Shown: positions 1-64,000 of the stretch, one piece after another
Position numbering within the stretch: the first letter of the stretch is position 1
Layout of the letters: each line of letters starts with the position of its first letter
Assembly: GCF_964194155.1 (NCBI RefSeq)
Contig: NC_135901.1
Span: 30,876,001-30,940,000, forward strand
From: Cetorhinus maximus
Taxonomy: Eukaryota
Length of the DNA: 64,000 nt
Direction of reading: 5' to 3'
Position numbers and translations under genes: made by a program
The notes under the pieces: generated by a model
Databases searched by the model: none
What the model saw: the letters and a program-made list of their open reading frames with translations, nothing else
What the model was told of the DNA's origin: nothing

Positions 1-648
1 GCTTCCAGGCCATCACCACTGGCTGTTGAAATAAAGTTCTTCCCCACACCACCTTGTATCTCTAATCATGTAATTGAGCACTGTGTCTTACGCGCATTTT
101 TGGTGCAGTAATGTTGGGTCTATCTTAGGTGCAGCAGAGTGAGAATGGAGCGAGAGTGTGTGGGATGGAGATTACCTGCTTTTGGGGAATGAGAGAGGAA
201 AGAATGTTCCACAGAAATTAGAACTGTCTGTTCTGAATTTCGATCCTGTACTGACAATAATGACTTTTGTAAACTTCTTTAGCAGAATATTAGAAGGGGA
301 GGACTTGCAGACAGCAATCTCAAACCAAACATCACGTCAAGATCTGACAGACTCACTCGACTCATCGGGACCTGAATATGATCAGCCTTTGAATCTAGAA
401 GGAGAAATGTTTGTCTGTTCTGTCTGCTTGAAAAGGTTTAAAGCATCAGCGTGACTGCAAAAGCATGAGACACACACACATGATTGAGAGTGTTCCAGTG
501 CATTGACTGTGGAAAAGCTTTAACCAGTTTCAGGGCTTGAGAAAAACATCACACCATTCACAGCGGCGAGAGACCGTACACGTGTTCTGTGTGAGTACGA
601 GGCTTCAACTGATCGTAGAACCTGGAGAGACAGAAGGACACGCGCACC

Positions 649-1410
649 ATGGAGAAACCGTGGAAATGTGGGGACTGTGGGAAGGGATTCAGATCCCCAT
701 CTGTGTTGGAAACTCATTGGCGCAGTCACACCGGGGAGAGGCCACTCACCTGCTCTGAGTGTGGGAAGGGATTCACTCAGTCATCTCACCTGCAGACACA
801 CCAGTGAGTTCACACTGGGGAGACACCGTTCACCTGCCCTGAGTGTGGGAAGGGATTTAGTCAGTTATCCAGCCTGCAATCACACCAGCGAGTTCACACT
901 GGGGAGAGACCATTCACATGTTCTGAATGTGGGAAGAGATTCACTAATTCATCCCACTTGCAGAGACACCAGCGAGTTCACACTGGGGAGAGGCTGTTCA
1001 CCTGCTCGGAGTGTGGGAAGGGATTCATTGATTCATCCCCCCTGCTGGCACACCAGCGGGTTCACACTGGGGAGAGGCCATTCATCTGTTACGTGTGTGC
1101 GAAGGGATTCCCTCGGTCATCCACCCTGCAGACACACCAGCGAGTTCACACTGGAGAGAGGCCATTCACCTGTTCTGAGTGTGGGAAGGGATTCACTCGG
1201 TCATCCCATCTGCTGGGACACCAACGAGTTCACACCGGGGAGAAGCCATTCACCTGCTCTGAGTGTGGGAAGCGATTCAGTGATACATCCACCCGGCTGA
1301 GACACCAGCGAGTTCACACAAGGGAGAGGCCGTTCAGAGGCTCTGAGTGTGGGAAGAGATTCACTTGTTCATCCAAGCTGCTGACACACCATGACAGTCA
1401 CACTGATTAG
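649..1410 (+). pseudogene. C2H2 ZNF pseudogene, about 9 fingers
   Basis: ACC-ATG-G start at 649 ([10 protein letters not shown]). In-frame TGA at 805-807 (CGA>TGA in HQRVH). The finger frame continues to 1410. Leader runs from a splice acceptor at 284-285. Confidence 0.85.
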
Positions 1411-1437
1411 GGACCTTTTAGATGCTCTGACTGTGAT

Positions 1438-2580
1438 TGTCGATTATGTCAATTGAGGTTAAGTATATACAGGTGGACATCATGGATTGGATAGTTACTT
1501 GAGCACATATAAAGAGACCCTTACTGATATCGAGTGGAGTCGAGTCAGGAGATATATACTCGTAATGTTTCACTCAGTGAATAAATCTATACCAAGTAAA
1601 GATTGGCTCCGGTTTCTTCCTTCACCATCAGGCTGTGAGGATTATAACATGGTAACAGAGAATGCTTGTCGAATGGTGAAGGTTGGAAACTAAAGGAAAA
1701 TAAAACTTCACACAGAAACTTACAACCTGAGTAGTTTTTGTGCGAAATGGCTGAAAGCAAGTGGAAATTGTCAGGGTCTGATTACCCGCTGATGTTCTCG
1801 GAGTCTGAGCCACACGACCAGTGGAAGAATGAAGTGGATATGTGGACACGGGTTACGTCCCTACCAAGGAGGAAACAAGGTCTGGTCTTGGCATCGTCAC
1901 CTCCCAACAAAAGTAAAATCAGAAGCAAAGTATTTAGTGAGCTAGATGCCCGTCAGTTGGATACTGATGAAGATTTGGATCTTCTATTCGGGTTCATTGA
2001 TGAGATTTGCAAGAAAGATGATCTACTGGATGCCTATGAAGCATAGTTGGACTTTGACAGGTTTCAAATGAGGGTGAAAGCATCTTTAGCAGATCTGCAT
2101 ATCACAACAGAAGACAGGATTGGAACAGCACTAATAGGTGAATGAACCCCAGGGGTGACCAGGGAACAGTTAACAGGTGTTTCAGGTCTGACGCAAAATA
2201 TCATTATGTGATGAATTGCCCAAAGTGGAAAATCAGGGTCTTCAAAGTGACACATGATACAGAGAATTCTGAGGCTGAAGATGATGATGATGATCACTCT
2301 GAAGGAATTGTACTAGTCACAAGGAGCTTTGGTCCAGTGATGAGTGTGTTAGTCACAGACACATTCAACTGTGCTGTGTTAGACAGTGGCTGCACCTCGA
2401 CAGCATGTGGATTAGATTGGTGAAAATGTTACCCAGATTCACCTCGTACTGAGGATCGACGCAAGGTTAAGGAGTATGAAAGTTCTACTTGTCCTGGTTT
2501 GGTTATGTCAACGCATTGAAGTCACTAAAAAGAGTGGGGATTCCCTGCAAAATAACTGGAGTCAGCCTCTTTATCAGTGT
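1438..2580 (+). mobile_element. Ty1/copia-type LTR retrotransposon, 5' part (LTR 1438-1649, PBS 1650-1665, deleted gag, protease)
   Basis: TGT...AACA LTR with TATAAA and AATAAA. TGGTAACAGAGAATG resembles the tRNA-iMet PBS (TGGTAGCAGAGGATG). Degenerate knuckle CFRSDAKYHYVMNC and aspartic protease motif AVLDSGC. Confidence 0.8.
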
Positions 2581-2584
2581 TAAC

Positions 2585-2948
2585 TGTTAGACTTCACCCC
2601 GATGACACATTTGTGTAATTAATTATATTACCAAATTGTACTGTATGTAAGCTTAACGATGAACAGTCTTCAATTGCCTGTCTCTTTAACTTCCAGATAC
2701 TGTAATGTAGCTTTAAGGAAAAAAAAACTGGTGTTAAGGTCAGGAAGGGGTCAGAGCACCAGGTGTTCCAGGACACCCTGTTTAGATACAAGTTATAGTG
2801 CACAGTTAGAAGGGACTCCAAGCTGATTGGCTCAATTTGTTGTGGGGAAACAAGGAACACTTTTCCCATTGGTCAAGAGTCACAAATATTTGTTTAAGAA
2901 GTTGTTAGTTTTGTTGAACAGCTGCACCAACATGGGTTAAATGTTACA
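2585..2948. mobile_element. Possible solo LTR
   Basis: Bounded by TGTTAG...GTTACA and truncates the copia protease. No internal domains. Confidence 0.3.
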
Positions 2949-2964
2949 AAATTACCTTCAAAAA

Positions 2965-3340
2965 GGTCCATTTGGTAACTCGAGTCCATGCCGACTCTGT
3001 AGAGCAATCCAGTCAGTCCCATTCCCCCTCTATATCCCCATATCCCTGCAAGTTTATGGCCTTCAAGTGCCCATCCAATTTTCTTTTGAAATCGTTCATC
3101 GTCTCTGATTGCACCACCTCAAAGGCAGCGAGTTCCAGGTCATTCTCACTCGCTGTGTAAAAAAAACTTCTTCCTCACATTCTCCCCACATCCCTCACTT
3201 AAAACCTTCAACCTGTGTCACCTCGTCCTTGGCGGGAACAGCTTTTCTTTGCCCAGTTGATGTAAACCTGTCATAATCTTGTCCACCTCTATCAAATCTC
3301 CCCTCAACCTCCTTTGCTGCAAGGAGAACAGTCCCAGCCA
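2965..3340 (-). mobile_element. CR1-type LINE 3' fragment
   Basis: Minus strand reads GLFSLQQRRLRGDLIEV, followed by a typical CR1 3' UTR. Confidence 0.8.
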
Positions 3341-3739
3341 GAAGAAAGAAACAAGATATGTTCATGCCTGGAATAAAATGGGAATGTTTACAATTCCACT
3401 GGGCAGTGAAGGAATTGGAGTAACTCACCTTGGGTGTAGTTGAATGGAATAGATCAATCTGGTATCCATGTAGATTCTAGTGAAATTCAGGGAAGTGTAG
3501 ACAAGATGAATAAGTCGATAGCTTTCTCTTGGAAATGTTTATATCATTTGCCTCTGACCCCTTTTTTAAAAGAAAACCACAGTTGAAATCCTGGCCACTA
3601 CCTGAAATATCGGGACCGCACAGAGTGAGATCAGCAAAGCTCTTGAGGCAGACCCACCCCAACCCCCACCCCACCCCACACACACACACACCTCCGCCCC
3701 AACCCCCGCGTCCCACTGCCCCCATGAACTTTGGATAAG

Positions 3740-5213
3740 ATAGCATGAAAGTCAAAAAATGTCTGTCATGCTATTGGGATACCAGTGTACGTGCACATGT
3801 GATTTGTTCGATGTTCAGCAGCTAACAGAAGGAAATTCATGGTGAAATACATGGAGGAGTCCCAAACATACACAGTGACTTGACAAACAGTATGACATGA
3901 AATGGTTAATGTGGCCAGAGGAATGAGACAACATTTTGATGTGATCAGGGCATTGACACACACTCCAGAGAGAAACTGACTTTAAAACAGTCAGGATAGA
4001 ATTAAAGACACCAGTCATGGTTGAAAAGTGAATAAAACTAAACTGAAAGGGATAAAAAATTATGGATTGGGACAATGAAGAGCTTGGGAGAAATAATACT
4101 GAGTGACAACTCTCCACAAGTTGGTCAGGAGTAAGGAGAGAGCTGGAGAATCTTTTACATCCAGGCTTGATCTGTTGCTTGAAGCCAATGTCCTGATGTA
4201 CGAGTAACCTAGAACTCACAGCGCTCCTTCAGGAGAAGAAAAGATTGAGTAGATGTTACCCCAGGCGGGGCCAGCACAGAACTGGAAAATCATTGAGTGA
4301 GGGGTCGGAGAGAGAGTTCTCCTCCCCTCAAGGTGTGGGCTGTAAGAATCCTGGGGGACCCCCTACTTTGGGTTTTCTTGCTAATTAGTGAACATTTAAT
4401 TAATAACTCTGACAGGCTGTGCAATTATTTTAAATTTGATTATTACACTTCTCCTGTTTTTATTCCTGTTGTGATTAGGCTCTGGGTGAGGATGGTTGAC
4501 AGGTGACAGGATGGGAAATTGTGGTTTGGGTCTTCATTGACCAAATGTTTTATTGGTCCGAAAGGTGTAAAAGGGGCCAAACTTCAGCAGAAATCTGGCA
4601 GAGCTGAGAACAGACGAATTGCTATGTGGGAACAGGGAGATGAACAGCTCCCAGAGGACAGAGAAAACAAGAGTGCCTTGAATCCTAGACGACATCTGGG
4701 TATCGAGGCCACCATGTTTTCATTGCTTGGCATGGGAATGCTGACTCCCTGTACCGGGGACGGAGCGTGGGAAGCCAATTGTTTGAGAGTTTGACGTGGC
4801 TTGGGCAGGTACAGATGGTTCAATGACAGGTTTTGTAATTGGTCCGTTCAAATGTTAGCTCAGCAATGATTGGGTTAAATCAGTCTCCATAGACTTTGTG
4901 ATGTAAAAAAGTATCAGAAGGGATTCCCCGAGCACAGAGATTTGTAGAGGTTTTACATATTGCATGACTAGTGCCATGGCATCTGGGGCAGACCAGGGAG
5001 CATTTACGTGGAGATGGTGCTTCTACCCAGAGTGTAATGGTAATGCTGCTGCACTTTGATACTACTGCTCAGACATGAGCATGTGTCAAGTCTTATTTAT
5101 ACTGAATAAAATCTAACCATTGCCACCAATAAGGGTTATCATTGTGAATCATTTCAGAGTTTGGGAAAAGGGAATAAAGGGTTAATTGACTCCCTGAACC
5201 CCATCTTCTAACA
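3740..5213 (+). mobile_element. Degenerate LTR-element 3' region with probable 3' LTR (about 4943-5213)
   Basis: Weak integrase-like remnants (GIP, MVEK, FIGP). TGTA...TAACA block with AATAAA. The paralogous site at about 13295 lacks this block. Confidence 0.35.
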
Positions 5214-5519
5214 TCGCTGTGTCAAAAATAAAATCTCATCTCGCCCTCTGGCTCCTTTGCCAATTACCTTAGAAGGTCTCACTTTCTGTTAAAGAGCCTG
5301 CCAACCCCTCTCACCCACTTTCCCTAAAGTGCAGATATCTAATCATGAAAAGTCCAGCAAAATAAAATACATTTACTGATAAGGTTTATTCATGAAACAG
5401 GACATGGTTAAAAAAAAAAATTACTTGAGGATCAAAGACAACCAGAGTAAAAGGATGTGCACAATGTTCTCGACCCAAATGGTTTCTCTTTAGTTCATCT
5501 GTCCCCTGTTTGCTGCCCT

Positions 5520-6066
5520 CTTTGTGGAACACCTCCGCTCAGTCGACAAGCATGACCCTGACCTTCCAGTTGCTGCCATTATAATTCACCACCTTGCTCA
5601 CATTTCTGTCCTCGGCCTGCTGCAATGTTCCCGAGAAGCCTAACACAAGCTAGACGAACAGCACCTCATCCTCCGATGAGGCACTTTACAGCCTTCTGGA
5701 CTCAACATTGAGTTCAACAACTTCAGACCCTCAACTATGTACTCCGTTTTGATTCCTTTCTTTTGCCAAGTGCCAGTGTGCGTCTTGTTTTCATGATTTT
5801 TGCTTTCAGACAGAGCTGTCCTTTATTCTGCCATTAACACTTTCTCTGGATCAATACTTTGTTTCTTTACTACAACCATTACCTCTCCCTTTGCCTTTTG
5901 TTCCATGACATTTTTGTTATTTAATCTCACTCGCCCTCTAATCAATCCCTGACTTTCCCTCTTGTTCTACCTGACCCTCCCCCCTTTCTCACCAGCATCA
6001 AACCCATCACATTTCTCCCTCTCTGAAATTCTGAGGAAGAGTCATGTTGGACTCGAAACATTAACT
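5520..6066 (+). mobile_element. Penelope-like element 3' fragment
   Basis: GIY-YIG C-terminus remnants (EHLRSV..HDPDLPVA; GLNIEFNNF) and a 3' hammerhead motif. Confidence 0.85.
6027..6066 (+). ncRNA. Minimal hammerhead ribozyme motif (Penelope-type)
   Basis: CTGAGGA-a-gagtc-atgttg-gactc-GAAA-cattaac: both core boxes and stem II are present. Confidence 0.6.
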
Positions 6067-6250
6067 CTAGAGGAAATGTGCACTCCCAGGCTCAAAGTGC
6101 ATCAGCCCACTGGGAGCAAAGTCGTGAGACTGGCCAGTCCAGCAGAAAGAAACCCTCCGACCCTCCCATTTCACCAAGTGTCAGAATGAACATGGTTCAG
6201 TCCTGGATGTGATTAACAGCAGCAATAACAGCAGAATCCAACCCCGGTAA

Positions 6251-7040
6251 TCACTTGTGAACTCGCTGGTGTCTCAGCAGATTTGATGACTGAGTGAATC
6301 TCCCACACACGGAGCAGATGAACGGTCTCTCCTCAGTTTGAACTCTCTGCTGCCTCAGCAGGGCAGATTAAACAGTGAATCCGCTCCCACGCTCAGAACA
6401 GGTGAACAGTCTCTCACCAGTGTGAACTCGCTGGTGTGTCCGCAGGTTGGATATTTGACTCATATATTTGAGTCAGCAGCGTGGATAGATGAGTGAATCC
6501 CTTCCCACACTCAGCGCAGATAAATGGTCTCTCCCCAGTGTGAACTCGCTGGTGAGTCAGCAGGTTGGATGATTCACTGAATCGCTTCCCACACTCAGAA
6601 CAGGTGAATGGTCTCTCACCGGTGTGAACCCGTTGGTGTGTCAGCAGGTGGGATAACTGAGTAAATCCCTTTCCACACTCGGGGCAAGTGAACGGCCTTT
6701 TCCCAGAGTGAACTCGCTGGTGTGTTCGTAGGTTGGATGAATCGCTGAATCTCTTCCCACACTCAGAGCAGGTGAACGGCCTCTTCCTGGTGTGAACTTG
6801 CTGGTGTGTCAGCAGGTGAGATAACTGATTGAATCCCTTACCACAGTCGGAGCAGGTGAACAGCCTCTTCCCAGTGTGAACTCGCTGGTGTGTCTGCAGG
6901 TTGGATGAATAAGTGAATCCTTTCCCACACACAGTGCAGGTGAATGGCCTCTCCCCAGTGTGACTGCGTCGATGAGCTTCCAATTCAGATAGGGATCTGA
7001 ATCCCTTCCCACAGTCTCCACATTTCCACGGTTTCTCCAT
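6251..7040 (-). pseudogene. C2H2 ZNF, 7 fingers then frameshift; probable pseudogene
   Basis: ORF 6414-7040 (MEKPWKC...) is broken near 6460. Remaining fingers run to the family stop at 6251-6253. The family splice acceptor is mutated (cag>ccg, about 7401). Confidence 0.8.
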
Positions 7041-8241
7041 GGTGCGGGTGTCCTTGTGTCTTTCAAGGTTCGACGATCAGATGCATCTTCCTCCACACAC
7101 AGGACATAAGTGTGCTCCCTCCGCTGTGAATGGTCCAATGTTTTACCAGACTTTGTAACTGGTGAAAGCTCTTTCCGCAGTCAGTGCACTGGAACACTCT
7201 CACTCAGGTGTGTGCGTCTTCATGCTATCTTGGTCAGGCAGATGTTTAAAGTCTCCACAAGCAGGTAGGACTGAGAAACATCTCTCCTTCTAGATTCAAA
7301 GGCTGATAATATTCAGGTTCCATGAATCAAATGACTCTGAGACCTTGAAGTTACGTTTGGTTTTGAGTTTTCTGTCTGCAAATCCTCCTCTTCTGATAAC
7401 CGGTAAAAGGAGATTAGATAAATCATCACTGTTGCAACAGGATAGAAATGCAGAACTGACAATTTTAGTTTCTGTAGAACACTGTGTGCTCTCCATTCTC
7501 ACTATGCCATATTCACCCAGTAGTCCTGCACTAAAAATGTGTGTAATATAAAGTAGTCTATTACATGATTAGAGGTACAATGGGGTGTGAGGGAGAACTT
7601 TATTTTGGCAGTGAGTGGTGATGACCTGGAACTCGTTGCCTACGAGGGTGGTGGAAGTGGAGGCGATCAATGATTTCAAAATGAAATTGGATCAGCACTT
7701 GAAGGAAATAAACTTACAGGGGAATGGGGATATAGAGGGGGAATGAGACTGACTGGATTGTTCCACAGAGAGTCGGCATGGACTCAAATTATCGAATGGA
7801 CTCCTTCTGTGCCGTGATGACTCTGACTGGAAATATATAACGCAGCTACAGTGCTATATTACAAGACTAGAAATCAGAATACATTAAGTTTAAATGACCA
7901 TAAATAATATATCTACGATGCACCATATAACACTAGACATATCTCTGTCCTAAATTAATTTACTGTTCCCTTAAATGTCAGCCATCTCCTGGGGGAACCT
8001 CCCCTTTCATTGTGAACATTAGGAAAGAGACCATCCTTTTAGCCAGACAAATAAATGTGTCAAGCTGAGGGAGCAAAGGATGTCAATGTCTTTAAGAGAG
8101 AGAGAGAGAGAGACCTGGGCCAACCTTTCCAGAGTCTGCACCCTCCCTGGATTCACTTCCTTTCCCTTCAGTTCCTGCAAGTCAACAATTTCCCCCCAGA
8201 ATGAGAAAAGAAATGGAAAGGGGGAGAAGAGAAAGTGTTTT

Positions 8242-8770
8242 ACTCACAGATGTTGGACACAGGAGGAAGTTTCAGTCTGTGTGAAGCTCAATCTTCATTC
8301 ACACAAAGCCCGCGCTCTGATTGGCTGGAGAACCAGAGTCTTTTCCCATTGGTCAATTTCTCGCATGAAAACAATGGAGCAGCGAAAGCCTTCGTGGGCC
8401 CGGGAGACCCTTTGACCCCCAGGACGAAATGAGCGTTTGGCGAATGGGAAACGCCATTCTCTGCACATGCGCAACTTCCTCTCTTCCTCGGACATGCGCA
8501 GTCCCGGGGCGCTCGCATAGAGCGGTTTCTCCAGCGCGGGCGATTGTGGGAGCTGCAACCGCCATTACTCATCCGGCCCCATCTCCGAACTCCTGGAACT
8601 GGGATGGAAAGTGGGGGTGAGGGACGCAGTGACCCCGCCCAGAAACAAAGTACACGTGGGTAGTCACTGGATTTGATTGTGACGCCCCCTTAGCAAAACA
8701 ATTTTTTTAACTTCAGGTGTAAAGATTTAGACACCTGGGTGACATATTGGGGAGGGCAATAGGTGAGTGT
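8242..8770. promoter_or_regulatory. Bidirectional promoter module, type B, with non-coding first exons
   Basis: Minus-strand donor GTGAGT at 8242-8247, CCAAT at 8320-8324, CpG-rich core with CATGCGCA (NRF1-like) and CTCCCACAAT (ZNF143-like, minus strand). Plus-strand donor GTGAGT at 8763. Paralogous to 47.8-48.7 kb. Confidence 0.7.
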
Positions 8771-8989
8771 GAAACTGAACCCGAGAGTCAGCACCTTCAG
8801 GGGAGGAGAATTAGGAAGAATCTGGAGGAGGATAGTAGCATGAATTAGTGCGTCAATCAGTCGGGAGGAGGGAGTGTGCGGGAGACAGAGATTTTGAGTT
8901 TGAGAGGGAGATTCATGTTCAATTTAAACCACAATTATCAATTCTGAATTTCGCTCCGGTACCAGCAGTGATGATTTGATGACGTCAAC

Positions 8990-9790
8990 CCTCTCGCACC
9001 CGTTCTTACTCTGAAAGTTCTTCATGAAGTCAGCCCTCAGCCTTCTCTTTTCCAGGGAAAAAGTTCCCAGCCTGTTCAATCCATCCTGTAACTGAAACAC
9101 TCTCAGTTCTAGGATCATCCTTGTGAATCTTTCTTGCACTTTCTCGAGTTCCTCTCTGCCCTTTAGAAAATAATGGGCACCCGGAACAGTTCACAATGTT
9201 ACAAGTGTTGTCTAACCAATGCTCGATACAAGTTTAACCTGACTTCTCTGCTTTTCAATACTATTTCTCCGGAAATGAGCCCCATATATGGGCCCCACAA
9301 TTCAGGAAGGATGTCAAGGCCTTGGAAAGGGTGCAGGGATTTAGTACAGGAATAAGGAACTTCAGTTGTGTGAACACACTGGAGAGGCCGGGATTGTTCC
9401 CCTTAGAGCATTGAAAGCTCAGATGAGGGTTGATAGAGGTGTTCAAGATCATGAACGGTTTACATCGAGTAAATAAACAGAAACTTTCCATTGGCAAAAG
9501 GGTCGTTCACCAAAGGACACATATTTAAAGTGATTGACATAAAAGCCAGAGGGGAAATGAGGAAGATAAATCTTTACACAGTGAGGTGTTGTGATCCGAA
9601 ATGCACTGCCTGAAAGGCTGATGGAAGCAGATTCAACAAAGGGAATTGGAGAAATTCTGGAAGGGGACTAGTTTGTAGGGCTCATGGGGAAAGGGCAGGA
9701 TAGTGGGGCTAATTGAGTAGCTCTTTCAAAGATCCAGCACAGGCACTATGGGCCGAATAGCCTCCTTCTGTGCTGTGAGATTCTGTGATG
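8990..9790. mobile_element. CR1 3' fragments in inverted arrangement
   Basis: Minus arm 8990-9280 (FSLEKRRLRADF). Plus arm 9285-9790 ends in a CR1-type tail. Confidence 0.75.
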
Positions 9791-10164
9791 ACAGATAAAT
9801 AAAAGCGTGTCTGTAATATGTACGGTGATGTCAATAATATCTGGAATTCTCTTTGTGGTGTTTCAGAATTTTATCCCTTTCCTTCCAGTTTAGTTTCAGA
9901 CAAAGAGAACAAAAGCAAATCACTTTCAGTACATTGAGCAGCCCCGATGTCTATTCTCAGCCAGGGGGGAAAGGGCTGGATTCTTAGACCAGCAAGTCAA
10001 GGTACCCTCTTTAAATGGCCACTTCCCACAATGGATTCAGTGGCCTCTGAAGGGAAGCAGCCTCGGTCCACACTGGGAGTTCCTGCCCCCCCAGTCAGCT
10101 GGCTCGTGCTGGCTCATGCTCCTGCTGGACGATCTGTCTGTGAGGATAGGAGAGTGTCAGTTTA

Positions 10165-10608
10165 GAAAGAAACCTGCATTTATATAGCACCTTAGGGCAT
10201 CTCAATGAGTTTCACTGCCGATGAAGCTCTTTCTGAAGTGTAGACACTACAGGAAACGTGGCAGCCAATGTGTACACAGCAAGATGCACAGAGGGCAATG
10301 CAATGATGACCACATCATCTGTTTTTACTGATGTTGGTTGAGGGATAAATATCGGGCCCCAGGACACCGGAGGGTGAACTCCTCCACCTCCTACTCTCCT
10401 TCCAGTTGTGACCATTCAGTCTTGTACATCCACCTGAGAGGGTTAATGCTTCACTTGAAAGATGGTCCCTCTGACAGGATGGCTCCCCCTCAGTACTGGC
10501 ATCGGGAGTGTGGGCCCTGGATTATGGGGGCTCGAGTCTCTGGAGTGGGGATTCGAACCCCCCACCTCCTGACTCAGAGGCGAGAGTGTTACCCACCATC
10601 ATGCCGTG
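10165..10608 (-). mobile_element. tRNA-derived SINE with L2-like tail (DeuSINE/SacSINE-like)
   Basis: Minus-strand head with B box GGTTCGAATCC. Tail AAGGTGCTATATAAATGCAGG is shared with the L2 end at about 12830. Confidence 0.75.
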
Positions 10609-10634
10609 TTGAATAGAATCAGTGAGCTGGTGTT

Positions 10635-11400
10635 CTAGAATCATGGAATGGTTACAACACTGAAGGAGGCCATTCAGCCCATTGTGTCTGTGCCAGCTCT
10701 CTGCAAGAGCAACTCACCAGGAGCCAACCTCCCCCACCTTTTCCCCATAACCCTGTCAATTTCTGCTCTTCAGATAATGATCCAATTCTCTGCTGAAAAC
10801 CATGAGTGAATCTGCCTCCACCAGCCCCTCAGACACTGTATTCCGGATCCGAACCACTTGCTGTGGAATGAAGTTTCTCCTCGTGTCGCAGTTGCTTCTT
10901 TTTCCGATCATCTTAAACCAATGTCACCCGGGTCTCGCTCCTTCCACCTATGGGAACAGTTTCTCTCTTTCTGTTCTGTCCAGACTCCTCATGATTTTAA
11001 CACCTCAATCAAATCTCCTTCCAACTTTCTCTTCTCCAGGGAGAACAGCCCCAGCTTCTCCAATCTATCCACGTCACTGAAGTTCCTCATCCCTGCGACC
11101 GTTCTCGTGAATCTTTTCCACACCTTCTGAAAAGCCTTCACATCCTTCCTAATCTGTGGCGCCCAGAACTGGACACAATGCTCCAATGGAGCCCGAATCA
11201 CTACTTTATACAGGTTTCTCATAACTTCCCTGGTTTTGTATTCAAAGCCCCTGTTTATAAACCCCCAGGATCCCGTTTGTTTTATTAACCGTGCTCTCTA
11301 CCTGCCCTGTCACCTTCAGTGATTGGTGCCCCTATACTCACAGCTCCCTCTGCTCCCTTTAGAATTGGATCCTTTATTATCAATTGTCTCTCTCTGTTCT
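10635..11400 (-). mobile_element. CR1-type LINE 3' fragment
   Basis: ORF 10989-11222 (LEHCVQFWAPQIRKDV...LGLFSLEKRKLEGDLIEV) plus 3' UTR. Confidence 0.85.
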
Positions 11401-12279
11401 TCCGACCATATAGAATCATTGAAGTACTCGAGCTGAAGTAATTGTGTGAGTTTAGTTTGGTGATAACACGGATCAAACACACACACACACACGTGTACCA
11501 GGCAGGCACCTCAATACTTGCGGGGAGGTGAGTGTGAGATTGACACATCAGCTCCTGAATGGACGGCAGGGTGGCAGGAAAACCTGGGGAGTGCAGCATG
11601 ATGATAAATCCCTTTTGGAATAAATATCGGACGGGCTGAGGGGTTTAAAGGTGAGAGAAGATATTAAAGAAGCGTTTGTACATGGAAAAGGTCCAGAGGG
11701 TGAGAAAAATCATGAAGGGACTAATGAGCAGGAGAGACAGATGATAACAGCTCAACTCACCCGCTCCACAGCTGCAACATACCCACTTTGTCCACATAGG
11801 TGCACCTGAAGGATTCACAGTGTGAGGTCTCTACAAAACCCCACGTTTCTGGTGCTGAGGGCCTCTGACAGTGTCCAGGGGTTCGATAGAAAACACGGTG
11901 ATGGGATTTCAAACACAGAACACCTTTCTCAACGCAGGGAAGTTTAAATCTGGTAAAATGTCTCTTTTCCAGCGGTGGCTCCTCAGGTCAGTGAGATCCC
12001 GAGATGGCGTCTGAGAGGATTTTCTAAACCAAATTTGGAGGTGACCCGATTTGCCCCCGTGCTCCTTTCCTGTTATTTACAGATTTCGCCGACTGTTCCC
12101 TCTGTTATCTTTTGCCTCCGATATTTCTTTCTGGTTTATTCATCTATCTCTGTCTGAGCTTCTGATACAGTTCTGGTCCCTTCATGCGAAATCTGAGCCC
12201 ATCAAATACAGAAACAAGACACAGGCAGTGTGATGGGAAATGTACAGAACTGGACCAGTTTTCTTCAATAGAGAAACTC

Positions 12280-12860
12280 TGCTGCCCGTCTCCCAACTCA
12301 CACTCAGTCCCGTTCACCTATCACCCCCTGTGCTCACTGACCGACACTGGCTCCCATTCAAGCAATGCCTCAATTTTAAAATTCTCCTCCTTGGGCCCAA
12401 TTTTACGTCTGTAAAAGTGAATGGGGTTTTGATTGAGCTAAATTCAGGCCGATTCTTTTCAAATCCCTCCACGGCCTCCTTTTTTTCAAATCACCACATG
12501 GTCACACACACTCTCCCCATCTCTGTAATCTTCTCCATCCCGACAGCCCTCCGAGATATCTGTGCTCCTCCAATTCTTGCCTCTTCAGTATCCCCAGTTT
12601 CAATTGCAGAGCCACTGGGGGCCGTGTCTTCAACTGCCTGGGCCCCACGCTCTGGAATTCCCTTCCTAAACCTCTCTGCCCCTCGATCTTTTTTGCTCCT
12701 TTAGGACATTCCTTAAAACCTACCTCTCTGACCAAGCTACTGGTCTTCTGAGCTAATATCTCTTTATGGGGCTCAGTGTCAACTTCTGTTTTGTAATCAA
12801 ACCTGTGAATCTCCCTGGGATGTTTAAAGGTGCTATATAAATGCAGGTTGTATTTGTTGT
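12280..12860 (+). mobile_element. L2-type LINE 3' fragment
   Basis: ITPVLTDRHWLP..FKILLL and APRLWNSLP motifs. Tail gctatataaatgcaggttg. Confidence 0.75.
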
Positions 12861-13604
12861 GGTGTTTGAATTATTTTCAGGGGACTCCGCTATTGTTAAG
12901 CAGTCAAACACTTTCTAGCTGTGTCCAGAGAGAGCTACAGGAAGGCTGTTGACTATAATTGGCCACGAAAGGCTTTGTTCCACGTTTAAATATACAGAGG
13001 AGTGGAGGCATTGTTATATCGGTCACTCAGAGCTGAACAGAAACCCGTCTCTTTAAATAGATACAGGGAAGAGGCTGAAATGAAATCTGTCCCTTTTAAC
13101 CTGCAGGAGGCTCAGATTCCCAGGCTGCAGAAGGAGTCCATTCGGCCCATCGTTCCCCTGCCATCTCTTTGAAGGGACTCTCTGATTCATCCAAGTGCTC
13201 TGCTCTGTCCCCGCAGCCCTACAAATTGTTGCCTTTCAAGTATTTACCATTTGGAAAGATACTATTGAATCTGCTTTCAGGCCAATCAGAACAACTCGCT
13301 GCATCAAAAAATAAAATCTCATCTCCCCTTCTGGCTCCTTTGCCAATTACCTTAGAGGGACTCACTTTCTGTTAAAGAGCCTGCCAACCCCTCTCACCCA
13401 CTTTCCTAAAGTGCAGAAATCTAATCATGAAAACTCCAGCAAAATCAAATATTTTACCAATAAAAGTTTATTAATGAAACAGAACATGGTTAGAAAAAAC
13501 AGAAAATTACTTGAAGATCAAAGACAACCAGAGTAAAATGATGTGCACAATGTTCTGGACCCAAATGGTTTCTCTTTAATTCATCTGTCCCCTGTTTGCT
13601 GCCC

Positions 13605-14215
13605 TCTTTGTGGAACACCTCCGCTCAGTCCACAAGCATGACCCTGACCTTCCAGTTGCTGCCATTATAATTCACCACCTTGCTCACATGCTCACATTTC
13701 TGTCCTCGGCCTGCTGCAATGTTCCCGAGAAGCCTAACACAAGCTGGACGAACAGCACCTCATCCTCCGATGAGGCACTTTACAGCCTCCTGGACTCAAC
13801 ATTGAGTTCAACAACTTCAGACTGTCAACTTGGTCCTCTGTTTTGATTCTTTTTTGCCAAGTGCCAGTCTGCATCTTGTTTTCATGTTTTTGCTTTCAGA
13901 CAGAGCTGTCCTTTATTCTGCCATTAACACTTACTCTGGACCAATGCTTACTACAACTGTTACCTCTCCCTTTGCCTTTTGTCCCATGATATTTTTGTCA
14001 TTTAATCTTGCCCGCCCTCTAACCAATCACTGACTTTCCCTCTTGTTCTATCTGACCCTCCCCTCTTTCTCCGAAGTATTAACCCCATCACATTTCCCCC
14101 TCTTCTTAGTTCTGAAGAAGAGTCATTTTGGACTCGAAAAGTTAGCTGTTTCTCCCTCTTCACAGATGTTGCCAGACCTGCTGAGTTTTCCTAAACTTCC
14201 TGTATTTATTTCAGA
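13605..14215 (+). mobile_element. Penelope-like element 3' fragment (paralog of 5520-6066)
   Basis: EHLRSVHKHDPDLPVA. Hammerhead motif at 14108-14147 (CTGAAGA-a-gagtc..gactc-GAAA). Terminal gatgttgccagacctgctgag. Confidence 0.85.
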
Positions 14216-14477
14216 TCTACCTGTCATGGTAGGAAAAACACTATTTACTGTCCAAGACAAAATAAATGTCCTTAATCAGCTTTTGTGGGTCATTTCAGTG
14301 GAAATGTGCACTCCCAGGCTCAAAGAGCATCAGCCACTGGAAACAAAGTCGTGAGACCGGCCAGTCCAGCAGAAAGAAACCCTCTGACCCTCCCACTTCA
14401 CCAAGTGTCAGAATGAACACGGTTCAGTCCTGGATGTGATTAACAGCAGCAATAACAGCAGAATCCAACTCCTGGAA

Positions 14478-15154
14478 TCACTTGTGAACTCGCTGGTGTC
14501 TTAGCCAGTGGGATGAATGAGTGAATCACCTCCCACACAGGGAGCAGGTGGATGGCCTCTGCCCAGTGTGAACTCGCTGGTGTTTTTGCAGGCTGGATAA
14601 ATGACTGGATCCCTTCCCACACTGAAAGCAGGTGAACGGCCTCTCCCCAGTGTGAACTCCCTTGTGTTTATGCAGGTCTGATGAATCACTGAATCCTTTA
14701 CCACGCTCAGAGCAGATGAACGGCCTCTCCCTGCTTTGAACTCGCTGGTGCGTCAGCAGGTTGGATGAGTGGGCGAATCCCTTTGCACACACAGAGCAGA
14801 TAAATGGCATCTTCTCCCCAATGTGAAATCGTTGGTGTGACTGCAGGCTGGATAACTGTCTGAATCTGTTCCCACACTCAGTGCAGGTGAATGGCCACTT
14901 CCCGGTGTGAACTCGCTGGTGCCTCTGCAGATGGGTGAACTGAGTGAAACCCTTCCCACAGTCAGGGCAGGTGAACGGCCTCTCCCCGGTGTGACTGCGT
15001 CGATGAGTTTCCAGCGAGATGGGGCTTTGAATCCCTTCCCACAGTCAGAACAGATGAACGGCCTCTCCCCGGTGTGACTGCACCGATAAGTTTCCAGCTT
15101 CGATGGGGAACAGAATCCCTTCCCACAGTCCCCACATTCCCACGGTTTCTCCAC
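14478..15154 (-). pseudogene. C2H2 ZNF pseudogene, about 8 fingers
   Basis: Start mutated to GTG ([10 protein letters not shown]), frameshifts, and TGA in the last finger (SLCGR*). Only the acceptor (15514-15516) and about 45 nt of intron remain upstream. Confidence 0.85.
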
Positions 15155-15876
15155 GGTGCTCGTGCCCTTGTGTCTCTCCAGGTCCGACAATCAGTTGAAG
15201 CCTTATCCACACACAGAACATGTATAAGTCTCTCCTCACTGTGAATGGTGATGTTTTTTCAGGCTGTGTAACTGGTCAAAGCTCTTTCCACAGTCAGTGC
15301 ACTGGACTCTCACTTGGGTGTGTGTGTCTCGGTGTTTTTCCAGTCACACTGAGGCTTAAAACCTTTTGAAGCAGGCAGAACAGACAAACATTTCCCCAGC
15401 TTGGTTCAAAGAACCAATGATATTCAGGTCCCATTTAATCAAATGAGTTTGGCAGATCTTGATGTGACGTTTGGTTTGAGATTTCTGTCTGCAAATCTTT
15501 CTCTTCTAATATCCTGTAAAGGGAGTTTACAAAAATCATCACTGTCAGTACAGGATAGATTACTAGTCCAGTGATATTACCAGAATGCCAGCATCACTCC
15601 CTGTATTTAGTTTAGATCTACCTGTAGTGGTAGAAAAAACTATTTACTATCCAGGATAAAACAAATGTCCTTCATCAGCTTTTGCAGATCATTTCAGTGG
15701 AAATGTACACTCCCAGGCTCAAAGAGCATCAGCCCACTGGAAGCAAAGTCGTGAGATTGGCCAGTCCAGCAGAAAGAAACCCTCCAACCTCCCACTTCAC
15801 CAAGTGTCAGAATGAACATGGTTCAGTCCTGGATGTGATTAACAGTGGCAATAACAGCAGAATCCAACCCCTGGAA

Positions 15877-17142
15877 TCACTTGTGAACTCGCTGGTGTCT
15901 TAGCCAGTGGGATGAATGAGTGAATCACCTCCCACACAGGGAGCAGGTGGATGGCCTCTGCCCAGTGTGAACTCGCTGGTGTTTTTGCAGGCTAGATAAA
16001 TGACTGGATCCCTTCCCACACTCAGAGCAGGTGAACAGTCTCTCCCTGGTGTGAAGTCGCCTGTGTTTCTGCAGGTTGGATGACTGAGTGAATCTCTTTC
16101 CACACACACAGCAGGTGAATGGTCTCTCCCCGGTGTGAACTCGCTGGTGTCGCAGCAGGTTGGATGAATCACTGAATCCCTTCCCACACTGAAAGCAGGT
16201 GAATGGCCTCTCCCCAGTGTGAACTCCCTTGTGTTTATGCAGGTCGGATGAATTACTGAATCTCTTCCCACATTCAGAGCAGGTGAATGGCCTCTCCCCA
16301 GTGTGAACTCGCTGGTGTGACTGCAGTGTGGATGAATTCCTGAATGTCGTCCCACATTCAGAGCAGGTGAACGGTCTCTCCCCTGTGTGAACTCGCTGGT
16401 GTGATTGCAGATTGGATAACTGAGTGAATCCTTTCCCACACTCGGAGCAGGTGAACAGCCTCTCCCCAGTGTGAACTCTCTGGTGTCACAGCAGGTTGAA
16501 TGAATCACTGAAACCCTTCCCACACTGGAAGCAGGTGAACAGTCTCTCCCGACCGTGAACTCCCTTGTGTGTCTGCAGGTCAGATGAATTACCGAATCCC
16601 TTCCCACATTCAGAGCAGGTGAACGGCCTCTCCCCAGTGTGAATTCGCTGGTGTGTCAGCAGGTTGGATGAGTGAGCGAATCCCTTTGCACACACAGAGC
16701 AGACGAATGGCATCTTCTCCCCAGTGTGAAATCGCTGGTGTGACTGCAGGCTGGATAACTGTCTGAATCTGTTGCCACACTCAGTGCAGGTGAATGGCCA
16801 CTTCCTGGTGAGAACTCGCTAGTGCCTCTGCAGGTGGGAGAACTGAGTGAAACCCTTCCCACTGTCAGGGCAGGTGAATGGCCTCTCCCCAGTGTGACTG
16901 CACCGATGAGTTTCCAGCTGAGATGGGGCTTTGAATCCCTTCCCACAGTCAGAACAGGTGAACGGCCTCTCCCCGGTCTGACTGCGTCGATGAGTTTCCA
17001 GCTGAGATGGGGCTTTGAATCCCTTCCCACAGTCAGAACAGATGAACGGCCTCTCCCCGGTGTGACTGCGCCGATGAGTTTCCAGCTTCGATGGGGAACA
17101 GAATCCCTTCCCACAGTCCCCACATTCCCACGGTTTATCCAT
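15877..17142 (-). pseudogene. C2H2 ZNF pseudogene, about 15 fingers (tandem paralog of 14478-15154)
   Basis: ATG at 17142 ([10 protein letters not shown]), TAG at 16819, and the same TGEKMP frameshift and SLCGR* end as its neighbour. Confidence 0.85.
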
Positions 17143-17580
17143 GGTGCTCGTGCCCTTGTGTCTCTCCATGTTCGACGGTCAGTTGAAGCCTTGTCCACAC
17201 ACAGAACATGTATAAGTCTCTCCTCACTGTGAATGGTGATGTTTTTTCAGGCTGTTTAACTGGTTAAAGCTCTTTCCACAGTCAGTGCACTGGAAACACT
17301 CTCACTTGGGTGTGTGTGTCTCTCGGTGTTTTTCCAGTCACACTGAGGCTTAAAACCTTTTGAAGCAGACAGAACAGACAAACATTTCCCCAGCTTGGTT
17401 CAATAGAACCAATGATATTCAGGTCCCATTTAATCAAATGAGTTTGGCAGATCTTGATGTGACGTTTGGTTTGAGATTTCTGTCTGCAAATCTTCCCCTT
17501 CTAATATCCTGTAAAGGGAGTTTACAAAAATCATCACTGTCAGTACAGGATAGAAATTCAGAGCAGGCAATTCTAATTTC

Positions 17581-19310
17581 TCATAGAGTCATAGAGGTCT
17601 ACAGCACAGAAAAAGGCCCTTTGGCCCATTGCGTCTGCGCCGGTCAAACAAGTACCTCACTATACTAATCCCATTTTCCAGCACTCGGCCCATAGCCTTG
17701 TATGCCATGGCATTGCAAGTGCACTCCAAATACTTCTTAAATGTTATGAGGGTTTCTGCCTCTACCACACTTTCAGGCAGTGAGTTCCAGATTCCCACCA
17801 CCCTCTGGGTGAAAAAATTCTTCCTCACATCCCCTCTAAACCACCTGCCTCTTACCTTAAATCTACGCCCCCTAGTTATTGATCCCTCCACCAAGGGGAA
17901 AGGTTCCTTCCTGTCTACCCTATCTATGCCCCTCATAATTTTATACACCTCAATCATGTCCCCCCTCAATCTCCTCTGCTCCAGAGAAAATAACCCCAGT
18001 TTATCCAATCTCTCCTCACAACTAAAACTCTCCAGCCCAGGCAACATCCTGGTCAATCTCTTCTGCACTCTCTCTCGTGCAATCGCATCCTTCCTACAAT
18101 GCAGATTCCAGAACTGCATGCAATACTCTAGCTGTGGCCTAACGTATAAAACACAGTTCCAGCATAACCTCCCTGCTCTTATATTCTCTGCCTCGGCTAA
18201 GAAAGGCAAGTATCCCATATGCCTTCTTACCCACCTTATCTACCTGTCCCGCGACCTTAAGGGACCGGTGGACATGCACACCAAGGTTCCTTTGATCTTT
18301 GGTACTTCCCAGGGTCCTACCACTCATCGTGTATTCCCATGCCTTGTTTGTCCTGCCCAAGTGCATCACCTCACACTTATCCGGATTAAATTCCATTTGC
18401 CACTGATCAGCCCATCTGACCAGCCCGTCTATATCCTCCTGTAATCTAAGGCTATCCTCCTCACTATTTAGCACCCCAACAATTTTTGTGTCATCCACGA
18501 ACTTACTGATCAACCCTCCTTCATTCAAGCCTAAATTGTTTATATATACCACAAACAGCAAGGGACCCAGCACCAATCCCTGTGGAACCCCACTGGACAC
18601 AGGTATCCAGTCACAAAAACACCCCTCAACCATCACCCTCTGCTTCCTGCCACTCAACCAATTCTGGATCCAATTTGCCTAATTGCCTTGGATCCCATGG
18701 GCTCTTACCTTCGTTATCAGTCCCCTGTGCGGTACCTTATCAAAAGCCTTGCTGAAGTCCAAGTAGACTATGCTTGCCCTCATCTACACACCTGGTCACC
18801 TCTTCGAAAAATTCAATCAAATTGGTCAGACATGACTTCCCCTTAATAAAACCATGCTGACTGTCCTTGATTAACCCCTGCCTCTCCAAGTGTGGATTAA
18901 TTCTGTCCCTCAGAATTGCTTCCAATAGTTTCCCCACCACTGAGGTTAGACTGACTGGCCTGTAGTTCCCTGGTTTATCCCTTCCTCCCTTCTTGAATAA
19001 TGGTACCCAATTGGCTGTCCTCCAGTCCTCTGGCACCTCTCCTGTGGCCAGAGAGGTATTGAAAATTATTGCCAGTGCCCTTGCTATCTCCTCCCTTGCC
19101 TCACTCAACAGCCTGGGATACATTTCATCCGGGCCTGGAGATTTATCTACTTTTAATCCTGTCAGGCCACTTAGAACCTCCTCCCTTTCAATGCTAATTT
19201 CTTCAATTACATCACCGTTCTTCTGCCTGATTTCCAAACTCACGTTGCCCCTCTCACTTGTGAACAATGACACAAAGTATACATTTAGAACCCTACCAAC
19301 ATCTTCCGGC
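17581..19310 (-). mobile_element. 5'-truncated CR1 LINE (RT region and 3' UTR) in a ZNF intron
   Basis: ORFs 18740-19369, 18139-18657 and 17589-18218 (KSPGPD, PGNYRPVSLTS, QHGF, GVPQG, KFVDDTK). Tail (ctctatga)2. CTCATAG at both ends (17580, 19310). Confidence 0.95.
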
Positions 19311-19779
19311 TCATAGCACACAGTACCTTCTCTCGTTCCCCAAAAGCTGCAAATCTCCACTCCACACACAGTCCCTGTATTCTCACTCTGCTACACTCTC
19401 TCCATTCTAAATCTAATCTACCCAGTATACGCCCAATCATACTGTACTTAAAAAGTACGGTACTCTATTACATGATTGGAGACACATGGGCTGTGAGCGA
19501 GAACTGTATTTCAGCAGCGAGTTGTGATGACCTGGAACTCACTGTGTACGAGGGTGGTGGAAGCAGAGATGATCAATGGTTTCAAAGTGAAATTGGAAAG
19601 ACACTCGAAGGAAATAAACTTGCACAGGAATGGGGATATAGAGGGGGAATGGGACTGACTGGATTGCTCCACAGAGTCGGCAGAGACTTGAGTTGCTGAA
19701 TTGACTCCTTCTGTGTCGTAATGAATAAATGACTAGAAATATACAACATAGTTACAGTACTATATTACAAAACTAGAAA

Positions 19780-20007
19780 TAGTCATTTGATAGTACAGAA
19801 CTTGAGTATTGCTGAGAAAAGAGACATGTTGAAGCTTTTTGTTTTGCATTCATCAGGACACTTTGCAAAAAGGGGAAAACAACAATTTATACTGTATGTG
19901 AAGAGAGTGCTGATTGGTTGGCAAGTGGACTCTGATTGGTAGAGATGTTCTTGCGATGTGTCCTGATGAGTGCAGGATGAAAAGCTTTGATGTGGCTCTT
20001 TTTTCAG
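19780..20007. mobile_element. 228-bp inverted-repeat insertion with two hammerhead-like motifs
   Basis: 12-bp direct repeat CAAAACTAGAAA at 19768 and 20008. Arms 19811-19861 and 19957-20008 are inverted. Right arm reads tgtc-CTGATGA-gtgcaggat-GAAA-agctt. Confidence 0.7.
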
Positions 20008-20118
20008 CAAAACTAGAAACAAGAATAAATGAACTTAATTACAGAACCATAAATAACATGCTAAAATGTCCCCCATCACAACATTAGACACATCTATGTT
20101 CTCTATTACTCTATTGTC

Positions 20119-20491
20119 CAGGGGGCAGAACTCTTAGGTAATTAAATAAGGGACACTTCAACCGTGGGGCCGGGGGATGCTGGTGACCATCAGAGAGGGT
20201 TGAGGGCGGGTGTTTGTGTTTCAATAAGAGCGGGGATGGGGAGGAGGGGTCTTGAGACAATAATGGTGAGAGTGGATAGAGTTTAAAATCAATTAAAACT
20301 TACAACTTATCTTGTTCAGTCACAACACCATCTCTCTCCTGGCCAACTCGCTCACTTACCGTCCCACTCGAATCACTCAAACTCACCCTGGAAACTCCCA
20401 GGATCAGGTTCCCACAGGTTGTCCTAGAAATACAGGACAGCAGGTAAAATCAGGAGCAATCCCTTAAAATACAGGACAGTAAATCACCCTG
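20119..20491. mobile_element. Non-autonomous DNA transposon, hAT-like
   Basis: CAGGG...CCCTG termini, repeated AAATACAGGACAG subterminal motif, imperfect 8-bp flanks (ctattgtc/aaattgtt). Absent from paralogous introns. Confidence 0.5.
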
Positions 20492-20749
20492 AAATTGTTC
20501 CCTTAAATGTCAGCCATCTCCTGGGGAAACCACCCCTTTAATTGTGAACATTAGGAAAGAGATCATCATTTTAGCCAGACAAATAAATGTGTCAAGCTGA
20601 GGGAGCAAAGGATATCAATGTCTTTAAGAGAGAGAGAGAGAGACCTGGGCAAACCTTTCCAGAGTCTGCACCCTCCCTGGATTCACTTCCTTTCCCTTCA
20701 GTTCCTGCAAGTCAACAATTTCCCCCCAGAATGAGAAAAGAAATGGAAA

Positions 20750-21213
20750 TTCCTCATAGATGTTGCCCAGAGGAGGAAGTTTCAGTCTGAAGCTCATTGT
20801 CCAACTTCCGCATTGTGACGTCCACAATGGAACCCTGCCTGAATCAGCCAATAGGAATCACTCTGCTCCGCTGTGATGACCACGGGTTCCAGTCTGCAGG
20901 CAAGGCGCGCGGACACGGGAGCCCCGCCCATCCATTGTTCCCCCTCCACCTCCTCGAGCCAAGGTTTCCAGACAACCGGCTGACGGCTCCGGACAGAGCG
21001 AGAAGCCGCTCGGAGACCTCGGGAGAGGGGAAGCTGCGCATGTGCGGGGGAGAGCCCGCCCCCTTCCCATCGTGCTGAAGGATTGACCAATGGGAAGAGT
21101 TCGAAGACCGGAAGGACTCTGGTCCTCCAGCCAATCAGAACGCGGGCTTTGTGTAAATGAAGATTGAGCTTCACACAGACTAAAATTTCCTCCTGTGTCC
21201 AACATCTGTGAGT
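20750..21213. promoter_or_regulatory. Bidirectional promoter module, type A (inverted relative to the 38.5 and 56.8 kb copies)
   Basis: CpG-rich core with CCAAT x3, TGACGTC, ACTTCCG (ETS-like) and TGCGCATGTGC. Plus donor GTGAGT at 21208. Minus donor mutated (ATGAGG, about 20752). Confidence 0.75.
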
Positions 21214-21296
21214 AAAACACTTTCTTTTCTCCCCCTTTCCGTTTCTTTTCTCATTCTGGGGGGAAATTGTTTACTTGCAGGAACTGAAGGGAAAGG

Positions 21297-23508
21297 AAAA
21301 ACAAAAACAGAATTACCTGGAAAAACTCAGCAGGTCTGGCAGCATCAGTAGAGAAGAAAAGAGTTGACGTTTCGAGTCCTCATGACCCTTCATTAGAACT
21401 GAGTATAGTTGGGAGAGGGGTGAAATATAAGCTGGTTTCAGGGGGGGGGGAGGGGAGAGAAGTTGAGGGTGGGGTGGTTGTAGGGACAAGCAAGCAGTGA
21501 TAGGTGGAGATAATCAAAAGATGTCACAGACAAAAGGATCAAAGAGGTGTTGAAGGTGGTGATATTATCTAAGAAAATGTGCTAATTAAGAATGGATGGC
21601 AGGACACTCAAGGTACAGCTCTAGTGGGGGTGGGGTGGAAAGATTGACAAAGTATTAGTTGTAGATTTAAAAATAATGGAAATAGGTGGGAAAAGAAAAA
21701 TCTATATAAATTATTGAAAAAAACAAAAGGGATGGGGAAGAAACGGGGTGGGGATGGGGGGCGGGAGTTTAAGATCTAAAGTTGTTGAATTCAATATTCA
21801 GCCCGGAAGGCTGTAAAGTGCCTAGTCGGAAGATGAGGTGCTGTTCCTTCAGTTTGCGTTGGGCTTCACTGGAACAATGCAGCAAGCCAAGGACAGACAT
21901 GTGGGCAAGAGAGCAGGGTGGAGTGTTAAAATGGCAAGCGACAGGGAGGTTTGGGTCTTTCTTGCGGACAGACCGCAGGTGTTCTGCAAATTGGTCGCCC
22001 AGTTTGCGTTTGGTCTCTCCAATGTAGAGGAGCCCGCATTGGGAGCAACGAATGCAGTAGACTAAGTTAGGGGAAATGCAAATGAAATGCTGTTTCACTT
22101 GAAAGGAGTGTTTGGGCCCTTGGACGGTGAGGAGAGAGGAAGTGAAGGGGCAGGTGTTGCATCTTCTGCGTGGGCATGGGGAGGTGCCATAGGTGGGGGT
22201 TGAGGAGTAGGGGGTGATGGAGGAGTGGACCAGGGTGTCCCGGAGGGAACGATCCCTACGGAATGCTGCCAGGGGGGGTGAAGGGAAGATGTGTTTGGTG
22301 GTGGCATCATGCTGGAGTTGGCAGAAATGGCGGAGGATGATCCTTCGAATGCGGAGGCTGGTGGGGTGGTGGCCCTCACGCCTTCTCCTCCCTCCCAGAA
22401 ACATGATAGGGTCCCCCTTGTCCTCACTTATCACCCCACCAGCCTCCGCATTCAAAGGGTCATCCTCCACCATTTCCGCCAACTCCAGCATGATGCCACC
22501 ACTAAACACATCTTCCCTTCACCCCCCCGGTGGCATTCCGTAGGGATCGTTCCCTCCGTGACACCCTGGTCCACTCCTCCATCACCCCCTACTCCTCCTC
22601 CCACGGCACCTCCCCATGCGAACGCAGAAGATGCAACACCTGCCTCTTCACTTCCTCTCTCCTCACCGTCCAAGGGCCCAAACACTCCTTTCAAGTGAAA
22701 CAGCATTTCACTTGCATTTCCCTCAACTTAGTCTACTGCATTCATTGCTCCCAATGTGGTTTCCTCTACATTGGAGAGACCAAACGCAGACTGGGTGACC
22801 GCTTTGCAGGACACCTTCGGTCTGTCTGCAAGCATGACCCAGACCTCCCTGTCGCTTGCCATTTCAACACTCCACCCTTCTCTCTTGCCCACATGTCTGT
22901 CCTTGGCTTGCTGCATTGTTCCAGTGAAGCTCAGCGCAAACTGGAGGAACAACACCTCATCTTCCGACTAGGCACTTTACAGCCTTCCGGACTGAATATT
23001 GAGTTCAACAATTTTAGATCTTGAACTCTCTCCTCCATCCCCACCCCCTTCCCGTTTCTTCCCCCTCCTTTTTGTTTTTTCCAATAATTTATATAGATTT
23101 TTTCTTTTCCCACCTATTTCCATTATTTTTAAATGTATTTCCACCATTGTTTATTTCTACCTTTTAGTATTCCCACACCCCCACTAGAGCTATCTGTACC
23201 TTATCTGTCCTGTCTTATACTCTTAATTAGCACATTCCTTTAGATAATATCACCACCTTCAACACCTCTTTGTCCTTTTGTCTGTGACAGCTTTTGGTTA
23301 TCTCCACCTATCACTGGCTGCTTGTCCCAACAAAACCACCCCCCCCCCCCCCGCCCTTAAACCAGCCTATATTTCACCCCTTTCCTAATTTTACTTAGTT
23401 CTGTTGAAGGGTCATGAGGACTCGAAACGTCAACTGTACTCTTCTCCGCCGATGCTGCCAGACCTGCTGAGTTTTTCCAGGTATTTCTGTTTCTGTTTTT
23501 GTTTTTTG
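21297..23508. mobile_element. Head-to-head inverted pair of Penelope-like 3' fragments (GIY-YIG endonuclease)
   Basis: ORFs 21769-22509(-) and 22530-23024(+) carry NLVYCIRCSQCGLLYIGETKR...GLNIEFNNF. Junction at about 22371. Hammerhead-like motifs at 21362-21400(-) and 23397-23435(+). Confidence 0.92.
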
Positions 23509-24314
23509 ACAGTAAATTAATATTGGGCAGAGATATGTCTAGTGTTGTTATATGATACATATTTTATTATTCATGGTCATCTAAACTTCATTCATAATTA
23601 TTTCTAATCTTGTAATATAGTAGTGTAGATACATAATGTGCCTCCATTCAAAGAGTCTTTGTGGCACAGAAGGAGTCCATTCAGCAACTTGAGCCAATGC
23701 TGACTCTGTGTAGAGCAATACAACCAGTAATCAGTGTCAAACAGAAAGCGATGAGTATGATTCTGTCAGTCAGGATGAATTAGTAACTTCAGGAGAATTG
23801 GGAGGGTGTATATAAGGTGAAGCAGTGTGAGAATGGAGGGAGAGCGTGGGTGGAGAGATTCACAACTTTTCGGCAATGACAGAAGGCAGAATGTTCCATA
23901 GAAACTAGAATTGTCGGTTCTAAAATGTTATCCTGTACTGACTTTGCAATTTCCTTTTACAGGATATCAGAAGGGGAGGATTTGCAGACAGAAATCTCAA
24001 ACCAAACATCACATCAAGATCTGACAGAGTCACACGGTTTAATGGGACCTGAATATCTTCGGCCTTTGAATCTAGAAGAAGCAATGTTTGTCTGTTCTGT
24101 CTGCTTCAGAAGATTTTAAACATCAGTGTGACTGGACAAGCACCGAGACCCACACACCCGAGTGACTGTTCCTGTGCACTGACTGTCAAGGAGCATTAAT
24201 CAGTTAAACAGACTTAATAGACATCACAATATAGAGAGACCGTAAAAGTGTTTTGATTGTGGACGAGGATTCAACTGATCGTGGAACCTGGAGAGACACA
24301 AGCACACCTGCACC

Positions 24315-25295
24315 ATGGGGAAACCGTGGAAATGTGGGGACTGTGGGAAGGGGTTCACATCCCCCTCGAAGCTGGAAATTCATCGGCGCAGTCACACTGG
24401 GGAGAGGCCGTTCACCTGCTCTGTGTGTGGGAAGGGATTCAGTCAGTTATCCAATCTTCTGACACACCAGCCAGTTCACACCAGGGAGAGGCCATTCTCC
24501 TGCTCTGAGTGTGGGAAGGGATTCATTCGGTCATCCCACCTGCAGACACACCGGCGGGTTCACACTGGGGAGAGGCCGTTCACCTGCTCAGAGTGTGGGA
24601 AGGGCTTCACTCAGCCATTCAACCTACTGACTCATCAGCGAGTTCACACAAGAGAGACGCCATTTGTCTGCTCTGAGTGTGGGAAGGGATTCAGTCAGTT
24701 ATCCAGCCTGCACACACACCAGCGAATTCACACCGGGGAGAGACCGTTCACCTGCTCTGAGTGTGGGAAAGGATTCAGTGATTCATCTGCCCTGCGGAAG
24801 CACGAGCGAGTACACACTGGGGAGAGGCCATTCAACTGCTCTGAATGTGGGAAGGCATTCACTCAGTCATCTGACCTGCAGACACACAGGCGGGTTCACA
24901 CCCGAGAGACACCATTCTCCTGCTCTCAGTGTGGAAAGCAATTCACTCGGTTATGTAGCCTGCAGACACACCGGTGGGTTCACACCGGGGAGAGACTGTT
25001 TACCTGCTCTGAGTGTGGGAAGCGCTTCACTCAGTCATCGAGCCTGCTGAGACACCAGCGAGGTCACACTGGGGAGAGGCCGTTCACCTGCTCTGAGTGT
25101 GGAAAGGGATTCACACAGTCATCCGACCTGCTGACACACCAGCGAGGCCACACTGGGGAGAGGCCATTCATCTGTTCTCTATGTGGGAAGGGATTCATTC
25201 ATTTATCCAGCCTGCTGAGACACCAGCGAGTTCACAAGCAATTACAGGGTTTGGATTCTGCTGTTATTGCTGCTGTTAATCACATCCAGGACTGA
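24315..25295 (+). CDS. C2H2 zinc-finger protein, 11 fingers, 326 aa
   Basis: Uninterrupted ORF with ACC-ATG-G start. Donor at 21208, acceptor at 23961-23962, AATAAA at about 25509. Confidence 0.9.
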
Positions 25296-25529
25296 ACCAT
25301 GTTCATTCTGACACTTGGTGAAGTGGGAGGGTTGGAGGGTTTCTTTCTGCTGGACTGGCCGGTCTCACGACTTTGATTCCAGTGGCTGATGCTCTTTGAG
25401 CCTGGGAGTGCACATTTCCACTGAAATGATCCACAAAAGCTCATGAAGGACATTTATTTTATCCTGGATAGTAAATAGTGTTTTTCCGACCACTACAGGT
25501 AGATCTAAAATAAATACATTTGTCTCTGT

Positions 25530-26330
25530 TCCATTGAGTCTACAGCACAGGGCCAGGCCAGGCGGCTCAATTGGTCTATGTCAGTATTTATGCTCCACAT
25601 GAGCCTCCACCCACCCCTCTTCATCTCTCCCCATCAGCATATCCTTCTATTCCTTTCTCCCTCATGTATGTATCTAGCTTCCCCTTAAATGTATTCATGC
25701 TATTCACCTCAACCACTCACTGTGGTAGTGAGTTCCACATTCTCACCACTCGCTGGGTAAAGAGGTTTCTCATGAAATCCCTATTGGATTATTGAACCCC
25801 TTCATAATCTTAAAGACTTCCATCAGGTCACCCTTCAGTCTTCTCTTTTCTAGAGAAAAGCAGCCCCAGCCTTTCCTGAGAGTTAAATGCTCTCAATTCT
25901 GGTATTATTCTTTTGAATCTTTGTTGCCCCTTCTCCAGTGCCTCTATTTCCTTTTTCTAAATGAACATCATAAGTGTTGACAGTGCTCCCAGTGTAGTCT
26001 AACCATGATTCGAAACAAGTTGAACATAACCTCCCTGTTTTTCAATTCTATCCCTTCAGAACCGAACCCTATATCTGGGCCCCACACTTTAGGAAAGATG
26101 TGAAGTCTTAGAGGAGATTTACAATTGTGGTACCAGGAGTGAAGGGACTTGGAGCAGGTTCATTCATGGTTTTCCACAGAGAACTGGATCATTATCTGAA
26201 GAGGAGAAATTGGCAGGGTTATGGGGAAAAGGTGGGGGAGTGGCTCTGGATGAGTTGCTCTTGCAGAGAGCTGGCACAGACACAATGGGCTGAATGGCCT
26301 CCTTCAGTGTTGTAACCATTCCATGATTCT
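25530..26330. mobile_element. CR1 fragments downstream of the ZNF poly(A) site
   Basis: CR1 3' UTR and ORF remnants on both strands. The same block follows the ZNFs at 40.3, 49.6 and 59.6 kb. Confidence 0.75.
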
Positions 26331-26355
26331 AGAACACCAGCTCACTGATTCTATT

Positions 26356-26464
26356 CAACACGGCATGACGGTGGGTAGCACTCTCACCTCTGAGTCAGGT
26401 GGTGGGTGGTTCGAATCCCCACTCCAGAGACAATCCAGGGCCCACATTCCCCGTGCCATAACTG
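26356..26464 (+). mobile_element. tRNA-derived SINE head
   Basis: GGTTCGAATCC B box. Inverted paralog of about 10520-10608 including its flank. Confidence 0.7.
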
Positions 26465-26664
26465 NNNNNNNNNNNNNNNNNNNNNNNNNNNNNNNNNNNN
26501 NNNNNNNNNNNNNNNNNNNNNNNNNNNNNNNNNNNNNNNNNNNNNNNNNNNNNNNNNNNNNNNNNNNNNNNNNNNNNNNNNNNNNNNNNNNNNNNNNNNN
26601 NNNNNNNNNNNNNNNNNNNNNNNNNNNNNNNNNNNNNNNNNNNNNNNNNNNNNNNNNNNNNNNN
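26465..26664. other. Assembly gap (200 N)
   Basis: Run of n. Confidence 1.
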
Positions 26665-27060
26665 GAGAGAGAGTGTTCCACAGAAACTAAAATTGTCTGT
26701 TCTGCATTTCTGTCCTGTACTGACAGTGATGACTTTTGTAAACGTTTTTTGCAGAATATTAGAAGAGGAAGATTTGTAGACAGAAAACCAAACATCACAC
26801 CAAGATTGGGACATGAGTGTCATCGGCCTTTGAATCTAGAGGGAGACATGTTTGTTCTGCCTGCGTCAAATGATTATGAACAACAGTGTGACTGGAAAAG
26901 CACCGAGAGATTGTTCCAGTGCACTGACTCTGGTAAAAGCTTCAACCAGTTACACAGCGTGAGAAAACATTGCACCATTCACAACAGGGATCTGTGTTCT
27001 ATATGAGGGCAGGGCTTCTACTGATCACTGAACCTGGAGAGTCACAAGGACACCAACATC

Positions 27061-27903
27061 ATGGAGAAACCATGGAAATGTGGGGACTGTGGGAACGGAT
27101 TCAAATCCCCATCTGCGCTGGAGATTCATCGACGCAGTCACACTGGAGAGAGGCCATTTATCTGCTCAACATGTGGGAAAGGATTCAGTAATTCATCCAC
27201 GCTGCATGCACACCAGCGAGTTCACACTGGGGAGAGGCCGTTCACCTGCTCTGAATGTGGGAAGAGATTCACTCGGCAATCCCACCTGCAGACACACCAG
27301 CAAGTTCACACTGGGGCGAGGCCGTTCACCTGCTCTGTGTGTGGGAAGGGGTTCATTCATTCAGGCAACCTGCAGACACACCAGCGAGTTCATACTGGAG
27401 AGAAGCCATTTACCTGCTCCACGTGTGGGAAGGGATTCAGCGATTCATCCACCTTGCACAGACACGAGCCAGTTCACACTGGAGAGAGGCCGTACATCTG
27501 CTCTGAGTGTGGGAAAGGATTCGCTCGGCAATCCCACCTGCAGACACACCAGCGAGTTCACACCGGGGAGAGGCCCTTCACCTGCTCTCAGTGTGGGAAG
27601 AGATTCAGTCATTCAGGCAACCTGCTGAAACATGAGCGAGTTCACACTGGGGAGAAGCCGTTCACCTGCAGTCAGTGTGGGAAGGGATTCACTTGGTTAT
27701 GCAGTCTGCAGACACACCAGCGAGTTCACAGTGGGGAGAGGCCATTCAGCTGCTCTTTGTGTGGGAAGGAATTCAGTGAATTATCCACCCTGGGGAAGCA
27801 CCAGCGAGTTCACACCGGGGAGAGACCGTTCACCTGCACTGAGTGTGGGAAGGGATTCACTTGGTTATCTAGCTTGCTCAGACACCAGCGAATTCACAAA
27901 TGA
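27061..27903 (+). CDS. C2H2 zinc-finger protein, 10 fingers, 280 aa
   Basis: Uninterrupted ORF MEKPWKC...HQRIHK*. Acceptor at 26753-26754. The promoter is not visible because of the gap. Confidence 0.88.
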
Positions 27904-28009
27904 TTACAGGGGTTGGGTTCTGCTGTTATTGCTGCTGTTAATCACATCCAGGACTGAACCATGTTCATTCTGACACTTGGTGAAGTGGGAGGGACAGAGG
28001 GCTTCTTCC

Positions 28010-29571
28010 TGCTGTTGTCTGACAGGTGGTTTTGAGCAAAGAAAATTGAACAGAATTTTGACAATGTGAGGGAAATCGTATTCGTGGAAGAAGTTAAAAA
28101 CCACATTTCATGAGCTATCAGGGCATATCTGCAGAACCCGTAAGGTTTTTAATATAAGAGAAGCTGCTGTTTTAGCTGATGGCTATGATTTAACCCACAG
28201 ACACCTGGCTGGCAGCAAACCACAGGTTGAAAAGGTGGGTCGTATGAGAATGAACAGAACTTGTGGTGAGGACAGTAGGAATGAAAAAGGAGATTCTCCC
28301 CAGGGTGGTAAAAAAATCTAGTGTAGAGCATATTACTGAGTCAGAAAGACCAACATGTTTTCACTGTCATAGAGTTGGACATTTAAATACAGCTTATTGG
28401 AAATTAAAAACTAAACCAGTGGCATTGGTGAAAGTGGCTGGTGTTTCTCCAGAGAAGGTTGTGAGAAATCAATACCTTCTAATGTATTTACCATGGGTGT
28501 AGAGACATGAGGGATTATAAAGGATTTCTATTTGAAGGGGAAGTCACTCCCAGAAAGAGCCTGAAAGATTGTTATCCTGTGAGATACTGGTTTAGCTCAT
28601 TGCTAAATATTTAGACTTTTCTTCAAAAAGCTCACTGAATAAAAATGTATTGGTATGGGGTATTGATGGGGAATGTGTGACTATCCCATTGTTTAGAGTG
28701 AATTTAAACTATGCTTTAGTAAAAGGCTCTGTTATTGTTGGTATTGCTTCTAAATTACTGATTACAGATATAGATTTTATATTTGGGAATTATTGAGTGG
28801 GTGATATTGTTTTTCCACTTACTGGGACTGTGAGCACAGTTCAGAAGATGTTTCTAAGAGTAAAAAGCCCTCGCCTATTGGTGACCCAGTTCAGCAACAA
28901 ACTGATACAAGTAAAGATACTGATGTATCCACCTTAGTACTGGACAGTGCAGAGTCAGGAAAAGTGCCTGAAGCATTTCAAGATAAAAGTCCACCACAGA
29001 AGGGACTAAGTCCTCAAAGTCCTGAAGGGTTAATGACCCCTAACACAGAATTACATGTGACTGCCAGTGCTGAGGCAGAACAAGATATAGGAGCAGCAGG
29101 AGTTCAGGCAAATGGACAGTTCACAAAAAGAAACATTTAAAACCCCAAAATATTCGGAATGAAGGAGTTTGTGAGCGACGTGGAAGATTCAAAAAGCTAG
29201 AATAAAGATGAAAGTCCAGAGTGAATAAGCTGTCGACATTGTAGGAAAGGAATGAAATAAAACTGGGTCTGAATGGGCACACCTTTAACAAACCTTTGGG
29301 ATGTTCCCAGGAACAGAAGTGAATGAACCTTCAAGATATCGTTAAGTATAAGGGAACTCTTGGAGGGAAGTTAAAAAGTAGAAATGGGTTCATTGCATAA
29401 ACTATAGTTTTAAATTCACAGTGCTGGTTTTTAATATTGTTTTGTTTTATATCTACAGTAAAGTTTGTTTTTGTTTAAAAACGTGGAATCTTGTGACATA
29501 ATTCTTTCAGTTAATCACTGGGTGTTCGAATTTCTCTTTAAAGGTTAACTGTCCAGACTGGGATCGTGACA
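28010..29571 (+). mobile_element. Gmr1-like (gypsy) LTR element remnant: SCAN-type gag end, knuckle, protease, LTR end
   Basis: REIVFVEEVKN, CFHCHRVGH and VIL*DTG motifs. Ends ...gggatcgtgaca. Homologous to 41768-44670(-). Confidence 0.7.
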
Positions 29572-30543
29572 ATAGGCACAAGCAATATTTCAAAACAAAT
29601 CAAAGAGGAATAAATATGATTTTCCTTCTTTTGTACAAAGCATTATTACATTGTAAGACATCCCTCTTCAAGGATCCCCAACAATTTCTTAGTTTGAGCA
29701 CTTCTTTTCGTGAAACAATCTGATAATTGATGACGAAAAATGGAACTAACTAAAGTCCCTTCTAAAGCAGGAGGGCTATTGCCCAGCAAAGAGGCTAATT
29801 TGGGATTTCTCCCATAGACCAATTGATAGGGACTATACCCTCCAACCATCTGCAGTGAATTCTTTACATGAATCGTCCATGCCAGTGCAGTTGTCAACTT
29901 GCAGTTTGGCTGATCAGCTAAGATTTTCTGCAGCATTTCATCGATCACAGCGTGATTCCTTTCACAGAGTCCATTGCTGAAAGGATTTTCAGCTGTGGTG
30001 TTCATGACCATAATGTTCATGTTTTCACACACGTCTCTAAACTCGTCATTAGCAAATTTCCCCTCCATTATCAGTCCGAAACTTAGCTGGTGCCCCAGGT
30101 CCAGTCTCTATCTATTTCTCCATGACTTGGTCTATAATCTCCCTTTTGTCCTTGCCGTGTATTATTGGAGAAAGACTAAATCGGGTTACCATGTCTATAA
30201 AGTGTAGAATTAAAATATTTCTGTCTTTGTCCATCCCTTTAGATCCATGGCAACTACCTGGTTAAAGTCACGTGCCAAGGGAAGGTTTACAATAGGATGT
30301 GACGGCGTCCTCCCATACTTTTTACACATTTCACACTTTGCACTTATCTCTTCTATCAGCCTCGTATTCTCTTCATCAACCATCCATGCATCTTTTAGCA
30401 GGATTTTTAATCTTTGATAGCAAGGATGAACAAATTGTCTATGTCACTTTAACAGTTTGCTTTTTATCTCTCTGATTCTTATCGCCTGATTCCATTAATC
30501 CTTCTGAAACATTCTGATTAGAAACATCAGGTATTATTAATAT
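29572..30543 (-). mobile_element. Ty1/copia-type internal fragment (integrase joined by deletion to the RNase H end)
   Basis: ORF 29646-30068: integrase core (FANDEF...PFSNGLCERNH...SPYQLVYGRNP) then HQLSDCFTK. Integrase-before-RNase H order is copia-type. Confidence 0.8.
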
Positions 30544-30559
30544 CGTGATTGAGTCAACT

Positions 30560-30853
30560 GGGGATCACATCAATGAGACCCCTAAATGCTCTGACTGTGG
30601 GAGTGGCTTTAAAAACACTGCAGAACTGATGTTCCACCAGCGCATTCGTACTGAGGGGAGACTGTTCATCTGCTCTCACTGTGCAAAGAGATTGAGAACA
30701 TCATCCCACCGGCTGACACACCAGCGAGTTCACATCAGGGAGAGGCCGTTCACCTGCTCCGAGTGTGGAAACGGATTCAGGTATTCATCCAACCTGCTGA
30801 GGCACAAGTGCAGTGACACCAATTGGAGACGTTTTAGATGCTCTGACTGTGGG
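30560..30853 (+). pseudogene. C2H2 ZNF fragment (about 3 degenerate fingers)
   Basis: KCSDCGSGFKNTAELMFH...CSHCAKR...CSECGNGF. No leader or start. Confidence 0.8.
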
Positions 30854-31120
30854 TGTAAATAGAATCAATTGATGTTAAGTATTTTCAGGTGGAGGGCATT
30901 TATTGGATGGAGCACACGTAAAGAGACCCTAACTGACATGGAGTGGAGTCGAGTCAGGAGGTATGCACCTGTAAATGTTTCACTCAGTGAATAAATCTAT
31001 ACCAAGTAAAGATTGGCTCCAGTTTCTTCCTTCGTCATCAGGCTGTCAGGATTATAACATGGTAATAGAGAATGCTTGTCTTTTGCTGGAGGTTGGAAAC
31101 TAAAGGAAAATAAAATTTCA
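30854..31120 (+). mobile_element. Copia 5' LTR (30854-31059) plus PBS
   Basis: Paralog of 1438-1720. ...ATAACA followed by TGGTAATAGAG. Confidence 0.8.
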
Positions 31121-31280
31121 GTCTCACAGGTGCCTTAAAAGATTTTTCCCCACAGTTTCCTGTGAACAATGTTTGTGTCTGTGAATGTGGACATCTCACT
31201 CTTGCAGTGAGTGAGTCAATGTAAAATCACCCAGCAGCAAAACCTTTTGACTTCAAAGAAGGGGTTAGTTTATTTCACAC

Positions 31281-31413
31281 NNNNNNNNNNNNNNNNNNNN
31301 NNNNNNNNNNNNNNNNNNNNNNNNNNNNNNNNNNNNNNNNNNNNNNNNNNNNNNNNNNNNNNNNNNNNNNNNNNNNNNNNNNNNNNNNNNNNNNNNNNNN
31401 NNNNNNNNNNNNN
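31281..31413. other. Assembly gap (about 133 N)
   Basis: Run of n. Confidence 1.
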
Positions 31414-31429
31414 GAAGATAAAACAATAC

Positions 31430-32197
31430 TTATAAAAAGTGAATCAGTTCAGTCTTTATTGTTTGGTGCAGGCCTGGGACTGTTGAAGTCGAGCTGTTAC
31501 ATTGTCTGATGGGAAGGGTTTGAGGTTATGGGATTGCCTCCGCCGCTGTGATGCCTTCCATTGTTGAATGGCCAGAGGTTGCTTTCAGAGGTCAGCTTAG
31601 TAGATGGAGTCAGGTTCACAGGGAGGAGAGAAGGTTCCTTGTTTCTGGTTGTCCAGGTGCGGCATTTTCAAACTGCCCAGTTACTGACAGCAGAGCCCTT
31701 GGCTGTTTCTGGATCCCTTTCTCTGTCTCTCTCGCTCGCTCTCTCTCTCTCCCTGTTGAGAAGCAGTTTCCTCTCTGCTGCTCTGAAGCTGTTTCACGAT
31801 GGATCTGTGTCCCGGCAGCTTGCTCTGCCTTTTCTATTCTTGATGGCAGGCAAGCCAAGATGGCCACTGTGTCAAAACCCCAAACCAGGTTCCCAATGAG
31901 ACGAGTGGTGATTCCATTCCAGCTCTGAATTCCCAAATGCCTTTCAAGTCTGGGCCTCCATTGTCCTTAAAGGGAAACCATCAAGTCGATGGATCTTAGT
32001 GACACTTGCGGAAATGCTCATTGAATTTCAAACGTCTATTTTTGTAGATATGTCAGAGAATGTCTTTGTCTCTTGGGAAGTGGTTCCAGCCGGAATCCAC
32101 AAGGAGAAAATCAGGTGACCCTCGGAGTCCATTCTGAAAACAGTCTTTAAACTCAGTCCAAAGTTTAAAAATGTAACCTTGAAAAGAGTTTGTTACA
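31430..32197 (-). mobile_element. Possible LTR-like segment
   Basis: Begins TGTAACA on the minus strand, with AATAAA near 31456. No coding evidence. Confidence 0.3.
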
Positions 32198-32369
32198 AAT
32201 CAGCAACATCATAACTGCACATTTTAATAGTTTAATTTTTAAAGTATTTTCCCTTCCCTTTGCCCCTGCCAATAGCATCTGCTTTAAGTTGACAGGTGCA
32301 TTGAAATATTTTTAATTATATATTTAACAATAACACACCATAACTTAAATAAATAAATATTTCGATCAA

Positions 32370-32832
32370 TCTTCTCTCTGTGAGGATTCCACTGCCTTCT
32401 TGAGCTGACTTTGGACAGACCGACTGCTTTTTCCCACTCGGCTCCCACAGCTTCTTCACAGCTCTGTCCAAACTCACTGTTCACGCTGACTGCTTTCTGC
32501 CACAAGACTAACTGCCTTTCACCGTGGGCACCACTGGAGATTTCTTCCTCTGGCCGCAGCCAAGCAAATCTTCCAGCTTCTTTTCCCCTCACCAGCTCCA
32601 AGTGAGCTTCAAATTACACAAGACCAAATCTGCAACTTCCTCTGTGAGAAACATCCAGATAAATTAAACAAAAGAACCTTCGACTCCCCACAGCCCATCC
32701 CCATGGCAACACGGCATGCTTTGGGAGGTTCCAAACAGAAACGCTAACTAAATATATCCTACCTTCAAAACACCCTCTCATTCTGTGATCCATGTGAAAA
32801 ATGAAAAATGATTTTCACTAGAACTTTCAAGG
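32370..32832 (-). mobile_element. Gmr1-like LTR fragment fused to a ZNF 3' UTR
   Basis: Homologous to 45350-45712 and 42125-42380. Confidence 0.7.
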
Positions 32833-32984
32833 AGCATCAGCCACTTGAAACAAAGTCGTGAGACCGGCCAATCCAGCAGAAAGAAACCCTCTGACCCTCC
32901 CACTTCACCAAGTGTCAGAATGAACATGGTTCAGTCCTGGATGTGATTAACGGCAGCAATAACAGCAGAATCCAACCCCTGGAA

Positions 32985-33659
<675 letters not shown>

Positions 33660-34264
33660 GGTGTAGGTGTCCTTGTGTCTCTCCTCAATCAAAGATCAGT
33701 TGAAGCCTCGTCCTCACACAGAACACGTGAATGGTCTCTTTCCGCTGTGAACGGTGTGATGTTTTTTTCAGTCTGTGTAACTGGTTAAAGCTCTTTCCAC
33801 AGTCAGTGCACTGGAAACACTCTCACTTGGGTGTGTGGGTCTTGGTGCTTTTCCAGTCACCCTGATGCTTAAAACCTTTTGAAGCAGCCACAACAGACAA
33901 ACGTTTCTTGTTCTAAATTCAAAGGCTGATCATATTCAGGGCCCAATGAATCAAGTGACTCTGTCAGATCTTGACATCTGGTTTGAGATTTCTGTCTGTA
34001 AATCCTCCCCTTATAATATCCTGCAAAAGGAGTTTACAAAAGTCACCACTGTCAGTACAAGAAAGAAATTCAGAACAGGCAATTCTAGTTTCTGTGGCAC
34101 ATTATTTCCACTGTCCTTCCCCAAAAGCTGTAAATCTCCATCCCACACACCCTCCCTCCATTCTCACTCTGCTGTACCTAATATACACCCTCCCAATTCT
34201 CCTGAAGATAACCATTCATATTGCTCGTCTGATCCACGCTCACCGCTTCCTGTCCAGGATACAG

Positions 34265-37200
34265 GAATCATAAGAAATAGGAGCAAGAGGAGGCCATTCA
34301 GCCCATCGAGCCTGCTCACCATTCAACAAGATTAAGGCTCATCTGGCTGTGTCTTTAACTCCATTTTCCTGCCTGTTCCCCATAACCCTTGACTCCCTTG
34401 TCAATCAAAACTCTGTCCAACTCAGCCTTGAATATATTCAATGACCCACTTCCACTGCTCTCTGGGGAAGAGAATTCCAAAGACGAACAGCCCTCTGAGA
34501 GAAGATATTCCTCCACATCTCCATCTTAAACAACTTATTTTTAAACTGTGTCCCTATTTCTAAACTCCCCCATGAGTGGAAACATCCTCTCAGCATCTAC
34601 CCTGTCAAGCTGCCTCAGAATCCGATATGTTTCAATAAGATCACCTCTCATTCTTCTCAACTCCAATTTGTATAGGCCCAACCTGCTCAATGTTTCCTCA
34701 TAAGACAACCCCTTCATCCCAGGAATCAGCTGAGTGAACCTTCTCTGAACTGCTTCCAATGCAAGTTTATCCCTCCTTAAAGAAGGAGCCCAGAACTGTA
34801 CACAGTACTCAAGGTGTGGTCTCACCAATACCCTGTACAGCTGCAGTAAGACTTCCCGACTTTTATACTCCATCCCCCTTGCAATAAAGGCCAACATTCC
34901 AATTGCCTTCCTCATTACTTGCTGTACCTGCATACTGACTTTTTGTGATTCATGTACAAGGACACCCAGATCCCTCTGCACTGCAGCATTCTGCAGCCTC
35001 TCTCCAGTTAAATAATATACCATTAGTCAAGAAGGGTAGTAGGGATAAACCAGGTAATTACAGGCCAGTGAGTCGAACATCAGTGGCAGGGAACGTATTG
35101 GAAAACATTCCAAGGAACAGGATTAATCTCCACTTGGAGAGGCAGGGATTAATCAGGGATTGTCAGCATGGCTTTGTCAGGGGGATATCACGTCTAACTA
35201 ATTTGATTGCATTTTTTGAGGAGGTGACTGGTTGTGTAGACGAGGGTAGTGCACTTGATGTAGTCTACATGGACTTCAGTAAGGCTTTTGACAAGATCCC
35301 GCATGGGAGAATGGTTAAGAAGGTAAGAGCTCATGGGATCCAGGGCAATTTGCAAATTGGATACACAATTGGCTTAGTGGCAGGAGTGTACATTATTGAT
35401 TTAGATGTGAATATAGGAGGTATGATCAGTAAGTTCACATAAAAGATGAAAATTGGTGGTGTCGTAAATAGTGAGGAGGAAAGCCTTAGATTACAGGATG
35501 ATATAGTTGGGCAGGTAAGATGGGTAGAGCAAATAGAATCTAATCCTGAGAAGTGTGAGTTGATGCATTTTGGGAGGACTAACATGGCAAGGGAATACAC
35601 AATGAACGGTAGGACCCTAGGAATTACAGAGGATCAGAGGGACCTTTGTCTACATGTTCATAGATCCCTGAAGGCAGCAGCACAGGTAGATCAGGTGGTT
35701 AAGAAGGCATATGGGATACTTGCCTTTATTAGTCGAGGCATAGAATATAAGAGCAGGGAGGTTATGTTGGAGCTGTGTAAAATGCTAGTTAGGCCACAGC
35801 TGGAGCACTGTGTGCAGTTCTGGTCGCCACAATATAGGAAGGATGTAATTACATTGGAAAGGGTGCAGAGGAGATTCATCAGGATGTTGCCTGGGCTGGA
35901 GCATTTCAGCTATGAAGAGAGACAGGATAGGCTAGGGTGGATTTCCTTAGAGCAGAGAAGGCTGAGGGGGACCTGAGGTATACAAAATTATGAGGGGTAT
36001 AGGGAGGGGAGATAGGAAGAAACGATTCCCATTAGTGGAGGTGGCAATAACCAGGGGGCACAGATTTAAGGCAAGGGGCAGGAGGTTTAGAGGGGGTTTG
36101 AGGAAAATTTTTTTCACCCAGAGGGTGGTTGGAATCTGGAACACACTGGCTGAGGGGGTGATAGAGACAGGAATCCTTCACATTTAAGAAGTATTTAGAT
36201 GAGCACTTGAAATGCCATAGCATACAGGGCTACGGGCCAAGTGCTGGAAAATGGGATCAGAGTAGATAGGGGCTTGATAGCCGGCATGGACACAATGGGC
36301 CGAAGGGCCTGTTTCTGTGCTGTATAACTCTATGACTCTAATATTCTACTTTTGTATTCTTCCTGCTAAAATGAACAATCTCACATTTCACACATTATAC
36401 TCCATCTTCCAATTTTACTCCCACTCACTTCACCAACCACTATCCCTTTGCAGACTCTTTCCGTCCTCCTCACAACTTGTTTTCCTACCTATCGTTGCAT
36501 CATCAGCAATTTTTACTACAATACAGTCAGTTCCTTCATCCAAGTCATTAATATGGATTGTAAATAGTTGAAGCCCCAGTACTGATCTCTGCAGGACTCC
36601 ACTGCTTACACGTTGCTAACCTCAAAGTGACCCATTTACCGTGACTCTCCGTTTCCTGTTAGTTTTCCAATCCTCTGTCCGTGCTAATATATCGCCCCAA
36701 CACCATGAACTCTTATCTTGTGCAGTAACCTTTTATGTGGCCCCTTAGAGAATGCCTTTTGAAAATCCAAATGTGTGGCATCTACACACATCCATGTGTG
36801 GTTCCCCAATGACAGATGTTAGACTGACTGGTCTATAGTTTCCTGCTTTCTGTCTCCCTCCTTTCTCGAATGGTTGTGTTACATTTGTGGTTTTCCAATC
36901 CGCTGGGACCCTTCCAGAATCTCGGGAATTTTCGAAGCTGACAAACAACGCATCCACTATCTCTGCAGACACTTCCTTTAAGACCTGAGGAAACAGGCCA
37001 TCAGGTCCCGGAGACTTGTCAGCCATTAGTCCCATTAGTTTTCCTGGGACTTTTTCTCAAGAGATCATGATTGTTTTAAGTTCCTCCTTCTTTTGTCCCC
37101 TGCTTTTCTACTATTCTTGGGATACTCTTTGTGTCTTCCACTGTGAAGACAGATACAAAATACATGTTCAAAGCCTCTGCCATTCCCATCTTTCGGACTA

Positions 37201-37420
37201 TTAATTTCCCAGTTGCATCCTCTAAGGGATCAAGGCTCACTTTCACTATTCTTTCCCTCTTATATACTTAGAGTAGATTTTACCGTCTATATTTATATTT
37301 CTTGCTCGTTGTCAGTCATACTCCAGTTCTGTCTTTTTTTTTGTTCATGATGCTTTGCTGGTGTCTAAGATTTTTCCAAACTTCTGGCCCATCACTAAAC
37401 TTCGCAGCATTGAAAATCAT
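34265..37420 (-). mobile_element. CR1 LINE (host, split by a nested CR1) in a ZNF intron
   Basis: ORFs 36745-37035 (DKSPGPDG, AGNYRPVSLTS) and 34541-35023. 3' tail at about 34265. Confidence 0.9.
35019..36338 (+). mobile_element. Nested 5'-truncated CR1 LINE
   Basis: RT motifs in ORFs 34945-35442 and 35446-35976. Tail ctctatgactc. TAATAT duplicated at 35013 and 36339. Confidence 0.93.
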
Positions 37421-37890
37421 CACCCAGGCTGCTAGTCTTAAATATATGTCTGTGCCTATAACAATGGGCTAAGTGTAATATACAGTACAGGATTATTTGA
37501 AAAGAGATATAGGTGGGATATGAGGAAGAACAGTATTTCGGCAGCGGGTGGTCATGTCCTGGAACTCGCTGCCTCTGAGGCTGGTGGAAGTGGAAACAAT
37601 CAATAATTTCAAAATAAAATTGGTTGATCACCTGAAGGAAATAAACTTGCAGGGGAACGGGGATAGAGAGCGGGATTGGGACAGTCTGGATTGCTCCACA
37701 GAGAGTCGGCATGGACTCGTGTTGCTGAGTGGACTCCGTCTGTGCCTTAATGACTCTTTGACTGGAAATATATAATGTGCCTACAGTACTATATTACAAA
37801 GCTAGAAATAATAAATTAACTTTATTACAGAACCATAAATAATATATTTAATATTGACCATATAACAACACTAGACATATCTCTGTCCTA

Positions 37891-38040
37891 AGATAAAAGC
37901 AAAATACTGCGGATGGTGGAAATCTGAAACAAAAAAAATAGCTGGGAAAACTGAGCAGGTCTGACAGCATCTGTGGAGAGGAAGACAGAGTTAACGTTTC
38001 GAGTCCGTATGACTCTTCATCAGATCATCTTCATCATCAG
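37891..38040 (-). mobile_element. 150-bp Penelope terminal insertion with an intact hammerhead core (37989-38026)
   Basis: 14-bp TSD ATATCTCTGTCCTA at 37877 and 38041. Minus strand reads CTGATGA-a-gagtc-atacg-gactc-GAAACGTTAAC. Confidence 0.85.
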
Positions 38041-38337
38041 ATATCTCTGTCCTATATTAATTTACTGTCCCCTTAAATGTCAGCCATCTCCTGGGGAAAC
38101 CACCCCTTTAATTGTGAACATTAGGAAAGAGACCATCCTTTTAGCCAGACAAATAAATGTGTCAAGCTGAGGGAGCAAAGGATGTCAACGTCTTTAAGAG
38201 AGAGAGAGACCTGGGCCAACCTTTCCAGAGTCTGCACCCTCCCTGGATTCACTTCCTTTCCCTTCAGTTCCTGCAAGTCAACAATTTCCCCCCAGAATGA
38301 GAAAAGAAATGGAAAGGGGGAGAAAAGAAAGTGTTTT

Positions 38338-38777
38338 ACTCACAGATGTTGGACACAGGAGGAAGTTTTAGTCTGTGTGAAGCTCAGTCTTCATTCACAC
38401 AAAGCCCGCGCTCTGAATGGCTGGAGGACAAGAGTCCTTCCGGTCCTTCAACTCTTCCCATTGGTCGGTCCCTCATCCTGACGAGGGGGGGCGGACTCAC
38501 TCCCCGCACATGCGCAGCTTCCCCTCTCCCGAGTTCTCCGAGCGGCTTCTCGCTCTGGCCGGAGCCTTCAGCCGGTTGCCTGGAAACCTTGACTCGAGGA
38601 GGTGGAGGGGGAACCATGGGTGGGGGCGGGGCTCCCGTGTCCGCGCGCCTGGCCTGCGGACTGGAACCCGAGGACGACATCGCGGAACAGGCAGGGTTCC
38701 CTTGACGACGTCACAATGCGGAAGATGGACAATGACCTTCAGACTAAAACTTCCTCCTCTGGGCAACATCTGTAAGG
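38338..38777. promoter_or_regulatory. Bidirectional promoter module, type A
   Basis: Minus donor at 38338-38343, GGGGCGGGGC, CACATGCGCA, GACGTCA, CGGAAG. Plus donor GTAAGG at 38772. Confidence 0.75.
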
Positions 38778-39092
38778 AAATCAATGTTTCCCCCTTTCGC
38801 TTAATTCATCAAGACAAGAATATTGTTTGCCTTTGAATCTAGATGGAGAAATGTTTGTCCGTTCTGTCAGCTTCAACAGGTTTTAAACATCAGTGTGACT
38901 GGAAAAGCACCGAGACTCACACACCCGAGTGAGAGTGTTTCCAGTGCACTGAGTGTGGAAACAGCTGTCACCAGTTACACAGCCTGAAGAAACATCGCAC
39001 CATTCACAGCGCAGGAGAGACTGTACACGTGTTGTGTATGTGGATCCCTCAGTTAAATACTGAACCTGGAAAGACACGAGGACAACTGCACC

Positions 39093-40019
<927 letters not shown>

Positions 40020-41159
40020 TTACAGGAGTTGGATTCTGCAGTTATTGTTGTTGTTAATCCCATCCAGGACTCAACCATGTTCATTCTGACAGTTGGTGAA
40101 GTGGGAGGGTTGGAGGGTTTCTTTCTGCTGGACTGGCTGGTCTCACGACTATGCTTCTGGTGGGCTGATGCTCTTTGAGCCTGGGAGTGCACATTTCCAC
40201 TGAAATTATCCACAAAAGCTGATCAAGTACATTTTACCCTGTATAGTAAATAATGCTTTTCCTACCACTGCAGGTAGATCTAAAATAAATACCTTGGTCT
40301 CTGTTCCATTGAGTCTACAGCACAGGGCCAGGCCAGTTGGCTCAATTGGTCTATGTCAGTATTTATGCTCCACATGAGCCTCCACCCACCTCTCTTCATC
40401 TCCCCCATCAGCATATCCTTCTATTCCTTTCTCCCTCATGTATGTATCTAGCTTCCCCTTAAATGTATTCATGCTATTCACCTCAACCACTCGCTGTGGT
40501 AGTGAGTTCCACATTCTCACCATTCTCTGGGCAAAGAGGTTTCTCATGAAATCCCTGTTGGATTATTGAACCCCTTCATCATCTTAAAGACTTCCATCAG
40601 GTCACCCTTCAGTCGTCTCTGGTGCTGCTCTTCAGGACTAATTCTGCTTCCCTCCTGTGTCAGAGTCCAGACTCAGGTTGCACTTGCATTTTATCTGCAG
40701 CTTTCATGTGAAGCAAAACCATGACCAGGTACTTGCTCCACAGGGAATGGGCTGCAAACCTATCTCCCGCCCTGCTCGCACAACACGCTGCTACTCTTGC
40801 ATCTTGCTCGTCTATTCCTCCCACCCAAGAAATAGGAGCAGCTGCTCCATCATTAATGAGCTGAGAATTGTGGAAAATCCATTGTCGACTCTGTAGGATA
40901 TCGGATTTAAAACTGGCCTCCGGGATCTCGGAGGGTTTCACAGGGTCACCAGATCTGGGATCCGATTTATTACAAGCGTGGAGCGGTGCACCTTGTGAGT
41001 GCCACAATCTATATTTTCTGTACTTACTGACTCATTATCTATTTCTGTTGATGTTTGCTGATTTAAATATGAAAACATTCTGCAATGTAAGCAGCATTTC
41101 CGATTGGCTAACTGCCTTTGGAGAATGTGTCAGGATTGACGGGGTCTCTCCCACATAGT

Positions 41160-41580
41160 GAATCATAATAAAGCAGCCCTGCTGGATTGGTGTCCCATCC
41201 ACCACCCACACACAGTAGCAGCCAGTGTGTACCATCCACAAGATGCACTGCAGCAACTCCTCAAGGCTCCTTATAAAGCACCTTCCAAACCCATGACCTC
41301 TACCACCTAGAAGGACAAGGGCAGCAGACGCATGGGAACACCACCACCTGCAAGTTCCCCTGCAAGCTATTCACCATCCTGACTTGGAAATATATCCCCG
41401 TTCATTCACTGTCGCTGGCTCAAAATCCTGGAATTTCCTCCCTAACAGCACTGTGGGTGTCCCTACAACACTTGGACTGCTGTGGTTCAAGAAGTGGATC
41501 AAACCACCTTCTTAAGGGTAATTAGGGATGTGCAATAAATGCTGGCCTAGCCAGCGACGCCCACATCCCATTAAAGAACA
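41160..41580 (+). mobile_element. Non-LTR retrotransposon 3' end
   Basis: TIHKMHCSNS...KSWNFLPN remnants and a caataaatgctggcctagccagcgacgcccacatccc end. Clade uncertain. Confidence 0.55.
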
Positions 41581-41767
41581 GAAATAGTCTTTGGTTCTGA
41601 GCTGCTCCCCATGACAAACTAGGCCACGCTGCCCCATTCAGTAACTTGAATACACCCATTATCTGTTCACCTCTTCCTGAGCCTGACTGGCTTCTGCTGC
41701 CTTGCTCTGTGTGGAGATTCTCACTGACCATTTCTGGTCACTTTCCTCGCCAGGCACCAAACGAGAA

Positions 41768-44700
41768 TGTTAACATTCCGGTCGGGACTGTTAGTGTTTA
41801 AGAGAGAAATCTCAACACCCAGTAATTAACTGAAAGAACTAGGCCACAAAATTTCATGTTTATAAACAAATACAAACTTTATTGTTTGTGATCCAAATAA
41901 AAATTAAACAAATTAAGCAGTCCTACCTTTACACTATAGTTTATATCTGCGTATGCTATGAATCCAGTTTTTCTTTTACTCCCTCCCCAAGAGTTCCCTT
42001 ACCATACAAAATACTGAAGGTTCATTCACTTTCCTTAGGGAACAACCCAAAGGTATGCCACAGCCCTCTGGAATTTACTTCGATTTGTCCCCAGTTTCCC
42101 AGCCTGGCACTCAGACTTCCAGAGTTCTTTCTCTCTGTGGGGATTCCACTGCCTTCTTGAGCTGACTTTGGACAGACCAAATGCTTTTTCCCAGTCGGCT
42201 CCCACAGCTCCTTCACAGCTCTGTCCAAGCTCACTGTTCAAGCTGACTGCTTTCTGCCTCAAGCCTTTCACCCTGGGGACCAGTGGAAATTTCTTCCTCC
42301 AGCTTCAAGCTGGGTAAATCTTCCAGTCTTTTTCCCTCTCACACAAACTCCAAGTGAGCTGCAGCCTCCACAAGACCAACAACTCATTCTTATGTTGGTC
42401 AAAATCTTCCTTGGCCACTTTGAGAATATCACTCAGATGCTTTTTATGTTCAAGCAGAAACGTTTGATGTTCTTGTTTGGTCTGATCTTTAAACAATTTG
42501 TAATCTTTCAGTTTTTCCTCATCCTGTTCAGGGTTAATTTTATTTAACTCTTTGTGGGTGATGTTGACAGCTTCTCCATTTTGGAATTTTATTTTTCCTT
42601 CTAACACTGAGTCTTCCACTCAATTCACAAACCACATCATTTTGAGGTTTTAAATGGTCTTTTGTGAACAGTTCCTTTGTCTGAACTCCTGCTGTTGTAT
42701 CCTGTACTGTTTCTGCACTGGCAGGCACATTTCATTCAACGTTAGGTGTTATTAACCCCCAGGGTCACTGAGGTCTTAGTCCTTTCTGTTGAGAATTTTT
42801 AATTTGAGTTTCTGCAGACACATTTGCTGCCTCTGTACTGTCCATTACTGGGATGGACATCTGTATTTTTACTTGAATCAGTCCCTTTCCCAGCTCGATT
42901 ACAAATAGGCAAGGGAACTTTCACTCAAGGGATAACATCTGAACTGTGGCACACCGGCCCAGGTTGTGGAAACACTATCCTGCTCACTATATAATTTCCC
43001 AATATAAAATCCGTGTGATTAATTTGGAAACAACACCAACAGTAACAGACTCCTTTACCAGATCACAATTTCAATTCACTCTAAACAATGGGGATAGACA
43101 CACACTTCCCATCAATACCCTGTATTAATACATTTTTATTCACTGAAAATTTTGAACAAAGGTCTTAATTTTTTACTAACAATCAGCTCTGAGCTAAACC
43201 AGTATCTCTCAGGATAACAATCTTTTTAGGCTCTTTCATGGACAAAAATTTGTTGACTTCCCCTTCAAATATAAGTCCTTCATAATCCCTCATGTGTCTA
43301 TTGTCACCCATGGTAAATACATTAGAAGGTATTTATTTCTCACAAGCTTCCCTCTTTGGTACACCTTCATTTGCCAAAACCACGGGTTTACTTTTTAATC
43401 TCCAACAATTAGCTTTTAAATGTCCAACCCAATGTCAATGAAAACATATCGGTCCTTTTGATTCACTTGCATCTTCTGCACTATCTTTTTGACCACTGTG
43501 GGGAGAATCTTTTGTTTCATTTCTGCTATCTCTTTCACTCTAAATAGAGTCCGATTCATTGTCATGCGATTTAACTCTCCTGCTCCTGTATGGGTTTGCA
43601 ACCAATAGTTTGCTGTCACCTTGGTGTCTGTGAGTCAAATCACTGCTACCAGCTAAAACAGCAGCTTCTCTTTTATAAAAAAAATCCTGTGGTCCTCCAG
43701 GTGTGTCCTAATAGTTAAAGGAACACTATTTTTAAATTCTTCCATTGATACCACTTCCCTCACATTTTTCAAACTCTGTTCAATTTCCACTGCTCGAAAC
43801 CACCTGTCGAACAACATTTCAATTTCCTTCGCAAATTCTAGGAATGGTTGCATCTATCTTTTCCTCAAAGACTGAACTTTTAATTGATAAACTTTGACAA
43901 CAAGTTCCTCTGCATTAATTACCACAGATTTAATCATCTCATAATCTGAAGAATGCTCTTCTTGAATAAACATCCATTTTTTTCCCATCAACACACTTTG
44001 CAAAATAAGAGTCCATGTCTCTTTTGGAAACCCTAACCTTGAAGCAACTTTATCAAATGAGATGAAATATTTTCCAATTCCATCCTCAGTGAAATTAGGC
44101 ACTAGGCAAATAGAGCAAGATCAAAACTCAAAGTGGAACTTCACCCCTTGTCTAAACTATTAGGTCCTGTTTCACACTGTTTAATTCTTTTCTCTCTTTG
44201 AAGCTCTCTGTCTCTTTTTTTTGATCTCTTTCTTCCCTTTCTAGTTTTCTCTTTGGCGTTCTCATTCAAACTTCCGCAATTCCATTTCTTTTGATCTTTT
44301 TCATTTTCCTGGCTTTCAAGTTCGAGTTTTTGCTTTTCTCTATCCCTTTGGGATTCTTATTCAAGTTGTTTCATCTGAATTCTAGGCAACTCAACTGGAT
44401 TGTTAGCTGGATGAGGCTTTCCTTTTACAAATTCCAAATGCTGTGCTATTGCCTCAACTATTTCTGCTTTATTAACTGTATCAATTGTTGCAAAACACCC
44501 AGGGACAAACCTTCTCCCTCAAGACATATTAGCAATTAACAAAGCCATTCTGCTTCTCAATAAATACATTAAAGTTTACCATGAAATCTGGTTGGCCCAA
44601 ATTTTTGCAAAGCCTAGTGCACCAGTATCAGTCGGTGGATTCAAAATCTTAGAGGAGCCCCAATTTTGTTATGATCCTGGTGGGGACCATTTATGTTTAA

Positions 44701-45712
44701 AAATAAATTCAAACCCACAATAATTAACTGAAGGAACTGCAGCACACCATTTCACAAACTTAATTGTATGTAAAAAAACATTAAAAATTAAGCACTACTA
44801 ACTTAACAGTACAGGCGGGATTTTCCGGTCCTGCCCACCACAGAACCAAAAATTCCCACCGGAATCAACAGATCTTTTCCATCCCACCCGTAACAATTCC
44901 AGCGGCGGGGAAACTGCGTTCCACTTTTTAGCTCTACCCTAGAGTTCTCTGATATGTTACGATACCTTGAAGGTTATTCACCTTTCCAACCAACGGACAT
45001 GCCACAGCCCTCTGGAATTCACTTTGGCTTCTGCCCAGTGTTCCACCTTCTCTGAGATACAAGATTTCCTCGGCATCTTTCCTTTGGCTTTTGGATAATC
45101 GACCTGTCAAAGTTTCTTTAAGACTTCACGACTGTGGATTCCTCAGCTCAAGATTAAGTTAAGATTGGGGATCAAAGGTTACGGGGAAAAGGCAGGAGAA
45201 TGGGGTTGAGAAACTTATCAGCCATGATTGAATGGCAGAGCAGACTCGATGGGCCGAATGGCTTAATTTCTGCTCCTATGTCTTATGGTCTTAAGTTTCA
45301 CTGCGCTCCTGCCCTGAATTTCCACTCATTGATTTTCCCTCTAGCTGTTCTGACATCTCGTTCACAACTCTTTCCAAGCTAACTGTTCAAGCTGGCTCCT
45401 TTCTGTCACGAGGGTAACTTCCTTACACTGTGAGGACCACTGTAGGTTTCTTCCTTGAGCTCCAAGCTAGGTAAACTCTCCAGCCTTCTCTCCCCTCACC
45501 AATTCCAAGTCAGCTGCAAACTACACAACTACCTTCTGTGAGAAACACCCAGATAAATTAAATAAAAGAACCTTCGAACCACCACAGCCCCATCTCCATG
45601 ACAGTTGGGAGGTTCCAAACAGAAATGCAAACAAAATGTATTTTAGCTTCAAATGTCCTTTGATTCTGTGATCCATGTGAAATATGAAATTAGATTTTCG
45701 CTAAAATAAACA
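41768..45712 (-). mobile_element. Internally deleted Gmr1-like LTR retrotransposon with SCAN-type gag
   Basis: 5' LTR about 44667-45712, then TGGGGCTCCTC (tRNA-Pro-like PBS, 44652-44662). Gag motifs PNFTED..YFISFDKVA...WTLILQSVL and LFDRW...REVVSMEEFKN. Protease ILRDTG at about 43200. 3' LTR ends TTAACA at 41768. No RT seen. Confidence 0.78.
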
Positions 45713-45864
45713 GCATCAGCCCACTGGAAGAAAAGTTGTGAGACCGGCCAGTCCAGCAGAAATAAACTCTCCGACCCTCCCACTTCACCAACTGTCAGAA
45801 TGAACATGGTTCAGTCCTGGATGTGATTAACAGGAGCAATAACAGCAGAATCCAACTCCTGGAA

Positions 45865-46624
<760 letters not shown>

Positions 46625-47797
46625 GATGCGGGTGTCCTTGTAACTCTCCAGGTTCTACCATCAGTTGAAGCCTCATTCATGCACAAACCACATATACGGT
46701 CCTTCCCCGCTATGAATGGTGCAATATTTATTCAGGATGTGTAAATGGTTAAAAACTCTTTCCACAGCACTGGAACACTCTCACTCGGGTGTGTCTCTGT
46801 CTCCGTGCTTTTCTGGTCACACCGATGTTTAAAATCTCTTCAAGCAGACAGAACAGATAAATATTTCTCCTTCTAGATGCAAAGGCCAATGATATTCATG
46901 TCCCGATGAATTGAGTGACTCTGTCAGATCGTGATGTGTCGTTTGGTTTGATGTTTCTGCTTTCAAATCCTCTCCTTCTGACATCCTGTAACAGGAGTTT
47001 ACAAAAGTCATCACTGTCAGTACAGGATAGAAATTCAGAACAGACAATTCTAGTTTCTATGGAACATTCTTTCCCCTCTCGTTCCCCAAAAGCTGTAAAT
47101 TTCCATCCCACACCCATTTCCTTCATTCTCACTCTGCTGTACCTAATATATACCCTCCCAATTCTACTGAAGGTGTCAATTCATGCCGATCGACAGATCC
47201 ATGCATCGCACTTTATATATATTTGGTAGATGAAAAATGTGTGCTATATACAGTACTGTATTACTTGATTAGAGATATATCAAGGATGTGAGGAAGAACT
47301 TTATTTAGGCAGTGAGTGGTCATCAACTGGAACTCGCTACCTATGAGGATGGTGGAAGTGGAGCTGATCAATGATTTTAAAACACAAGTGTCTGGTCACA
47401 TAAAGGAAATAAACTTGAAGGAAATAAACAAATAAACTTGCAGGGAAATGGGGATGTAGAGGGGAAATGAGACTAACTGGATTGCTCTACAGAGAGTCGG
47501 ACTTGAGTTTCTGAGTGGACTCTTTCTGTGTTGTAATGACTGGAAAGTTAAAACATAGCTACAGAACCATATTACAATACAATACCAGAAATAATAATAA
47601 ATGTATTTTATTACAGAATTCATAAATAATATATCTAATATGTACCACATAACAACACTAGACATATCTCTGTTGTTACAATCCCCGTGGAGACAAATAA
47701 CCTCAAAATGAGAAAATTTTACTGTAACAAACTAAAATCAACAATTTCCCCCCAGAATGAGAAAAGAAATGGAAAGGGGGAGAAAAGAAAGTGTTTT

Positions 47798-48662
47798 ACT
47801 CACAGATGTTGGACACAGGAGGAAGTTTTAGTCTGTGTGAAGCTCAATCTTCATTCACACAAAGCCCGCGCTCTGATTGGCTGGAGGATCAGAGTCCTTC
47901 CGGTCCTCCAACTCTTCCCATTGGTCAGTCCCCTGTATGCTGACAATGAGGGACAAGATGCTGTGCCCAAGTAGCCAATGGGAAAATCTGGAGAACCGGA
48001 AGAGCACTGCTCATCCAACCAATCAGACTGCGGATCTTGTTCTGGTCCCCGCCTCTCTCCCTCTGACATAGAACCATAGAACACTACAGCACAGAAAAAC
48101 AGGCCATACGGCCCTTCTAGTCTGTGCCGAAATATTATTCCGCTAGTCCCATTGACTTGCACCTAGTCCATAACCCTCCAGACCTCTCCCATCCATGTAT
48201 CTATCTAATTTATTCTTAAGACTTAAGAGTGAGCCCGCATTTACCACGTCAGATGGCAGCTCGTTCCACACTCCCACCACTCTCTGAGTGAAGAGGTTCC
48301 CCCTAATGTTCCCCCTAAACCTTTCCCCTTTCACCCTAAAGCCATGTTCTCTCGTGTTTATCTCTCCTAATCTAAGTGGAGAGAGCCTGCGCAGTCCCAG
48401 GCCGCCCGCCCGCGCAGCGGATAAAGCGGTTTCCCCAGCGCGGGGGATTGTGGGAGCTTCGGCCGCCATTACTCATCCAGAGCCCAGACTCCAAATTCCT
48501 GGGACTGGGATGGAAAGTGGGGGTGGGGGGTGCAGTGACCCCGCCCCGACACAAAGTACATGTGGGTAGTCACTGACGTCCCCTTAGCAAAACAGTTTGC
48601 TAACTTCAGGTGTAAAGATTTAGACACCTGGGTGACATATTGGGGAGGGCAATAGGTGAATG
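47798..48662. promoter_or_regulatory. Bidirectional promoter module, type B, interrupted by CR1
   Basis: Minus donor at 47798-47803, four CCAAT/ATTGG boxes, GC box, ZNF143-like GATTGTGGGAG. Plus donor-like GTGAAT at 48656. Confidence 0.7.
48067..48386 (-). mobile_element. CR1 3' fragment inside the promoter
   Basis: TREHGFRVKGERFRGNIRGNLFTQRVVGVWNELP. Tail ttctatggttctatg. Confidence 0.88.
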
Positions 48663-48889
48663 TGAAACTGAACCCGGGAGTCAGCACCTTCAGGGAAGGA
48701 GAATTGGGGAAATGCAGGAGGTGGATAGTACGATCAATTGGGGTTACTACCAATAGGGAGAATCGAGTATGTGGGGGACAGAGATTTCAAGTTTGAGAGG
48801 GAAAAGGATTTTCTTTGTCAACTAGAATATCAGTTTCAAATTTCTATTGTGTATTTACTACAATGGCTTTTGTAAACACCTTTTAAAGT

Positions 48890-49580
48890 GCAATGGAGAG
48901 GGAGGATTTGCAGATGGGAAAATCAAACCAAGCATCACGTAATGATTTGACAGAGCCATTTGATTCAGCAGGGCCTGATGGTCATCAGCGATTGAATATG
49001 GGAGGAGAAATGTTTGTCTGTTCGAAAATACTTCAAACATCATTGTGACTGAAAGAGCATCGAGACAAACACAACCATGAGAGAGTGTTCCACTGCACTG
49101 ACTGTGGAAAGAGCTTTAACCAGTTACACAGCCTGAAAAGACCATTTCCAGCAGGAAGAGACCATGTATATGAGGCTTCAGAAGATTGTTGAAATTGAAG
49201 ACACACAAGGGCACCTGCACCAGGGAGAAACTGTGGAAGTGTGGGGACCGTGCAACAGAATTCTATTTCCCCTCTGCACCCCACATATCTGTGCCGGAAA
49301 CTCATCAATGCCAGGGACATGCCATTCACCTGATCTGAGTGGGAATGGATTCACTCAGCTTCACTCGCACCTGCTTTTAGACCAGTGAGATCACACTGTG
49401 AAGAGGCTGTTCACCTGTTCGGTTTGTGGGAAACAATCAGTGATCCATCCAACCTGCTCTTTGCATGTCGCAGTGCAGATTTCCACTGAAATGATTCACA
49501 AAAGCTGATGAAGTACATTTATTTTATCCTGGATAGTAAATAGTGTTTTTCCTACCACTACAGGTAGATCCAAATTAAAT
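48890..49580 (+). pseudogene. Heavily decayed ZNF unit
   Basis: Recognisable leader, no ATG (acc-AGG-gag), about 3 broken fingers, distal 3' UTR. Confidence 0.8.
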
Positions 49581-52227
49581 ACATTTGTCTTGTTCCACTG
49601 TGTCTACAGCAGAGGGCCAGGCCAGTCGGCTCAATTGGTCTATGTCAGTATTTATGCTCCACATGAGCCTCCACCCACCCCTCTTCATCTCCCCCCCATC
49701 AGCATATCCTTTCTCCCTCATGTATGTATCGAGATTCCCCCTAAATGTATTCATGCTATTCACCTCAACCACTCGATGTGGTAGTGAGTTCCACATTCTC
49801 ACCACTCGCTGGGTAAAAAGGTTTCTCATCAAATCCCTGTTGGATTATTGAACCCCGTCATTATCTTAAAGACTTCCATCAGGTTACCCTTCAGTCGTCT
49901 CTTTTCTAGAGAAAAGCAGCCCCAGCCTTTCCTGAAGGTTAAATGCTCTCAGTTTCTGGTATTATTCTTGTGAATCTTTGTTGCCCCTTCTCCAGTGCCT
50001 CTATTTCCTTTTTCTAAATGGAGATCAGAAAATGTTGACAGTGCTCCCAGTGTAGTCTAACCATGGTTCAAAACAATTTGAATATAACCTCCCTGTTTTT
50101 CAATTCTATCCCTCCAGAATGGAACCCTATATCTGGGACCCACATTTTAGGAAAGATGTGAAGTTCTTAGAGAGGGTGCAGGGCAGATTCACGAGAATGG
50201 CACCAGGGATGAAGGACGTCATTTAGTTGGAGAGACTGGTGCAGCTGAAATTATTTTATTTTGACCATCGTGACATTAGGAGAGAGGAGGCCATTCATCG
50301 CATTGAGTCCATGCCAGCTCTCCATGGAGCCGCCTGTTAAGTTAGCACCCGCCTTTCTTCCTTCCTGCCTGTTCACCAAAAACCACCACCTCCCCCCGCC
50401 CCCGCCCCATTCCCAAAGCTGCCCAAACCCACCCGGCCCAATACCCCGGACGTATCTTGCTCCAGGATTCCGGACGTATCTTGCTCCAGGATTCATTGCA
50501 CCTTCTTGGAACCGATTGCAGTCCTGGAAGTGCCCTAATGCCCTCTTGGCACGGCTTGGAATGCCGGAACTAGTGCCCAATTCGATTGGCGAGTGGCTCC
50601 TGAGGGCGTGACTCCCTCCCCAGCAAAGGGCAGAAGTCCTGGAAGTCTCACCCTGCCCCTGCTGAACCCGCCCGCAGTGTGTTCTGGCTGCGGGGTGATC
50701 TGGTGTGCAGCGAGTCGGCTTCCTTAAAGTCATAGCATCATTACGGCACAGAAGAAGTCCATTCGGCAACCGGAATATGCATCGATTTTCTGTGGAGCAT
50801 TCAGTCAGTCCCATTCCCCCTCTGTTCCCCATAACCCTGCAAGTTGATTTCCTTCAAGTGCCTATCCAATTTCATTTTGAAATCACTTATTTCCCTTTCC
50901 ACCACCCTTGTTGGCAGCGAGTTACAGATCATGACCACTCTATGCCTAAATAAAGTTCTTCCTCACATCCCCTTCCCACTGTATCTTTGAGAAATACAGT
51001 ACTGTACATCACTCATTTTCAGTCCAGTTATACGTACATGTATATATATATATGTGTGTGGAGATATACAGCCTGCATAAAGAATTTCAGATCTCTCTGT
51101 CCAGGACATGAAGCTGGATTTTAAATCTTTGACAAGAAGGATGAGCAAATTGTCTGTGTGTAGCTGAAAGACAATTTGCATTTTTTCTCTGATTCTTATC
51201 ACCTGATGCCATTAATCCTTCTCAAACACTCTGATGAGAAACATCAGGTATTGTTAAGGGGAGACGATAATGTCCTGATTGAGGAAACTGCAGGTCCACT
51301 GACTTTCCAAAATCAGTTGCCTTATCTTGCTCCATGTCCAGTTGCATTTGTGCCTTTTTCATGGAAGGTTTAGTCAACAGGAAGGGTATCTCACTAGAGT
51401 TTACACCAGTCCTGATAAAGTGGCTGACTCCAGCTAGTTTGCATGAAAACACAACTTTTTTTAGTGACTTGAATGTGTTCACATCACCAAAATTAAACAA
51501 GTAGAACTTTCATACTCCTTAACCCTGTGTCGATCCTCACTATGAGGTGAATCTGGGTAACATTTTCACCAATCTGATCCACATACTGTCGAGGTGTAGC
51601 CACTGTCTAACACAGCACAGTTGAATGAGTCTGTCACTAACACACTCATCACTGGACCAAAGCTCCTTGTGACTAGTACAATTCCTTCAAAGTGATCATC
51701 ATCATCATCTTCAGCCTCAGAATTCTCTGTATCATGTGTCACTTCGAAGACCCTGATTTTCCACTTTGGGCAGTTCATCACATAATGATATTTTGAGTCA
51801 GACCTGAAACACCTGTTAACTGTTCCCTGGACATTCCTGGAGTTCATTCACCTATTAGTGCTGTTCCAATCCTGTTTTTTGTTGTGTTATCCAGATCTGC
51901 TAAAGATGCTTTCGTCCTCATTCGAAACCTGTCAAAGTCCAACTATGCTTCATAGGCATCCAATAGATCATCTTTCTCGTAAATCTCATCAATGAACCCG
52001 AATAGAAGATCCAAACCTTCATCAGTATCCAACTGACAGGCATCCAGCTCAATAAATACTTTTCTTCTGATTTTATTTTTGTTGGGAAGTGACGATGCCA
52101 AGACCAGACCTTGTTTCCTCCTTGGTAGGGACGTAACCCGTGTCCACATCTCCACTTCATTCTTCCACTGGTCGTGTGGCTCAGACTCCGAGAACATCGG
52201 CGGGTAATCAGACCCTGACAATTTCCA

Positions 52228-52372
52228 TAATATAAAAGCAAATTACTGCAGATGCTGGAAATATGACACAAAAACAGAAAGGGTTGGAAAAACTCAGCTG
52301 ATATAGCAGCATCTGTGGAGAGAGAAACAGAGTTAACCTTTTGAGTCCGTATGGCCCTTTTTCAGAGCAATT
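52228..52372 (-). mobile_element. 145-bp Penelope terminal insertion with a decayed hammerhead
   Basis: 15-bp TSD CCCTGACAATTTCCA at 52213 and 52373. Homologous to 37891-38040. Confidence 0.85.
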
Positions 52373-52609
52373 CCCTGACAATTTCCACTTATTTTCAGCC
52401 ATTTCTCACAAAAGCTACTCGGATTGTAAGCTTCTGACTGAAATTTTATTTTCATTTAGTTTCCAACCTCGACTATTAGACAAGTATTCTCTGTTACCAC
52501 GTTATAATCCTGACAGCCTGATGGTGAAGAAACTGGAGCCAGTCTTTACTTTGGATGGATTTATTCACAGAGTGAAACATTACAGGTAATGGCCTCCTGA
52601 CGACACCCC

Positions 52610-52903
52610 GCTGTGAGACAGTAACTCTTTCGAGTACATTCACAGTTCTTGGTTTCCGGGAGTGGGACATGAACCCACAACCTTCTGATTCAAAGACGAG
52701 GGTGCTATGAACTGAGCCACAGCTGACACCTCCTGCTGTGAGGCAGTAACTCTTTCGAGTTATCAACAGATCGCATGTAACTCTTTCGAGTACATTCACA
52801 GTTCTTGGTTTCCGGGAGTGGGACATGAACCCACAACCTTCTGATTCAAAGGCGAGGGTGCTATGAACTGAGCCACAACTGACACCTCCTGCTGTGAGGC
52901 AGT
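52610..52903 (-). repeat. Tandem duplication of a tRNA-SINE head inside the copia LTR
   Basis: About 127-bp near-identical units at 52621-52748 and 52777-52903. Minus strand TGGCTCAG...GGGTTCATGTCCC. Confidence 0.75.
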
Positions 52904-53035
52904 AGTTGCCTATCTATATGTGCTCAAGTAACCATCCAATAAATGCCCTCCACCTGTATATATTTTACCTCAATTGACACAATTAACACCCATAGTCCAA
53001 GCAGGTTGATTAACCAAGTGAATCCCTTTTCACAC

Positions 53036-54907
53036 TCAGAGCAGGTGAACAGCCTCTCCCCGGTGTGACCCTGTTGATGTGTCAGCAGGTAGGATGAAAG
53101 AGCGAATACCTTTCCACACATGGAGCAAACGAAGGGCCTCTCTCCAGTGTGAATTTGCCGGTGTGTCTGCAGATGGGACGACCGAGTGAATCCTTCCCAC
53201 ATCGAGAGTGGGTGAATGGTCTTTTCCAGTGTGAACCTGTTGGTGTGTCAGCAGGTGGGATAACTGAGTGAATCCCTTCTCACACACAGTGCAGGTGAAT
53301 GGCCTCTCTCCGGTGTGAACTACCTGGTGAGCCACTAGGTGGGATGACAGAGTGAATCCCTTCCCACACTCAGAGCAGGTGAACAGCCTCTCCCTGGTGT
53401 GAACTACCCGGTGTGTCACTAGATGCGCAGACTGAGTGAATCCCTTCCCACACTCAGAGCAGCTGAATGGCCTCTCCCCAGTGTGAACTACCTGGTGTGC
53501 TACTAGATGGGATGACTGAGTGAATCCCTTCCCACACTCAGAGCAGGTGAAGGACTTCTCCCTGGTGTGAACTACCTGATGTGCCACAAGGTGTGAGGAC
53601 TGAATGAATCCCTTCCCACACACAGAGCAGGTGAAGTGCTTCTCCCTGGTGTGAGATACCTGGTGTGCCACTAGGTGGGACGACTGAGTGAATCCCCTCC
53701 CACACTCAGAGCAGGTGAACGGCCTCTCGTCGGTGTGAACTACCTGGTGTGCCACTAGGTGTGAGGACTGAGTGAATCCCTTTCCACACACAGAGCAGGT
53801 GAACAGCCTCTCCTTGGTGTGAACTACCTGATGTTCCATTAGGTGTGAGGAATGAGTGAATCCCTTTCCACACACAGAGCAGGTGAACGACCTCTCCTTG
53901 GTGTGAACTACCTGGTGAGCTACTAGGTGCGAGGGATGAGTGAATCCCTTTCCACACACAGTGCAGGTGAATGGCCTCTCTCTGGTGTGAACTATCTGGT
54001 GTGGCACTTGTTGCGATGAATGAGTGAATCCCTTCCCACACACAGAGCAGGTGAATGGCCTCTCCTCAGTGTGAACTACCTGGTGTGCCACTGGGTGGGA
54101 TGACTGAGTGAATCCCTTCCCACACTCAGAGCAGGTGAATGGCATCCCCTTGGTGTGAACTACCTGGTGTGCCACCAGGTGCACAGACTGAGTGAATCCC
54201 CTCCCACACTCAGAGCAGGTAAACGGCCTCTCCTCTGTGTGAACTACCTGGTGTGCCACTAGGTGGGATGACTGAGTGAATCCTTTCCCACACACAGAGC
54301 AGGTGAACGGCCTCTCGCTGGTGTGAACTACCTGGTGTGCCACTAGGTGGGATGACTGAGTGAATCCTTTCCCACACACAGAGCAGGTAAACGGCCTCTC
54401 CCTGGTGTGAACTACCTGGTGTGCCACTAGGTGCACAGACTGAGTGAATCCCCTACCACACTCAGAGCAGGTGAACGGCCTCTCCTCTGTGTGAACGACC
54501 TGGTGTGCTACTAGGTGGGATGACTGAGTGAATCCTTTCCCACACACAGAGCAGGTGAACGACCTCTCCCTGGTGTGAGCGACTTGGTGTGACACTAGGT
54601 GGGATGACTGAGTGAATCCCTTCCCACACTCAGAGCAGGTGAACGGCTTCTCTCCGGTGTGAACTACCTGGTGTGCCACTAGGTGGGATGACTGAGTAAA
54701 TCCTTTCCCACACACAGAGCAGGTGAGCGGCCTCTCCCTGGTGTGAGCGATCTGGTGTGCCACTAGGTGTGAGGAATGAGTGAATCCCTTCCCACACACA
54801 GGGCAGATGAATGGCCTCTCCCCAGTGTGAATGCATCGATGAGTTTCCAGCGCAGATGGGGTTTGAAATCCCTTCCCACAGTCCCTACATTTCCAGAGTT
54901 TCTCCAT
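53036..54907 (-). CDS. C2H2 zinc-finger protein, 20 in-frame fingers, frameshift at about 53225
   Basis: ACC-ATG-G at 54907 (MEKLWKC). Open through 20 fingers. About 3 more fingers lie out of frame before the copia LTR. Donor at 56657, acceptor at 55662-55664. Confidence 0.8.
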   Translation of the reverse strand: MEKLWKCRDCGKGFQTPSALETHRCIHTGERPFICPVCGKGFTHSSHLVAHQIAHTRERPLTCSVCGKGFTQSSHLVAHQVVHTGEKPFTCSECGKGFTQSSHLVSHQVAHTRERSFTCSVCGKGFTQSSHLVAHQVVHTEERPFTCSECGRGFTQSVHLVAHQVVHTRERPFTCSVCGKGFTQSSHLVAHQVVHTSERPFTCSVCGKGFTQSSHLVAHQVVHTEERPFTCSECGRGFTQSVHLVAHQVVHTKGMPFTCSECGKGFTQSSHPVAHQVVHTEERPFTCSVCGKGFTHSSQQVPHQIVHTRERPFTCTVCGKGFTHPSHLVAHQVVHTKERSFTCSVCGKGFTHSSHLMEHQVVHTKERLFTCSVCGKGFTQSSHLVAHQVVHTDERPFTCSECGRGFTQSSHLVAHQVSHTREKHFTCSVCGKGFIQSSHLVAHQVVHTREKSFTCSECGKGFTQSSHLVAHQVVHTGERPFSCSECGKGFTQSAHLVTHRVVHTRERLFTCSECGKGFTLSSHLVAHQVVHTGERPFTCTVCEKGFTQLSHLLTHQQVHTGKDHSPTLDVGRIHSVVPSADTPANSHWREALRLLHVWKGIRSFILPADTSTGSHRGEAVHLL

Positions 54908-55185
54908 GGTGCACGTGCCCTTCTGTATCTCCACGTCCGATGATCAGATGGTGCCTCATCCACACGCACAATACATGTGTGGTGTCTCCCCTTTGTGAAT
55001 GGTGTGATGCTTTCTCAGTCTGTGTAACTGGTTAAAGCTCTTTCTACAGTCAGTGCACTGGAAACACTCTCACTCGGGTGTGTGTGTCTCGGTGCTTTTC
55101 CAGTCACGCTGATGTTTGAAACATTTTGAAGCAGACAGAACAGACAGATATTTCTCCTTCTAGATTCAAAGGCCAATGATATTCA

Positions 55186-55341
<156 letters not shown>

Positions 55342-56656
55342 TCAGTTGAAGCCTCATACACGCACCTAACATGTGAACTGTCACTCCCCACTGTGAATGG
55401 TAATGCTTTCTCAGTCTGTGTAACTAGTTAAAGCTCTTTCCACAGTCAGTGCACTGGAATACTTTCAATCAGCTGTGTGTGTCTTGGTGCTTCTCCAGTC
55501 ACATTGATGTTTAGAATCTTTACCCACAGACAGAACAGACAAATGTTTCTCCACATTCAAAGATCAATTATGTTCAGGTCCTGATGAATTGAATGACTGT
55601 GAGATCTTGATGTGATTTTTGGTTTCAGATTTCTGTCTACAAATCCCCCCCCTCTAATATCCTGTAAAAGGAGTTTACAAAAGTCATCACTGTCAGTACA
55701 AGACAGAAATTCATAACAGACAATTCTAGTTGCTATGAAACATTCTTCCCTCTCCTGTTACCCAAAATCTATAAATCTCAGTCCCACACACTCTCCCTCC
55801 ATTCTCACTCTGCGGTGCCTAATATACACCCTCCTCATTCTCCTGAAGGTGCAAATTCATCTTAATCGACAGATCCGTGTTCAGCACTGTCAGTCCAGCA
55901 CACAGAGCTGCGAGTCATATACATGGTCATATTACTGGAATACAAACGTGTGTAATATAATGTAATATGTATTGCATGATTAGAGTTATGGGCGGATGGA
56001 AGAAAGAACTGTAATTAGGAGTGAGTGATCATGACCTGGAATTGAGTTCATCTGAGGATGGTGGAACTGGAGATGATCTCTGATTTCAGAATGAAATTTC
56101 ATGGACACTTGACGGAAATGTACTTGCAGGGGGATGGGGATATAGAGGGGGAATGGGATTGACTGAATTCGTCGATGGAGAGTCGAGATGGACTCAAGTT
56201 GCCGAATAGACTCCTCCTGTGCCGTAATGACTCTGTGACAGGAAATATACAACATAGCTACAGTACTATATCGCACGGTTAGAAAAAATAATAAATGTAC
56301 TTTATTACAGAACCATAAATATTATATCTGATGAGTACCATCTAACAACACTAGACACATCTCTGTCCTATATTAATTCACTGTCCCCTTAAATGTCAGC
56401 CATCTCCTGGGGAAACCAGCCCTTTAATTGTGAACATTAGGAAAGAGACCATCCTTTTAGCCAAACAAATAAATGTGTCAAGCTGAGGGAGCAAAGGATG
56501 TCAATGTCTTTAAGAGAGAGAGAGAGAGACCTGGGCCAACCTTACCAGAGTCTGCACCCTCCCTGGATTCACTTCCTTTCCCTTCAGTTCCTGCAAGTCA
56601 ACAATTTCCCCCAGAATGAGAAAAGAAATGGAAAGGGGGAGAAAAGAAAGTGTTTT

Positions 56657-57132
56657 ACTCACAGATGTTGGACACAGGAGGAAGTTTTAGTCTGTGTGAA
56701 GCTCAATCTTTATTCACACAAAGCCCGCGCTATGATTGGCTGGAGGACCAGAGTCCTTCCGGTCCTTCAACTCTTCCCATTGGTCAGCCCCTCAGCATGA
56801 CGGGAAGAGGCGGGTCTCCCCCGCACATGCGCAGCTTCCCCTCTCCCGTGTTCCCTGAGCGGCTTCTCGCTCTGGCCGGAGCCTTCAGCCGGTTTCCTGG
56901 AAACATTGGCTCGAGGAGGGGGAGGGGGAGGGGGAGGGGGAACAATGGATGGGGGGCGGGGCTCCCGTGTCCGCGCGCCTGGCCTGCAGGCTGGGACCCG
57001 AGAACGTCACCGCGGAGCAGAGTGATTCCTATTGGCTGATTCAGGCAGGGTTCCATTGTGGACGGTCACAATGCGGAAGTTGGACAATTAGTTTCAGACG
57101 AAGACTTCCTCCTGTGCCCAACATCTGTGAGT
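56657..57132. promoter_or_regulatory. Bidirectional promoter module, type A, flanked by inverted intron arms
   Basis: Donors GTGAGT at 56657-56662(-) and 57127-57132(+). ATTGG x3, GC box, CGGAAGT, CACATGCGCA. Confidence 0.8.
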
Positions 57133-58453
57133 AAAACACTTTCTTTTCTCCCCCTTTCCATTTCTTTTCTCATTCTGGGGTCAAATTGTTGACTTACAGG
57201 AACTGAAGGGAAAGGAAGTGAATCCAGGGAGGGTGCAGACTCTGGAAAGGTTGGCCCAGGTCTCTCTCTCTCTCTCTTAAAGACATTGACATCCTTTGCT
57301 CCCTCAGCTTGACACATTTATTTGTCTGGCTAAAAGGATGGTCTCTTTCCTAATGTTCACAATTGAAGGGGTGGTTTCCCCAGGAGATGGCTGACATTTA
57401 GAGGGACAGTAAATTAATATAGGACAGAGATATTTCTAGTTTTGTTATATGGTACATATTTAATATAAATTATTTATGATTCTGTAATAAAATGCATTTA
57501 TTATTATTTCCAGTCTTGTAATATAGTACTGTAGCTGCCTTATATCTTTCCAGTCACAGAGTCATTATGCCACAGAAGGAGACCATTCAGCAACTCAAGT
57601 CCATGCTGACTTAGTGTAGAGCAATCCAGTCAGTCCTATTTCCCCTCGATATCCCTATTCCCCTGTAAGTTTATTTCTTCATGTGTTCATCCAACTTCAT
57701 TTCAAAATCATTGATCATCTCTGCATCCCTCGAGGAAGCGAGTTCCAGGTCAAATAATCCTTCAAATGAATTTAATTCATCCAGTCCAATTTCATGTTGA
57801 AACTATCGATCATCTCTGCTTCCTCTACCCTCCTATATAGTGAGTTGCCAAACGTCTCTGTATCTGGGACAAGAAGCAGTGAGCTTGGATCTCTTGATGA
57901 ACATGAATCGGCACCTTCAGGAGAATTGGGAGGGTGTATATGAGGTACAGCAGAGTGAGAATGGAGGGAGAGTGTGTAGGACGGAGATTTACAGCTTTTT
58001 GGGAATGAGAGAGGAAAGAATGTCCCATAGAAACTAGAATTGTCTGTTCTGAATTTCTATCCTGTGCTGACCATAATGACTTTTGTAAACTCCTTTTACA
58101 GGATATTAGAAGAGAGGATTTGCAGACAGAAAACTCAAACCAAACATCACATCAAGATTGATCCAGCAACTCATTTCTCTGAAGTCTGAATATCACCTGC
58201 CTTTGAATCCAGGAGGAGAAATGTTTGTCTGCTCTGTCTGCTTCAATAGTTTCAAACATCAGTGCGACTGGAAAAGCACCGAGACACACACACCCTAGTG
58301 AGAGTGTTCCAGTACACTGACTGTGGAAAGAGCTTTAACCAGTTGCACCACCTGTTTGTACTACTCACAGTGGGGAGAGACCGTATGCATGTTCAGTGTG
58401 GACGAAACTTCAACTGACCCTCGAAACTGGAGAGTCACAAGCACACCCGCACC

Positions 58454-59296
58454 ATGGAGAAACCGTGGAAATGTGGGGACTGTGGGAAGGGTTTCAAAGC
58501 GCCATCTGAGCTGGAGATTCATCGACGCAGTCACACCGGGGAGAGGCCATTCAATTGCTCTGTGTGTGGGAAGGGATTCAGTCATTTATTCGCCCTGCAA
58601 AGACACCAAGGAGTTCATACTGGGGAGAGGCCATTCAGCTGCTCTGACTGTGGGAAAGGATTCAGTGATTCATCTGCCCTGCTGAGACACCAGCGAGTTC
58701 ATGCTGGGGAGAGGCCGTTCACCTGCTCCAAGTGTGGGAAGGGATTCACTCAGTCATCCCACCTGCAGACACACCAGCGAATTCACACTGGGGAGAGGCC
58801 TTTCACTTGCTCTGAGTGTGGGAAGGGATTCAGTGATTCATCCACACTGCGGACACACCAGCGAGTTCACACTGGGGAGAGGCCATTCATCTGCTCGGAG
58901 TGTGGGAAGGGATTCACTATGTCAAGCTACTTGCTGAGACACCAGCGAGTTCACACTGGGGAGAGGCCGTTCGTCTGCTCTGTGTGTGGTAAAGGATTCA
59001 CTCTGTTATCCAACCTGCAGGCACACAAACGAGTTCACACTGGGGAGAGGCCGTTTATCTGCCCGGTGTGTGGGAAAGGATTCACTCAGATATTCAACCT
59101 GCAGACACACCAGCGAGTTCACACTGGTGAGAGACCATTCAACTGCTCTGAGTGTGGGAAGGGATTCAGTGATTCATCCAACCTGCGGAGACACCAGCGA
59201 GTTCACACCGGGAGAAAGCCGTTCACCTGCTCCGTATGTGGGAAAGGATTCACTCTGTTATCCAACCTGCAGAAGCACCAGCGAGTTCACAAGTGA
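58454..59296 (+). CDS. C2H2 zinc-finger protein, 10 fingers, 280 aa
   Basis: Uninterrupted ORF with ACC-ATG-G start. Donor at 57127, acceptor at 58100-58101, full 3' UTR with ATTAAA at about 59565. Confidence 0.92.
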
Positions 59297-60685
59297 TTGC
59301 AGGAGTTGGATTCTGCTGTTATTGCTGCTGTTAAACACATCCAGGACTGAACTATGTTCATTCTGACACTTGGTGAAGTGGGAGAGTCAGAGGGTTTCTT
59401 TCTGCTAGACTGGCCGGTCTCACGACTTTGCTTCCAGTGGGCTGATGCTCTTTGAACCTGGGAGTGCACACTTCCACTGAAATGACCCACAAAAGCTGAT
59501 GAAGGACATTTATTTTATCCTGTATAGTAAATGGTGTTTTTCCTACCACTACAGGTAGCTCTAAATTAAACACATTTGTCTCTGTTCCATTGAGTATACA
59601 TCACAGGGCCAGGCCAGTTGGCTCAATTGTCAGTATTTATGCTCCACATGAGCCTCCACCCACCACTCTTCATCTACCCCCATCAGCATATCCTTCCATT
59701 CCTTTCTCCCTCATGTATGTCTCAATATATCATTTGTGGTAGGGGAGGGGCAAGGTGGGTTGATGGTGGCATGAGCCCCAGGGTCCAGTGCCCCTGTGTC
59801 CAGGTTACAGAGGAGCTGAAGAGAAACCATTTGGGTCCAGAACATTGTGCACATCCTTTTACTCTGGTTGTCTTTGATCCTCAAGTAATTTTCTGTTTTT
59901 TTTAACCATGTTTAATTTCATTAATAAACTTTTATTAGTAAAAATATTTGATTTTTCTGGACTTTTCATGATTAGATTTCTGCAGTTTAGGGAAAGTGGG
60001 TGAGAGGGGTTTGCAGGCTCTTTAACAGAAAGTGAGTCCCTCTAAGGTAATTGGCAAAGGAGCCAGAGGGGGAGATGAGATTTTATTTTTGACACAGCGA
60101 TGTTAGAAAATGGAGTTCAGCGAGTCAATTAACCCTTTATCCCCTTTTTACAAACTCTGGATTGATTCACAGTGATAACTCTTATTGGTGACAGTGGTTA
60201 GATTTTATTCAGTATAAAGAAGACCTGACACATGCTCATGTCTGAGCAGTAGTATCAAAGTGCAGCAGCATTACCATTACACTCTGGGTAGAAGCACCAT
60301 CTCCACGTAAATGCTCCCTGGTCTGCCCCAGATACCATGGCACCAGTCAATGCAATATGTAAAACCTCTACAAATTTCTGTGCTCGGGGAATCCCTTCTG
60401 ATACTTTTTTACATCACAAAGTCTATGAAGACTGATTTAACCCAATCATTGCCGAGCTAACATTTGAACGGACCAATTACAAAACCTGTCATTGAATCAC
60501 CTGTACCTGCCAAAGCCACATCAAACTCTGAAATAATTGGCTTCCCACGCTCCGTCCCCGGTACAGGGAGTCAGCATTCCCATGCCAAGCAGTGAAAACA
60601 TGGTGGCCTTGACACCCATGTGTCGTCTAGGATTCAAGGCACTCTTGTTTTCTCTGTCCTCTGGGAGCTGTTCATCTCCCTGTTC

Positions 60686-61144
60686 ACAGAATCAAACAGT
60701 GCAGAAGAGGCCCTTTGGCCCATCGAGTCTGCACCGACACGTGAGAAACACCTGACCTACCTACCTAACCCCATTTACCAGCACTTGGCCCATAGCCTTG
60801 AATGTTATGATGTGCCAAGTGCTCATCCAGGTACTCTTTAAAGGATGTGAGGCAACCCGCCTCCACCACCCTCCCAGGCAGCGCATTCCAGACCGTCACC
60901 ACCCTCTGGGTAAAAAAGTTTTTCCTCACATCCCCCATAAACCTCCTGCCCCTCACCTTGAACTTATGCTCCCTCATGACTGACCCTTCAACTCAGGGGA
61001 ACAGTTGCTCCCTATCCACCCTGTCCATGCCCCTCAAAATCTTGTACACCTTAATCAAGTCGCCCCTCAGTCTTTCCTGCTCCAACGAAAACAACCCAAG
61101 TCTATCCAACCTCTCTTCATAACTTAAATGTTTCATCCCAGGCG
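60686..61144 (-). mobile_element. CR1 3' fragment present in this duplicate only
   Basis: PGMKHLSYEERLDRLGLFSLEQ... The empty site is visible at about 4625-4635. Confidence 0.9.
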
Positions 61145-63079
61145 ACATAGCAAGTCGTCTGTTCTCAGCTCTGCCAGATTTCTGCTGAAGTTTGGCCCCT
61201 TTTACACCTTTTGGATCAATAAAACATTTGGTCAATGAAGACCCAAACCACAATATCCCATCCTGTCACCTGTCAACCATCCTCACCCAGAGAGTAATCA
61301 CAACAGGAATAAAAACAGGAGAAGTGTAACAATCAAATTTAAAATAATTGCACAGCCAGTCATAGTTATTAATTAAATGTTCACTAATTAGCCAGAAAAC
61401 CCGAAGTAGGGGGTCCCCCAGGATTCTTACAATCCAAACCTTGAAGGGGAGGAGAACTCTCTCCGGCACCTCACTCAATTTCACTCCGTTATTTTCCAGT
61501 TCTGTTCTGGCCCTGCCTGGGGTAACATCTACTCGATCTTTTCTCCTGAAGGAGCGCTGTGAGTTCTAGGTTACTCGTACATAAGGACATAGGCTTCAAG
61601 CAGCAGATCAAGCCTGGATGTAAAAGATTCTCCAGCTCTCTCCTTACCCCTGACAAACTTGTGGAAAGTTGTCACTCAGTACTATTTCTCCCAAGCCCTT
61701 CCATTGTCCCAATCCACAATTTTTTTATCCCTTTCAGTTTAGTTTTATTCACTTTTCAACCATGACTGGTGTCTTTAATTCTATACTGACTGTTTTAAAG
61801 TCAGTTTCTCTCTGGAGCGTGTGTCAGTGCCCTGATCACATCAAAATGTTGTCTCATTCCTCTGGCCACATTAACCATTCCATGTCATACTGTTTGTCAA
61901 GTCGCTGTGTATGTTTGGGACTCTTCCATGTATTTCACCATGAATTTCCTTCTATTAGTTGCTTAACATCTAACAAATCACATATGCATGTACATTGGTA
62001 TCCCAATAGCATACCAGACATTTTTTGACTTTCATGTTATCTTATCTGAAGTTCATGGGGGGGTTGGGGGGGTAGTGTGTGGGGGTTGGGGTGGGTCTGC
62101 CTCAAGAGCTTTGCTAATCTCACTCTGTGCAGTCCCGATATTTCAGGTAGTGGCCAGGATTTTAGCTGTGGTTTTCTTTTAAAAAAGGGTTCAGAGGCAA
62201 ATGATGTAAACATTTCCAAGAGAAAGCTATCGACTTATTCATCTTGTCTACACTTCCCTGAATTTCACTAGAATCTACATGGATACCAGATTGATCTGTT
62301 CCATTCAACTACACCCAAGGTGAGTTATTCCAATTCCTTCACTGCCCAGTGGAATTGTAAACATTCCCATTTTATTCCAGGCATGAACATATCTTATTTC
62401 TTTGTTCCGGCTGGGACTGTTCTCCTTGGAGCAAAGGAGGTTGAGGGGAGATTTGATAGAGGTGGACAAGATTATGACAGGTTTACATCAGCTGGGCAAA
62501 GAAAAGCTGTTCACGCCAAGGACGAGGGGACACAGGTTGAAGGTTTTAAGTGAGAGATGTGGGGGGGATGTGAGGAAGAAGTTTTTTTTACACAGCAAGT
62601 GAGAATGACCTGGAACTCGCTGCCTATGAGGTGGTGCAATCAGAGATGATGAATGATTTCAAAAGAAAGTTGGACGGGCACTTGAAGGCAATAAACCTGC
62701 AGGGATACGGGGATATAGAGGGGGAATGGGACTGACTGGATTGCTCTACAGAGAGTCGGCATGGAGTCGAGGTACCAAGTGGACCTTTTTGAAGGTAACT
62801 TTGTAACGTTTAACCCATGTTGGTGCAGCTGTTCAACAAAACTAACAACTTCTTAAACAAATATTTGTGACTCGGCCCATGGGAAAAGTGTTCCTCATTT
62901 CCCCACATTAAATTGAGCCAATCAGCTTGGAGCCACTTCTAAAGCTACATTACAGTATCTGGAACTGAAAGAGCCAGGCAATTGAAGACTGTTCATCGTT
63001 AAGCTTACATACAGTACAATTTGGTAATATAAGCCTTATTAATTACACAAATGTGTCATTGGGGTGAAGTCTAACAGTT

Positions 63080-64000
63080 AACACTGATGAAGAGGCTGAC
63101 TCCAGTTATTTTGCAGGGAATCCCCACTCTTTTTAGTGACTTCAATGCGTTGACATCACCAAACCAAGACAAGTAGAACTTTCATACTCCTTAACCTTGT
63201 GTCAGTCCCAGTACGAGGTGAATCTGGGTAACATTTTCACCAATCTAATCCACATACTGACGAGGTGCAGCCACTGTCTAACACAGAACAGTTGAATGAG
63301 TCTGTGACTAACATACTCATCACTGGACCAAAGCTCCTTGTGACTAGTACAATTCCTTCAGAGTGATCATCATCATCATCTTCAGCCTTAGAATTCTCTG
63401 TATCATGTGTCACTTCGAAGACCCTCATTTTCCACTTTGGGCAGTTCATCACATAATGATATTTTGAGTCAGACCTGAAACACCGGTTAACTGTTCCATG
63501 GTCATCCCTGGGGTTCATTCACCTATTGGTGCTGTTCTAATCCTGTCTTCTGTTGTGATATCCAGATCTGCTACAGATGCTTTTGCCCTCATTCGAAACC
63601 TGTCAAAGTCCAACTGTGCTTCATAGGCATCCACTAGAACATCTTTCTTGTAAATCTCATCAATGAACCCAAATAGAAGATCCAAACCTTCGTCAGTATC
63701 CAACCAACCAGCATCCAGTTCACTAAATACTTTGCTTCTGATTTTACTTTTGTTGGGAAGTGACGATGCCAAGACCAGACCTTGTTTCCTCCTTGGTAGG
63801 GATGTTACCCATGTCCACATATCCACTTCATTCTTCCACTGGTCGTGTGGCTCAGACTCAGAGAACATCAGCGGGTAATCAGACCCTGACAATTTCCACT
63901 TGCTTTCAGTCATTTCTCACAAAAACTACTCAGATTGTAAGTTTCTGTCTGAAATGTTATTTTCCTTTAGTTTCCAACCTTCACCATTAGACAAGCATTC
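63080..64000 (-). mobile_element. Copia gag/protease fragment (LTR lies beyond the window end)
   Basis: ORFs 63515-63913 and 63237-63518. Confidence 0.82.

Follow-up and report, generated by a model that had tools for sequence, protein, structure and literature searches.

A decayed three-finger leader in a tandemly duplicated shark C2H2 zinc-finger gene family, probably retained as a neutral relic

Organization of the cluster

The sequence analyzed here, referred to as the window, is a 64 kb stretch of DNA from Cetorhinus maximus in which C2H2 zinc-finger (ZNF) units are clustered in tandem, some on either strand. Leader copies were found by blastn with window positions 201-700 as the query and were then aligned and scored per site. 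A total of 13 leader-bearing units were recovered, and since the other 12 copies match at E 1e-62 or better, their likeness is not due to chance. A full open ORF was found in four of the 13 units (10, 11, 10 and 20 fingers), each with at least five C2H2 fingers joined by TGE(K/R)P-type linkers, and zf-C2H2 was matched by Pfam in the three open ORFs that were scanned. These clustered paralogs, open and broken together, display birth-and-death turnover.

In the first unit (+ strand), the exon that carries both leader and fingers begins behind a splice acceptor AG at 284-285, which falls in the same alignment column in the other copies. It continues with a spacer of 40 codons (287-406), in frame with the relic fingers and presumably 5'UTR; with an upstream ATG (uATG) and relic finger 1 up to a shared TGA at 452-454 (407-454), which here form a 15-codon uORF; with the remainder of relic finger 1 followed by a relic finger 2, both of them frameshifted (455-570); and with relic finger 3 (571-648), which contains a shared TGA at 610-612 and lacks its second His. 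The main ATG (ACC-ATG-G) at 649 opens an ORF of 52 aa (649-807) that ends at TGA 805-807, and the fingers run on to about 1400, so the unit is a pseudogene. The original prediction took 286-651 as its example, and the fossil-finger leader is indeed there, but the unit behind it is broken.

The other copies were delimited by alignment. On the minus strand, leaders were located at 7041-7400 (ORF 7040-6414, 208 aa, 6 fingers), 17143-17508 (ORF broken after 107 aa), 33660-34020 (ORF ending after 107 aa) and 46625-46985 (ORF broken after 51 aa), and the copy at 15155-15513, in which ATG has become GTG, belongs to a recent duplicate of the 17.1 kb unit (tree pair 100/100). A tandem double leader at 54908-55661, consisting of 55661-55306 (ATG changed to AAG) and a partial copy at 55250-54908, precedes the open ORF 54907-53036 (623 aa, 20 fingers). 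On the plus strand, open ORFs follow the leaders at 23963-24314 (ORF 24315-25295, 326 aa, 11 fingers), 26755-27060 (cut to 306 nt by deletions; ORF 27061-27903, 280 aa, 10 fingers) and 58102-58453 (ORF 58454-59296, 280 aa, 10 fingers). A partial leader at 38829-39092 has its acceptor and 5' spacer deleted and abuts a first-exon region, its ORF ending after 92 aa, and the copy at 48889-49221 (ATG changed to AGG) heads a degenerate unit.

Several minor features were also recorded. The 623-aa ORF (53036-54907, minus strand), with its doubled leader in front, is composed mostly of near-identical internal repeats. At 38771-38830 the first exon almost directly abuts the middle of a leader, the intron and acceptor being deleted. 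A leaderless three-finger fragment at 30587-30820 resembles the 3' part of the first unit. Long repeat copies with 92-94% identity and gag/pol-like frames occur at 1660-5508, 51412-52227 and 59801-64000, and we take this repeat to be probably an LTR retrotransposon; the frames at about 17.6-19.1 and 34.5-36.0 kb are presumably LINE-like.

Leader structure and shared stop codons

Each of the 13 leaders consists of a spacer and three decayed C2H2 fingers, and the expectation that the leaders are three fossil fingers with shared TGA stops was borne out in all of them. Helix position +3 of finger 1 is TGA in 12 copies (452, 7236, 15346, 17340, 24129, 26889, 33859, 38896, 46819, 49046, 55106 and 55501) and, as already noticed for the 58.26 kb copy, CGA in one (58265). 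Helix position -1 of finger 3 is TGA in 11 copies, TAA in one (39054) and AGA in one (49183), in agreement with the claim that both TGA codons recur in nearly all leaders. A third common stop site was found at helix -2 of finger 1, where TAA occurs in eight copies, CAA in three, and TGA and AAA in one each. On our reading of the alignment, the second His of finger 3 is missing in 12 of 13 leaders. The consensus of the 11 near-complete copies, from which the partial 39.1 and 54.9 kb copies were excluded, is 363 nt long and forms a single frame from the acceptor to the ATG of the MEKPW segment, interrupted by three stops only.

Frameshifts were found in all 13 leaders, and the view that indels mark a leader which no longer codes was thereby confirmed. 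The leader was also said to be kept in every full unit; 13 copies are present, but two of them (39.1 and 54.9 kb) lack the acceptor together with the 5' portion of the spacer, and in the 7.0 kb leader the acceptor CAG has changed to CCG. A main ATG is present in 10 of 13 leaders, and the strong ACC-ATG-G context proposed for the start Met applies to eight of these, the other two having ATC-ATG-G and the remaining three leaders GTG, AAG and AGG. A short uORF was correctly described as usual in so far as the MFV uATG occurs in nine of 13 leaders, but uORF length is not fixed and varies from 11 to 52 codons.

Origin and age of the stop codons

Judged from the aligned copies and from gene models of other sharks, both TGA stops are inherited from the founder of the family. 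True CpG sites in the leader decay both ways (e.g. CA 4, TG 4, CG 2), but the finger 1 +3 site shows TG 10, CG 1 and CA 0. At 58265, T accounts for 98%, 99%, 89% and 99% of contig depth in four public sequencing runs from three organisms (63-75 contigs each; depth is per contig). The rate of TG to CG change is 0.047 per site per copy, and because about 1.2 CGA codons are expected among 26 site-copies and one is seen, the CGA at 58265 is likely a back-mutation.

The stops are also found outside Cetorhinus. Models end at FQTSV, the +3 stop, in Pristiophorus (P0002 and P0003) and Heterodontus (P0136), and the Carcharodon model P0148 ends at GFN, the -1 stop. The Pristiophorus models have Gln at finger 1 helix -2, so the TAA at that site is likely younger; the leader tree is a star in which 8 of 10 inner branches are open, and it gives no placement of the TAA site. 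Pristiophorus is a squalomorph, and Heterodontus and Carcharodon are galeomorphs. Because squalomorph and galeomorph models share the +3 stop, it is likely older than about 181 million years, the date given for a split within galeomorphs (PMC11406177). Survival of the leader across sharks needs no selection, because the shark mutation rate of 7e-10 per base per generation given in PMC10587355 amounts to at most 7% per lineage over 200 million years with generations of at least 2 years.

Substitution rates in the leader

Over 11 units, leader pN/pS is 1.00 (345/2679 vs 129/1002), with 0.97 for the spacer and 1.08, 0.85 and 1.12 for the three fingers. In the same seven units, the leader has pN/pS 0.94 and the first coding finger 0.29 (Fisher p 0.0009), which indicates purifying selection on the coding fingers as represented by that finger, the only one scored. 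Divergence from the consensus is 0.098-0.156 in leader parts and 0.094-0.163 in the adjacent intron, an imperfect neutral yardstick given possible splice or promoter elements and possible conversion between paralogs. The leader carries 5.9-17.8 indels per kb (17.8 in finger 2); the corresponding figures for the intron and the first coding finger are 0-5.8 and 1.9. Leader divergence is 0.129 before open ORFs (n=4) and 0.124 in the other nine (p 0.83), a comparison of modest power, with nine of 13 units lacking a full open ORF, four open units, and the 15.1 and 17.1 kb units being non-independent.

The uATG is kept in 8 of 11 near-complete leaders, a level equalled or bettered by 49% of leader trinucleotides, and ATG-creating changes are not depleted (34 observed, 28 expected). 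ATG density, 9.8 per kb in the leader vs 25.5 per kb in the intron, reflects the founder sequence. No conserved RNA fold was detected in the leader (covariation term +3.12, with compensation in 3 of 60 pairs). Against neutrality, both TGA codons are kept in 10 of 11 leaders, a small surplus that only 12% of leader trinucleotides match, and one 30-nt window in finger 2 differs from the consensus by just 0.047; three off-frame TGA trinucleotides are kept as well as the in-frame TGA codons. A role of the relic leader in translational control was suggested originally, with divergence at the intron rate combined with absent uORF occupancy named as an outcome that would speak against it. On the sequence side of this outcome, the leader does diverge at the intron rate and behaves neutrally, with neither uATG nor uORF conserved, and the suggestion was not upheld.

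Upstream exons and splicing

The 55 and 58 kb units are arranged head-to-head around a common GC-rich stretch (56663-57126) with a donor at each end, at 56663 on the minus strand and 57126 on the plus strand. This stretch, which contains CCAAT boxes and an NRF1-like motif, is likely a bidirectional promoter. A likely small middle 5'UTR exon, the 3' end of which is not fixed, is located at 57200-57260 (+) behind an acceptor at 57198-57199, and five full copies of it are 93-97% identical. In Scyliorhinus, model P0132 joins the homologous right promoter arm to the spacer, and model P0130 joins a homologue of the middle exon to it. Further likely bidirectional promoters were observed at 38344-38771, about 20757-21207, 8248 and 47804, both arms ending in the same donor-bearing sequence; between copies, identity is 87-97% for the promoter arms and the middle exon.

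Contigs from the four public runs, which represent three related organisms (share of words 0.23-0.47), were mapped on 56600-58560; the division into RNA-like and DNA-like runs is a guess of the software, none of the listed runs being on record as RNA. For the 58.4 kb unit, the match of one contig from an RNA-like run opens at 58102, precisely at the acceptor, and a second RNA-like contig stops at 57127. Ahead of the exon, loose ends occur without the TTTTACAG tract in two RNA-like runs and with it in two DNA-like runs. These contig breaks in runs guessed to be RNA give a hint that the leader is a spliced 5'UTR. Counting pyrimidine tracts failed to tell the true acceptor apart from AGs closer to the ATG, and an Rfam search of 56600-59800 returned three matches (E 0.6-1), all far below gathering scores. 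Homology of the first exon to the spacer was rejected, as 40-308 of 500 shuffles reach its score.

Related gene models in other sharks

A search with the spacer produced 40 hits, of which four multi-stretch models (P0144, P0145, P0146 and P0157) were left out as likely repeats; with P0002 added, 37 models were retained. An earlier, smaller spacer search had given five hits and missed known ones, and a finger 2-3 profile search was dominated by long generic ZNF proteins, so its shark rows alone were used. The named spacer hits are all sharks, with no ray or chimaera among them (30 looked up, 7 without organism name; 50% representative library). By our own reading, 14 of the 37 models are of the window's kind, 10 belong to a sister subfamily and 13 end or splice elsewhere. 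Fingers 1-3 are intact in one frame in none of the 37, and a query with fingers 1-2 found no candidate, which is weak evidence.

The sister subfamily (P0128, P0131, P0134, P0139-P0142, P0147, P0149 and P0045) was found in Pristiophorus, Heterodontus, Stegostoma, Mustelus, Cetorhinus, Carcharodon and Scyliorhinus, and its entries are annotated just as 'zinc finger protein N-like' or uncharacterized. Its members (e.g. XP_078426599.1 and XP_041031843.1) have the same spacer, finger 3 position and next finger (EKPWKC-like) as the window family. In contrast to the latter, they lack fingers 1-2 and the shared stops: the spacer leads to a start like MEGKST and then to an intact finger 3 with both His residues and a TGEKP linker, and since the residues that follow MEGK resemble the tail of finger 2, a deletion of fingers 1-2 is probable for the sister branch. 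Position -1 of finger 3 is R or Q where it could be read, and several models carry the linker HKCSHTGEKPWKC or one close to it; the same linker also turns up as a loose end ahead of MEKPW in three of the four runs. Because sister models keep finger 3 intact and have R or Q at -1, CGA is the likely source of the -1 stop, and the proposal that the start Met replaced the G of a TGEKP linker is supported by their intact finger 3 and TGEKPW linker. Several sister models carry a spacer duplicated in shifted frames. Models P0135 and P0169 represent shark-like DNA in ENA metagenome records, in which W at +3 mimics a sense codon; since W stands at other TGA positions too, the gene caller most likely translated TGA as Trp here.

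No shared upstream domain was seen by eye among the 37 spacer-bearing models. Pfam matched nothing in the spacer or in P0132, P0130 and P0003, the models that join it to upstream exons, and the ESM Atlas gave no usable match for the spacer. The idea of a founder that lost its N-terminus and became effector-less therefore stands in one part: three N-terminal fingers stopped coding, but the loss of an effector finds no trace in a shared domain of the 37 models or in Pfam. For the predicted proteins, 'effector-less' is nevertheless a fair description.

Evolutionary interpretation

The leader is most likely a neutral fossil that is caught, within one exon, between the acceptor and a newly arisen ATG and is copied with each duplication, and it likely serves now as the plain 5'UTR of a tandemly duplicated shark C2H2 family. 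The ancestral exon, a reconstruction for which no intact protein was found, would have coded for the spacer, fingers 1-3 and finger 4 onward. In one founder, before the split of sawsharks and galeomorphs, two codons would have become TGA, likely by CpG deamination of Arg CGA, while finger 3 would have lost its last His and an ATG would have taken the place of Gly in the linker between fingers 3 and 4. Translation likely shifted to this linker ATG and thus to a finger-only protein; from the drop in pN/pS and the gene models, we infer that the MEKPW ATG is used as the start. Because it lies in a single exon, flanked by the only good acceptor and the ATG, the leader is hard to drop and every segmental duplication copies it, and slow shark mutation would keep it readable. 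Ribosomes would pass the uATGs of the leader by leaky scanning or re-initiation, and the uATGs may dampen translation by leaky scanning, as a side effect and not a selected function. The sister subfamily may have become finger-only by another route, with fingers 1-2 missing and a likely start at MEGKST just before the intact finger 3.

Co-option of the relic as a selected translational control, with the uORF of finger 1 controlling re-initiation at the MEKPW ATG, is quite improbable. The uATG frequency, a uORF of 11 codons in five of the nine leaders concerned, the joint retention of both stops, the RNA-like contigs that break at the acceptor and so place the leader likely in the mRNA, and the occurrence of the leader in several shark orders would all suit such a role. 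Yet uATG retention is average and the 623-aa open gene has ATA at this site; uORF length is variable and finger 1 has pN/pS 1.08; new ATGs are not depleted, and the leaders of open genes are no better kept than others. It is very improbable that the shared TGAs instead arose repeatedly by CpG decay of CGA, with an intact master copy surviving and the CGA at 58.26 kb as its remnant. The CA product is absent at both sites, the single CGA agrees with the number of back-mutations expected, T is dominant in all four runs, and no spacer hit has three fingers in frame; these observations outweigh the occurrence of CGA to TGA changes in coding fingers (HQRVH site, + strand: CGA 18, TGA 2 of 24), the one copy with CGA and the R or Q of the sister models.

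Scarcely credible, too, is a leader still translated through stop read-through or recoding, or an mRNA that splices a coding exon straight to MEKPW. Frameshifts in every copy and a pN/pS of 1.00 argue against continued coding, as do a TAG in the first-exon frame of the 58.4 kb unit and the most likely misread W of P0135 and P0169, even though the +3 stop stands in a TGA-C context and the ATG of the right promoter arm is in phase with the spacer in both listed copies, the two being joined in P0132. Direct splicing is disfavored by the loose ends listed before MEKPW, which are the linker of the sister subfamily in RNA-like and DNA-like runs alike. Taken as a neutral fossil, the leader is a useful marker and implies no new mechanism. 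It places the origin of one shark ZNF subfamily before the sawshark-galeomorph split, sets the sister subfamily apart, pins down the likely start codon, and accounts for automatic shark models that stop at FQTSV or attach random exons to the spacer.

Comparison with known zinc-finger families

KRAB zinc-finger genes (KZFPs) occur in clusters, have every finger encoded by a single final exon after a spacer, include many pseudogenes and have head-to-head promoters, and these features of layout are common to the window family. KZFPs are known from coelacanth, lungfish and tetrapods and are described as sarcopterygian (PMC10380595). Unlike in KZFPs, KRAB was not found by Pfam in the spacer or in P0132, P0130 and P0003, the frame is shut by stops and frameshifts, and the window spacer is without protein constraint. 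FiNZ genes of cyprinid fish (PMC10547256) are also a large ZNF family of fish that lacks KRAB and combines an upstream exon with a single exon for the fingers; their N-terminal coding exon is a conserved acidic one of 28 aa, whereas no shared upstream peptide was seen by eye in the 37 shark models. A conserved regulatory uORF differs from the present one, in which uATG retention does not exceed background and neither a peptide nor a length is conserved.

The lineage-specific tandem C2H2 expansions of metazoans (Wells et al. 2023, PMC10547256) are likewise clustered paralogs with five or more C2H2 fingers, but in the window the array exon opens with some 360 nt that once coded and no longer do, and its product is predicted to be fingers only. 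The same source lists ZNF ORF counts for cartilaginous fish (Scyliorhinus canicula 3586, Carcharodon 1851, Amblyraja 1223, Callorhinchus 475); none of the chondrichthyan terms looked for occurs in its main text, and the parts examined give no gene structure for a shark family. A literature search, outside which most subscription papers fell, turned up nothing on this leader or on either subfamily. The leader is real and well supported and marks an apparently undescribed variant within a familiar type of gene family; its mechanism is ordinary. Shark genomes hold over a thousand ZNF ORFs by the above counts, and an N-terminal effector was seen in neither subfamily, which makes their mode of action a testable question.

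Conserved segment behind the last finger

The conserved 3' segment is a better place than the leader to seek function. Over the 160 nt after the stop in eight units, pairwise difference is 0.079 vs 0.198 for the leader, and it is lower in 27 of 28 pairs. Because this segment (59294-59450, +, in the 58 kb unit), which served as an internal positive control for constraint, is far more alike than the leader, constraint or homogenization is detectable in this ZNF family and is not detected in the leader. Further copies lie in the regions of 25239, 40017, 14484, 15883, 6257, 45871, 32991 and 27897. From these comparisons, the segment is a candidate for a family-wide RNA/DNA element or a C-terminal motif. 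A wider reading, rather unlikely in our estimation, is that sharks possess a very large and ancient system of bare finger-array ZNF proteins, reached twice from one ancestor, by stops and a new linker ATG in the window family and by deletion of two fingers in the sister subfamily, with family-wide control residing not in an N-terminal effector but in shared RNA/DNA elements or in a short C-terminal tail (the 3' segment, possibly together with the relic uORF). If true, such a bare-array system with shared elements would stand next to KRAB and FiNZ as a third design.

The segment reads in frame as a tail of 17-18 residues, for which the ESM Atlas returned generic ZNF clusters only (0.79), and it shows 16 non-synonymous vs 5 synonymous changes. 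The tail stands behind the stop in eight of nine window copies, and it belongs to the coding sequence of the 24.3 kb gene and of the Heterodontus models P0025, P0032 and P0065.

Follow-up and report, generated by a model that had tools for sequence, protein, structure and literature searches.

Near-identical gene ends and diversified finger arrays in a KRAB-less C2H2 zinc finger cluster of the shark Cetorhinus maximus

How has a cluster of zinc finger (ZNF) genes come to hold so many of its members in back-to-back pairs? The window, by which we mean the whole stretch of 64,000 nucleotides analysed, sits within a shark cluster of about 4.6 Mb with several hundred KRAB-less C2H2 genes. About half of these are arranged as back-to-back pairs, and their products consist of zinc fingers only, without an effector domain. 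The first-pass annotation proposed that the cluster was built from one head-to-head unit, a ZNF gene on either side of a bidirectional promoter. The five promoter modules and the two core types (A and B) that it described at 8.2-8.8, 20.7-21.2, 38.3-38.8, 47.8-48.7 and 56.6-57.1 kb are all found:

7939..8952, no strand: module with a canonical arm (minus donor near 8247) and core B; far side without ZNF
20496..21298, no strand: module with a flipped core A; plus donor 21207/21208 intact, far donor lost
38041..38800, no strand: module with a canonical arm and core A; far exon 1 with GTAAGG, after which a deletion extends through the acceptor
47735..48790, no strand: module with a canonical arm, an insertion, core B and far donor GTGAAT
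56070..57721, no strand: module with core A between inverted-repeat arms; donors 56663 (minus) and 57126 (plus)

The outward-facing donors ascribed to these modules are seen at 56.8 kb, but the far donor at 20.8 kb has been lost (ATGAGG for GTGAG) and the far-side deletion at 38.5 kb takes out most of the intron plus the acceptor. Similarly, a minus ZNF on the left and a plus ZNF on the right form an intact pair at 56.8 kb; at 48.8-49.5 kb, however, only a relic of the plus ZNF is left. The arms of the 56.8-kb module are mutually inverted repeats (56070-56694 versus 57721-57095, 87%), a feature absent from the earlier description. An old inverted duplication may have set the starts of two genes facing away from each other across a CpG-rich core, after which core A would have retained a gene on each side and core B one gene and a dead relic.

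Of the 46 core A modules in the 1.164 Mb sampled, 38 are flanked by a ZNF start on either side, whereas core B has any far-side start in 3 of 40 and a far-side gene with at least five fingers in none of 40; ZNF exon remnants lie on 21 of the 40 core B far sides. Divergent first exons less than 1 kb apart are therefore the rule for core A (38/46) and fail for core B. In core A the first exons are about 0.45 kb apart, the region has a GC content of 0.59 and a CpG o/e of 0.69, and CCAAT, ETS and GC boxes are present. Vertebrate bidirectional CpG-island promoters typically carry NF-Y, GABP, NRF1 and ZNF143 motifs. Judged by consensus motif patterns, ZNF143-like sites fall in core B (24-28/40, against 0-1/44 in core A) and the strict NRF1 palindrome was not found in the window. 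A looser NRF1 pattern, drawn up after viewing the sequence, occurs in 37 of 44 core A copies. The shark modules thus differ from vertebrate bidirectional promoters in that ZNF143-like sites are nearly confined to the one-sided core B, and in that both partners are paralogues, probably from an inverted duplication.

The genes and elements of the window are:

649..1410, plus: ZNF gene, broken (stop in finger 2)
6251..7040, minus: ZNF gene, 208 aa, 6 fingers, start 7040, end out of register
7526..7830, plus: intronic CR1 3' fragment, antisense to the gene
14195..15559, minus: broken partial tandem copy of the 17-kb gene (GTG start)
15596..17581, minus: ZNF gene, broken (ORF of 107 aa, 2 fingers)
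17584-19390: CR1 LINE with RT, inserted in the intron of the 17-kb gene (one RVT_1 Pfam match, at 18743-19390)
23963..25295, plus: exon 2 of an intact ZNF gene (ATG 24315, 326 aa, 11 fingers); a relic acidic ORF and three dead fingers make up its 5' part
25242..26113, plus: 3' UTR handle, homogenised
27061..27903, plus: intact ZNF ORF, 280 aa, 10 fingers
32827..34264, minus: ZNF gene, broken (stop in finger 4)
39093..40620, plus: ZNF gene, broken (stop in finger 4), with 3' UTR handle
45708..47204, minus: ZNF gene, broken (ORF of 51 aa)
48794..50172, plus: dead far-side ZNF relic with 3' UTR handle
53036..55661, minus: intact ZNF gene (ATG 54907, 623 aa, 20 fingers)
58102..59296, plus: exon 2 of an intact ZNF gene (ATG 58454, 280 aa, 10 fingers)
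59297..59723, plus: 3' UTR handle, homogenised

The genes are clustered, and each carries its C2H2 fingers in tandem, joined by TGE(K/R)P linkers, within a single 3' exon. Of 129 finger arrays scored, 76 are intact and 53 broken. A full-length array follows only 4 of the 13 start sites of the window (24315+, 27061+, 54907- and 58454+), and among its five modules both genes are intact only at 56.8 kb. The gene starting at 54907 is preceded by a partial tandem duplication of its own 5' end, with a dead AAG start at 55305. A promoter module belonging to the 27061..27903 ORF was not found, and a run of N lies upstream. The proposal that the cluster is KRAB-less is confirmed: the PF01352 (KRAB) profile gave four matches, on C34 and C22 and none on C24, with 150 of 152 candidates from the genome (G000) scored, and KRAB is absent among the best 25 Pfam families for five window proteins. 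The GIY-YIG-like, integrase-like, gag-like and CR1 ORF2-end frames of the window likewise matched no Pfam family. A 21-mer at the donor has 324 copies in the genome and its reversed control none, and its recurrence is therefore not due to chance.

If a fixed ZNF-promoter-ZNF duplicon, copied as a unit, had built the cluster, the intronic CR1 fragment common to the copies would be readily explained. This fragment is present at all six sites reported (7.6, 19.5, 37.5, 47.3, 56.0 and 57.6 kb) and in 79 of 122 module genes; its ORF2-end frame is readable at four of the six, where it is antisense to its gene. Some whole-pair inheritance does exist: three of 20 scored A modules are whole-pair duplicates, a Mantel test points the same way (r=0.36, p=0.0045, n=20), slot type is kept by 52 of 56 close neighbours, and slot labels on the tree are more clustered than when shuffled (29 versus 43.8 changes). 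However, core B is one-sided, and in a tree of 96 genes (the 122 module genes less 26 without the exon-2 segment; starts missed by the regular expression, such as some far-side genes, fall outside the counts) left and right genes are mixed and do not form clades, with 29 changes of slot label (minimum 2). Moreover, 14 of 17 close module pairs, which are not independent and represent about five events, share one partner only, and how far apart two cores are says little about the distance between their genes (r 0.07-0.16, not significant). No constant unit whose ends are shared and whose partners are inherited together was found, nor was a common unit end. As the sole mode, copying of a fixed duplicon is largely refuted, and we consider it very unlikely.

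The blocks that were copied are larger. Segmental duplications in the cluster measure about 40 and 45 kb, and each takes in several modules together with intergenic TEs. One covers more than half of the window:

28299..64000, continuing to about 67.2 kb, plus: segmental duplicate, collinear with G000 C24:27041892-27084508, 89-95% identical, 3.9 Mb away

Multi-module segmental duplication is the mode of copying, and partners were swapped afterwards. The view that copying took place at the DNA level rather than by retroposition is upheld by the common antisense CR1 fragment, by the collinear segmental duplicates and by intron-poor copies that are deletions. Retroposition was rejected for the short far-side genes, which retain the donor and intron start, and for the 38.5-kb module, where the deletion fuses the intron to the interior of an exon and not at exact splice sites.

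The exchange of partners and promoters can be related to the gene ends, which are nearly the same throughout the cluster. Similarity reaches 91-98% in exon 1, the intron start and the 3' UTR, versus about 80% for the gene middle. For segments covered to at least 60%, median paralogue identity is 0.976 at the intron start (n=99), 0.943 in the next part of the intron, 0.918 in exon 1 and 0.914-0.940 in the 3' UTR; between these handles it is 0.796 in CR1, 0.80-0.81 in the 5' UTR, 0.821 in the first fingers and 0.72-0.74 at 4-fold sites. The following features illustrate this in the 56.8-kb module:

57092..57147 (approximate ends), plus: gene-conversion tract, near-arm donor block inside the far arm
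57127..57430, plus: 5' handle (intron start), median paralogue identity 98% then 94%

The right donor of the 56.8-kb module is a converted tract, as it differs from its segmental twin, which has the far-arm type. A near-arm donor block is found in 8 of 40 far arms, and a far-arm block in none of 79 near arms. Intron starts inside the cluster match the cluster majority at 99.2%, versus 92.2% in 15 dispersed copies, which may be dead and several of which are near-copies of each other. Exon 1, the intron start and the 3' UTR carry little or no tree signal. Over bins of increasing exon-2 distance, handle distance is flat (0.023 to 0.025 at the intron start, 0.079 to 0.088 in exon 1) while CR1 distance climbs from 0.053 to 0.215; the first 165 nt of the 3' UTR retain some signal (0.049 to 0.090).

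The same similarity might be produced by purifying selection on shared regulatory elements such as a cassette exon, RNA structure or 3' UTR sites. Conservation is maximal right at the donor and the stop codon, a possible cassette exon (57200-57249) lies within the most conserved block of the 5' handle, and handle similarity neither decays with distance over 4.4 Mb nor is higher within modules. The last two observations count against simple local conversion, which predicts both a decay and a within-module excess, and hairpin conversion between the two arms of a module is unlikely to be the main route, since within-module distance equals between-module distance. Selection alone, however, predicts closer handles in close duplicates, and these are not seen. 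Handle distance is equal in intact and broken genes, and dead core B relics have handles at full identity: the relic at 48.8-49.5 kb has AGG at its start, no intact finger and 66-70% identity to live genes, while its 3' UTR handle is 89-92% identical to theirs. The discrete tract at 56.8 kb also speaks against selection. The window has no Rfam match, and the intron block is thus not explained by a known small RNA; folds of the majority intron start vary with the boundaries chosen, and we therefore claim no RNA structure. Selection as the cause of handle identity seems unlikely to us. Copying between genes is the likely means by which their front and back ends are kept alike while the base-reading residues diversify. 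Handle identity and one tract are observed, and from them we infer an ongoing conversion process. The handles (promoter and first donor; 3' UTR) would be sites of ectopic gene conversion and crossing-over, allowing partners and promoters to swap while the finger cassettes remain about 20% diverged.

Translation likely starts at a linker-derived Met (MEKPWK) in a strong Kozak context. A Met arising in a finger linker may have become the start, so that the former acidic N-terminus, together with three dead fingers, now lies in the 5' UTR. Among 52 exon-2 5' frames none reaches the main ATG without a stop and 13 are open as far as the first relic finger, which rules out an in-frame N-terminal domain or read-through. 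The stops in the relic frame are conserved among copies, and the relic ORF matches no Pfam family.

Our results suggest that the zinc ligands and the invariant first finger, with P-S-x-L-E, are preserved by selection, which diversifies helix positions -1, 3 and 6. In recent duplicates (pairs up to 12% apart with at least four aligned fingers) ω is 0.04-0.07 at zinc ligands and core, indicating strong purifying selection. The excess of change predicted for helix -1/2/3/6 is found family-wide at -1, 3 and 6 (ω 1.5-2.4) but not at +2 (about 0.5-0.6), in 64 genes left from 76 intact ones via 71 after irregular first three fingers and close kin were dropped; between-finger conversion can lower dS in such estimates. 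In recent duplicates positions -1/3/6 give ω 0.96-1.03, which exceeds the value at other finger positions (p=0.0003, 24 pairs) without rising above 1. For finger 1 versus helix synonymous sites ω is 1.07 (0.88-1.30) at kappa 1. One could read the cluster as mostly neutral amplified debris without a repertoire function, given the 53 of 129 broken arrays, the lack of a full array at 9 of 13 window starts, ω near 1 at contact sites in recent pairs and the several upstream ATGs in every 5' UTR. Yet the constraint on ligands and core, ω above 1 at depth, helix fingerprints that differ among all 76 intact arrays and a first finger common to other sharks make this highly improbable. A birth-and-death set of effector-less tandem C2H2 genes, copied in multi-gene segmental duplications and reshuffled at its two handles by ectopic conversion and crossing-over, is in our judgement the probable nature of the cluster.

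The three splice junctions proposed earlier (57126|GT..AG|58102, 56663|GT..AG|55661 and 21207|GT..AG|23963) are all canonical. Contigs from relatives, paralogues whose RNA status is guessed, splice from the near-arm donor to exon 2. One of them (X3, guessed to be RNA, with no strand or start site) covers the far side at 56951-57127 and ends at the donor; another (X11, RNA status also guessed) ends at 57251 and has a joint at 57203, near the bounds of the possible cassette exon. Over 14.5 kb finger-to-finger joints dominate the contig alignment, which gives only hints.

Lineage-specific ZNF clusters in general are already well known, and cartilaginous fish are the outgroup to the lineages with KRAB-ZNF and FiNZ-ZNF genes. 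KRAB-ZNF proteins bind TEs and recruit TRIM28/H3K9me3. A literature search on sharks and elasmobranchs found no published description of this family. The same first finger occurs in 'zinc finger protein 239-like / XlCGF-like' proteins of Heterodontus, Mustelus, Scyliorhinus and Chiloscyllium, the best matches being 73-79% identical over residues 1-60, so that the family is lineage-specific at the elasmobranch level and not more narrowly. These names are automatic, and several of the models have implausible N-termini or a LINE fusion (e.g. P0010).

The cluster resembles three known systems. Like the cyprinid FiNZ-ZNF family, it numbers hundreds of two-exon poly-C2H2 genes that are clustered, restricted to one lineage and free of KRAB, with raised dN/dS at base-contacting residues (Wells et al. 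2023, PMC10547256). In that family the 28-aa acidic FiNZ domain is conserved and translated, and TE repression by FiNZ-ZNFs was tested in zebrafish, whereas the shark acidic part is severed by stops and frameshifts (0/52 in frame); the main text of that paper does not mention sharks, chondrichthyans, or bidirectional or head-to-head arrangements (PMC10547256). Tetrapod KRAB-ZNF/poly-ZF genes likewise lie in clusters that evolve by birth and death; they gain and lose fingers, their specificity residues are under positive selection, and short conversions occur between paralogues (Emerson and Thomas 2009, PMC2604467). The shark cluster differs in having no KRAB match on C24, promoter and 3' UTR handles far more alike than the coding exon, and about half of its modules as head-to-head pairs with inverted-repeat arms. 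In mouse V1R clusters broad promoter regions of paralogues are also more similar than flanking DNA, and gene conversion has been proposed, speculatively and per subfamily, so that all copies compete equally for factors (PMC1955453). In the shark both gene ends are involved, in hundreds of putative transcription-factor genes, and comparison with a segmental twin reveals one tract.

An anti-transposon role for the cluster is plausible by analogy. Of the possible roles the likeliest would be a broadly co-expressed repertoire of sequence readers directed against repeats or transposons, acting through occlusion or a finger-bound cofactor, although taken on its own we hold this to be somewhat less probable than not. 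More doubtful is a fuller version by analogy, in which sharks would have a third independent transposon-reading system: some 600-1,000 effector-less ZNFs on one chromosome arm, with conversion-maintained handles that let the arrays be exchanged as cassettes behind a common promoter, an invariant P-S-x-L-E first finger docking a common silencing cofactor in place of KRAB/FiNZ, and an ancestral acidic N-terminus amputated into the 5' UTR. The cluster would be a clear case of recombination-homogenised promoters beside diversifying coding exons, and its shared handles mean that hundreds of genes could be targeted together at the Kozak/MEKPWK start or the 98% intron block. If effector-less arrays do silence transposons, the arms race between ZNFs and TEs would be older and more general than the known effector domains.

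In our analysis the window contains 13 tandem C2H2 gene starts, on both strands, and five promoter modules, that is, promoter blocks with outward first donors, at 8, 20.8, 38.5, 48 and 56.8 kb, where the first-pass annotation had placed them. The three introns that it proposed (57126>58102, 56663>55661 and 21207>23963) are canonical GT..AG, and its CR1 fragment was found in all six introns named, antisense to the host gene in the four of these with a readable ORF2-end frame. Its layout, a minus ZNF to the left and a plus ZNF to the right (missing at 8.8 kb), is too tidy. Only the 56.8-kb module has both genes intact (623 aa and 280 aa); the two arms of this module form inverted repeats with 87% identity over 628 bp. 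The 20.8-kb module has lost its far donor (near being the canonical arm and far the opposite one), the far-side acceptor of the 38.5-kb module has been removed by deletion, the 'plus ZNF' at 48.8 kb is a relic with no intact fingers, and full arrays follow only four of the 13 starts. The original observation is real and was partly misread. Other features around the modules are as follows.

1660-5508, 28013-30540, 51100-52600 and 59801-64000: decayed LTR-retroelement-like repeat, abundant between modules (88-94% identity), with integrase-like and gag-like frames that have no Pfam match

17584-19390 and 34541-36340: CR1-type LINE pieces within ZNF introns, younger than the shared CR1 fragment, with an RVT_1 match at 18743-19390

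21298-23499: young repeat present as two inverted copies in the intron of the gene at 24 kb, with a GIY-YIG-like frame that has no Pfam match; we take it to be Penelope-like, and it has many cluster copies at 88-95%

27061 (+): intact gene that lacks a promoter module, with an N run covering some of the sequence upstream; the 21207 donor may splice to it as an alternative last exon

53036-54907 (-): gene of 20 nearly uniform QSSHLVAHQVVH fingers, internally amplified (~84% self-identity when offset by 84 bp); the segmental twin encodes 735 aa with 24 fingers, and the clade lies on a long branch

Two module classes are distinguished by their promoter cores. In the 1.164 Mb sampled, 43 of the 46 core A modules have a near-side ZNF start, 40 a far-side one and 38 both, and ORFs of at least five fingers lie on both sides in 13. 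The 40 core B modules have a near-side start in 36 and a far-side start in three, none of the latter with five fingers, and 21 far sides retain ZNF exon remnants. Both cores are CpG-rich, and CCAAT, ETS-like, GC-box, CRE-like and NRF1-like sites exceed shuffles in both, while ZNF143-like sites are essentially confined to core B. Because the patterns are general consensus sequences, one of them composed after the sequence had been viewed, and the module copies share ancestry, these counts show motif presence, not independent enrichment. Further head-to-head modules (C24 near window-relative -138.7, -39.7 and +130.7 kb; L163, L166 and L170), with arms ~0.65-0.85 kb apart and a weak or absent core A/B match, probably represent a third core type. 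Far-side and some near-side genes fall into two C-terminal classes, HQ(R/Q)VHK followed by the 3' handle (43/88) and SHTD without it (8/88).

The window occupies 30,876,001-30,940,000 of contig C24, and all 40 core A matches scored, from 515 candidates, lie on this contig at 26.96-31.31 Mb. A donor 21-mer has 324 exact copies in the genome, 77 of them inside the sampled 1.164 Mb. A start 35-mer has 313, and among the first 100 listed, 97 fall within C24 0.3-25.5 Mb. From this copy number and the presence of the 35-mer at 46 of 154 sampled starts, a rough extrapolation gives ~1,000 starts across the genome, with ~600 in the dense cluster. No ZNF start occurred in ten 10-kb samples of C24 31.5-33.0 Mb. 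By identity, the nearest named proteins come from sharks, at 73-79% across residues 1-60. The cluster is KRAB-less, as had been claimed, PF01352 having four matches in the genome and none on C24. Three of these matches, the near-identical exons L171, L172 and L173 on contig C34 (9.12-9.40 Mb; 28-35 bits, above cut-off), look like PRDM9-type KRAB exons and are probably paralogues of that type; the 10 kb examined contained no finger array.

In core A the far-side exon 1, which ends in phase 2, often encodes MRKLDNELQTKTSSSGQH. Exon 2 begins with an acidic frame (ILEGEDLQTEISNQ...), then three relic fingers whose stops are shared (TAA 64, TGA 65 and TGA 80, each the commonest codon at its site). 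All 52 such frames fall short of the main ATG, and Pfam gives no match for the relic ORF. The main ATG, within a finger linker and with A at -3 and G at +4 in 10/10 window starts checked, would be the translation start. At the sequence level the N-terminus is amputated; the ancestor would have had a longer one, and the product would now consist of fingers only. Finger 1 is distinct, with P at +1 in 70/71 genes, S at +2 in 67/71 and E at +5 in 69/71, and other sharks have a similar one; it may offer a surface for a cofactor. In the relatives' sequencing runs X1, X3 and X11, whose RNA status is only guessed, five X1 contigs break at 56662 and resume at the exon-2 start, and X3 contigs have joints 56661 -> 55646 and 57127 -> 58123. 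The large run X20 has no recorded kind and behaves like DNA; contig ends left loose at the acceptor there carry intron letters, and no splice joint occurs among the rows listed. The relatives' contigs support splicing of the family rather than of the window locus itself and carry no strand or start-site information. Genes of the cluster may be co-expressed, and TE targeting is a putative role.

The proposal that copying took place as DNA stands, but a single fixed duplicon does not. Window positions 28.3-67.2 kb, three modules and the TEs between, are collinear with C24:27.042-27.085 Mb (89-95%), and a second duplicated block spans ~45 kb (90-96%). Slot, the left or right position, is kept in 52/56 nearest neighbours <10% apart, and the distances of the two partners are correlated (r=0.36, p=0.0045, n=20). 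The gene tree (n=96) nevertheless requires 29 slot changes, against a minimum of 2 and 43.8 in shuffles, and 17 close module pairs share one gene in 14 cases and both in 3, implying about five independent swaps. Distances between cores are no guide to distances between genes. The cluster has undergone segmental copying with partner swaps. Apparently near-identical dispersed copies of one core B module, sharing segment layout and identities (L154, L158, L159 and L161; C24 0.39-15.7 Mb) suggest long-range segmental copying along the chromosome arm.

With our own codon model, recent duplicates (24 pairs, both genes intact in 6) gave ω of 0.04-0.07 at ligands and core and of 0.61-0.65 elsewhere. 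At helix -1/3/6 ω was 0.96-1.03, higher than in the rest of the finger (p=0.0003; p=0.018 for intact pairs) but not >1. At family depth, in fingers 1-3 of 64 thinned intact genes, ω(-1,3,6) was 1.74 (1.59-1.88) with kappa 1 and 2.43 with kappa 3, or, measured against synonymous sites of the helix, 1.51 and 2.08, estimates that finger shuffling can bias; finger 1 alone was non-significant under the strictest setting. Helix +2 gave 0.5-0.6. The excess change expected at helix contacts is seen at -1/3/6 at family depth, and not at +2 or, relative to neutrality, in recent duplicates. Helix fingerprints differ in all 76 intact arrays (323 signatures among 698 fingers).

Median paralogue identity is 0.91 in core A, 0.92 in exon 1, 0.976 in the first 124 nt of the intron, 0.94 in its next part, 0.80 in CR1, 0.85 at the intron end, 0.80-0.81 in the 5'UTR, 0.82 in the first two fingers and 0.91-0.94 in the 3'UTR. 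Four-fold sites are only 0.72-0.74 identical, so the gene middle is old, not merely positively selected. Selection or recombination could keep the near-identical end segments, or handles, alike, and four results favour recombination. Handle distance is equal in close and distant genes, while CR1 distance follows exon 2; broken genes and dead core B relics retain handles; likeness to the cluster majority is 92% outside the dense cluster versus 99% inside, although several outside copies are mutually near-identical and may be dead; and the 56.8-kb right donor carries a conversion tract, a ~50-nt near-arm block in place of the far-arm type found in its segmental twin and in other far arms. The near-arm block occurs in 8/40 far arms, the far-arm block in 0/79 near arms. 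Against recombination, handle similarity neither falls with distance nor is greater within modules, the proximal 3'UTR retains some tree signal, and conservation is highest at functional boundaries. A 50-nt stretch that may be a cassette exon (AG\|...\|GT) at 57200-57249 (+), in a 98%-conserved intron block, also counts against it; an X11 joint lies at 57203 and one X11 contig ends at 57251. We infer that ongoing conversion may cause the handle likeness.

Wells et al. (PMC10547256) describe FiNZ-ZNFs in a main text where 'shark' and 'bidirectional' are absent, the Squalomix preprint's main text lacks 'zinc' (its supplements may list ZNF clusters), and listings and abstract openings contained no paper on this shark ZNF family. 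Other papers report selection and short conversions in poly-ZF genes (PMC2604467), propose that conversion homogenised V1R cluster promoters (PMC1955453), and describe a single PRDM9-type gene in the whale shark (PMC11603059) and partial PRDM9 in some cartilaginous fish (PMC5519329). Such a partial PRDM9 would fit with promoter-directed recombination.
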